From Trichoplax adhaerens (taxonomy: Eukaryota > Animalia > Placozoa): DNA of 64,000 nucleotides. Under the pieces are notes generated by a model, which was not told where the DNA came from, made no database searches, and worked only from the letters and a program-made list of their open reading frames with translations. The position numbers and the translations under genes are program-made. Positions 1 through 64,000 of the stretch are shown piece after piece (the stretch's first letter is position 1; the number at the start of each line of letters is the position of its first letter). The DNA is taken from assembly GCF_000150275.1 (NCBI RefSeq), contig NW_002060948.1, positions 5,687,464 to 5,751,463 of the forward strand. The letters are read 5' to 3'.

Positions 1-1491
1 TTATTGAAGAATCGAGATCGGCTTACGTTTACCAGTTTTATGCCTTAATAAATATTTAGATTAGATTCTTGAACGGGGGAGTAGAAGTTAAAATGCTTTT
101 CGAAAAATTGTACAAAGTTTCGTAAGAAGGAGGTTGGTAGCCACAGTATTTAAAACGACAGTGTTCATTGATCATTTTAGACTGTATGTTTCATCTTGAA
201 TTTATCGTTTAATGAAAATTCTATCATATGACTTCAATATTATTTCTGTTTTATAGCTAATTAATAGTCATGGCTACCAATACACTGTCTAGATAAATTT
301 CATGATTGCCTAGTTCATATTCTATGTTAATCAGTTACATAATTCACTTTTTATTGCTTGAACTTTTGGAGGAAAAGTTATTGATTTGGCTTCGTCATTT
401 TGTAATCCAGTTTATGTATTTGACATATCTAAATTAAGATTATAACTGTGCAATTAATCCAGATCACTGAAATATTTCCTGCCACTTTACGCCTGAAATT
501 TGAGAAAAATTTCCCTTTAATTACTTGATATAAATTGAATCTGGTTGGTTCCAATTTAGTAAGTCACTTAATCTAGACATGACAAAAATGAAAACTAGCT
601 TTATCTTGGATATAATATTTATTCATATCCTATCCTTGAACTGGGCATTATTTAAATTTCTATCGCAACATTTTCTGATATGAAAGGAGAAGTACTGTAG
701 ATTAATTACCGTAGTTTACAAGTAGATTTTATGATGCCGTGTTCTAATGATTTCCAAATTGGATTTATCAGATTGTCGCTCTTTACAGAGTTAGCTTGCG
801 GTATAAATTAAAGGCAAGAAGCACCTCGGCACTAGACAGTTAACTAACTTATAAATTGTGGACCAAATTGGGTTACCTCTTTAGACTATTGTCGCTCTTT
901 TCGTAATCGGTATATAGTTGAGATAATCTCTTTAACGGTAGTTAGATTAAACTTTTACAAGTGTAATTAATTATCTATTTAATTATCTATTCATAAGGCA
1001 GATAATACAGTTATAACATAGATTAGATTATTAGATCGTAGCTTATTTATGGAATTAGACCTTCACCATCGTATAAATTAAGATCACATTATGAAATGTG
1101 CCAATTTTATTTGATCCCTTTCGTACCCGAAATATAACTTCCACTGTAAGCTGATTATCCAAATTTGAACTATTAAATGATATGGTAGCATAATCTCTCT
1201 CCATTTGTAAACATGCGATAAATTAATTAGCTTTCAAGATTAATTATAAGAGGTAATATGAAATTCCATATCGTTCGTAGAGAAATTACAGATATCTGAA
1301 ATAATGTTTTCTGCAGCAGTTAAGTTAAACTATGTAATGGTGTATTCGTTACGTAACTTGAATTGCGAGATGACATCCTTGTAAGTAATTTAGTATAGTC
1401 TCTATTGATACATATTTCAGAAGAAATAGTCTTTTAACAGCAAATGAATTATTTACACATGCAATTTATCATAAAGTAACCTAATCGAAAC

Positions 1492-1545
1492 ATGAAATAT
1501 TAATGAGGATTGACTACAACATTTTATGAAATATTAATGAGGATT
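1492..1545. repeat. Perfect 20-bp direct repeat upstream of copy 1
   Basis: atgaaatattaatgaggatt at 1492-1511 and 1526-1545, about 110 bp before the ATG at 1657. Confidence 0.85.
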
Positions 1546-1656
1546 TTAATTCTTACTAGGATTATATTAGCTCCTTGAATTCTATATTGTCATTAAAGAT
1601 ATCATATCCGCTACAGTTTATCATCACAAAGTGGGCAAAACTTATTGAATTTCATC

Positions 1657-3166
1657 ATGACGACAACCAACGTTCAGATATATAAATACACAGAAAGAGA
1701 TCCCCAGAACCATGAAGAGTCCGCTACAACCGTTGCAGGAAATGCTACTTACAGTGATCCAAATATTCGCTTAAAGGAACTTGGAATTGTTTTCAATAAT
1801 AATTATGAGTCAGGGTTTTCCTCAATAGCTATCGAAAATACCAACTGTAACAATCCAATTCATCAGGTACAATAAAAATTATTATTGATGATGTTCCCGA
1901 AAATGTAATCTGTAAATCAAATGTCTGTTTTACAGCCTACTAGGACTATAGCAGATATGACAGTACCCCAATCAGGGCAAAATCATCGAATTTGCCTAGT
2001 TTGCAAGTTTGTAATTGGTTTTGCTTCCGTGCAAATTCTCATAGCGATATTGGGATTAATAATTAATCCTTGTCCAATTGGTTCACTTTCAATAAGCTTA
2101 AATTTGTATTATGTTACATATTGGACTGCAGGACCAGTAAGTCAATTTAACGATAAATTGTGTAGGAACATCTAAATTCATTTTAATTAAGATGATGGAA
2201 AACTTTATCAATTATCATGCATTGCATCGTGATCTGAAATGTTCATGTGTCCACAGGTCTTGATATTAGCTATTGTTGCTTTGATAATCAATAAAAAGGA
2301 ACAACAAAGTAGCAGAAATGTAAGAAAATGATATTTCTATCTGTCATACCTACAAGATTGATCAGATAAATACAGAAACTTGTTTTAGAAAAAAGCTCTT
2401 GAATTTCAAAATATTTTCTGTCATGAAGGATAAAATATTGTTTACTAAAGGGCAACTAAAGACATTCTGCCCAAATTATAGCATAATTTTTAGAGATAGC
2501 CTAGTTTGATGCCGGAATTATAATTCTAAATTGACCTTAGAATATGAAGCTGCTGTATCAGACTATTTGTTTCTTAATCGTCAGGAGATAATATCATCTG
2601 GAATTAAATATTACTGTAGAAAGATAATTTCACGTGTAGTATCGATACGCTAGACATGATTGCATCCAGATTGAAGAAACTAAAAGATTTCTTGATATTA
2701 TTTTATTGACCAGGTTAAAATTCAAAGCTGGCTGGTGGTCATAATTATCTTATGTTTGTTAGGACAAGATGCCATTTTAGGAACATTTCTCTATAGATTA
2801 ACTAGATTTGGAATTAGTTGGTTTTGTAACGGCATTTTAAGCCGTTCGATGTTTATCGGCTTTAATATTGGTGTATTAGTTATTCAATTTTCAGTAGGTA
2901 TGTTTTACTGCTATTTTAGCCTTTTGGTCGCAAAATCATTGAAATTTCGTTCGTTGCCACAATCAAGTATTCAAAGAGCATCGGTAAAATGAACGTAAAC
3001 GAATATATTACAACCTCAGTAATTGAATTTTTCCATAGTCATGATGGCTATACTTTCGCAAATTAAACTTGTTTTATTCTTATAGGAGCCTCCATCAGAA
3101 CTACATTGTAATGATTGTGCATATTCGGTACTCTCTGACTTGTGTTGCATTGGTAAAACCTCGTAA
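1657..3166 (+). CDS. MS4A/CD20-like four-TM protein, array copy 1 (5 exons, ~274 aa)
   Basis: Manually spliced exons 1657-1866, 1936-2136, 2257-2319 (63 nt), 2714-2983, 3086-3166; all introns GT..AG, phase 0, giving an open frame. Motifs NPCPIG and TYWTAGP|VLILAIVALIINKKEQQSSRN|VKIQSWL; four hydrophobic segments; tail EPPSELHC..KTS*. The first and last exons are less certain than the core three. Confidence 0.8.
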
Positions 3167-6039
3167 ATATCTGTAAAACTGCATCAATTCTGCTAAAAAT
3201 TTTACAAATATGAGTAGATCGATCATTGTGCTTTACTATTTCTGAGTTATTGTACACGAAGTATTGCAATATGTTCGATGATGAGTAATAGCATAATTAA
3301 CTTAACGCTGCTGCTAAAGATGCAAATATCTTACAGAAATAATCATTTAGTGCTAGAAAATCATTTCATCTTTTACTTTTTCCTAACTAAAAATGAATAA
3401 CTTACCGTAGTAATAATTAAGTTATAATATGTAAGTTCTGCACGATAGCTGACAAACAATTGATTACGTACGGCTTAAAATTTGCCTTTCATACACTTTA
3501 TCAGGCTAAATTGTAAGGTGAAATTATCTGAATATAAGGTATTATTGCAATAAAATATAGGTTAGTTCGAAAGGAAAATGTTGTAAAAAGTTTAATGGAG
3601 AACTTTTTGAACAAAAATGATTCTATTTTCGTGAAAAGAGGTCCATCATCATAGGACATTATTTTGTATAAACATTTTGTGGAAGGAAATTTCTATAAAC
3701 AGTTTGTTGATTACGAAGATTTTTTCTCCTATTGGGATGGTAGAGAAAAAAATCAACAGATTGTCAACTCCAAGGATTATATCTCCTTCGTGGATGATAG
3801 AGTTTATCATAAATGCGACTATTTTACGATCATGAGATTACAAGAGTCTCCCAATTCCTATAGATTTACAATTTAGAATATATTATACCCACTGAAAATT
3901 TCGCAGTTATTATAAATTTCTACGAACTAAAATTAACTTATTTATTTTACTGGAAATATGACTAACGCTTACTTTTTATTGGCAAATTTAAAATCAAACT
4001 CTCTTATTTTTAGCTTATTCCGTATTTGATTGCACTTCAGCAAAACCTGCCTACAATTACAGTCAGAATTGCAGTTTATCTTATAATTCCACGATATATA
4101 ATTGTGTATCGTTGTATTTGGATTATTACTGCCTCAGTTTCGTATATTTATTTTCGTTACTTTCAATACCGGGCTGAGTAAAATTAAAAATTATTCTCTT
4201 TTATAGTATACAATTGAGAAATTTTACGTGCTATACTATAGTCGTGATGCATCCTATATTAGAATATATTGAAGGTTACATTTGGTGTAGTTAGGTTTCT
4301 AGAATAGATATTATTGTGATACTTATATTAGTTATCGACTAGTACTGCAATTTTATAATATAAGCTTTACGATAATATCTCTTCTTAGAAACCTAACCAG
4401 ATCAAATACAAGTATAACTGTCAAAGCAATCCAACATGGGGTGCATTACGACAACAACAGGTACCATGTTATTGACGCCTATCTTAACATCAAATATTTT
4501 ACTGCAAAGCAGCTTGTTGGAGGGTTATTAGTGAAATTTCACGCTATCATATCATCAGCAAATGATCTGAAATTGGACAGGAAACCGATCATTTGTATAA
4601 TGATCACAAAAAGTGGATGAAAGGGCTAAGATGTCGGAATGATTACGAATATAAGGAATATTCTTATGTAATACTAGTAATTCCAATGAAACTTGCTAGG
4701 GACTACTTTTGCAATCATAACGTTGAATAAAATGCAACTATAAATGATTTCCTAAATTAAAACTTGTTTGCTTTAATCACAACTGTTTTATTAGTACACA
4801 TGCTGCATGTACATTGAAACTGAAATCATTTTCATCTGTAGTAAATAAGATTTACAAAGAAGTAAAAAGTAGTAGCCGCGTCCAGTAGTGATATTTTTTA
4901 TATATTGGCATCGGAAAGTTTATGGTTCGGCTCGTCGGTACGAAATCTAAAAGCTAGATCCAGGTTCTGCTGCTACATTGCTGATCTTAGTATTATTTTT
5001 AAACTTTGACGAATTTCCACTTAATTACTGTAGATTCCTACATACATTAACCATATTTAAGTTTTCGAATAATTCCGATAAACTGACTTTGATGGTCGTA
5101 CCAAAAAATATACAAATAACTCAGACCATGATTAGCTTTCTGAATCAGTTCCTAAAATACAGTCATTGTGTAGACCATGCTTATTACCTAGGATCCTCTA
5201 TTATAGCAGATCTTGACTAATAAACTCTGACGCATTAAATTGGGTACATTTGTTATATTTATTTCTCATCTCTATTTTTTAGTAATGCAATCATCCGATA
5301 ATTATCCAAGATAGAAGCAAAGTTCAGACTTAGTCATAGAATTTGTGGAAAATTAAAATTATAGGAAATTTTACAAAGAGATCGATTAATACGTTATTTG
5401 AAGGATGCTATTATTTAGAAACCATATTATAATATATGCTTTCATCTTTATTTTTCGTCTAGAGAGAATTCTGTCCAATTTTTCAGTATAATTTCTATCT
5501 TATAGCTAACTAGCAACCTCGTCAGCTAAGACATAGCTTAGGTAAAGTTAAAAATTGTTTAATCGTATTCTCTGCTGATCAGGTATGTAATTTAGTTCGT
5601 ATTGCAACTGATTCTTTATTAAAAATTATGGATTTGGTTTTGATTTTTTTTATGTTCGAGTAAGTGTATTTAAAATATCCAAAACAAGATAAAAATTGTG
5701 TATCCTATTTAGATTCTTGAGAAATTTTATTGTACTTGTTTTTTTGAGTCGAGAAGAACTTTTATGTTAGGTGATATAGGCTAAATCTTTTTGGTGCTTT
5801 TTTATCATCAAGTTATTTCATCTAGACAAGGCAAAATTGGAAGCGAGTCTTTCTTTTGTATAATCTTTAATCCTGTCTACTATTGAATTTAGCATTATTT
5901 AGATTTCTATAGTAGACTTTTCCTCTGCTTTAAAGAGATGACAGATTAAATAGTTTATAGATATAACCTATTATATCACATTTTAATTGAACTTAAATTA
6001 TAGTAATCAAGTAAATCTTGTATGAGAAATTATTAACTG

Positions 6040-6262
6040 TGCACAACCAATTCTGTGAAAGGGTATAAAAGGGCGAGCAAATGCTCAGTCTGAGAGTTGG
6101 TTGGTAGATAGGGAACTGAACGATATTGATCAATCTTCTAATAAATAACTATACTAGCCTTATAGAACAGTCTTGTTCTTGTGTGTCAATCAAGTAGTCT
6201 AGCACCATCGCACGTTAGATCTCCAGTAGTAGTCGGGCGAATGAGTAATCTAATAGTCTAGT
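6040..6262 (+). mobile_element. Possible solo-LTR-like remnant (CCAAT, TATA box, poly(A) signal)
   Basis: ccaat ~6047, gggtataaaaggg 6061-6073 and aataaa ~6140 occur in the U3-R order typical of LTRs; no partner LTR or TG..CA boundaries were confirmed. Confidence 0.3.
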
Positions 6263-7339
6263 TTAATGGATCATGAAGACAATTTGATACTGGATCATTG
6301 CCTTTTAATGAAATTTGATGTAATTCATTGGAGGAATAAATTTCAGAATTGATAGGGTCTTTAAAACTGGATAAACTAAATAGTTTATAAATATAATCAG
6401 CTATTTAGTAATCTAGTCACTGCATGCGAGAATAAAATTATCCAACCATTTAATAACCTAATCATTAGGCAAACGAAAATTATATTATTAGATCATTGCT
6501 TGACTGCAAAACCTGATGCTCACATTCGTACAAATTATATATATACTTTACAATTATGCGTTAGTAACCTTGAATATTCCTAGAGTATATAATTTTTTAC
6601 TTTCATTTATACTTTTAAATTTTTTGATAATATTTTCTTTCTCTATCGTAAATAAGAGATAGGTTAAATCATTTCACGTCCTGCCTATAATATATTAGCC
6701 TGGTAGATACGTTTCCTTCATTTCTTAAAGCTTAATTTAATCTTAACGTACAAAACAGATATCTAATCTAGATTGCTGAATCATAGCATAAATAGGGCTT
6801 GCGACAGTTTACAGTGATAAAAATTACGCCTAAAATGATGTCATTAAAAATTTAGTTACGTCGCTCCTAAGTATGCAATTCATCATGTAGTGATCTTCTC
6901 GTTATACATTGACTTGATTACTTAATCATTAACTTTTAAACAATTAGACGTTTTGAATACATGTGTATCATTTACTTCGGGCTAAATAATACCTTGAAGG
7001 CAACAGCAGATAAAGTAAATAGTTAACAAAAATAGTTTATTATGTAATAAGACAACAAACCTATAAACTGGATTATCAGGTTATCCAATTTTTTTGCAGT
7101 TTGACATAGCTCATAGTAAGTTGTATAGAGTGCCTAATGTTAAAGTTTTATTATACTGTACTTTAAGCATATGCTCGCATTATTTTGTTTTCATGAACAT
7201 CCTTTAATTTCATGATTCAGCTCTCCGTGGTAACAGTTCTTATCCTTTGTAGAAAATTAGAGGAGTTGTATAATTTCAAATATCACATACTCTATAATAT
7301 TCTAATTGAGCCTTTAATGAATTGTTAGATCGTCAGACC

Positions 7340-8620
7340 TAGGCGTAATTTGGAATTTTGGCAGTCGTATAAATTATGTTTCTAATGATATCTTAATAAA
7401 GTTGTTTACTAGACAAATTATAAAGTTTATCCAGATGAATTAAATACAAAGATTTCAATTTATTATATACTGATTGTTAGGTTTTTTTCGTTATTTGACA
7501 TAGGCTAGCATCATCAAGCATTCAGGCACAAGAGGTAAAGTGAATAGATATTTTATAGCCTTGCAGCTTGATTTCTTCCATCGCTGCGATGGTATTACGT
7601 AGCTAAATATGTTTTACTTCTATAGATTCCACCTGAGCTTTGTAATGATCTCACATTTAGGATCCTCTCTTTTTTATGTTGTGTAATTTCATCAAAGTAG
7701 ATGTTCAAATACAAGTAGGATTATTAATAGTTATGTTATGTTCAATTGATTTCCATATTAGGGATTATTACTGGTTATGTTCACCATTTTAGGGATACTG
7801 TCATTAGATTATGTTTTAAAACATATTTGCTGTTGTCGTGGTTTCATTAACTTACCTTACAAATATAGAGTATTGATGTGTTAATTGCAATGGTATAAAA
7901 AGGAGAAAAGATAGAGAAAAAAAGGAGACTTTGGCTGATGTTAAATTTGAATAAGTCATTAAGTTGCTCGTTTGCAATTTGTTATTTGTTGTTACTCGTT
8001 GGTAATGTGAAAGTAAAGGAGATTATTTCAAGTTTGACTTGCAGTCGTGACCGATTAGATCATGTCTTCAGCATTTAGGATTGATATCTTATGGTTGTTA
8101 ATATACCCATATATGATTATGACTAAGTGATATCTATGCTGTAAGATTTATGACTATCTAAGCTGATCAGGCCATAAGTAGTGTAATGTAATTTTATTCT
8201 TCAATTCTTTCTTATCCTGTCTGTTGCTCTGTATGAAATCATACTCTCTATGATGCGATCTTCCTGTAAGTGTTGTCTACCAGTACTCTACCGCTGAGTG
8301 AAGTAGTTCAGTACTGCCTATGCCAGAGTTGCTACTTCTACATCTTCTGTTTAGCAATTGAAGCGATGGTATGATCTGCTGCTCTGAATGTCCGCTGCCT
8401 CCTTCTGATCAACTAGTATTTCACGTTTATCTTTCTTAACCTAAAATGAGGTACCTTTACATCATCAATTCTTAATATACACGTAAAATATCTTGTAAGC
8501 GTTAAAGAGTACTATTTTATAATTCATGTGTAAACATTTAAGTTAGTTCATGATCTATTTTCGCGATATAACGATTCACCTGAGGGGCAGGATGTAGTGT
8601 TATTAATTGTTACAAACCTT
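7340..8620 (+). mobile_element. Heavily decayed Ty3/gypsy-like integrase and 3' end
   Basis: A stop-interrupted frame reads FGSRINYVSND..FT..KFIQMN*I (7357-), KHSGTRGKVNRYF (7516-) and LNMFYFYR..SHLGSSLFYVV. These resemble integrase core motifs FG.P..IVSDNG.QF, YHPQ.NG..ER and YR.TPH..TG.SP in the right order. A purine tract gaggggcagga followed by TGTAGTG at 8582-8600 looks like a PPT-LTR junction. Judged by eye only. Confidence 0.38.
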
Positions 8621-8982
8621 CGTCTAGTAGAGGCTAGTGTGCAGGTAATGAGTTTAGACTCAGAGTCTTTCTATTTACTTTATTTTAGATAGTAAAAATT
8701 TTATATCTAGCCTGTTTAGCTGTTAGCACATGTACAAGAAGAGTTTAATACTCTTATCTAACTTATCTTCGCTTCTTCCTATCATTCTTATACTAGAATG
8801 GATAAAACAAAATCTTCTCTGATAGAAGGATGAACAATCATACATAATAAAAAACGACTTTTTCTAGGCTGCTTTCTGTGCAGATCTTTGCTGCATTATT
8901 GATGAGGAATTGCCTCATATGTACGAACTCAAACTTGTGGTTAATGTAATGTTATAGTAACATCAACACGGGTAATTCACTG

Positions 8983-9454
8983 TTTATACAAATAGTAATA
9001 AATCCAATTGCTACATTTTTATTTTAAGCTATACCTTTAGAATGATTGAATGATGAATTTTCCCAGCTTAGGATATCCTTCGAAGTATAAAAGGAGATGT
9101 AGTCATTAAACTGATTGATCTAATCAATAATTTTATAGTTGATCTTTGTATCTCATATTTTGTATCATTATGCAAGTATAATGAAACATATTCGACTTTA
9201 TAGAAAAATGATAAATTTATGCATTACGTACTTAATTTATTAACATGAAGCTTAGTGTGATTAGATAATAAATATTCCCCGAATTTAAACGTCTCAGGAT
9301 CCTGGGTGTTTTATTATTTATGCAAATAGTAATAAATCGAATAATTACGTTCTTATCTAAGCTACACCTGTGGTATGACTGAACAATGAGTATTCCAGCT
9401 TAGGGTATCTTCGAAGGTATAAAAGGAGATGTACTTTTAACTGATTGATTTAAT
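8983..9454. repeat. Diverged ~140-bp direct repeat, two copies, each with a TATA-like gtataaaaggagatgta
   Basis: ~8983-9124 and ~9317-9454 share caaatagtaataaatc..taagcta..ccagcttagg.tatc..gtataaaaggagatgta..aactgattgat. Confidence 0.85.
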
Positions 9455-12400
9455 TTTACCTTCTGTCAAAAGCCCGGCCCAAGGATAAATGGCAGACTAG
9501 ATTAAGAGTGAAGGCTATTTGATTCCCGTTTATGTATATTTGATCTTACTGCTAGTAAATAAGCGATACTTTTGGTAATCAAGGCATTATTTTATTTAAG
9601 CACTGCATACGCGTATATCTGTACTAATAAAAGCGTGCAAATTATGAAATAACAAGTCAACTACCGTACCTTACAGCCGATGAAAAATTTCATTCAGCTT
9701 TGATGGACCAAACCTTTTGGAAGTTGTAAATAAACCTTTTAAAATGTCGATCTTTCAAACAGCTGTTATTGTTATGAGTCTGCAGATTAGTGAACAAACT
9801 GATAAAAGTTATGGGTAGCAATTGATTAGGCAATGCGATCATTGATAATATTGGAAGTCTGGAAAAAATCATTAATATAGCGTACCGAATTCAAATTCTC
9901 CATCAAATGTTGTAATTCTACGCTATAGGTACTTCTGCTAGTCGTTACATTGAAAATGATGGCTGTTAACGATTCTTTGCCTGAAACCAGATACTTTTAC
10001 TTTACGAACAAAATCACTTAAACCAACAAGCTAGAACTGAAAACTACCTTGCACGCTACACGTTACGCTCTTATGTCGTTTTGCAGCCGGAAGATTACAG
10101 ACTATACAGTACCGATAAGATGATTGTTTACAGAATAAGTTTAGTCATAAACATCTCAACAATTTTAAAGACGTATTTTAATATCATCTTTTGATTATAT
10201 TAAAAGCTTCAAGCAAAAATTCGGCTGTAAAATGCATAAGACTAATACCTACTGAACTGTTAATTAATTAAAAACTAAATATTATAAAATCATTGCGGTT
10301 TTATTTTTATTATACAAGATTCGCTTCGACTTTAAATGTAATCGCCTAAATTTTATTTGTTTAGCTTCGTAATTTTAAATACTGACCGGTGCAAAGCCAA
10401 GGTAGTATCTTTCATCGAGCTGTTGCGTAAGTCTCGCATACTTCTTAACTTTCTACGCGTACCTCAATTTATTCAATAATTGTTTCGTATAATGTTTAAT
10501 TTTGATATTTAAAATGAACACATTAAAATAAATCTTGTATTTTACAATATATTTAATTAGGCAATGAATGAATTTAATACCTATGTTTTTATAAAATATG
10601 TTGGACATGCTAATAATTAAATCTTTAATACTAAAATAGTTTACGCTTACAAATATCTTTGAATAAAACCGTTAGAGAATATAGCAAATTTTTATCACCA
10701 CGTATAGCTCTTACTTTAAGAAATTTTATTGATGAAGTTAGGCTTTTATCATCCAATAGCAGACCGTTAGATCTACCTTCTCTCTGATGCGGCTATGTCT
10801 TTTCTAGTCGCCTTGTTTACGAAAAATGTTTTTCAATTTTTTGTCAACGTTGAAAATTATCACACCATTTTTCATCTTAACTGCGATCATTTTAATAACG
10901 CTCGAGTTTCTAAAAATTTCCTACAATTTTGTGATTAACTAATTTTGAGTAAATTTTAGTTGTTCAGACATTATATTGTTATGATCGTTACGTTTAGTCG
11001 GAGCTCTGTAAGCAGTTCCAGCAGGTGAACTTCATTTCGACAGCATTAAGAAGTTCCTATATTTTTCTTACGAATCATATTCACCATTTTGTATATCATT
11101 TACTGTGTACTATTCAATGTTTGAAACTCTTATTTGAGATTAAACGATGAACCAGTAATGAATGTTGAAAAATATTTGGTTTATCGTTTCTGTCATAATT
11201 ACACTTCTGGCTCTAGGCGTCTTAGCAAACATAAGGTACAGTACTTTATTTCTATTCATTAAATGTATTAGTAATGTGGTTAAACGTAGTTGGAATCGGG
11301 TCATTTAGGCAATTTTAATGAGATGTCGTGACCTTATTATGAATTTATTAAATTACTTGAATGTGCAGTAAAATCGTAAAGACATCATTTATTCATCACC
11401 AGATACTACTTTAAATGAAATGTGGCGTTTTAAAGACTTTTTAATGTATTTTTATTGTGTAGTAATAAGTCCAATTATGATTTTTCAGTAGAATAAACTT
11501 TTACTGCTAGCATTAAAGATTTTACTAATTGCGCAAAGAAAATTAAAAATTTACAATCTTTACATGTAAGCGTTGTAATTAATTAAACCTTTACTAGGAT
11601 ATACTTCTGGTATAACATCGGATATCTTCAAATTTAAACAATTCAGTACTCTATCAAAAGTGATAATCGAACGATAAAATGAGAGTCTAGAAAGACTTCA
11701 GTAATATGTATTCTTATTTGGAAAAGCGATTTTATTAATATAGAAAGTAAGTACTTCATTCGAATAATAATAAAATATTTTTATAATTTTATTTCTTCAT
11801 TAATACCGACACTTCTTACTAATATTTATTACTTTCTTACATACGGCAGTCTTGCAGCACAATTTTATCCTAAAAATTACGTTACTGAGTTACGGAATTT
11901 ATCAAATATTAATCCAGTGAGAATTAAAAATAGTTTAATTAGCCTTGATGATTCACATTTAACGATGCTACTATTAACATCTAGTGCATGGTGAGCTGTC
12001 ATGATAGCAGCATAATAAAGCTAATTTAAATTTTATTGTTATAATTAAAAATCCTTTATTTTAAGATCTCCTTTGACAAATTTATTTGCCTTTGATTGTT
12101 TACATAAGCAGAGTGGCATTTTCAGCTATCCAAATACAATTTATTTCATCATAGTTATTTCATATCGTAAAAATTGATGATATGATTATCAATTATCCAA
12201 TTTCAAAGTCATCAAAATATAGATCTTGTTTTCAGGCATTGAACACCATGATTCAATGAGGTTAATGCCTAGTACGTGCTACAATCGTTGTTTGATGCAC
12301 GCGGGTATCAATGCTAAAATGAAATCGTCGGGATAACTTTGGGACGTTTAGATTCTGCTTTAGAGTACAGCATATCACATTGATGCAAAAAGCTAGAAAA

Positions 12401-15400
12401 GTAGGAGGTTATGCAGTAATATTTGGGAAAGGTTTTGGTAATAATATTAGTACCTAATTTTAGTACCTCGGTTTCGTTGTCTTTCATAACTGGATAGTAA
12501 ATGACACAATTCTTAACTCCTTTCATAAATGCAATATTAATTATTATAATAGGCTAATGGAAATTGTTTAGTAAAATTGCAATACTATTGAGTAGATATC
12601 TAATAACGTATCTGATATGTAAATTCTTTGTAATTTAGTAATCTGTTAGCGATTAAAGGATAACCCTTACGTCTCAAAAATATGTTGTCTCTACGATACC
12701 AAAGAAGCAGCATGTATACTATACTCGGTCTAATTATCAAATTGTCATGATACTGAGGAAATGTAAATCCAGTTAAAGTTATATCTTAATTTTTATCATT
12801 CTTTGTTAGATAAGCTCATATCAATTTCTAAAGTTAAGATTAATCGCTTGGCATTGGGGTTACTTTATCTAATAGATTTTAGCAAATGTACTATTTATCA
12901 TCTAATCTAACCCATTGTGTCTCACTCCGTATACTTATACCTGTATATCAAGTTTGTGCTAACCAACTTTGTGTCTAAGTTGTTTTTATACTTTACCAAA
13001 CTTTCAATAATCCTTTCTTAATTATTTATCGACTGTACGAGTATGCATTGTTTGATATCAATATTCATAGAGAGCGAAATTAACCTCACTAAAAAATTAC
13101 TTTCCATTTCCAGTCCTTTATTGCAATTTAAATCGGCCTATCAGTTTTATACATTCTTTAAGCTCTCGAGTAATTACAATTTTATTATGCATGGGATTTT
13201 CAGTTTTAGGGCTATCTAAAATTGAATCATTATCTTGCATTATTGTTAAATTTTTAATGTGTGATGACTGACGCAAATTTAAATACGTGTATTTTTACCT
13301 CACTTACCTTTCTTTAATACATAATTATCATTAGGGTGACTGTGACGATATAATAGTTTTCTCTGTAGCTTCATTGAATCAACTGTATATTCCCACTGAT
13401 CATTATTGACATTCAATTACTGTTATATCTCGACGATAGGTATCTTATGCCAGTATTGACAATTTTAGAAATTGCATTTAAGCTATCATCAATTATTTTG
13501 TCAAAATAGTTTTCTAGATTATGTCATCTGGATAATCTTGTTTCTTATCCACCTGGATTACCAAATTTGTTTTTGACACTAATATTCTATTGTTATATGA
13601 ATTAGTGTATAGAAGATAATCTAGTATACTAAAAGTACTCTGTTTAAATTTTTTCAGCAGGTAATTTAATTGACTTTATATGAACCTGGTTTCCATTTGA
13701 CGTATCGTGCTGTGTTACAGCTAATATCAAAATGGCTTTGGCATTAGTCTAGGATACTGATATTTTTTTTGCTATTCTCATCAATTGTTTAAACTTATTT
13801 CCAATGCTAATCATTAATAATAGGCACTAGGAGAATGTCATTATTATCTTAAGCACATCTTATATCTAATTGATGATAATAGCCAGCATGAACACGTGAT
13901 AAGATGAATCTTGTGATAGGTATTGTTGAGATAGTCTATTTGTATTGGCTAATTAACAAATGGATAGATCGAGTATTTTCTTATTTGGCTCCTTAGCTCA
14001 ATTCAATTACAGCACTTGTTCCATTTAAGGTTATAAACCGATCGATCGATCACGTTCTTCTATCTAGTATTCTATTCTTGCGCAATTTACCTTAGGACTT
14101 TGTTCATTTGTCTGTATATTCTTTTCTCTGGCTTCATGCAATCCTCCAGTTTCGTCGACCATAAATGGTAATATTAGTTTTGAAAAGAGAATCTTGTTTG
14201 GATCGATAGCTAAATAGTTATTGATATTATCTTATCACTGGCGATATAATGTTATATAAAATGGAAGTGGGTAATCGAGTTTACGGATAGTCGGTTGAGA
14301 TCTCCTTGAAAGCCATATTGTGAATTGATCATCGTGAGGTAAGATTATAATTTATAATGCTCTGTGCTAGAAAAAATAATTGAATACTAGTGATAACTAC
14401 AATTACGAATATGATTCAAACACATTGATCTAGTTTGGATATTATTTTTGATGCTCTGTTGCTTAAACTGTTGATTTATGAGATTATTTTTTAATTGATG
14501 CCCTGCTTGCAACTAAATCTTCGATAAGGTACGGGTAATCCTAATGATTCTGAATCTGTTTTTCAATACCAAAGGGGAACATACGCATATCATAGTAAAT
14601 GGAATATGGCTATCAATTTCATTTATCTTTGCGTATTATTGATTAAACCGGCAGTTAGTCCATCTTGGTTACGATACTTGTTTTAATTTTTGAGTGTATA
14701 AATCTAACGCGCATTGTCAACTTAATTAATTGACCCTAAGAGTAGCGAGAATAGGAATAATTAAGATCTTGTTATGTTTTCAAGCCTCATGAAGCTATTC
14801 AGAGATTTTGTATCATGCGTTCGCGAAATGCTTATATACTCGTATAAATAATGAGATAAGTTATAAATGAACTGATTGACCCTTTGCTATTTTTACAATA
14901 TCTACAGCCAATAATGGCTTATTTTGCTTATAAGTTATTCGAAGAATATCTGTCAATCTGTAATAGAATAGAAAACCTAGAGTATTCTTCACTTTTTAGA
15001 TTCATAAGACTATTACTGTCTATGTTGACTTTTAAAATGATGATAATAATATAATGCTTAGGGTATTTCGCAACTGATAAGTTTGAGTTGTCATTCTGAT
15101 CCAATTTCTTAACAAAACATCGTTCTTTACCAATATGGAAAAGTCTATTCCTAAGCAATAAGAAAAATTCAAAACTACCTTACAACGTTACGAACAAATT
15201 TACGGCATTTTAAATTTGTAAGATGGCAGGGGCGCATGCACATTGCTATCTAATAAGACTAGTTTTGTTTTAGAATTTTTTCCTGCCTATTGGAATAGTC
15301 TTGTACCGATGCAAATTGTATGACAGTATCGACAGCTTAGTAATGTATTCAAAACATGGAGAAATATTCTATAAAATGGAAGAAAATGTGCGAGTGATTT

Positions 15401-17180
15401 CTTTATTTCATTTCTTAGTGTATTATCGAGCTTAAAATTTTGAAATCTATCGTAACATGTACGGTACATAAAATTCCTTATCCAGTATTGATAAGTAAAA
15501 TAAATATACTCCATTCTTCGATATTTTCTATCAATCTTATTATAACAATGTTATTTTGTATAAATTCAATCTTGTCTAGTACATTTTACTGGAAAGTCTA
15601 TAGTTCTTGTAGGTCTGATTCTAGTGACAACTAGACATTTTGTTATCAATTCTATAACATTGGCCGTGGGCGTAGTTGCTGCGTAACAGAAACAGAATGA
15701 ATTTCTTTTTCTAATACTGTACTTTCAAATCCTTTTTAAGCTTGAGCTGTGATCAATAGATCCATGCCCCTATCAATAGCTTATGAATCTTAAATATTTT
15801 GCGATCAAGCATTAGCAAATGTATTTTTCATCAACATGTAGATTGTAGAATTTACCTTTCGAAAAAGCTGAGCTATTTGAAAAATTAGCGTATTTTTTAA
15901 GTTATTATAAGGTCAACTTTAAAAAGAATCAAACACAAACAAAGGAAGAACTCTTTACTCTTTAAATTCAATTTGTACATTGTTATGAGAGATGAATTAT
16001 CGCCTTCTCCTAATCACCAATACAATTTCAAATGATCATAACTAGACTTATTTCTAGGAACCGCTTGAAATGACCGGATAGTAATTGAATTTAATATACG
16101 TCGATTGGATAAATTTATAGCATCTGTTACTATTATACCTACACGGGAATAATGGATTTCTTTGAGGGTAATCATTCACTGAGCATCATACATTGACATC
16201 AATTATTTCACTTTGATTTATATAGTAGTGACAATTGATGTAAATGAAGAGAACGGTTGCGAAACGTTTAAAATGTCAAAAGTTGACTAGGTCGTCGTTG
16301 CTATTCAACTAGGGGAAAAGTCCTGTATTAAAATAGCCATTTTCTTCTCAATAGCATTGATTTTGTAATAATCTACTGGCACTAACTAATACCGAATATT
16401 AATTATTGAAGAATTTGGATACTTTGAATGACTATATAACATTCAATGCAATATCATCTCACATCACCTTTAGTATACATGTTTTAATAGCACACGAGTT
16501 TTCTGCATTTACGATCGAAATAATATGCCGAAAAGATCAGATTTAGATAACACTATTTTAGATAGAAACTGACAGATCTATTAGTTTGAATTCTTTTGAT
16601 AGAAAATAAACTCCAGATCGAAGGATTTAGTAGTAAGTTATCGCATGCACGATCAAATTGTCAAGACTACTCGGCCAACTTCAATGCGTCGTTTTCTTCT
16701 CTCAACAGTACGGTAGCTATTAATCGGTCATAGGGATTATTTAGGCTAGATTCTGTAAACACGTCAATTTCTAACTGCAAGAATTTACAAATTTATCATA
16801 ATGAAATAGCACTTCTCTTTACGATAAAGTTTCGCAATGAATTTGCTACACAAATAGCTACTGTTTTTTAACACCAGTGGCCATCAATATAATCGCAGAA
16901 TTTAGTTAAACTACGTTAGTAAACTGTCTATTTCTTATTGGAAAGAACATATGGCTGCATTAATGATTTGGAGACGTAACTTGGATTCATTTAATCTAAT
17001 GCTCATCTTCGAATAATCACATCAACATTTAGTATGGTAAAATTGCTTACAGATAAGGATTTCACTCTGTATAAATGAAATTAATCAAAATTATTTAACT
17101 GAAAGATTATTTAAGTTTACACAAGTCTACACCATATATACCGTATAGGCGTATACTGTACAGGGGTCTAATGCTTAGAT

Positions 17181-17213
17181 AACCGTCAGTAAAGCGACGG
17201 GAGTTTGCACTAG
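17181..17213 (+). mobile_element. Helitron-like 3' terminus
   Basis: aaccgtcagtaaagcgacgggagtttgcaCTAG|t: GC-rich hairpin (ccgtc..gacgg), ~9-nt spacer, terminal CTAG followed by T. The same sequence occurs inverted at 60011-60043. Confidence 0.65.
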
Positions 17214-19003
17214 TATATCTCTAAATTACATTAAAAAATCAGGTATAGTTTCATGATTAAGATCCTACAGTATTATCTAGTATATGTACCATTGTAATCT
17301 TGGAATAAATATATCAGATCCCTTAAGTATTGAATCTTTATCCAATAGTAGTTCAAGATCTCGAATTATTTAAAACTAATCTTTCAATAGTTACTTTGTC
17401 TAAGTTAAGATCGCTACTAAATTGATGATGTACTTGCAGATAGCAAAAGTTGGATGTTTTTATTAAGTTGTAAGGTATCGATTTATATTACAATTTCCGC
17501 CGCGTTTGTATTACTGTAGAATCTATCAACACTAAATCGATGACAATATTCGCTGTTCTTGATAATAAGTTACTCGTATTTAGATTTAAGATGTTACGAG
17601 AATTTACGATGTTAATATAATTCGTTCATTAGCTAATATCGATTCTTGTACTTAGTTTTACAATTTTGGAACTGTTAAAAGTTGTTGATACAGTTCCAAT
17701 TACTAACAATTACATTTGATGAGACATTGATGGAAGAAGGATCTGAATGTGATTGGTCTAGGTATCAATCTTGCTAATTTGCGATTTTATTGTGTTCTTT
17801 TAATATACTTGACTGTCTTTCAGTTATATAGAGGTCGGTTCAGTAATTTATTCTATGTTTAAAATAAATTTAGTGATTATAAAATAAAGTTATTAGAATG
17901 GATTTGTTCGATAGTGTCCACATTATCGAATGAACGTTCTTCTTATCTAATCAAATTATCAAATCGATAGTAAGCTTCAATTTGTATCCTTGAGATGGAA
18001 ATAACCTATTCCCAAGCCTGAAATTAATAAGTTTCATCGGTAGCATTGATGGACCCATTTTAATTCTTAAGAATGAATGATACTTGAGATATGTAATGGA
18101 GTTGACTAATTTTCGATGTTATTTACTTTATATTAGTGATAACGTAACCTTAAAACCTTGTTTCTGCTAGTGAAAAATATTTGAGACATCGTACTGTTGG
18201 ATGAAACATTGTATAGCAGGTTGGCTGTCAGCAGTTAAGACTAGTACCAACTAAATGAATAACAGGCTTTCAATCTTATAGCCTAAGTTACGACAGATTC
18301 TTACAACATTAGATCGCTTAATTCCATTACAAAAGAAAATTACATGGAATTATAAGTAAATCAAGAGGAGTCTAGAAGAAAATTGTATTGTATAGATTCC
18401 TGATAGAAATGAAAACATAATAAACATTAAACAGTCGATGCAACACACCATAAGTATTTCTTCTTAATTTTTTCTGTTGATGAGATAATAGTAAGTTCGC
18501 CATTGGATCGAGAGCTTCTTCATGCTAAATAACCTCTAGTAATGAAATTATACTGAATTATTGAGATAAAAATAGTGAGCAGTGCTCTTAGATATGACAT
18601 CTTAATTCAATAGAGAATTCATACTAAAGAGAAAAGAAGTAATAAGTTTAATAGAATAATGGGTTTTCACATGGTAGTATTTATGTTCCACTGCATAATG
18701 ACAGCGAATAAACTTCACTTGTTGCTCCGCATTATGCTCTCTGGATGGGTCTAATTTTAAATTATTGAACGTTCAGTGGAGAAATATAGATGCTCCTACC
18801 AATGTTGGAGTTTTCAATACCGATCAACTTAAACTCAATCTCTAAGTTAAACTCTAACTTCAATTTAATAGTCAACCAAGATATAGTTATTATATTATTA
18901 ATTGCATCCTGATGATTCCTAACTACATTTTTAATTTATTATAGTCTTGTTATAGAATTATTAGTGACTTGGCGATTTATGATAACTTGTTACAAAATTA
19001 TTT

Positions 19004-19481
19004 TCTCTACTAAGCCAAATACAACTAGTGAAAGACTTCTAGAAAGAACAACCAGATAGTCTAATATCAATTGCTTTTATGCTCTCCGCAGCCTTCGCAG
19101 CTACAACCAGCATAGCAACATTTTACCTTATTTTATACATAATCGAGTAAATATTAGTAACATCATTTTATAGCGAACCATTATTAGTCCAATATGGAAA
19201 CGATTACAGTATTTTCGTAGACATTATTCCTACCACTCAAAGTACAATGAACTAAGCATATCCTAATATATAATTTACAGTTCTATTGTGACCTTTACAG
19301 CTTATTAGTAGCTCAACATCTTACTGTATATAGTCATCCGCACTCTAGCATAGAGTCTACCATAACAGTGTATAATTATGGGCTACTAAATATATCATAA
19401 GATAGATATAGAAACGACACTATCGTGTATCATATTTAACATGGCTACTAGTCTTCAATCATAGTACTAAGTTACTCTACA
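19004..19481. repeat. ~480-bp dispersed repeat, copy A
   Basis: Colinear with 38786-39259 (shared aaagacttctagaa, ttcgcagctacaa, ttttaccttatttta, gtagacattattc, caaagtacaatgaa, catatcctaatatat, actctagcatagagtct, tactaagttac). Confidence 0.9.
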
Positions 19482-20920
19482 CTAGTACATTATAAACAAG
19501 GTTTGAGCGGAATCATAACAAGTTCATTAAGGAAATAGAATATGAGAGCAATAGATCTGGGGTGTCTAATGTTAAGAATAATATTCCAAATGCACATGCC
19601 AAAAACGTTGCTTTTGAAGTACCGTATGTCGCTCAGTGATTCGGTATTATTTTAATATCATTCAATATTTGCACACTAAAATATTAGAATGTTATTGAAT
19701 TAATGGATAAACACTTTACACCCTATATGCATTACAGGCGTTCTAGAAGGAATTTTAATCTAATAAAGCACACTGTTGTGCTATGGGGTCGACATTAGAA
19801 CCAATAACCGTATCTTATAATTTAGCTAATTGACATATCAACTAAATTTCAATAATAATTTGTTCTTGCTTTATTTAATGTAAAAGGAATTGATAAAGAA
19901 AGAAAATTTAATGGAAAAATATGAATATAGTTACATTTTAGCTATTAGATTTTTATGATTATTGATTACCTATAATGAATATCAGATAAAGCAAAAGGAA
20001 ATAAATGATTCGCAGATGAATTTGTCTGTTGATATATTGAGTACAGCACTTAATAATTGATATATCGAACGGATGTAGAGACTTGACGAACATAGAAGAA
20101 CTGTAGATGAAAAAGCCAATAAAGTGTATAGAACTAGAGTATGTAGATTTATACGTAAAGGTACAATAATTCATATATGAGTATAGTAGATGTTTTTAAG
20201 TAGTAGCCGCTATACTAATAATTTAGACGTTATACTTAAATATTTATGTGGTCATTGCCTTTAATGTACATTTAAACAAATTTAAAATGGGAGTAGATAA
20301 ATACGGGCTATGTGTCGATAGTATAATTTATGAGTGTCATATACTGCAGATATTTTATAGAATATTAGCCTACAAGTTATGCATGTTACAGTAGGTTTGA
20401 TTACTTTAGGTGTAAGTTTTCCGATAATTATCTTGCAGTAAACCAGTAAAATCCCATTAAACTGCATTCAGAAATAAACACAAATACAATAAGTAACAGA
20501 AGTACAAGATTTTTTACTTTAATAATTAATCTTTAATATCTCAATGTCATGCACCGGAATCACATGACTAGCAATTTTTATAATGTTTGCATGGTAATTT
20601 ACAATTTTTTACCTTATTAGTAATGAACTGCACTTAAATACAAATGTATTTTAGTCTTAATAAAATATATAGTATTAAATTAGCAATAAAAAAAAAGAAA
20701 AATTATGTTACTTAATATAAAAGATGTAGTTGAGGGGTTAGCTTGATAAGCCATAGATTGACTACTGTGGACGCAATTCTACACATCCTAAATTAGCTAT
20801 CAACATTTGATTCACGCTTTAGACGAAAGAAAATAATTTTAATCCTTACTAACGCAACAATACTACATCCGCGGCAGCGAATAGACAAAAGTAGAGCTTG
20901 GATTAATTTTTTATTTGGAA

Positions 20921-23530
20921 ATGAATAGCCCGAATAGTGTTCGCTTGAAACTGGTGCCTAAAGGCTACAGGGAAATTAAGATCAAGGGCATACCAGCTAG
21001 CAATTATATGAAAAGATTACTTCAGTTTAATATTACTACAACCGCTACCGCTGTTGTCATGATTGTTATTGCTGCCATAATGTTACATGATCCTAATGCT
21101 GTTATTCATACCCTTGGAGTGATATCGGTTGGCCATTGCTTTTTGGTTGGAATACCGGTAAGTTCATACATTCAGCTAACATAGAACAGAGTAAATAATT
21201 GGTTATATGAATCGGTTAGCATTATTTTATGATCACTTTATGGAAGATAGGTCAGTTTAGTATTTGTACTATGGTGAAAATTTATGCTTTTAAGGTCTTG
21301 AAAGGTTAGATTAACTACTAAGCTCTTAAACAAATACGGAGGTAATAAATTCTCCGCTGATCATCACATATGCTTACGGCTAGAGTAAAATTTGTCACTC
21401 TATCATTCTATACTTCTTCTAGAACCTCTGACTAGAGCAAAAGTTAGAGTAGAATTTTCTTTTTTAATTTCCTTTCAATACCGATTGTTTTTAATACTCA
21501 CTGCTGCATGAAAGAAGAGTATCATTATTTTTGTCAAATCTGTGTTGCCTTGAATTCAAACGCAAATTGGATTTTAATTACTGTAAGGTCATACAAATAG
21601 TTAATTCAGATTATAAATGTGGCCGATACTCTTAGCAATAGTACTTTGAGATCCAATTTCTAAAGATTGAAATTGTTATATAGTTTCCGAAAATTTCATT
21701 TTTAAATTTTAAGGAGTTTAAAACAAGGCAATATTTCTATCAAATGCCTGCTTGGAGGCTCACGTTTAGTTTATACGCTTCACCAGACTTTGATTCTATG
21801 CATATCATATCCGTAATTCACTGTAATGCAGTTTCGTTGCAATTTTTCTATGGCATTTTACCGATTAATAATAAATAAATGATGCTGGAAACTATCGACT
21901 TATCAATTGAAGACTGGGATACTCTAAAGATTAACGCGTTGAAATAATCTTCTTTCGTTTTTACCGCAGGTTTTAATCTCTAACTTTATTGGATTAATTA
22001 TTGGAGGCAGTAATCACTTCAAAAGATCATGGGTAAATAATTTTAGGTCCATTTTAATAACTTAATGTTAAATGAAATTTGGTCACGGACGTAAAAATTC
22101 TTTTTATATAGTCACAGTCAATATTCTACAATAGCAGATAAAGGAATCAGTCATTAAAGTACCTTAAAGATTCATAAAGATCGCATTATCTAAGATTACT
22201 TATGAATGTCCGTCCAAAAAGTACTATTTGATAATAAATTGTATTATTAGTCATTGTATAAGAAGGTTCAACCATAACGTTAAGTAAATATTAAGCTATA
22301 CATAGTATTTGATCGTTGGATGATAATTTCCTAGAGATCGCATACGGTTAGAGGTCTTGCTATAGTATTACTACGCAATTGAGGCAAAGAATTAGGATTG
22401 GTTAGCCAATAATTTATCTTAGAGAAGTGATTAAAATGAGCTAAACGTCATCAAATTACTGCTTGTTACTACATAATCAAAACCAGAAACTTTTAAAATA
22501 AAAGAACTAGTATATTTATAGATCATCCAGTTGCCAATTCACTAGTAGAACGGAAATACTAACATTATTGTACTTTATTAAACAGTTATAATTCATAAAG
22601 TAGTTCTAATCGTTGCGAATGAAAATATGTTCAAATTAAAAATTTTGAATTTCAATTTAACTTTCTGACCATACTTTTGAATATACTTTAGAACATATAG
22701 CATACAAAATTAGTATCGCGTAGTATAATTTTGTAGCACCTTTTCATATAATATTGCTAAATGAAATTATACTATAAAGCATAATAAAACTGAGATATTT
22801 AACGTAGTATAACTGTTTGTTAGATATAAGTAGATGCCTTTTAATGGCGAGTCAGTCATGTCATGCAAGTAATTAAACATTTAAAAGTAATTAAAAATGG
22901 AACAAGTATTGGTGTAGTTATGTTTTCTTTGTAGCAAATCTCTCTGTAATTTGTGGTAGTGTCATAGATTCCGTTGTTGCGAGAATTAAATATTATTATC
23001 ACGAGTATATCCTTTTCATGTTATAGTATGAGCAAAATTTCATATCCTTTATACGTATCTGGAAGTATTTGACCTCTGCTAATCTCATTTACACATTCTC
23101 TTCCAGATGAAATGTTATTTTAATACATTTCAGTTTTCACGACTCTTAAGTATATTATTTGGTATCAATATTAGAACAACAGATAAATTTTTAACACTTG
23201 CACTATTAACTAAAGCATAAAATTCTTGGGATATTGCTATGATAGGTAAAATTCCATTCCGTTGTAGTTTTTATGACAATAATGGCCATTATTGGAGGTT
23301 TGGTGATGGTGATTATTAATTTATCAAGGCTACACCTAATACCAGAGTATATACAAAGTCGAGATGGTGCTCAGCTCGTTAATATTCGATCGATGAAAAT
23401 TGGTACAGAAATAATTAATATTATGTCAATGTGTGCCTATGTCAGTTATGCCATGATATTTTGCCAGATCTTAAAAGTATATCGGAAACTTTATATTTAT
23501 TATTCAAGGCATCAAATCGCAAAATTACCG
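20921..23530 (+). CDS. MS4A/CD20-like four-TM protein, array copy 2 (3' end unresolved)
   Basis: Exons 20921-21157 (ends GHCFLVGIP|gtaagt), 21970-22032 (63 nt, VLISNFIGLIIGGSNHFKRSW), 23246-23530 (VKFHSVVVFMTIMAIIGG..AKLP|gtaatt); phase-0 GT-AG introns. Terminal exon not identified; the frame also reads through to a stop at 23782. Confidence 0.78.
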
Positions 23531-26218
23531 GTAATTAAAACTGATCATAGATCACATAGTAAATATATTCTGGAACTACTCACACAACTTTCACTTAACT
23601 TTTATATAACTATTTCACTTGTTCTTATGTATTCGGTATATAGCGATTGCAAGCGGTATAAGGTTGGAAAATTCGAGAAAAAATTGAAGATGCTTCTGAT
23701 TGTTTATTACTTGCGTTTTATGAGTAATGAAATCATCCAAATGATAATGATTACTATTTTGACGAATTTGCATCGAAAATAGCTGATTTTACTCTCACTG
23801 GTATTCTAAATTCACTTTTCGTACAATAGTTAAAAAGGAATTTATATATTTAAGCGATGCTCGACACATTTCTTCCTTTTAGAATTGCAACTGATGATAA
23901 AGTATTCTCTTAAAACCATCATCTATTCGATAGCTACTGTTCTTTCAATTGCTGCTATACGAATTTAGCTATAACGTTAAAGTTGGTCACTAAATTTTAA
24001 AGAATAGCAATCTTTGTGTTTGAAAATTGATTTTAGTGGTACTTTACTTCTGAAATGTGATACCGTATAAAATCTATCAATTTAAGATTTGGGCTAGTAG
24101 TCATACTAATGAACAGCCTTTTGTTAAGATTATGATGTTAAGCCGAATTAATTTAAGGCATTTCGATTTACATCAAATATATTTCATATATTAAACAATA
24201 TATCACATTAGACTAATAATTATTTAAGCTGCATAGTACTAGCATTATTTCATAATGATAAAATATATTTACTCGATTAGTGCTACTTGGAACATCTCAT
24301 CTGTATCTTTATTGATTTAAATAAAATATTTAAGAACAGTTTCGTTATCGATAATAAATAAAATATCAATAATTTACCCGTTACTTGCAGATAATATCTT
24401 TTATATACAAGTTAGTATCGAGCAGTATGGTAACTCTAAAGGGGTTAGTAATATTGATTTACTAATGGACAGATGCCGACGCAGTATGTAAGAGAGGATA
24501 ACGTATGATTACGTTATTTTATTCGTGAAACATAAAATATGTACAAGGAATATCATTTATTTTAATCAGATATTCAGTTAATGATACTAAATGCTTACTT
24601 TAAGTTTATACCATATGGAAATCCAGATATCGCAAATCTCGTTCTAAAGCATGTGTTGCATGCACTGATAAGCTAGAAAATAGACATGATAACCTATGGT
24701 AAAGTATCATTTTAAGGCCGCTTACACCATTATTCAGAGGGCACAATTTTTATCTTTGCCAACTATATAACAACTATGGTGTAGGTGTTAATAGTACTCT
24801 GTTATTTTCTATGCTTTAGCCAAATTTATTTATTGCAGTATTCATTATTCAAGCATCATTCTAGCTGGCCCGTAAAATGATGACGTTACGATAGAGTTAT
24901 TTGCTTTAATTAAAGATTTTACTTTTAGAAATTTAAGGATCGCAGATAATCAACTAATAAGTGAATTCATTTATATTCAAATAATTTCATAGCTATCAAG
25001 AATGCATCTTTGCCATATTACCATGATTGATTATTAAATTAAGAATTAATTAAATTAAAAGCTTTAATTACAGTAGTCGCAATTCAGCGGAAAAATTCAT
25101 TACCAAATCACGATAGGTAAATTTTTTCCGCTGTAATGTAATTTATTTAATAAAAGAACTGAATAGATGCTGAAATATGGTATGGTACTCTTTGCCATTA
25201 GTTCTCATATGTCGACTTTATTATTAGTACAATTATTAGACAAATTAATCGATTAGTACTGCTATCCCATCTCTTTTAAAAGCTTCACTCTGCAAATGAT
25301 TGAGCTATAAACTTCATCAGCCACGTACTTGAAATTGGAAGGCCATTAGTTGTATTATACTCGTATAAGAAATACAGAATCTCAATTTCGACTCAAAATA
25401 AAATCTTGAATAGCCTCCATCAAAGGTAGATAAGGAAAGGGTAATTTTTATCAACATTTTTTTAAAATGAAATTGCCAAATCTGTGCAAGGTAGTATATT
25501 TGAGATTTTGAGTTAGTCAAGAATTTGAAACTAACTGGATTTTTTAACAGTGTACCAGCTATGTTAACACTTGAAATTAAATTGCTGGCATCCTTAAATC
25601 TTTGTAAAATTTGCCGTATGTAGTGAATTGGTTCTAAAGCTCCTTAGTGTACCTACTGTAAAGAGGTGAAACCTCTACACCATCTTAACTGTGTTTGATA
25701 CTATAATATTTTTTAACAGAATAGCATTTTTGCTAAATTTTTTCGCTATTTTCCTTAAAATTTGAAGATAAAGTGAATTCGCTTCTTACTTATCAAAATT
25801 AGTGACGATACAGCAAGTTTTTCTCGTGCATAATACAGTCTAGTAATAATATGAAATTGTACTTTAGCGATATATAAGTAATAGCGACGAATGAAGTGTC
25901 CATTTGTGGGTAGGATTTCGTTAGATCTAACTCTATTCTGAAAGTCTAATAAGTTATAAACTCTCGGTTACGGCGTACGTAGTAATTAAGAACGGCCCCA
26001 AAATATTTCAATTTTAAAAAAGCTTTCCAAAATTCTGTTTACAGTAGTGTGTTAAGATCCTGAATGTTAAACCTTAATAAATTTTGTGTCAAATCTTGTT
26101 ATATTATATTGACTCATAGGAGAACTAATGTCAATTTTTCTTCCCCTATGATAAGGTTTAGACATCGAAAAGCAGTAAATAAATATCGATTGAAAACATT
26201 TAAATTACAATTTGTGCA

Positions 26219-28062
26219 ATGGACATGGAAAATCTTCCAGAAATACAAGTACTGAATCAATCTGGTAGCGGTACTGAATCGAAAATTACTGTTACATTGT
26301 ATCAACTGGTCAACTGGTGCAAAATCAATATCGCTTTAGCAACTATTATTATTATTACTGGAATATTTTCCATAAGTTTGCCAAATTCATTTGGTCTCTA
26401 CACATCAGCTATAACTAAACTTGCTCATTGCTTTTGGGTTGGAGGACTGGTAAGTTGTCATTCATATCGAAAAAATTATAATATGTAACAACAGTTTGGG
26501 ATAGGGACAGTCGTATCGGCTTTGTTAGTACAACTTGTGAGTATTCCATAATCTAAGTTTGCTGTATAACTTTCTCTTAAGTATGTCATACACGATTTAA
26601 ATTAATTTTAAACTACTTTATAAATATTTCATTGTACGCTTTAATATTACGTACTTTTACTGGCTAGTTGTAATTAACATTGATTGTATTCGAAGTAGTC
26701 ATACGTGAATAAGCTCATTTACGAAAGATTATTTTATAGCTTAAAGTAAGGTTTTACCTGAAATGAAATTTGTAACCGAAACGGTAGTTTGATACCATTG
26801 GTATTTCCAATTTAATTTTAATGCGATATTTTAGTCCCTTATGTAAAGTAGAATAAAGACTTACTTGCCAAAACCGATACAGTTTCATATATCAATGTAC
26901 GGAACTTGAATGGGATTTTCACAACCTTGATAGTTGAAAATAATTAACCGTTTCTGGTCGTTATATGATTTTAAGATCTATTTGAACTAAATGCACTCGC
27001 ATTTTAATCGTATAAATGATACGAATTACGCTGACTACGATAGTATTAGCTATCACAATTACGTCTATGAAGAGTCGTCGGAATGTGCGGATTACGATTA
27101 ATTTAGGTTTTTATTTTATGATACCAAGGAATCAATATAGCATAGCAGGAAATATTACTGTGAATGTAAAATCTGACAAAGCAAGAGAATGATCGATTAG
27201 ACTAAAATAAATCTTATTGAATTAAGCTTCTAGGTTCTTAACTTTCGTCTTGTTATATGCTAGACTCAAACTAGTAATCATTGCACATTATTCAAGGTAT
27301 TAATTTAAAGAAAAATATAAATCTGGGACATTTAGAGTTGCTTTAACTTAATGATGTTCAAAACAGTGATTGATACGCGCACAGTTAGTCGATAGTAAAT
27401 AATCTTATGTATGACCTATTTACTTAACTAGCCTTTACTGCAATCATCAAAAATTTATTAACAAAATATTTAAATTGTTATTAATCATTATTTATGTGAT
27501 TTTTTGGTTAGACCGTCGTTTTTAGCCTTTATGGCATTTTAGCTTACAGAAACAAAGAATTTTCGGAGTTGAAGGTTTGTATAAGCTGATTGCATAACAT
27601 TTACTTGATACATACCGGTATTTTTATACTGTATGAGTGTGAAAGTATGATGAATTAAAAATCTCTAATACCATGCTTAGATACGGAGAAGATATAGTAA
27701 AACTATACTCAAAGAATTGAAAATACTTTGTTTATATATATTTCAAATATCATTTTTAAATGCAGGCATCCATTCATGTAGCAATTGCTTCCATTAATAT
27801 CATGGCTATCATCGGTGGATTTGTTGTTTTAGCATTCAATCTAGAAACCGTGATAAATTTACCTCATAAACCTAATAAAGACGGTACCGAATCAACAGTT
27901 ATTGATGTTGTTACCGTGCAGGTGATCTCAGTTCTTGTCAGCGCCATAGTAATGATTATTTATACATTATTCCTCTACGGCAACGTAAAGTCTGTGCGAA
28001 TGCATCATTACGTGCCAAGAAATTTACTAAGTCGTCCAGAACACGACTTCAGTCATACACTG
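26219..28062 (+). CDS. MS4A/CD20-like four-TM protein, array copy 3
   Basis: Exons 26219-26449 (HCFWVGGL|gtaagt), 27512-27574 (63 nt, TVVFSLYGILAYRNKEFSELK), 27766-28062 (ASIHVAIASINIMAIIGGFVVL..SHTL|gtaaga). Possible tiny terminal exon 28305-28319 (VFPI*), tentative. Confidence 0.8.
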
Positions 28063-30737
28063 GTAAGAAAAAAACTTATTCTGTACCACTAGTAGATGGA
28101 TTAACTTCATAGCCAAGATTTTTTTATATTCTTTTATATATAAATTAAAAGTTCATATCCAGATACCCAAGTTTTCAACTATGAATATATATGAGCGCTT
28201 TAAAAATCAGTTTGGCAAATTCCTTAGTATACATTTTCGAACTATTTGGTGACAAAGCATAGTTGTTAGTTACTGATTTACTGTATTTCTATAATTTAAT
28301 TTAGGTTTTTCCCATATAATAAATGGCCTTGCTAGCTTTATAGTGAAGATATAAGAGCAAATAATCAGTAAAATGGTCGTGGACTCTTCCAAGCATAAAA
28401 GCTGGTCGGTAAAGCATATTAGTGAATCGTGTATTGCTTCGACATATACAAATCGTCCAATGGCACGAAATGACATCGCCTGGAATATTTGGCCATTGCA
28501 TAGAGGACTAATAGTCAAAATTCACTGCTTTGTGTAATCGTTCGTTGCTAAGATAGCAGTAGCCATGCTCTATTGTAGGAACAATTAGTTTGACAAAGCA
28601 TATTTATCATTACCCGTACTAGCGGCTTGAACGACGATGTTTTACCAGTTAAAAGAAATACCCCATTACTAGTCCGCGTACTTCTTTATTGGTATAAATC
28701 TAGTTATAGTTATAGTGTCTTTCATTGGAGAACTATAAATCATCTGTGTGACATGAACTTGTAGCAAATGAAATATCTCTTTTTCATTTATTATATTATC
28801 AAACCATAATCTGTATCCCTAATGGTGGATATTGCTATAAATTTTGGTTCTATGCATTCTTTCAAGGCTTACAGGGTTATTTCTTTCTTGTCTACAATCA
28901 TAACAGCTTTGATCTACGAACTGATTGAATTGTACTACGTCATTACCTATTTCATTATCATCACTTCATTCATGTCTCAAAATTTTACTTCTAAATATTG
29001 AGATTTTAATATCGATTTTGTACTAGTAATTGACGATTCAATCATGTTTGATCAGTAAGGGCATTAAAGGGTGCTATTCCATTGGCATCCTGCAAGCATC
29101 AAATCCAAAGATATAATATAAGACTGTCGTGCTATTCCTGTTATAATTGCAGCCACTGTGCTTAGTTCAATGCTGTTAAAAAGTAGGTGATACTTCTAGT
29201 AACTTTGCTATACATTAGAGAATGCCAGATACTGCAAAACAGGAGATCACATTGCGTTACCAGTAATAAAATATTACAGTATTTACGAATAGGCATTACT
29301 TGTGATAGAAATTTGACTATGCTTTCTTTATGTGAAGCTTTTCTTTAAATCATATAGCACCATTCTCGTACTTTAGTCTGTTAGGAACTTGCTGGTAAAG
29401 TAGTATACACATAATGTTGGCTTAATTTTGTACAATAAGCGCACATTCATTTGTAGCATTTCTTGGTCACCTTAAAAACAGACTAGCCTATGTGGTATGT
29501 ATTGTATGTTGTCTATGATATATGAAATACACCTTGTGGTTATAAAGGTTTTTTCGCGATGATCGAAAAAATTTGAATGTCCTTTTAGCTTGGACCACTT
29601 AACAATTGTGTTATTTAAAGAGCAGCTTGTATGTGTCTTCTTCTGTTTCAGTTATAATTGTAAAATACTCGATATCCTTACCAAGCACATAAACAATATT
29701 TTCAGCCGTGTATGCTTACATGGTAGTTTGTAAAATATCTTTAAAATGTATACCTGCCTTTTGCTGTGAAATTATAAGGTAGATGCCAAACTTTATGTTA
29801 TGATTGAAGTTAGTATCAATTTCGATATTGCAATTATGTTGTTTTCACTCTCACAGAAAATTTTAATTTTATCTGATGCTTAATTACGAGTATAACTCAT
29901 ATGCAAAATTCTATGAGCCTATCAATTGTATTATTTTTATTACTGTTATAAACATTTTTGTTTTCATCCGAGTTGTTTCATTGCCCTTTACCAGTGATCT
30001 ATCAGAGACGGTTGGAAAAGGCATCAAATTTACTCGTACTATATTGTTCTTACTGCAAGAATTTGAAAGTACTCTATATTATTTGCTTGCGATCAGAAGG
30101 TCTATCGAATTTCGTGAAGGCAATTATTTCATGCATTTTGTATCGATACAACAATTTGTCTTTAATGAGAGGGTAAGTAGGCCGTATGTAGTATCAGGTT
30201 AGGACAGTAGAACAGATTGAAGGTATTAATATTGTTTGATATCGTTAGCTGTTTGTTATTTTTTTTATCTTGAAAGTCACTAGCTCAATCTTTTGTTACT
30301 ATACTGTATATGTTGAGGGCGAATGATGCAGTCAGCAGATTGCTGTTGTACATTTGTAGAAGGTATCTTTCAAATTTTAGTCATAATAACGTAAGGCAAA
30401 ACTGATTCAAAAGGTGAATAATAATATCCACGAAGATGCGAGCGTAATTATATAAGCGCTATAAATTCGAATACGCGTCTTAGTAGTTGATTAAAATGGA
30501 TGAGATTAAGTATTACTGTAAGGCCTTCCTATACGTCATTCTATGCCTTTGTGTTGCACCTTGGTTGAACACGGTACAAGACAATCCATGAAACTGTTTG
30601 TAGACAAATGCTTGTACAGTAAATGATTTGAATCGAATGAAACATATTTCGTTTAATTCTGCTGATAATTAAAAATTGATTATAATTTATGGGTATCAAT
30701 ATTATAATACAGTATATGTATAATAAATAGATCAGTA

Positions 30738-31462
30738 CAGATCCGTCTAAGCCCGAGTATTTATTGAGCTTAACACTGCTAATCACCACAATGATTTATT
30801 TCTAACACAGGTCATATTTATATAATTAATTAACCGCTACAGATCCGTCTAAGCCTAAGTTAAGTATACTGTACTGGAAATGACCGAGTAATCACCCCAT
30901 CGATTTATTTCTAACACAGGTCATATTTATATAATTAATTAATCACCACAGATCCGTCTAAGCCTAAATTAAGTATACTGTACTGGAAATGACCGAGTAA
31001 TCACCCCATCGATTTACTTCTAACACGTGTCATATATAATTGATAAATTAATCACCGTCTAAGCCTGAGTTGAGTATACTCGAAGTCGCTTTTAATCAAC
31101 ACAATGATTTATTAGTAGCACTGGTCATCTATCTCTATAGTACAGTAATAATTAATTCATGACCTATCCGTCTAACCTGAGTTGAGTATATTCAAAGTCT
31201 GTGAATAATCACCACAATGATTTAATTATTTATTTCTAGCTCTAGCCATATATAATTGATTAATCAAAATTAAATTCGTCAAGCTAGAGTTGAGTATACT
31301 CGAAGCATCAAGTCACAAAGTAATCACCACAATGATTTATTTCTATAGTAACATGAGTCATGCATAATTAATGAATCATCATCGATCCATCAAAGCCTGA
31401 GTTGAGTATACTCCAAGTCACAGAGTGATCGCCACTAAGATCTATTTCCAACACAGGTCATG
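30738..31462. repeat. Tandem array of about 7 diverged 100-120-bp units
   Basis: Unit consensus gatccgtctaagcctgagttgagtatact..gtaatcaccacaatgatttatttctaacacaggtcatat..ataattaatt; unit starts near 30738, 30840, 30949, 31056, 31166, 31277, 31385. Units 2 and 3 are nearly identical. Confidence 0.92.
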
Positions 31463-34400
31463 ATACCGTTGGATCATTCGCCATGACGTGCTATTGTGAG
31501 TCGGAAGGAATGATGTAATATGAAATCATTTCATTCGTTCAATATCCACTAATGGCGGCATTGGATAGGTTGATTTGCAACAGACTGACTATTACCGTAC
31601 ATTGTTCTAATAACAATATACAAAGGCACAATATGCGCTATTCATACAGTATGAATGAAAGTCAAGAATTTCATCACAGTGATGAAATTAAGTTGTGAAT
31701 GATGATGACTTCATGCTGCAGGCGATCACGTTCGAAGTGAAGGCGACAGTTTTTAGTCGCAATTTGCCAGAGCAAGCACTATTGCAAGCCAGTTTTATTC
31801 GCGCGTATCCTTTACTGTAAAATGTAGTCAAATATCAAGTGGTGAACAGCTCCTGTACTCTTCAATATTCATATTTTGCACTGGGAGTAGAGTGTCTGGG
31901 TTGATCGATTTTCCTTAATTAATTATAATTAGTACGTCCCGACAAAAACGGACGACAGTACAGCACAGTACTGTACAGTACAACTTTTACAATACAAGAA
32001 TCTCTGCGCACTCGGCGGGGTCTCTTAATAGGTACCGAGTCTACCGACACGATTATTGCGACGGTACTGCGCAAGTGTAAAAAATCCTGTAGAATTTACT
32101 GTAGCAACAATACTGTAGTGTACTATTGTGCAAAATGTGAGTAACTGTACTGTACTCACATTTTGCACAATACAGCACAGTACCGTACACATAAGCTTGG
32201 GTACGAATAAGCGTACGATACCCCAGGGTACCGGAACGAAGACTAGTAGTAATACTGAAAAGTATCCAATAAGATAACAATAGAAATGCTCATTCTTAGC
32301 TTTATGATCTGAATAACCGCCATGTCCAAGTCGCGATTGCGTCGACATAATGTAATCACGTTGAAGATAAAAATAAATAATAAATAAATAATAACATGAT
32401 GATTTCATAGTCCAGTATAATCCTAGTACAATGTACAGTATAATAAAGAAAAGAAAATCGGTGTACTGTAGAGTAGAGTGTACAGTACTGAACGATGAAT
32501 GCACTACAGTATTAACCCAAGGATAAAAGATAGCGCAGATTGCATTGGCCTATCATATCGCTCAGATTCAGTTGGAAGACGGTTGACGCTTGTGAACGTC
32601 AGACACTATTCATTCCCGTTCAAGTCGAATTGATGCTCGTGGCTAATTCGAACAGTCACTATTGTATCGAGAAGGTGGTCGCTTTTATCGACAGCATTGC
32701 GGATATTCTATTGCAAGATAAACCTCAATTAAATATTGAATTGAAGGTAAGTTCATGCCTCCATTGCATGTTAATAATATGGTTGCCTACGATCGACCTG
32801 AATCTCCTTTTAATTGACTGTCAGCACCAGCTAGTATTGATCAGATGCTGCATAACATTGGCCGTAACATACTGTATATATATCTTAACATAGTATGGTG
32901 TATTATCTGCAAGATTGACTATTTTGGATTTTGGATTTTTTTCATACGACTACTCTTGATTCAATATTGTGGCTTGCCATTATTGTTGAATTTGACTTGA
33001 ACGTCGTGACAAAGTTAACTATTCGAGAATTTAGCAACGATGTACAGTAATTAGTCATGGAAATCATCATGATATGACGATGTCCTGTAGTTTAGTTTTT
33101 AATATATGCATATTTCATTTTGAATAGATAAACCCCAACTCAAAGTCAATCAGCCTACTCTTGGGTTTATATTTATATTATATACAAAGTTGTAATCCTG
33201 AGCATTGTTCTTCCATTGCAATATGTAAATTACAGGTCATAGTAATGAACCCCTACTAATTTGGCTTGTGCAAAACCTATGCGATCTAGAAATAAACGTC
33301 CTGGGTTGATCATTAGCTATAGCTCGATCCTTTACTATAAGTTATCTACGTAACAATTATAAATTGAATATTTCGACTAAAATAAATTTTTCGTAATAAA
33401 TTGTTGATATCTATGTACAGTACAGTACTCCAACGTTGCGACCTGAGTAGGGTTCAGGTCAAAGTATAAATTCGCATGCCGAGGTCATAGTTTATGGCTC
33501 AGTTCGAGTGACGGCAATTGACTGAGTAAAATCAAATATGCACATGCCAAAGAAAAGCCTATAGCGTAAAGCGATAGCTGAAAACTGGCCAGGATATTCT
33601 ATTTATAGTGGTATAAAACTGGGCTGTTTGTGATAGACTAGATAAAATTTGGGTGGTAAAGATCTCTTTGATTAAAGTACGGCGTATGATAAATTCAAAG
33701 TCAGAAGATTCGAACGCTAGCATTAACTCGACTACTACTGCACAATGAATGATTTGTTTAAGAAACACTTAAATCTCCTTTTACACACCGATTAATCTCG
33801 TAATGCTGATGATTGTCAGTCTGTATTGTGATCTACTTCGCTAAGTAACTTAGATACGCGCGGTTGAACTTCGCAAGAAATTGTGCTTTCAGTACTGACT
33901 AAATGTTAGGTAATTATTCATCGTGCCATTAAATTCGCAATGGTATGGTTACTGCTCGTAGCGTAATCACTCCTGATCCTGTTGGGCAAATAAAGTTATC
34001 ACTATTTGAAGTTCTAATAGGTGAATATGATCGCTACTTTTTGTAGGAACGTAAAATACCTTTTCAAAATGGTATTAGTAAATCATAAAGCGTAATTAAA
34101 TTAGCAAGATGCGAGTATTATCTCTGGTGAATAGAAGGTTGTTATGCTGTATTTCGATTTCCAGGCAAATTAATTCACATTTCAAAATCTTTTCTATACT
34201 TCATGTGATGACACACGCTTTCTTGGGCGCCGAAGAAAGGAAAACACAATCGCTAACTTGTAAATGATTTTATAGGACCAATAAAATCGCACTTTTAAGT
34301 ATTTATAGTCGACATAACTATGTCGCACAGAAGTTTAATTATTGGTGAGGTACAGTTGATTTACCGCCTGGAATTGAATACAGACCTCCGGGAAAATATA

Positions 34401-35986
34401 GATACTTAAGTGTTGGACCTTCACTGGAGTACTGAATTACTGTATACTGTTAATGTAAATGGTCTGGATGGGGGAAATACTATGTTTAAGTTAAAAGTTG
34501 ATGTCATTTTTTGTCTCTAGTCTATAATGCAAAGTTTGACCTGTAAAGCTCATCATGAATTAACTATCCGCAAACGAATACAGTACAGTACAGTATATTG
34601 CTGTACTGTACGTATTGCAGAATGACATCGCCATACGGAATGTGTACAGTATTATACTGGACAAATTTTATACTCTACTGTATGTTGTGATCATACATAT
34701 TAATTATTACCTCAAATTTTGGTTCCTACAACATTGTCTGTCATTTACAATTTTTTGCATGAAAACATAGTAGCCAGACGTTAATGTTTTTGACATGTAT
34801 TCGGACAAAAAATAGGCCACATTAAAATTGAGAGATCGCGGCTACGTCATAATGTTCTTTAAACATCATTACCATCAATATTGTTATAAGGGTATCGTAC
34901 ATAAATATTATTTTAGAGCGCGACCTTTAAAGCAAACTAACGCTTGGTTTGTTTATTTATTTATTTATTTCCTAAGTTGCTTACCCCTGGGTATTAAGTT
35001 AGGTAGATTATTCGTCTACCGGAGATTGGGTATTTTCTACTTTACCTATTTGACTTATTACTTTGGATTTTGGGCACTGTATAATGTGGATCGCGTTATT
35101 GATCAATCTCCAACTGTATACTGTATAGTTCTGCGTTATGACAGTAGTCGAAAATAACTACAGTATTACTTATTGCACTTTATCATTTTTGGACTTTGCT
35201 GTACAGTACTATTATTAATTACGCGAGTATACACGTAAAATTGTGCTTATGTACGCACTCCTTTACTCATGTGAAAAGTATTTCAAATAATCAGAACGCA
35301 AGATTAACTTAAACCAATGCATTGCTCGATTGCTAGGACTTGTTTACACGAAATCCAGAATCCTGCTACGCAAAATAGATTATTTATGTACTGTACAGTA
35401 CAGTATATTGGTTGATTAGCCAGTAGCTATCATGCCACGATATGGTATTATTTATATTTGTGGTTATCTGCTATTTACAGTACTGTAGATTAGCTAAAAC
35501 CCAATTAGATTATCTAAAGTAATGATAGGCAGTACTATCATTTGCATCTATGAGTTGAAATGGCTGATAAAATTTCGTGTTTACTAGCTATGCCAATTAT
35601 TTACGGACGTCATGGCGATATTTAACAAGTGCAGTCGAATTTATGCAGTTAGCAAACTACAAATAGGTTACTCTGGGCTTTGGATAGATAATCACCTAAC
35701 ATAACTTGTTGTGATACCGCATTTTCAGGCTTTATGAAATATACCAATAAAAATCGCATTAATCTATCTTCTGATAGTATTGTCAATAAAGTACTATATG
35801 TAGAGTATTATAATCGATGATGACGTTATTCTTCTACTTCATTACTAATTAATATTTCAATACTTGAATTAAACGGTGAATTAAGGTCGCTTCTTCTCCG
35901 ACTAGAGAGAGTAACGAATTCTTAGATTTTGTCACGCCAAAGCATTATTTCAAATACCGAATTGAAATACAAATTATTTCCTCATC

Positions 35987-37128
35987 ATGTCTACATCAAA
36001 ATCAACAACCGATACCATAGTTGCTGATACAATGGTTCAAGGCTCTGATGATACTGAGAAAGTAAAAGCTGTCCGAGGTATCATACGGAGACTACAGAAA
36101 TACTGGCTGGTTGGTACTTTACTCGGTATTACCCACTTCATTTTGGGCATTGTGGCGGTTGCTAATCCTTGTACGTTCGGCTCTCATGCCATTGGTTTGT
36201 CAGAATATGGGACTTGCTTCTGGCTTGCGGGAGTGGTAAGAAATACGTACATAGAAGTGCATGTCATGATCTATTATTCAAACCATAGAATAGCTGTAAT
36301 ACTACAATTTGAGTTAAATATATGAAGGCTTTTGATACATAAATTGTATTGTCTGAACTTTACTTGACAGTCAGCGTCTTCAGTACAATCAATTTGATTG
36401 TGTACTATTCTTGATACTTTTTGTGTAGGTAACTTTACTGAGTATCGTAGGATTCTGTATCGCCTTGACAAGAAAATTTACGGAAAGAAATGTATGAGCT
36501 GATTTTAAAATTAATCATCTCTGAAAAATTATCCATCGAAAATTTATATAAATAATATAGATTACTTTTCCTAATGGTACTAGCAACCTTATACGTAAAA
36601 TTTAGCGTTATACGTTAAAGCGTTCAATTATTTTTACGTAAGAATCTTTTCCTGCTTATTTCATATTTTGATGGTTATCCTTCATTTTGCCATCAAATTC
36701 TTTATGTAGTAACTGCTCATAGATATAAACAGTTTGTCAGAATATATCTTATGTGTATTTGATGTAGTAAGAACTGCATGACCGGTATTTTATTATTATA
36801 ATCTAACCATGGTAAAATTTATATCAATGGATAGATTAAAATTCATGGAGCTATGGCCGCTTTGGGAACTATTATGACTATCGTAGGATATGTACTATTG
36901 GGAATTAATTTAACAAAACTGCTGGATTTAAAGAATGGTCAGGCTTATATCGTAAATTCATCCTGCACTGTAGCCGTAAGCCTAATTAAAACGTCGTCCA
37001 TAATTATCACCCTTGGTTTATTTATTGTCGTTACAATCTACCTGATAATATGCGGATATACACTTCAGTCCTATTACTACACCTCGGAAGACCTAATCAA
37101 ACTCAGTAAATCTGGATTGCCTGTTCAG
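35987..37128 (+). CDS. MS4A/CD20-like four-TM protein, array copy 4
   Basis: Exons 35987-36235 (NPCTFG..TCFWLAGV|gtaaga), 36429-36491 (63 nt, VTLLSIVGFCIALTRKFTERN), 36835-37128 (IKIHGAMAALG..LPVQ|gtaggc). Terminal exon unresolved; the acceptor at 37226 would add only V*. Confidence 0.8.
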
Positions 37129-38785
37129 GTAGGCAGTATTTAAATTAGCTTTAAGTATTTTCAACTCAAATAAGAAGTGATGGTGAATGCCTATAAAGTT
37201 ACAATCAGATTCTTTTACTTTAATAGGTGTAAATTATGAAGAAATATTTTAAGATGACGTTGATAATAACTTTATTATAACATGGGCTGAGATGTTCGAA
37301 ATTTCGAGATTTATCAATATAACGAGTATTTGATTGTTCGATAACCATGGAATATTAGTATAAATTTTTTATAGAAATATCGTTGCAGCCAAAAAATAAA
37401 AATTAGGCTGGTACACTAATAATTATAATGAATTAATATTATCACCGCAGTAATATTTCGTTATTAAGTTAAGTTATGCAGCTAATTAATGTTTACGGTT
37501 AGTATTGTTTAGTTACTTTTTTCGGAAAATTTATTTCCGTGCCTGACTAAAATCGACCGTGTAGTTTAAAAAGGATTGTATACAGTATAATACATTAGCA
37601 TATTATGACTTACCATGCAAATACCTGATAAATTCCTTTTCCTATGGGTTGAATAAAAGTATCGCAGGAAGTTAATTATGCTTGATATTTTCTATAGATT
37701 TATGCCAGACGTTTTAGGTTGTGATCTTTACATGTATTTTTATGATTGTTTCATTTCGGAATCGTACTCTGAGTCTTTTCTGTCCTTGTTTATGTCTTTA
37801 TCCTTGATATTTTAGTTCTGTTTATCTTATGTTACTTCCATGGCTATTTTATCTCATGGTTCGCTATTAAAAGTTAATTCTGATCTCTGAATCTTCCTTT
37901 TATTAACTGGTATTGTGTGACTCCGTTTTCTGAAAGAGATTTATTCTGTATAATTATGCACGATACACTGTGCAAGACCATAAGGTAAAACTCTGCTTTG
38001 AGCATCTATGATCATGAGGATAATTTACAGATACCTTGAAGTATTTTTGGTTCTGGTCAGCCTTTTAATAGTTGATTAAATAGATTATAAAATTTTGACA
38101 TACTCGTATATTAAGAAAAACTGCTCAGAAAAATGGTAGCTAATTTGGAAGACATATATTAGTATCACTTCATTATTGCTTTTGTGGTGTAATAGCTCTC
38201 CATGATTATCAGTGGACTTGTCGCGATATACTGTAATTCAGCATTGAGATAATTATCATTAGTGGCCTATATCATAATATTGTCAATGCAAGCAATATAT
38301 TACCCTCGTAATACAGTAGTTCGCTTACATACACGATTATTATGGTAGTGCTTCGTTTCCTTCTTACCAGATTTAAAACAGATGTTAAAAGAATACAGAG
38401 ATTAGGTTGTGAATATTATGCAATATTCAGTAAGTGTGAGACATCAAACCTAACATCGATTTCTGAGTTTCGTTTTGTATTCCCGTAAAGTTATTCTAGG
38501 ACTGCCTCAATAACTTATCGCGAATGATTATAAAGAATGTGGATTATTGTAGAATATCACACTCTAGTCATCAATTATACAGTATATCATTTTCTAATAC
38601 CTCAGTCTGTTCAATGAGGAAATGAAATTGTCGGGTTTCCTGTACTGCTAGAGTAACAGCTCTGTATGTTCCGAATATATTTTTAAGATTTTAAGCAGAG
38701 CTGTGATATATACCAATCACGAAATTCCAAATTTTAGAAAAATAAGGGCTTTATTGAATCTTATACAAAGATTAACTACACACAG

Positions 38786-39259
38786 CTCTACTTTAGCCGA
38801 ATACTACTACTAAAGACTTCTAGAACGAACTAACAGAATAATCTAAAGTTGCATGCTTTCATACTTTCCGTAGCATTCGCAGCTACAATCCGCATGGCAA
38901 CCTTTTACCTTATTTTACACATAGTTAAATTATTCTTAGTAAGACTATTCTACTGCGGACCATCATTAATCCAATATTGATACGATTATAGTACTTACGT
39001 AGACATTATTCACACCAGCCAAAGTACAATGAATTAACCATATCCTAATATATGATTTACAGTTCTATTTTTACCTATAGCCATATTAGTAACTCAACAG
39101 CTTACTGTACTGTATATAGTCATCTGTACTCTAGCATAGAGTCTCTATCACTATAGTCTATAGTTACAGCTACCAAATATCTCTTAGGATAAATATCTAC
39201 CGTACATTATACTACACATGGCTAACAGTCTACAATCACAATACTAAGTTACATTACAA
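38786..39259. repeat. ~480-bp dispersed repeat, copy B
   Basis: Same orientation and colinear with 19004-19481; roughly 70-80% identical by eye. Confidence 0.9.
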
Positions 39260-40399
39260 GAGCTTATCGTGTAAATAACGATGAATTACTCACGTATTTG
39301 ACAGTAATTTACAACTATATTTGCAAGGAATACTGGGTTCAATAATTCAGAATAACGAAATCAAAACGCTATGTTTAAAACCAATGTAATTGAATGGCAA
39401 CTAAGACCACTGATTCAGTTTAATACCAGTATTTTTAATTATAATTAGTTTTATCTATCTTTTGATCTTAGTCTATGTCCCAATGAATGCTAATTTTTAT
39501 AAGTGCGCTAACTAACTACTAGCAGTTAGATTTGATTACGATTAGAAGTAAAATTGTTTTATCTGTTGTTGTAGGCTAGAATATACTTCATATGATTCAA
39601 TAGTAAAAGCTATGCGCTGTTTGTATGATTGTAAGTGTTGTAGTAAGAATTTATCTATAAATTTGGTATAGATTAGAGCTTAATAAAGTAGCAAATTATC
39701 TACGTTAGCATTCCAGTGCTAATGACGTTGCTAGTGCTGATTATTTTACAGAAACTCTCACACCTTTATGGTGTATTATTTTAAGAGGATGTAGACAGGA
39801 TTTGAGGCGACTTAAATCTATTTTATTTTGTTCATTTAATAATTTCTGTGCCGTATTGAGTACTACCAGACGTCGCTACAGTCAGTGAATGCTACCGTTG
39901 TACGCCTACAAACGTATTGAGTCCATCAATATTGACTAATCGTTTAGGATTGCTATTTTATATTAATTTTTCCTTAATTTTTTTTTCACCCTAAATCGCC
40001 TATCTAGTATGTATTCGCTCTTGTAAAGCTATTAGGTAATCAACCGACTGCTATAAGGAATAGCAAATACAAGCTGCTAACCGATTTAAATGGTATAATT
40101 TCTGCCACATATTGAATGAAAGCTGGCAACGACTTCTTTGACTCTATTTAAATGTCAGGGAAATCACAATCGCGTTACAATGTCCCAATGAATTCCCGAC
40201 ATTTTTTCTTTCAACAGACTTCCAGTTAATTATGAAAAAAAGCATTATTTATAAAAATGATAATAGCTTATTATTCATAGTCGGCATTACTGTACAGTAC
40301 ATTATCCTGTTCTTTTACCGCTTCAGTAATAAACAGTGATACGTTCTGGGCAAAGTTGACTAATTTATAGTTTGCTGAGATTTTACAATAGCACAACAA

Positions 40400-40574
40400 G
40401 TAGCAGCTAATCGCAATTGGTAGTTAAGCATGAGTACCAATAACGTAGCAATGCTAGTGTTACGTGGTGGACATTGAATTTAGAATAGGACAAGACGTAG
40501 CCACTAATCACAATTGGCAGTTAACCACGAGTACCAATAATGCATCAATGCTAGTTTTACGTAGTGGACATTGA
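40400..40574. repeat. ~78-bp direct repeat, period 97
   Basis: gtagc..ctaatc.caattgg.agttaa.ca.gagtaccaataa...caatgctagt.ttacgt.gtggacattga at 40400-40477 and 40497-40574. Confidence 0.9.
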
Positions 40575-42621
40575 TGATGGTTCTGAATGTTTAACGTTAA
40601 TGCTTGCTTTTGTCACTTTGTATTTCACGATTAGAGAGCAACTTATATATTTGATCAGAATCTTTAAAGATACACGGATACGTACATAAGGATTAAAACA
40701 GATCGGAATCAATACACGTTAGAGCAGCTTATAAGATGATGGACAGATACATGGGTTATAGCGGCTCTAGAATAATTAGAAGTTCTATCTAGCCGATTTC
40801 TCCGAATAACGAGGCAATTAAAATAACAATCCAAGTTAAAGATGTTTTATTGTTCTATCTACAGTACTTAATAGCCTTCCGCGCTTAATACTTGTAGATC
40901 TATGGCAGATGCGTCAGTATATTATTACATTCCTGATGATTAGCTATTCATTGCCGTTTCATAGTGAATTAGAAATATCATAGCATAGGGGTAGAATAAC
41001 TATAAATATGAACTGCTCGTCCATTTTGACCTTATAGCTTCAAGGGTCGCTCTATCCTGAAACACCGTTCATTGTGTTGAATTACCGCTGTATCTCTGTA
41101 AGTCGAAAAGTAGGTTTAATTATTTTCTTGATGCTCCAGATGCAATCAAATACGTTCTTTTGCAATATTAGCATTATGTACGGCATCATTTCTACAATAT
41201 TGACTGCCTTTAATGATCATTTATTATACAATAAAATCCGCTACGCTATAAGTAAAACTGTGGCTAGTTACTTTCCATTCTAATGGCGATGATCTAATTT
41301 ATGCCGAATTGCTCTGCGATAGCTTGCTATGATTCTATTAGCAAAATTAGTACGGTAGTAGATTACGCAATATCCTTATTTTTTGAGGCAAAATTCAGGT
41401 TAGTCGAAATTGTTTGCATATTTTGAACCATTGCCGATACCAATATATTTACAAATCTTTCCTCAATGATTTAGAGTTTATCGGAATAATTACAGTATGA
41501 CTATTTCAAAGATTTAAAATATTATACCGATCCGTAGTAGGATGACTACAGTATATAGAATGGGTTGTGTATATCAGAGATATTATTTCTGGTACATTGA
41601 TAAATCATAGGGCGTAAAGGCGGGATGAAAATGGTTTAGGCACTTTTGAGATATGTACCACTAATCATTAATGATCTAATGTATGATGTTATAATTAGAC
41701 AGAAAGCTGTTTTAATACCATAACTGATGGAATGTTATAATTCAATTGATTGCAGTTAAGATGTCAGAATCATGGTCCTAAGCCCTAGGCCAGGCATCAA
41801 TTACGCTATCACATCGACTTAATTCAGGAAATAGTAGGGCTTGGTCTGCCTTTATTTAGCGGTGTTTAAAGTACTATTTAATTCCTAATCTTATATTTCT
41901 AACATCAACTCAGTTGAGAAACAGACTTAACAATAACCGTAAATATTTTCATAACGTAGATAGTACAAACTTTGCTCGGTTCTTGTTAGTATCGTAGGGT
42001 ACATTCAATTACATTAGGTAACTTTGCTCAAATACATATCCAAGATAAATTTAATTCATACATTATTTAGTCTTAAATTACTTATAATGAATTACTTAGA
42101 GGAAATGCTTTGCCTAAAGATATATTCACTACAGAGTTGAGGGCCATTATACTCATATAAAGTACTATATATTTGCAAATGAAATCATACGTCTACGAGA
42201 ACATGATTAGCTGGAACTGAATATCTATAGTCAAATCACACGCGAATAAAGTACGATAATATGCTAGTATAGTTTCAGCTGTCCCTGTATTGCTCTTATA
42301 CTGAATCATAAATATTTTATAATAAATAAATATCTGTCGTAAATATCTTTTTGATACGAAGAATTAAAATAGCACTGTAATTACTTTTTACAATTTCATA
42401 AATGTTACGATAACTGCATATTGATATAAGCGCTAATTTACGCAGACTGATAGCATTGAATCAAATCTATTCTATTCCGCATCACGTTTTGCAATAGCAT
42501 ACCATTTACTGATCTTCTATAACTCAATAGATCGCTTTCCTAGGGCAATACTGATATTAGCTTTGGTCAAAATTAAGTTTTAAGTTGAAGACAACTTTCT
42601 TCTTGCAACTTAACAGTGAGC

Positions 42622-44270
42622 ATGTCTACGTCTACGCGACATGTAAATATTCCAAATGATCACGAATTTACTGAGAATAGGTCTACTGTGTCATCGATGA
42701 ACAACCTTAAAGCACTTTGCTTCATCACTTACGCGATTGCCTTAATCCAAATTGCTCTTGCTATCTCCGGACTTATACTTCCTTGCAAATTTGGGATCTA
42801 CATCATCAGTTTCAACCGGTTTGGTAATACCTACTGGATTGCAGGGCCGGTACGTTCTTTATGTGCTTTGTTGTTATTCGCTGGATAAATTGATAATATC
42901 ATAATTTGCAATATTAGTTGCAATATAGGGATTTTATTAATTTCCTTCGAGCTAAGATTTAAAAATTTTACGTTGGCGCGATTAAGAATCAAATCTTATT
43001 TCTAAACCTAGCCAATGCACCGAGGATGAAGCACGTTGAATATTTATAATATCAAACTGCTTGAACCATATCTAACGATTGCGTTGTTTATAGGTGCTTC
43101 TCTATACCTTCTTAGTTGGATCTACAATCCCAAAAAATAATTCTGGTATGAATAATGTAAGAACATTATCATATAATGGCAAATACAGTAACTTTTAATA
43201 ATGCATATCGTACCCTTATATTGAGTATAATTATCTGGCCGAAAGTATCATACATTAATTGTCTTAATCGAATGGATAACGGTTTAAAGGAACACTTTTA
43301 AATATAAGAAATTCTTATGTGATCTTAACAGCACTTGCAGTCGGCATTTATTTAACTTATCCCCTTTAATTTACATGATTAGTATTGTACAAACTTTCTC
43401 ATATGTGTTTTAGTCTTGAAACATGGTGAATACTCGTATTTAATTTCAGGACATGGTAGATTAATTTACTGCATAATGTGTTTCTTATGTAGTTGTAAGC
43501 ATAATTCTCATATGGTTGAATTCTATAAAAATAACATAACAATTATCTTATCAATCTGATACGCTACGAATTGATTATTTCCCCCTAAATATTTTCTGCA
43601 AAATAGTTATAGCAAGGTGCAAACATGTATTCGTATAGTGCGGTAATAAGCGCTGCATTTTGTAATAGCATAATTCCAAAGTGTTCTGTCCTTGATTTAA
43701 ATCTTTCTAGATATCATTTATCAAGATGGGAGCTTTTCTATGTGCGTTATGCATAATAGCCGGGTTTGTAATTTTAGGTCAAACTCTAAAGGTAGCTGGC
43801 TTTCTAATAGCGGATTTAGATTCTGACGATATCTTTCACAGCGACGTTTGCAAAATACCCTTGAATCAAGCTTATACGCCTGCTTTGCTAGTCACTATTC
43901 TACAACTCTGCATTCATATTTTTTATTTTGGAGTCTGCATCAAGTTTATAAGGATAAGTAACAGTCCAAGTGTATCGCTAGAGAGAAATTCTGGCCATAG
44001 CTTACTTATGGTAATGCAACCTAAGCTACCAATTATTAATTTTTTATGATCATGATCTTAATATGGACAGTTAATGATTATCTAAAGTTTGGTTAGCATT
44101 AACAGCGATATTATCATTATTATTTATATCTGCAGATACAACCACTACCAGAAGAAGCTCCACCCTATGAATTTTGCGATAATACTCAGTACAGAGCTGC
44201 ATTCGCAATAGATAAAAGACTGCCAGAAAGTGATATAGATCAAACTCACGATAACAGTTCAAGTTTGTAA
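42622..44270 (+). CDS. MS4A/CD20-like four-TM protein, array copy 5 (4 exons, ~241 aa)
   Basis: Exons 42622-42849 (LPCKFG..NTYWIAGP|gtacgt), 43094-43156 (63 nt, VLLYTFLVGSTIPKNNSGMNN), 43711-44010, 44136-44270 (IQPLPEEAPPYEFC..SSSL*); complete phase-0 GT-AG structure. Confidence 0.85.
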
Positions 44271-47200
44271 TGATAGCGATACCATATGATCATTTTTATT
44301 ACTGCTACTGCTTCTAGGCTTTTGCAGTGTGGACTAAGCACATAAAAATTCATTTGAACTCTCTTCTTTCTAAACTAGTTGTAGTATAAAGTACCATTAA
44401 TGTAACAATTTAAGATCCCGAAGCTATGCAATTAGATATTTTTGAATTATTAACGATATCTAAGAACTTTAGTGAACGGTACCCAAAAGCACCAATTTCT
44501 TCGGATGTGGATCCATGATTAGATCAATTTCAAGGTACAACTAGAAGGAAAAATACTCTCTCGCAAGAGATTTATTGATTTAACTGTGCATTCATAATAA
44601 CCGTATATATACTATAGTTTATATGATAAAGTACTACGAACTGTTTGGATGTGAATTCTAAATCAAATATTTTCTAGTAATTATGATGATATTAATGTAA
44701 CTACAGTTACCTTAGAATAGAATAAAGCTATGATATCACCAAATACTTGGCGTTACAATGCATATGAAAGATGGTGTAGTTCGACTGGTAATACTGGTTG
44801 TCCCCATCTATAGTGAATCTTATCAGTAATGGTAGCAAATTTTGTTCATTAATGACAGCATAATTTATACTACTTTGTCATAGAGTACAGGATGAACCTG
44901 AACGTTTAATCTACGTTCTAATTTAATTATTAAAATAGATAGGCCCAATTTATAGTATTATAAATATAGTAACATTGAACCTATGTGAAATCTATCTTGA
45001 GGGATATGATAAATCATCAGTTTAATTTAAAATACTTTAAAATGATAAATTTAATCCGATATCCCAACGCCTCTGCGTAGCATATAAAAGTTGTTGTAGT
45101 TTGATAGATTAGTAATGGAACGGTTCAAATTTAGGGTTAGGATTCTGAAGGGAGGAAGACAACACGTAGATTTTTCTCAATCGCGATTAACTATTCCATT
45201 TTGGATAATTTTGGGGGTTAAAGCAGTCAATTTTCCCCTTCGATAATTCTTTAAAATGCTTTGAGGTTTTCTGTCAAAATTATGATGAATTGATGTTTTT
45301 TCTTGGCTTCAGTTGGAATTCAAAGTATTTACGGAGTACTAGTCTCAATAATTACTCGTCATACTTACTCAGCTTGTAGCCGCTTTAGCAAATAAATAAA
45401 GCCTAGCTTAACCTTCATTTCATTTGAGCTTGATTTCCATTAAATATTACTACCGCAATTGCATTTAAATTGCCTATTGTGATTTAGAAGGTAAAATAAA
45501 GTGAATCATAGGGTGAAGAGATAGAATCTACTATTATGAAAGTTGTAGTGAAAGGTTTAGAACTTAATAAACTAAGATTGAATTTAGAAAATCAACGGTT
45601 ATGAAATCGAATTATATCTATAGCATTTTCTGGCCCATACATATATATAATTATTTTCAGTTGCTATCATCTCTGAATTTTAGTGCCATATCTGCTAATT
45701 CTATCTCAAGTTTTCGCGAAATGCTCTTATCGTAAAGTACACAACTCTTCTTCCTGGCTAGAACTATTTAGCTAATATTTATATAAATATTTCGTAATTT
45801 TATAATTATATCAGCTATTAATAGCAATTTTTCTGCAGTTGTAAGATGAAATTTCATCTCATCATCGTTCCATATCTTTCATTTTAAATTTTTCCTTTCT
45901 ATTTATGATGAAGTTGGGATACTTTTATTTCGATATCTGCTCAAAGGCTGATGTTGTGATCGACATAATGACCTCCAAAGAGGTGATAATTACCAATGAC
46001 TACGCGGGTAGCCAAAAGGAGAATTAGTAAACATGCTAACATGCCGATCAGAAACTGATGTTGATCAAACGAAAAGTACTGAACTAAAAACCTCCGTAAA
46101 CAGCTGGCGGTAAAATTAAACCTTAATTTTAGAGTTACCACATCACCAATATCAATTTCGTATCTCATTTGGAATCATTTTTAAGTTAGCACCCTGAGGT
46201 AGAGATTTCAGTATTTCATACTGATCGTTTTCCTTGTAATGCTTTGACTGATACATTATATTTAACAATCAAGAGATTTTTGCTCTTGTGGTGGCGTAAT
46301 CTAATTCAGCAGCGTATGAAATCTGCTATGGCCAAACTATTTTCCGTTTTTCTATTTCTTCATTATACAATAGTAAATAATATAGGACACCTGCTATTAA
46401 ATATAGTAGGCAATGTGGAGTCCAGTTCATGTGTCTAGAACAACATTAGTTATTTTTCTGTAAGTTATGGGCTACCGGTGAGAAGAATGAAATTATGAGA
46501 AGAAATTAGTTCATAAATTAACATGATTATTTATAAAAGTTGAATAATTTCCTGTAACAGTTCTACTAATATTATCTCTGGAACAGTCGCGTATGTGATG
46601 CAAGGGCACCTTATGGTTAAAGAGTACTTAACGCAAGTCTGAAAATTTTTACTTCTGTGTTTAATAGTAAAAATCGAACCCTACTATCATCTGATAGATT
46701 TCCTATTTTGTTACAGCTTTTAATTTGAAAATTTAAGAATATTGGACCCAGCAATTAGACCTGTCAATTTGGTATATTTTTGGTTAGTATAGTACTTAAC
46801 TTTAGAAAATTTAAGTTTGGTTTAGTTTTTGCTACTGTAATCACATTTCATCTTATAGATTTACTTTGAATGAACAACTCATGGACATTAAACAAAAATC
46901 CTATTACAGCTACTATTTCTAATAGAAAGTGAAAAATATTACATTAACATGATACTATTTAGTAATCCAATCTACTTAACACAAGGCATCACTTCTATCA
47001 TTATGACTATTAAACCTGATTACATTTTCCGCTTTTAATAAGAAACTTTTAAAAATAGAAATAGCTAAAATTTTAATCTTTGATTTGTGTACGTGACTAC
47101 TTGATTTAAAGTGCATCAGAGAATTGATCTAACTTTGTATGCCCACCGTAATTAGCGTTTTGTCTCCTAATTAGTCTTTTTAATTTACATAGAATATGCT

Positions 47201-47482
47201 GTACTGTAAAATTAATTTTGAAGGCTACAAAAGTAAAAATGAAGAATGAATGGCTACGAAAACACATTCCGAATATATTATAGAATTTAGAAAAGTTATT
47301 ATCGCGACTTAAAATTTTTCATTTCACCTTTTGAGCGATTACATATGTAATAATTTTGTCCAAATGATGATGTTTAGAGAATTCAATGATAGTTTTTCTT
47401 GCTTTATGTTTTTTAAAAAGTAAATAGTATCAACAAGCACTTGGCCAGTATAAGTTAATAAGTCTTTCATTTTTTTTAGAAA

Positions 47483-48991
47483 ATGGCAACTTGCAGTCGG
47501 AAATTAGCAAGTAGTATTAAAGTACTTTGTGGCATTGCTGTATTATTTAGTTTAGTCCAGTTGGTAATTACCGCTATTAGCTTTACCAAACCTTGTCCAA
47601 TCGGGCTCTATTTCACTAGTTACACTCAATATGGAAATGGTTTTTGGGTTGGAGGACCGGTAAGTTTATTAATCACTTCTGTTTATCTTTATTACATATT
47701 TAAAAATCATGTTTATAATTAAAATAGTTTGAATACTATGGAAGTCAAATTGATTTGTTATAATTAACTACAATTAGGTTATTGATACAGTATTAGATAC
47801 AGCAAAACTAATCGATTAGGTACTTGGAATAAGTTTCAAAATAATAAGCGATTATGTAGCTACTATCCTTGCTATTTTCTTTCAACTCTACGATTCACTA
47901 CTAAAATTTAGATTCACCTATTTTAAATTGTTTGCAGATATTTTTATTATCCGCGTTTATCACTTATGTTGCCCAACACTCATACTTTTCTACAAGGAGG
48001 GTAAGGCATTAATTGTCCACATTATCATTACTGATTATATTCAGTCCAATAAGAACAGTTCAATATCTATAGATAATAGAAATTCTGATGTAATAGCTAC
48101 GTACTTTGCTATCTTTAAGTTCACGATACAACGATTGGGAGGTCCCCATCAAAGCCTTCACGATGTAATCCATTTCTGGAAATCTAATTTTCTTATCATA
48201 TTTAAATCCGGTTACATTAGGTTGTTTGCGTGAAGGCGGCTGCATATTTATGCGTAGCATGCATCATCGGCGGAGTTGTGGTAGTTAGATTGGCTATACG
48301 GTCACTTGATGTATTACAGTCATACAGAAAAGTTATACGTTTTAATTGCGGTGTTTCTCAAGTTCCGATGTCACAAATCTATGGGCCATTTATAGCTACA
48401 TCTAGTATGCTGGTTATTTTCTATGCATTCTATCTTGTACTTTGCCTGTGCATCATAAGAATAGATGGCCTCGAACTTGAAAGCATTAAAACTTCGATTC
48501 ACATCGGCCAAGCATACTCGTACATGGTAAGCATGGTGTATTTTAAAACGAAATATTGATTTTCTCGCTAAGTGATACGTATTGCTGTAATTTTAAAATA
48601 AGTTGATATGAAAACAATGAAATATTCAATTTGGCTCATAGCTAGTGCTTAAGAGTAGAAAAATAATTTTAAAAAGATATTCTACCAAAGTTACTGAATG
48701 TGCCATTACTATCAATTAATTTAAATGAATTTTTGTTCGCATTTGTAAAATTACGGTATTGCTTTACTTTTGATGCTTATTTATTAGTTAGTTCTTGTGT
48801 TTATATTATAAGTATTGATAGGGTTGTAAATTTTATTCTTTTGTATGGAATAATTATCATGATATGAACTATGCATTTAATGTTTCTAGAAGAAGCAACC
48901 CATATCTTCGTACGAGAATAGCGCTCGAACAAGTAATACATTAGAAAAGGACAGCGAAGCGGGCATACAGGATGCCAATGCAACCACCTAA
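47483..48991 (+). CDS. MS4A/CD20-like four-TM protein, array copy 6 (~215 aa from this ATG)
   Basis: Exons 47483-47659 (KPCPIG..NGFWVGGP|gtaagt), 47938-48000 (63 nt, IFLLSAFITYVAQHSYFSTRR), 48221-48526, 48890-48991 (KKQPISSYEN..ATT*, NAGNAG acceptor). A strong acceptor (tttttttag, 47479) just before the ATG suggests an unlocated upstream exon. Confidence 0.83.
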
Positions 48992-51900
48992 ATATAGTAT
49001 ACTGGTAATGCTTAAACATAAACGGATGGCCTTTAATATCTTTCAATTATATTTTATTACAACGTTAGTATCATTTTGCACATAATTCTGTATGTATTAG
49101 TGGTTAATGGACTGCTTCTATGGAAAGGTTCAAAGGTTAGCTTATTAAATTGCAATAGTTTGCGATTATTAATAACCTCTAAAAATGTCAGGGTTAGAAA
49201 GGATGAATGTGTGAATAATCTTTAATTTATATCAGTCTGGATGGCTTAGACAAGGATTGTATTATCTATAATAGTTTTACTGCATCTATCGCAATTAAAT
49301 CATATGCTAGTAAAATTTTACTTTGTGGTTCAGTTTTTTTCATTTCAATTTCTTAGATATTTCCACCTATCCTGTACCTATGTATTTATAGCAACGGCTA
49401 AGAGTTAAAATTTTGTGTTGGGATTTATTTCAAATATTAAGCTCTTGCTCATATTTACAGAATAAATCTAAGTCCATAATAGACTTAAATTACTAGTTTG
49501 ATCAGAACTAGTTGTCCACTTTTATTACAGACCGATATTCTACATCAATTTGGCAATGGTAGCTTCGTAAGTTTCTATAAAGGTATTTTCTAATTCATCG
49601 GCATCACACATTTATCATTTGGGGTTTCGCAGCTCAATTTGAGTAGAGAGACATATGGTTACTGTGATCTTCTGATGGGCGGAGATTTGCAGATATGTTT
49701 CGGCTCTGCTAATGAGAAAGGACTAGGTTTTCATTTTTAATTTCGGATGTACGGAAACGGAACACTTTGGCACAGTCTGGTTCGTAACCGAGTGGTACTT
49801 ACATCGCGGTTACATATAATGTTCATCAGAATGTAATATTAATCTTACAGCTACTATAACATTTTCTATCCACTAGTATAATGTGGTAGCATACTTATAC
49901 AATTTTGATACTATATTCATTAACGGTATAATCGTAAGATATTTTCCGGCATCTATGATCAGGCATAGGAATTTAAGCTAGTTTCTGCTACATCTTGCAA
50001 CGAACCATGAATATATATCTACATGTCGCCATTTCATCAGAAATCTCTCGAAATGGAAAAATGAAATCACGCTAATAAATCACGTTGTATAACAATTATT
50101 TCCTATGTACGGGTAGTTGAAGTGAGAAATAGATGTCTTAAATCTATACAGTATACTGTATTAGACAAAAGTTAACTTTATTTTATGAAAGCCTTAGCAT
50201 ATTAAATTGCATTCTTTTCTAGTTCATATTACTTTAGATAGTTGATATTTGTTGTTATGTGAACACTATATCGATATCAATTCATTCATGTCAGTAGTAA
50301 AAGTGGCTAAAGAATAATTGTCATATTTAAATTAACAAATTAATGATTCCTGAATACCTTTTTTAACAACTCTGCTTTCTATTATAAAATAAAAGCAATC
50401 ATATATATGTATGGCAGTAAGAAATAATCTGGCAGTAAATTTTCATTTAATGTATTGCTTTGTGTAGGATATACTGTATAGAATACAGTGTATACCCGTT
50501 CATTTAAACTGGAACTTTGCTAATATAGCGTAATAATAGTAGATGATCAATACGATAATTTCTTACTTCACTTTAATATCGTGACAGCCTTCAATGAACA
50601 GTTATAGCAGAAGTGACTAACAGATGTCTACAATTTCGTTTGCATGGATAAAAATTATCTGTTGAAGGACTTTCGAGATCGTAATTACTGTATAGCCACA
50701 TTTATCTATTCTACGTTAACGGCTTTCTCTTCCTTATATAGCTCGATATCCATTTAATTCTGGTAATATCCTAAAATACCGACAGTTGCAGTATGGGAAC
50801 TGCAGTTTTTATTTCTATATCGTGATAATCTGCAATAAGACGAATACGGAGAGTGTCTACAATTCTATATACGTGCACTGGATAAATATCACTTAGCATT
50901 TACTGGTATGTATTATTCTTCGAAAATAAATCATTGCCTTAATCACAGTATGTGTGCTATTACTATTCTACAGTATAGCCTAGTAATCTACATCATAATT
51001 GCAAGGTTCATCGTTGAGAGTAAGTAACTACTGCATGACTCTGCATTTATACTGCAAACTTATGAACAGCCGCATCGGTAACCTATATATTATTTGGATA
51101 ATCTGTTATCCATTAAGACAATAAATGATTACTTCGGAGGTATTGATTGGCTGCTACAGTTCCTTTTTCGTCACCAGTGACTACCTGTGGTTAGTAAGAA
51201 TACGTCCGGAGCCATCGATTCATCAATCAATATTGACATCGAACAATGAATAGAAGCAAAATACAACGCGGCCATATTGGATTAATGAATAATGCTATTG
51301 ATCTTTAAAATCAATGAAACGAGTTATTGTTTAAAGCTAGGTGCCAGACTGAGCTATTCACCGTATTATTTTATAGCGAGAGAACTCATCAAGATATCGT
51401 CATTTCAACAACCCATAGTGGGTCATAATGTCCTATCTTAAGGCTTATTTTTTTTTGTCCGATTAATAGCCATAACGTATCTAGGAAATTCTTCGTCCAT
51501 TAAAATCCTTGTTGTTATATCCTAAGCGGCTATCGCAATTTTAAACTGCTACTTTGTAGAGTGGGTAAGTCTTTAGAAAAGTAAATTTTATTTTATGGTT
51601 TACCATCTGCTTCTATTGATTTCATTACTGACTTAGTATATGCATTATGGCATTTATGGCAAAGATATTATTTTTGTGTAACTTATTTTATAAAATGACC
51701 ATAATTTTTGAGGTAAACAGTTATGAATTATTTGCTTTCTTTTGCCATTTAAAACATTATTTAACCCGAATTTTATGTAGATAGTTTAGCGTTGTTGCAA
51801 CTTGTTCTATTTTTTTACTTGGTAATTGAGTTCGATAGAATAACACAAGGATGATTACATTAATTGAACGATACTGTTATTATTGGTATCTTTACCTTTT

Positions 51901-54900
51901 ACCGAAGCCTTTGCATTTCCTGTAGAGGGAGCGACTAGGCTTAAGGCCTTGTGAAAAGTATAATTTGAGCCTATTACTAGGGTTTAATCAATTTGTCCCA
52001 GTTACACTAGCAATAAAATGCAGATTTTCATATACTGTCGATCTCGAAGCCCAATTTGGCAAGAAATGAAAAGATTTTAATCGATATTTCATATTTTTGT
52101 AACAGTGGTCCATACGATCGGTTAGGAAGTTAAAAATAAACTATTTTAATTTGATTCAATATTAAATTATGTACAAGCAAGCAATCGTTGAATGATGCTC
52201 AATTCTCTGGTGTTTATGGCGAAATTGACTATCATAACTGCATTTTTAGTTAGTAAATGTATCTAGAAAAAGATAAAGATTTACAACAAAATTATATCTA
52301 CCAGTAGACTTATGAAGTACGGCACTAGCAAGGCAATATCGATACAAATTTTTCTTAAAATAAGATGGGAGTGAAATAAAGAATCTCTTCATGATTGCAC
52401 TATGATAAGTTAATGGCTTAAATGAATTTGAAACTGGTATTGAATTGCTTGAAGTACTAGCGAGTAAAGACTTTATTCGTAACTGATATCGGAGATAGAC
52501 TTATTTCTAGGCTTTACACGAACACCCTGTTCGCGATCCTTAGTGTATGCCGTACTTGTTTAGCGACTATAATATTTCAGTGTAAATGAATGCTTATTTG
52601 TTGCATGTAATAATTACGGTATAACCACAAGAATAGAAAAAACATCACTGCCATTTTTCCATTTTAACTAGTTGTTTGTAGTGATAAATATCCTGTTGAT
52701 AACATAACCATAAAAGTACTAAATCGAATAATTTTCGGTATAAACTTTGCTTTACTATCGACGCCTTTTAGCTTTTTTACTAAAATTATTTACAATGTCC
52801 GATTTGCTTAAAATATATCTACTGATATCAAATCTGCCACAATACGAAAGGTTAAGCCATACTTAAGTTATTCTCATTAGCAATCCCTTAATTAGTTCAT
52901 TCACCTATTTTAGCTTTCTTTTTAGTGGCTCTATTTTATTCCAATGAGATCTATACTATGAACGAATAGATTTTGATCTTGAGACTTTTATAACGCTGCT
53001 GGTTCTGATGAGCATCAGATAGGACATTATAAACGTAGTAGACACCCTAATGCTTTTAGAATATGATTACAATGTATGAACATTCTTGTAAAGTGAACGA
53101 AATATAGATCCGTTGTCTGGTCAATTTTATTCGAAATCGATTAAGTTGACAAGTAAAACTAATCTAAAATTACTAGCAACGATTTATCTCGGGGTATGGC
53201 AACCGAAACACATATCAGAAATCTGTTGGTCAATTGATGTTATTGAGTTGAAGTACATCGAATAACGTTCGTAATTTCTTAGGGATTTAATGCTAGCCTT
53301 TAACTAGTTATTTTAGAACAAAATCAACCAGATCTGAATTATACCGTTTAACTTATTCATTACGTAGCAATACGCATAGGTATTAGCGAAAGCCAAATGA
53401 ATTGAAAACATATCCTGTAATGTCCCTCTACATACTATAATTAAGGTACATCTGCTGACTGTGAACTATATCCGTTAAGGTATGGTTTATTTCATTTGTC
53501 TATGGGATTATTTGGTAACCCATAAATCGAATAACAGCTTATAGTTGGCTTCACAATATTGCGCAACAGCTAAGACAAGATACCCTGATCACTTCAAAAA
53601 TCTGTACCCTAGTAATTCATAACTAATCGTAAATGACCAAAAATACCTCGCTCCAAACTTTATACTTAGCAGGTGATGTCATTGGAATATTAGCCAGACT
53701 GATTCCTTAAGATTTGATTAAAAATCAACTCGTTTTTTACGTTAAAAGTTAATCGTTAACTATAAGCAAATAATATCGTCGGTAATTGCAAAATACCATG
53801 AACCAAACTAGTCTACGTGTATAATATCGTTTCAGAAGCTCTATCTTCGCTATTTAGATCAGAAATGAACAGTAATATGAATGATTACTTCTTCATTCTT
53901 TTAATTCATTTTTTGATTTAGCTCAACATTTGTATTAGCATAAAAAGTAAAAACGTATAATTAAAGAATGAGGTCTTTCATTAACAGTAAACTGGACGTA
54001 TTCAATTTTTTCTATTTTTAAAATTTGTCCATATTGGTGGAAAAACTTCCACTGTAAACTAATATGTCCCGAAAGGAAGAAGTACTTCTGACTTAAATAA
54101 GCTTTCCTTCTAGGGACAAGTGTGATTATTATTAGAATATAAATAAACCGTTACATACTCAACTGCAATGGGGGAACGGCAGGTACTTTCCTTTATTCCT
54201 GCTACGGTCAACTTTATAATCACATATTTTGTAAGAGTTAATTGCATCTGAATTATTACACTTTCATAACCATACCCAGAAGAATATAAAATTGTATATT
54301 GTCCTAAAATATTTCCTTTTACCTTAGAGGTGCACTATCATATCCATCTATAGTAGTCATTAGCATAAACGTCTTAAGGCTTTCGTCGTTAGAGGTAATT
54401 TCTAGGTAAGGATAAAAGTGATCATTTTTGAAGTATCCACTACAAAGATTGACAGATTCAGCTTTTACTTTAGCGGTACCCTATCACATATACCTATAAT
54501 ACATATTAGCATAACAGTCTCAAGGCTTGCGTCATTTTGATTGATTTTAGGTCGGACAAAAGTGATTATTTTTGATATACTCATCCTAATAAAGACCAGC
54601 ATATTCAGTCTGTACGAATACACTTTTGCCATAACTTGGACTAACATTTCAAAAGTGCTAAGATTAGTGCAGTACCTGTGACACCGAATAGCTATGTTAG
54701 AAAATGGTTAGGACCATAGTGTTAAACCTCTATAGCTAGGACTTTTAAGTGTTGAAGAAAGCATACTGTAGATTCTACTGACATTTTACGGTATATTCCG
54801 CCGTTGAGAGTATAAAAGCTGAGTTGTCAATGGAGGGTGGTGGGTTGGTAGAGGAAGACCACACTTTTATGAAGTACACAGCTTTATTTAAAGGTAATTA

Positions 54901-55704
54901 AATGCGTTGTTAACTGCACAATGACACACCGGTAGTCTTCGGTTCATCAGGTAAAGCAAGAAGATGTGGTAGGAAAGTTACCGTACTCATGACTATAAAG
55001 CATTGAGTAATGCATTTATATCGACTGCATTATATATTATTGCTAGGTCGTTAACGAAACTAATTCGCAACATACTTTCTGTAATAAGACAAGAGTTTCT
55101 GAAGTTCAATTTCAAGACAGGAATAAATATTAATCGTTCTATTTCAATAACAGTTAATAGTTTCGTAACGATCAAACAATAAGAATGCGATCTAGAGGAA
55201 TAACGTATTATTGCATGAATTATTTTATATTTGAGCTTATGTATTCTGAAGTGAGATTTGAAATAGGATTACATAAAAGGTCATTAAATGACATTAAAGA
55301 GTTTAGTTCCCTTTTATGAATTTCCTTTATTACGCACGGTTGGCGTTATTTTATACGGATCCTGTATTAGAATAAGAGAGAGCACTGGTGTTTTCATTTT
55401 ACAAGACATTAAATTCTAGTTACAATGGCTGTTGTAGGGGCGACAAATAATAAAATTTATCAACGCCACGTCGACAATCATACAACGATCTGTTTTAATT
55501 ATTTTTAAATAATTTTACCATAAGATTACTTTATTTATGAACTATCAGGTACTGTTACTCATATTTCGTCTAAGATATTAACACCTTATTTTATTTAACG
55601 TAAATTTTGCTTAGGATAAGCCTGAACAATATTAATATACAACACTACCAAGTATCATCTTTAAAATTAAAGGCGAATCCATCTATAATTAATCTGTTTA
55701 TATA

Positions 55705-57673
55705 ATGGCTACAACTTCATCTCCAGTGGCAATCAATCCACCAAGTTATCAAATTATTATAACTACTCTTAATAATAGAATGCCAGCAAATCGCATTAAA
55801 GTATTTTCCTTCATAGCCATAGCTATCGCCATAATTCAAATTGCGGTGGCCGCGGTTGGATTGTCTGAGCCTTGCCCAATTGGTCTGTACGTCTTAAGCT
55901 TTGGTCATTATGGAAATAGTTTCTGGGTAGCAGGACCAGTAAGTTCACTGAATCACTTGGCATATTTTAAACTTTTATTGCAATGAATATCATAGTTTTA
56001 CTAGTATAATTGGAAACAATCAGATAAGGATAAGTTTTCTACCGAAACTGTATAATTTGAATTATTGGAGTGAATTAGCTTTCTGGACAGTACTTTTATC
56101 TTGAATCTAGTGCTAACATACAGACATAAAATATCTTTCTGTAAATGCACATTCACCTATACATTATAAGCACCTATGATGGTATTTCTGCAAGCATTTG
56201 GTTGACTAGAACACTTCTCTTTAAAAAACCACCTGAAAATTGCTATTTTGCTTATAGATATTACTCTATGCTTTGGCTATTGGCTGCAGTGTGGATCGGA
56301 ACAACCTTACGAAAAATAGGGTAAGGCTGTGCGACTTTAAAATATACTTATATTAATATGTTTTATAAGTACATATTGGACTGATTAATTACTACCAGTA
56401 GTTGTGCAATAACGAAAACTATTTCACATGAATATTCGGTAAAATTTCTAAAGCATTATTTTGCTACCAGATATACTCTTTGCTGCTGTTACCGTACCTT
56501 AATAAGATATTAGCAGAGCAATTTTTCGATTTATCGTTTAAGAAATTTATAGATCATTGCAGCAAAAGAAATATTTTGCGCTAAAATCATTTTTAATTCT
56601 AATTTGGTCATTTTAGATAGCTAATATGAAGATAGGCGCGTTTCTATGCGTGCTTTGCATCATTGGAGGATTTGTAGTATTAGGTCTGACTATACGCGCG
56701 CTTTCAATTCTGTCGGTTTACTCTGACCACTTCCATTTCGATTGCGGCACTCATAAAGTTTCTGTAAATGAAATATATACTCCTGCTGTTTTAACAACAA
56801 CCGTCCACTTTGGAATCTACATATTTTATTTTTCGTTTTGTGTGTGGATTATGAGACTGAATAACGATTTCTATCCAAATATGTTCGCTGCACGATCTAG
56901 TGGTCGTAATACTTTTGTGGTAAGACAATATTTTGAGAAATTAAGTGAAAAATATATATTACAAGGTCTTCTACCTATATTTATTGTATCATTAAAGTGT
57001 TACTTTTTTAAATGCTAATCAGAAGTAATTGTCATTGAATTAAATTTCTACTTCAAGTTAGGAATTAGTCACTATTATAGTTTGGAAGTAATAGCCTCAA
57101 ATCCAGAAAACAGTCGTTATTTACAGCTGATTAAGTCTCACATATCAATTTAGTATTGGAAATAATCATAATTTGAAAGTGAGAATTATTGTTAATACAT
57201 GCAGCAGTCAGTATGCCTATGAATCTTTGATTTTATTCTGCTAGCAAATCAATAAGGCTAGAAATAATCACCATGTACAATTAATAAATTAAATCCGCAA
57301 AAGCGATCTTTCTTAACAGTTAATTCATAATTAGAAAACGATTTCCGTATTTCTTATTATAGAAAATTAATAATCTACATACAAGTATGAATTCATATTA
57401 AGTCTTTACAGCTGATAATTGTGATTGCTAATTACATTGTCTAATATGTATCTATCATAAAATAATTCAAATCACAACATTTACACTTCCAGCAACACAT
57501 TCTATTATCTGTAAATATTAAATCTATGCAAACTTGTTTGCATACAATCTACGTAGGTTCAACCACCAGCAGAAGAAATTCCTTCATACGAGCAATGTAT
57601 TGCAAAAAGTAAAATACTGACGAAAGATGGTAAATTAGCTGCAATAAATGTGCCTCAGACAGCTCAAGCATAG
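55705..57673 (+). CDS. MS4A/CD20-like four-TM protein, array copy 7 (4 exons, ~238 aa)
   Basis: Exons 55705-55938 (NPPSY..EPCPIG..NSFWVAGP|gtaagt), 56258-56320 (63 nt, ILLYALAIGCSVDRNNLTKNR), 56617-56919, 57557-57673 (VQPPAEEIPSYEQC..AQA*); complete phase-0 GT-AG structure. Confidence 0.85.
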
Positions 57674-60010
57674 TGTTAAAGCGGCAAAATCTACCATCTG
57701 TCTTATTAAAGTAAATTATACACGATAAATCACCTTTAATTGGATTGTAATTATAGATGCTGGGATATTGACGTAAACAGTAATAGTCTCTTGTTTAATT
57801 TCTGGAATTTCTGCCTTTATCTCATTATAATTTAAGGTGTTCATGGCAATAAAACCATCTGCTAGTAAAGCGCTAATGAAATCTGCAATAATTGATAAAA
57901 ATATACTAGTTACGTTATCTAAATCTGAGAGAATCAATCATTCACGCCTTAGAATTAAAATTATATACAAAACGCGCATCTATTTCGGAATTTCTTTTAA
58001 AACTGGACTAAGTAGTAAGTGTCATATCAGTTTGCGTGTACAAAGCCTATTTTACCATTTTTTGACGGTTCATTTTGGATCTGTATACTCATAAATATTC
58101 TAAGTTACGTTGGTCATAGCAATATTACCAAATACTGCAATTTATAAATAACTCTTTTCATTTTCGAATTCGTCAATATTTAATTCATGTTGATATTGAA
58201 TTGGAAAAAAGTGCATTTTATGCATAAATATGCTGGTACCTGTTTTCTAGAATTTTACACACTATAATTATTTATATGTGGCCGTTATAATAAACTATCT
58301 TGGAAACTATGATTTTAATGTTATTGAATATATTTTTGTCTTGGTTAATTTGATATTTAATCTAGACAAGGAGTTGGGATTGGCACGTTTTATTATAGTC
58401 CTTTATTATATATGATGGCATTTAAAACAGAATAATTTACTTGAGCTCCTTATTTGATTGCCTTTAGCTATAACTTTGTAGCTAGGCCACCTAGATTAGG
58501 AACAGGTACTTCAAAAAGATTCATATTAAAAAATGTTAGTAATAGCCGCAGAATTTTTAACTTAAGTCAACCGTATGGAGTCCTAGAACTGACCCCTCTT
58601 TACCCTTCATTATTTCTTGCCGTTAAGAAATATTAAAATTTCATGTAGACATACCCTACAATTAGATAATTGCTCACAAGATGTTTGGCATCTTGTGCAT
58701 ATATATCATTTTGAAAGGATTTCCAAGTGTTGGATTGGCTGTCTCAAACTTAATCACGATATCCGAATCTAATACAATTATTGTTTGCGCTGAAGGTTTC
58801 CTTCCTTTCATCAATTCTTGGATACTGCTAGTCTCACATTATAGTTAAATTTAGTTTATTACTTTAGGCTGATAAGATGGGCATTTAAATCGTATACTTT
58901 GGGTATGCAGTATACAGCCATCATTTTTGCACAATGTTAAGTGCTCATCGTTAGTAGTAGGTATGTTATCATGACGATAATGGTCAATTCGGAGTTTATG
59001 ATTTCTTTATTATGTTTTCATCCAGAACATGGACTATACTATGTTGTAACATTGGCTCTTTAGGCTTAGCTATTAGAAGGAACTATCAAATATCAATCCA
59101 GTATTGGTAGCATTGAAGATACTTAACAAACTATAACCAAAAAAACTAAAGATGTTAATCAAGATAAATTTATTTAGTAAGGGTAAGCGTCGGATTGGTA
59201 TTCGGTTTATCATATAACATAACAGTGAGATGTGAATTGCTGCCAGTTCTAGTGTATATTTTAGCTACTTCATGAATTTTTGTTAAGGACTTTAAAATTG
59301 AAATTGATGTAGAATGTTGTCAAATTCACAAACTATTGTAAATTTGATTTTATATAGGGAATAATTAGGAAATTTATATAATATTTGTGTACTTGCTTCA
59401 CAAGAGACAAATTTATCGATGTTGAAGCTAGTAAATTTGGAGTTTCGACTCTAAAATCAAATCTCAATTTTTATAACTATACGTGTAAACTAGAGTAGTA
59501 ATATTAAAAACATAATAAATTTCCTAACTTTGCCGACAGAATAAATGCTAACTATCCCACAAATTGTAGCGACTAGTTTAACTAATAACTTTAAGTTTTT
59601 GAAGCTATCAAGAGCATTTTTCTTTTTCAAAAAAATTAAGATCATAATCATTCCTTATATAAATATTATGTAATGATTTAACGTTCCTTAAAATCACTAA
59701 TTTTCTACTTTTCGTTGGTTTTAATACGAGGGTGTCACAAAACAGCTTTGCAACAAGATAACGCAATATACGATCAATAAGTCAGTTCCTTTAACCACGT
59801 ATCAAGGAACGATATCTGCACTATCACGAACACTTTTGCTCTACTAGCAGACTACACAAAGACTTAAACACCTCGTATTTTACGTTAAGCACCAAGTTGG
59901 AGAATTCTCTTTATTTCACGATATACTGCATTTATATACTATTCCTCAACAGTTCATGAGTCATAGTTAATACAATTAACCTGGGAATCATTTACTAAAT
60001 TAGATATTAA

Positions 60011-60043
60011 CTAGTGCAAACTCCCGTCGCTTTGCTGACGGTT
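60011..60043 (-). mobile_element. Helitron-like 3' terminus (second copy, minus strand)
   Basis: Reverse complement is aaccgtcagcaaagcgacgggagtttgcaCTAG|t, one mismatch against 17181-17213. Confidence 0.65.
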
Positions 60044-62859
60044 TACGATAATGTGCTCATTTAACAGATAGTATTACCATTTGTCGTACTGTAGACCTGT
60101 CAGAGGTTCAGTAACTTTATACCGTGTATCATGGAACATTTCCATGATAATTTACAATCTAGCATAAGTAAATTACAATCACAATGATTCGAATTGTAAG
60201 TAGATGATTTGCATTCCCTATTATAGCTATTAATTTCAGTATGTGTATAAGTGTCACTGTCATAAAAAGTCAGTGCTATGTTAAAACACAGTATATCCAA
60301 ATTAGAAGTTAACTAAATAAGGATTGTCTAACAGAATTATCCTAACATAGTTATTTCTACTGTAATACAGTATTTAGCACTGTAACAGAGGGCTATTTTA
60401 AGCTTTAATCTGTTGTCAACTAAAAATTAAAATTTGCTATTTGGACAAAGAAGGTTTACTTTTAACGAAAGTATCCGACTACAAACATTTTATAGCTTAA
60501 CTTGTAGTAACTGAAACTGATATCAATGCATTCAGACCAGGTACATATGCCTTCTGAACATCAATTTTACTATTTTTAGATCTAAATTTTGAACTTAGGT
60601 AAATTTCCCCGCACGGTATGGGACACCATTTGTAACCTCAGCAACATGTTATTTATCTTTTATTATCATTGATTGATTTTAAAATAGAATTTTAAAAAAA
60701 GTTTATAAATTCTGCAGGAAAGGATAAAAGTTTCCGTTATTCTTCAAGAATTTTATGGAAATTTTTTATATTGGCTAAATAAGTAGCCCAAGAACGCCAA
60801 GCCGATATACTGATCTTTATTGTAAGCATATGGTAACATTGATACACCATTTCTGCAATCATTTTATGAGTTAATAAGTTCTACTAATGTTCATCAGTAG
60901 AAGTGGTCGATTTCATCTTGATTTACAACTTCTTCCGACTTTAAGAAAGATATCAGTAGAATCTCCCGTTTGCTTGATTACTAATTTTATTGTACTTCTC
61001 CCCAATTTACTATTTTATAATAAACTGAATCCTAGTGCCGAAGTCGATGCGATTATAATTATTAGTCAGGAATTAATCGTTCCTAGAAAATATAACAATA
61101 ACAATAGATGTTGCAAATAGGTGATTGAATTTGGCGAATTAGAGTTCATTAAGTATGACGTCCTGTCAGTAATTAATTCTTAAGGTAGTAATAGATGATG
61201 CTATTTGGGCATAAATTTACCGGTATAGTATTGTACTATATTAATAATTTATATGAGGAGAATTGTAGCGAATTACTTGCTTACAATTTTAACTTCAACC
61301 AGATAATTTGAATAAATTTACAAGGGTTAAATTTCATTATATTAATCTTATTTAGTTGTTAAGTCCTTTATTTTGAAGAGTGTAACTGATTAGAAATACC
61401 AGCTAATCTATTTTCAGAAAAAATTACTTGTACTTGCGATTACAGCAAGCAAGAAGTTAGCATTGCAATCAACGTCACAATTGCCAGTAAAAACGATTGA
61501 CTTAGCGAAGACGGATTTATACTAAAGTTCTTCACTTTAGAATCGTAAATGAGGGTTTTTGATGAGGGTATATTAATAAGTTTTGCATTCTTTAGGCCCA
61601 CGCGTTGGTTGATCCTTAATTAAAGTAGAAAGGCTTTTGAGATAAAACGAGTACTACAAATATTTCAGAAAACGTAATTAAATATCATGCGCCTTGAAAT
61701 TCTAATTTTTTGAAGATAATATGCTGCTAGGGATTGACCGAGAGATAATACATACCTGCGGTTGCATATATACTTAGTAATACTGTAACAAAAAATTACC
61801 AGTAAACACAACGATATATTAACTATTCATTTCTGTTGACATTGATATCCATGTTAAGATCGTGTTTATTCACACACAATCGATTATTATCCTAATTCCA
61901 GTAAATTATCTGCGGCTCTTTCCATTTTGGGTAAGCTTATTTTAGTACTAGAATGCACGTATTGCTACTAACTAATTCAATGATAATAAACATTATTTTA
62001 AAATAGAAATGGATTTTAATATACTATCGTTGGCTATTTAAAACAATATCATGCACCACGTCGGTTAAACAAGTCATGCAATTTAACTTCCGTATAGTAG
62101 AGAGTCTACGTAAGATGTGGTCTTTTATTCAATCTCAATGCGTATAATAAATGATTCCTGAAGAGGTACAAGTTAATTCAGCCAGGTACTTTGTATAGAT
62201 AAGTTTACGATAATATTGTCAATCTTAGTCATACTCTTACCTAAAATTAAAATTCTGATAGGACTATTCTAGAAATTTGAATTCAATTCTAGAAACAGTG
62301 CTAGATACTTGAGCTTTACAAGTCTTTCACTCTATAACCATTCTAAATATTCCCTATTTCACTTTGATTTTCATTTGCTTTTGTAGTAAAAGGACTAAAA
62401 GTAGAGTCCTTTGTAGTTTTTAGTATGTAATTAGTATTATTTTACTATACAAAATACCTAGAAAGTGATAGTGTCTTTAAGTTTTACCCTGCCAAATCAT
62501 CATGTCGCCATCTTTTCTTCTTCATTATTTTACAAGGTATTATATAGATTACTATAGAAGTAGCCCTATAGAGCAAATGCCTAATCTAAAGAAAGGGCGT
62601 TTCATCATCCATTCAAATTGTAAAGAAATTTGACTTAGTAGCAAAACCCTATCCTTAGAGAAAGGGGATTTATAACATGACGATAAAGTACTGTAATGTA
62701 GTCTATACTCGTACAGTTACAGTACAATCTGAAGCTAAAACATCAACTGTCAATACTCGCGAATACTAAGCGATACTAATGTCAGAAAAGTAGTCGTAGT
62801 AGTCATATAAATTTTTTTGATAAGCGATTACTGTGATCTTCATAAAAAGCGAATTTTTC

Positions 62860-62947
62860 CGGATTTGTGTCCGATATAGTTTTCGGATTCTGGGACCGGT
62901 CGGGTTTGTGTCCGATATAATTTTCCTGTTTGGAACCGTTCGGGTTG
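62860..62947. repeat. ~40-bp GC-richer minisatellite truncated by the gap
   Basis: Units cgg(a/g)tttgtgtccgatata..ttttc..gg.accg.t start at 62860, 62901 and 62941; the third runs into the Ns. Confidence 0.75.
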
Positions 62948-62997
62948 NNNNNNNNNNNNNNNNNNNNNNNNNNNNNNNNNNNNNNNNNNNNNNNNNN
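62948..62997. other. Assembly gap (50 N)
   Basis: Run of 50 N characters. Confidence 0.99.
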
Positions 62998-64000
62998 ATT
63001 ATTAAAATAGACAGGCCCAATTTATAGTATTATAAATATAGTAACATTGAACCTATGTGAAATCTATCTTGAGGGATATGATAAATCATCAGTTTAATTT
63101 AAAATACTTTAAAATGATAAATTTAATCCGATATCCCAACGCCTCTGCGTAGCATATAAAAGTTGTTGTAGTTTGATAGATTAGTAATGGAACGGTTCAA
63201 ATTTAGGGTTAGGATTCTGAAGGGAGGAAGACAACACGTAGATTTTTCTCAATCGCGATTAACTATTCCATTTTGGATAATTTTGGGGGTTAAAGCAGTC
63301 AATTTTCCCCTTCGATAATTCTTTAAAATGCTTTGAGGTTTTCTGTCAAAATTATGATGAATTGATGTTTTTTCTTGGCTTCAGTTGGAATTCAAAGTAT
63401 TTACGGAGTACTAGTCTCAATAATTACTCGTCATACTTACTCAGCTTGTAGCCGCTTTAGCAAATAAATAAAGCCTAGCTTAACCTTCATTTCATTTGAG
63501 CTTGATTTCCATTAAATATTACTACCGCAATTGCATTTAAATTGCCTATTGTGATTTAGAAGGTAAAATAAAGTGAATCATAGGGTGAAGAGATAGAATC
63601 TACTATTATGAAAGTTGTAGTGAAAGGTTTAGAACTTAATAAACTAAGATTGAATTTAGAAAATCAACGGTTATGAAATCGAATTATATCTATAGCATTT
63701 TCTGGCCCATACATATATATAATTATTTTCAGTTGCTATCATCTCTGAATTTTAGTGCCATATCTGCTAATTCTATCTCAAGTTTTCGCGAAATGCTCTT
63801 ATCGTAAAGTACACAACTCTTCTTCCTGGCTAGAACTATTTAGCTAATATTTATATAAATATTTCGTAATTTTATAATTATATCAGCTATTAATAGCAAT
63901 TTTTCTGCAGTTGTAAGATGAAATTTCATCTCATCATCGTTCCATATCTTTCATTTTAAATTTTTCCTTTCTATTTATGATGAAGTTGGGATACTTTATT
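62998..64000 (+). repeat. Near-identical copy of 44926-45925
   Basis: Direct match at offset 18072 from the gap edge to the window end. Only a C/T difference at 63012/44940 and a 1-nt T-run difference near the end were noticed. Confidence 0.97.

What the first reader, a model, noticed from the sequence alone, without database searches (positions are those of the whole stretch)
1657..57673. Tandem array of seven highly diverged MS4A/CD20-like tetraspan genes: candidate lineage-specific receptor repertoire
Seen: seven co-oriented spliced genes with four hydrophobic segments, a shared (F/Y)W-x-x-G-(P/L/V) motif (FLVGIP in copy 2) and the same intron positions. Their extracellular loops and tails are very different, and all core exons are intact. 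Known: vertebrate MS4A genes (CD20, FceRI-beta) sit in tandem clusters, and mouse MS4As act as non-GPCR chemoreceptors in necklace olfactory neurons. Inference: this is an independent expansion in a compact-genome invertebrate, plausibly a chemosensory or immune-recognition receptor or channel family that automated annotation would miss or fragment.
Basis: partly seen in the sequence, partly recalled or inferred. Interest (0 to 1): 0.9.

Follow-up and report, generated by a model that had tools for sequence, protein, structure and literature searches.

The report
Diverged CD20-like tetraspan genes, Trichoplax
Seven neighbouring genes of the simple animal Trichoplax encode small four-helix membrane proteins that are very diverged relatives of the CD20/MS4A family; they are real and mostly already listed as "uncharacterized", and nothing yet shows that they are receptors.

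Summary
The window (Trichoplax adhaerens, scaffold C1409:5,687,464-5,751,463) carries seven co-oriented, intact genes. All share one exon plan: an exon that ends four residues after the W of a [FY]W-x-x-x motif, a 63-nt second exon, an exon for TM3, loop and TM4, and a tail exon in the four genes mapped in full. All checked junctions are phase 0.

The array continues beyond the window, with at least 20 paralogous loci on this scaffold.

Kinship with CD20/MS4A is supported, but only indirectly:
- No window protein matches Pfam CD20.
- Their profile matches a more conservative set of paralogues (hhalign 99.4%, E 1.4e-21).
- That set's profile hits FceRI-beta (E 2.5e-6) and CD20, and one paralogue passes Pfam's CD20 cut-off.
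- AlphaFold models of two window genes match FceRI-beta best (Z 15.3 and 16.8), ahead of sarcospan, CD20, tetraspanin, MARVEL and claudin folds.

Five of the seven genes form a derived clade with a Cys in each outer loop.

The receptor idea is untested. The outer surface is small and divergence is not confined to the loops. No RNA data could be reached. Public annotation lists these genes as uncharacterized, some truncated or chimeric. The scan has already noted CD20-like genes elsewhere in this genome.

The parts
1657..3166 (+). g1 (TrispH2_009449 type, 274 aa). Exons: 1657-1866 (extra N-terminal exon), 1936-2136, 2257-2319, 2714-2983, 3086-3166
   Evidence: Public protein P0016 maps completely onto these exons. 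The motif YWTAGP is followed by GTAAGT. The T. adhaerens model TRIADDRAFT_57755 (P0018) is a chimera that leaves exon 4 early and adds exons at 4389-8957.
20915..23530 (+). g2 (TrispH2_009450 type). Exons: 20915-21157, 21970-22032, 23246-23530. The tail exon is not resolved.
   Evidence: FLVGIP followed by GTAAGT. 63-nt exon 2. Exon-3 donor GTAATT in phase 0 at 23530. P0021 matches these parts but carries extra doubtful exons. No Cys in either outer loop.
26219..28062 (+). g3 (TRIADDRAFT_57756, public model truncated). Exons: 26219-26449, 27512-27574, 27766-28062. The tail exon is not resolved.
   Evidence: FWVGGL followed by GTAAGT. The 63-nt exon 2 is present in P0005. The open frame continues through TM4 to a GTAAGA donor at 28062; the public model splices out TM4.
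35987..37890 (+). g4 (TRIADDRAFT_57757, 226 aa). Exons: 35987-36235, 36429-36491, 36835-37128, 37816-37890
   Evidence: P0009 maps completely. AlphaFold pLDDT 78. Best structural match is FceRI-beta at Z 16.8 and TM 0.72-0.80.
42622..44270 (+). g5 (TrispH2_009453 type, 241 aa). Exons: 42622-42849, 43094-43156, 43711-44010, 44136-44270
   Evidence: P0002 maps completely with 2 residue differences. The donor is GTACGT. No T. adhaerens model was found among the hits.
47483..48991 (+). g6 (TRIADDRAFT_57758 truncated; TrispH2_009454). Exons: 47483-47659, 47938-48000, 48221-48526, probable tail exon 48890-48991
   Evidence: The tail exon KKQPISSYENS... is taken from P0017 and located at 48890 behind a tttctag acceptor.
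55705..57673 (+). g7 (TRIADDRAFT_57759, 238 aa). Exons: 55705-55938, 56258-56320, 56617-56919, 57557-57673
   Evidence: P0003 maps completely. AlphaFold pLDDT 76. Best matches are FceRI-beta at Z 15.3 and TM 0.67-0.73.

Best explanation
These are seven real, intact, tandemly duplicated genes of Trichoplax adhaerens. They belong to a placozoan-only family with at least 20 loci on this scaffold. That family is a strongly diverged branch of the CD20/MS4A-like tetraspan superfamily.

Architecture of each protein (about 185-275 aa):
- A cytoplasmic N-terminus.
- TM1.
- A turn of about 5 residues at the outer face.
- A kinked TM2 carrying the FW-x-G-P motif, which is split by a phase-0 intron.
- A short basic inner loop.
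- TM3 with an IGG motif.
- An outer beta-hairpin of about 25 residues.
- TM4.
- A variable cytoplasmic tail on its own exon.

Shown here: the gene structures, the family, the fold and the kinship chain.

Inferred: by analogy with the closest structural match, FceRI-beta, and with sarcospan and CD20, they most likely act as small membrane-embedded auxiliary or scaffold subunits. In this reading they pair through their helices with other membrane proteins and couple them to cytoplasmic machinery through tail motifs, which are proline/acid-rich P-x-Y-E stretches and a few canonical PPxY. The variable hairpin and tails would give each copy its own partner or regulation. They would not be stand-alone ligand receptors.

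In the derived clade (g1, g4-g7 and three downstream copies), a Cys at the top of TM2 and a Cys in the hairpin probably form a disulfide.
For: Gene reality and structure. Orthologues in Trichoplax sp. H2 differ by only 1-3 residues and are intact. Fragments from unnamed assemblies give one-to-one best matches to g2 (70% identity), g4 (60%) and g3 (56%).

Family size.

Kinship:
- Window-clade profile A7 against conservative-paralogue profile A8: hhalign 99.4%, E 1.4e-21 over 167 columns.
- A8 against all PDB sequences: the top six are all MS4A proteins, with FceRI-beta at E 2.5e-6 and CD20 at about 2e-3.
- The whole-family profile A6 also ranks the same six first, at E 0.02-0.09.
- Paralogue P0029 scores 31.6 bits on Pfam CD20 (cut-off 27.9) and P0010 scores 26.3 bits over model positions 6-154.

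Fold:
- g7 model: FceRI-beta Z 15.3 and 14.0, sarcospan 13.3, CD20 12.3, tetraspanin-type 11.1, claudin design 10.6, synaptophysin 10.3. The Foldseek top 3 are FceRI-beta.
- g4 model: FceRI-beta Z 16.8 and 15.2, TM 0.72-0.80.

Protein-language-model neighbours of g7 with a family name are CD20 clusters; this is a lead only.

Shared intron: Trichoplax exons that do match Pfam CD20 (E 1e-4 to 1e-3) end at APIW[SM]G-x-x followed by GTAAGT. That is four residues after the W in phase 0, as in this family.

Cys pair: present in both loops in 8 of 8 clade members and in neither loop in 9 of 9 others.
Against: - No window protein or exon matches Pfam CD20.
- The window-clade profile alone finds no MS4A protein in the PDB.
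- hhalign of the family against three Trichoplax CD20-matching first exons is negative.
- Four-helix bundles give middling Z scores with many unrelated proteins, and the margin over sarcospan is only 2-3 Z units.
- The Cys co-occurrence is a single evolutionary event on the tree.
- Only some tails carry a canonical PPxY.
Confidence: 0.6

Rival explanations
1. Receptor repertoire. The copies are stand-alone chemosensory or immune-recognition receptors, like mouse MS4A proteins in necklace olfactory neurons, with the variable second outer loop binding ligands.
For: - Large tandem expansion with deep divergence; tree end branches have a median of 1.25 changes per site.
- ECL2 is the least conserved region at 14%.
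- Clade members g5-g7 lack clear one-to-one matches among fragments from other assemblies, which hints at faster turnover.
- A loop-to-loop Cys pair would stiffen a small binding surface.
Against: - ECL2 is only about 25 residues and ECL1 about 5.
- The N-terminus, tail, inner loop and TM4 are about as diverged as ECL2, so change is not focused on the exposed part.
- g2, g3 and g4 have well-kept orthologue-like matches.
- There are no expression or ligand data.
- The best structural match is a signalling subunit, not a ligand binder.
Confidence: 0.2
2. Ion-channel or channel-regulator subunits. The proteins oligomerise and conduct or gate cations, as has been proposed for CD20, MS4A12 and TMEM176.
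For: - Conserved polar or small residues inside helices: Q in TM1 of the derived clade, H at the start of TM3, and the G/P kink in TM2.
- Kinship with the CD20 family.
Against: - Solved CD20 and FceRI-beta structures are listed as dimer or receptor-subunit entries, not as pores.
- No oligomer prediction was run.
- This remains analogy only.
Confidence: 0.1
3. Unrelated four-helix family. The resemblance to CD20/MS4A is convergence of small tetraspan membrane proteins, and the family is an orphan placozoan invention, or a MARVEL-type protein as UniRef names g4.
For: - No direct Pfam or PDB sequence hit for the window clade.
- hhalign against the CD20-matching Trichoplax exons is negative.
- A published analysis concluded that invertebrate look-alikes of MS4A share only short transmembrane similarities (PMC2826416).
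- UniRef names g4 'MARVEL domain-containing'.
Against: - The chain A7 to A8 (99.4%) to FceRI-beta (E 2.5e-6) is specific: the top six of 177,635 PDB sequences are all MS4A proteins.
- One paralogue passes Pfam's curated CD20 cut-off.
- MARVEL structures score Z 10.3-11 against 15.3-16.8 for FceRI-beta.
- The intron position inside TM2 is shared with CD20-matching genes.
Confidence: 0.08

Closest known systems
FceRI beta chain (MS4A2), structures 8K7T, 8Y81, 8YVU
   Same: - Best structural match of both folded window proteins: Z 15.3 and 16.8, rmsd 3.1-3.3 over about 151 of 160 residues, TM 0.67-0.80.
- Best sequence-profile hit of the conservative paralogues (E 2.5e-6).
- Four helices, small outer loops, an FW-G motif at the start of TM2 and cytoplasmic tails with Tyr motifs.
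   Different: - Identity is only 11-15%.
- There is no ITAM (YxxL-x6-8-YxxL) in the tails.
- The window clade has FW-x-[AG]-G-P instead of P-F-W-G-A.
- The derived clade has a Cys in ECL1 and one in ECL2.
- No Fc-receptor partners are known in placozoans.
CD20 (MS4A1) and Pfam family CD20 (PF04103)
   Same: - Tetraspan topology and tandem gene clusters.
- Paralogues P0029 and P0010 match the Pfam model at 31.6 and 26.3 bits.
- CD20 chains rank right after FceRI-beta in the profile search, with Z 11-12.3.
   Different: - The seven window proteins do not match PF04103.
- CD20 has a much longer second outer loop; that its disulfide lies within that loop is from memory, not checked here. In this family the two Cys sit in different loops.
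Sarcospan (dystrophin-glycoprotein complex, 8YT8_S, 9C3C_n)
   Same: Second-best structural family (Z 12.6-13.9). It is a small tetraspan that serves as a scaffold subunit of a larger membrane complex.
   Different: No sequence-level signal. That placozoans lack muscle, where this complex is best known, is my own knowledge.
Other CD20-like genes of Trichoplax noted earlier by this scan (nine-gene array; 12-helix 'triple' genes)
   Same: - Same genome and same superfamily, with tandem arrangement.
- Shared exon plan, with an intron four residues after the TM2 tryptophan.
- One public model in the 2.71-Mb cluster of this family (P0007) holds two units in one chain.
   Different: - This array consists of single-unit genes on other DNA.
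- Five of the seven form a derived clade with the loop Cys pair.
- Its profiles did not detect the loci that match Pfam CD20 best.

Membership tests
CD20/MS4A-like family (Pfam PF04103) | Match to the Pfam CD20 model at or above the curated cut-off (27.9 bits) | tested here: not met
   None of the seven window proteins or their exons gives any CD20 hit at E <= 10. Paralogues outside the window do: P0029 at 31.6 bits and P0010 at 26.3 bits.
CD20/MS4A-like family (Pfam PF04103) | Profile-level homology to solved MS4A proteins | tested here: inconclusive
   Direct test: profile A7 against the PDB finds none. Transitive test: A7 to A8 at 99.4%, E 1.4e-21, and A8 to FceRI-beta at E 2.5e-6 and CD20 at 2e-3, with the top six all MS4A. 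A6 ranks the same six first at E 0.02-0.09.
CD20/MS4A-like family (Pfam PF04103) | Four-helix tetraspan fold that superposes best on MS4A structures | tested here: met
   g7: FceRI-beta Z 15.3 and CD20 12.3. g4: FceRI-beta Z 16.8 and CD20 12.2. The Foldseek top 3 are FceRI-beta for both. Tetraspanin, MARVEL, claudin and connexin folds score lower.
CD20/MS4A-like family (Pfam PF04103) | Short first outer loop and an aromatic-W-G motif at the start of TM2 | tested here: met
   [FY]W-x-[AG]-G-P is found in the window genes and YHPLWIGGM in paralogue L008. HMMER aligns it with the FWGAVL stretch of FceRI-beta.
CD20/MS4A-like family (Pfam PF04103) | Shared gene structure: phase-0 intron inside TM2 and a short exon for the rest of TM2 | tested here: met
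   The position is the same (W + 4 residues, followed by GTAAGT) in this family and in the Trichoplax exons that match Pfam CD20. Exon 2 is 63 nt here and a likely 57 nt in one CD20-matching gene. No comparison with vertebrate MS4A genes was made.
Vertebrate MS4A clade proper (orthology to MS4A1-15) | Placement inside the vertebrate MS4A or TMEM176 radiation on a tree | not tested
   No vertebrate sequences were fetched. Published analysis places MS4A proper in jawed vertebrates only (PMC2826416). I claim superfamily kinship, not orthology.
MARVEL domain (PF01284; UniRef's name for g4) | Match to the MARVEL model or best fold match to MARVEL proteins | tested here: not met
   The only hit is E 0.16 on one exon of g3, and full-length g4 gives none. 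Synaptophysin and synaptogyrin score Z 10.3-11.0 against 15.3-16.8 for FceRI-beta.
Tetraspanin / claudin-PMP22 | Large Cys-rich second loop with CCG (tetraspanin), or a long first loop with W-GLW-C-C (claudin) | tested here: not met
   ECL1 is about 5 residues and ECL2 about 25 residues, with at most one Cys each. Tetraspanin-type chains score Z 10.6-12.2 and claudin-type chains 8.4-10.6. The Tspan15 sequence hit has E 0.096 and a long gap.
MS4A-type chemoreceptor (function) | Ligand-evoked response; expression restricted to sensory cells | not testable with these tools
No paper names these genes.

The most novel reading that the evidence does not exclude
The derived, Cys-stapled clade (g1, g4-g7 and the downstream copies) is a fast-evolving surface-recognition repertoire of a nerveless animal. 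Each copy would present a different disulfide-braced hairpin that senses food, microbes or conspecific tissue. That would put non-GPCR, MS4A-type chemoreception or self/non-self recognition at the base of animals.
Probability: 0.12. Interest if true: 0.75.

Novelty: new member of a known kind. Interest (0 to 1): 0.35.

Why it matters
A 2010 analysis concluded that invertebrates lack MS4A-like genes (PMC2826416). Here, profile, fold and intron evidence together tie a large placozoan family to the CD20/MS4A superfamily. That supports an origin of this tetraspan type before the placozoan and vertebrate lineages separated.

It also gives names and corrected exon maps to genes that public records list as uncharacterized, truncated or chimeric.

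The gain is modest. Pfam already flags some Trichoplax relatives as CD20-like, the scan has noted the superfamily many times in this genome, and the function remains unknown.

Tried and rejected
Searches that gave nothing:
- Pfam on single exons found no CD20 match.
- PDB profile searches with exon-only alignments returned only designed coiled coils.
- A word-index homologue search with g7 exon 3 was blank; the length limit of that tool explains it.
- The same search with profile A8 returned only the family itself.
- The ESM Atlas gave no usable hit on the exon-1 peptide.
- hhalign of the family against three Trichoplax CD20-matching first exons was negative, but the 58-70-residue profiles are too thin.
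- The Pfam CD20 model run over the whole genome found three weak exon hits, none in the window.
- tRNA, Rfam and Pfam scans of the intergenic ORFs found nothing.
- Paper searches found no mention of these locus tags and no Trichoplax-MS4A link.

Readings rejected:
- The MARVEL label for g4, and the tetraspanin and claudin readings (see the membership rows).
- The repeat finder family D1 ('100%' over 300 nt). My check shows only 14 identical bases next to the N gap.

Joined step left out: the spliced models were searched exon by exon by reference, and I sent no joined protein of my own to any tool. The full-length sequences used are public gene models returned. A script only checked that those public proteins are colinear with the window's exons.
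Full report
**Where this is.** The window is G000:C1409:5,687,464-5,751,463 (+) of a 105.6-Mb assembly in 1,414 contigs. Proteins encoded here are on record as Trichoplax adhaerens TRIADDRAFT_57755-57759, on a contig of exactly the length of C1409 (5,978,658 bases). Near-identical proteins are on record from Trichoplax sp. H2 as TrispH2_009449-009454. G+C is about 30% throughout.

**The observation.** Open frames on the + strand show seven pairs of hydrophobic exons.
- Each first TM exon ends at a GT donor directly after [FY][WL]-x-[AG]-[GI]-[PLV].
- An unbiased search for AG...GT phase-0 exons in each intron returned, as the most hydrophobic candidate or (in g3 and g5) the second, a 63-nt exon. 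It encodes about 12 hydrophobic residues followed by a basic stretch.
- Exon 3 starts in phase 0 just before TM3, and all seven exon-3 donors are phase 0.
- Public proteins P0016, P0009, P0002 and P0003 map completely onto g1, g4, g5 and g7. They add a tail exon in each and an N-terminal exon in g1 that starts at 1657.
- Profiles of the seven first exons (A1) and seven third exons (A2) find each copy at E 1e-21 to 1e-39 genome-wide.

**How I handled the spliced models.** Full-length sequences came only from the public models that the exon-1 profile search returned.

**The family is larger than the window.**
- A1 and A2 also hit five more + strand copies just downstream (5.769-5.800 Mb).
- They hit three - strand copies at 5.885-5.977 Mb and a second cluster at 2.70-2.74 Mb on the same scaffold.
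- Eleven of the 13 first-exon hits outside the window have a GT donor at the identical position. One has CTAAGT instead, and the remaining hit stopped short of its donor; with that locus, L008, extended to its GTAAGT the count is 12.
- A profile of 20 first exons (A4), run against 1.84 billion representative proteins, found 45 proteins at E <= 1e-3. Every named one is Trichoplax. The rest are short, unnamed predictions from other assemblies.

**Is it CD20/MS4A-like? Direct tests fail.**
- No window exon or full-length protein matches Pfam CD20.
- The window-clade profile A7 finds no MS4A chain in the PDB.
- As a positive control, first exons of three other Trichoplax genes match CD20 at E 1e-4 to 1e-3.

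**Indirect tests agree with each other.**
1. A7 matches the profile of the more conservative paralogues (A8) with 99.4% probability, E 1.4e-21, over 167 columns spanning all four helices.
2. A8 searched against 177,635 distinct PDB sequences returns FceRI-beta at E 2.5e-6 and CD20 at about 2e-3. The top six hits are all MS4A proteins. The whole-family profile ranks the same six first.
3. Paralogue P0029 passes Pfam's CD20 cut-off (31.6 against 27.9 bits), and P0010 scores 26.3 bits over nearly the whole model.
4. AlphaFold models of g7 (pLDDT 76) and g4 (pLDDT 78) show four long helices and a beta-hairpin.
   - An all-against-all structural search puts FceRI-beta first at Z 15.3 and 16.8.
   - Next come sarcospan (12.6-13.9) and CD20 (11.0-12.3).
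   - Tetraspanin-type, MARVEL, claudin-type and connexin chains score lower.
   - Foldseek agrees.
5. The CD20-matching Trichoplax exons end at APIW[SM]G-x-x followed by GTAAGT. This is the same place, four residues after the tryptophan, and the same phase as in this family. One of them is followed by a likely 57-nt second exon.
6. The nearest named clusters by protein-language-model features are CD20 clusters, at scores that count as a lead only.

I therefore accept superfamily kinship with about 85% confidence. I do not claim orthology with vertebrate MS4A genes.

**Internal structure of the array.**
- A maximum-likelihood tree of 19 public proteins gives a supported clade (96/95) of g1, g4, g5, g6, g7 and three downstream copies.
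- g2 and g3 fall outside it, in an unresolved group with the conservative copies. I split one two-unit model, P0007, into halves for this tree.
- All eight clade members carry a Cys just after TM1 (P-C) and one Cys in the second outer loop. All nine others have neither. This points to a loop-to-loop disulfide, although on the tree it counts as a single event.
- Within the clade, mean pairwise identity by region is:

| Region | Mean pairwise identity |
|---|---|
| ECL1/TM2 start | 50% |
| TM3 | 33% |
| TM1 | 26% |
| Rest of TM2 (exon 2) | 25.5% |
| TM4 | 20% |
| Inner loop | 20% |
| Tail | 19% |
| N-terminus | 15% |
| ECL2 | 14% |

- Divergence is therefore general and not focused on the exposed loop.
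- H2 orthologues differ by 1-3 residues.
- Fragments from unnamed assemblies give clear one-to-one matches for g2, g3 and g4 but ambiguous ones for g5-g7.

**Tails.**
- The tail exons of g5, g6, g7 and a downstream copy share a proline/acid-rich stretch that ends in P-x-Y-E or Y-E: QPPAEEIPSYE, QPLPEEAPPYE, QPISSYE and DEPPEYG.
- Canonical PPxY occurs in the N-terminus of g7 (PPSY) and in one downstream copy (PPEY). The H2 model of g6 also reads PPKY, but in a stretch I take for read-through.
- These could be WW-domain or phosphotyrosine docking sites. That is inference only. An earlier scan note on another CD20-like array led me to look.

**Function.** Nothing here tests it.
- The closest structures are subunits of larger membrane complexes (FceRI-beta, sarcospan).
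- The outer surface is small, and the most conserved parts lie within the membrane.
- I therefore favour auxiliary or scaffold subunits over stand-alone receptors. I hold the receptor reading at about 0.2 and the channel reading at about 0.1.

**Annotation and literature.**
- Among the proteins retrieved, T. adhaerens v1 has no model for g2 or g5, a chimeric g1 and truncated g3 and g6. The H2 models recovered cover g1, g2, g4, g5 and g6.
- No paper in the library names these loci or links Trichoplax with MS4A.
- One study denied that invertebrates have MS4A-like genes (PMC2826416). Another lists a CD20-like family among metazoan-wide clusters (PMC5620054).
- The scan has 23 earlier notes on CD20-like genes in this genome, on other DNA.

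**Limits.**
- As a result I have no RNA evidence, no synteny and no dN/dS.

Noticed in passing
L001-L007 (C1409:5,768,500-5,977,500): The array continues past the window's end. There are five more + strand copies at 5.769-5.800 Mb and three - strand copies at 5.885-5.977 Mb, close to the scaffold end. One copy (L001:751-921) has CTAAGT where all others have a GT donor, so it may be a pseudogene or use another splice site.
   Followed up: partly
window 4389-8957 (+): The T. adhaerens model TRIADDRAFT_57755 (P0018) leaves g1 in the middle of exon 4 and adds five exons (4389-4460, 5583-5659, 7504-7534, 8543-8644, 8868-8957). These have no Pfam match and probably belong to a separate, unidentified gene between g1 and g2.
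   Followed up: partly
L008-L011 (C1409:2,703,500-2,737,000): A second cluster of the family lies about 3 Mb upstream. Its public model P0007 (403 aa) holds two four-helix units in one chain. An earlier scan note places a 'triple CD20-like' gene about 3.03 Mb before this window, so the multi-unit genes may be built from this same family.
   Followed up: partly
window 57557-57673, 44136-44270, 48890-48991; L003: The tail exons share a proline/acid-rich motif ending in P-x-Y-E or Y-E: QPPAEEIPSYE, QPLPEEAPPYE, QPISSYE and DEPPEYG. It is a possible WW-domain or phosphotyrosine docking site and is untested.
   Followed up: partly
window 30780-31056 and 40382-40574: Two short tandem repeats, a 109-nt unit x 2.5 at 91% and a 97-nt unit x 2 at 84%, lie in intergenic DNA. 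The stretch 30-34 kb has somewhat higher G+C (0.34-0.37) and no recognisable gene.
   Followed up: no
window 62948-62997: A run of 50 N marks an assembly gap. The repeat finder reported a 300-nt '100%' pair (44926 / 62998) next to it, but a direct check shows only 14 identical bases.
   Followed up: yes
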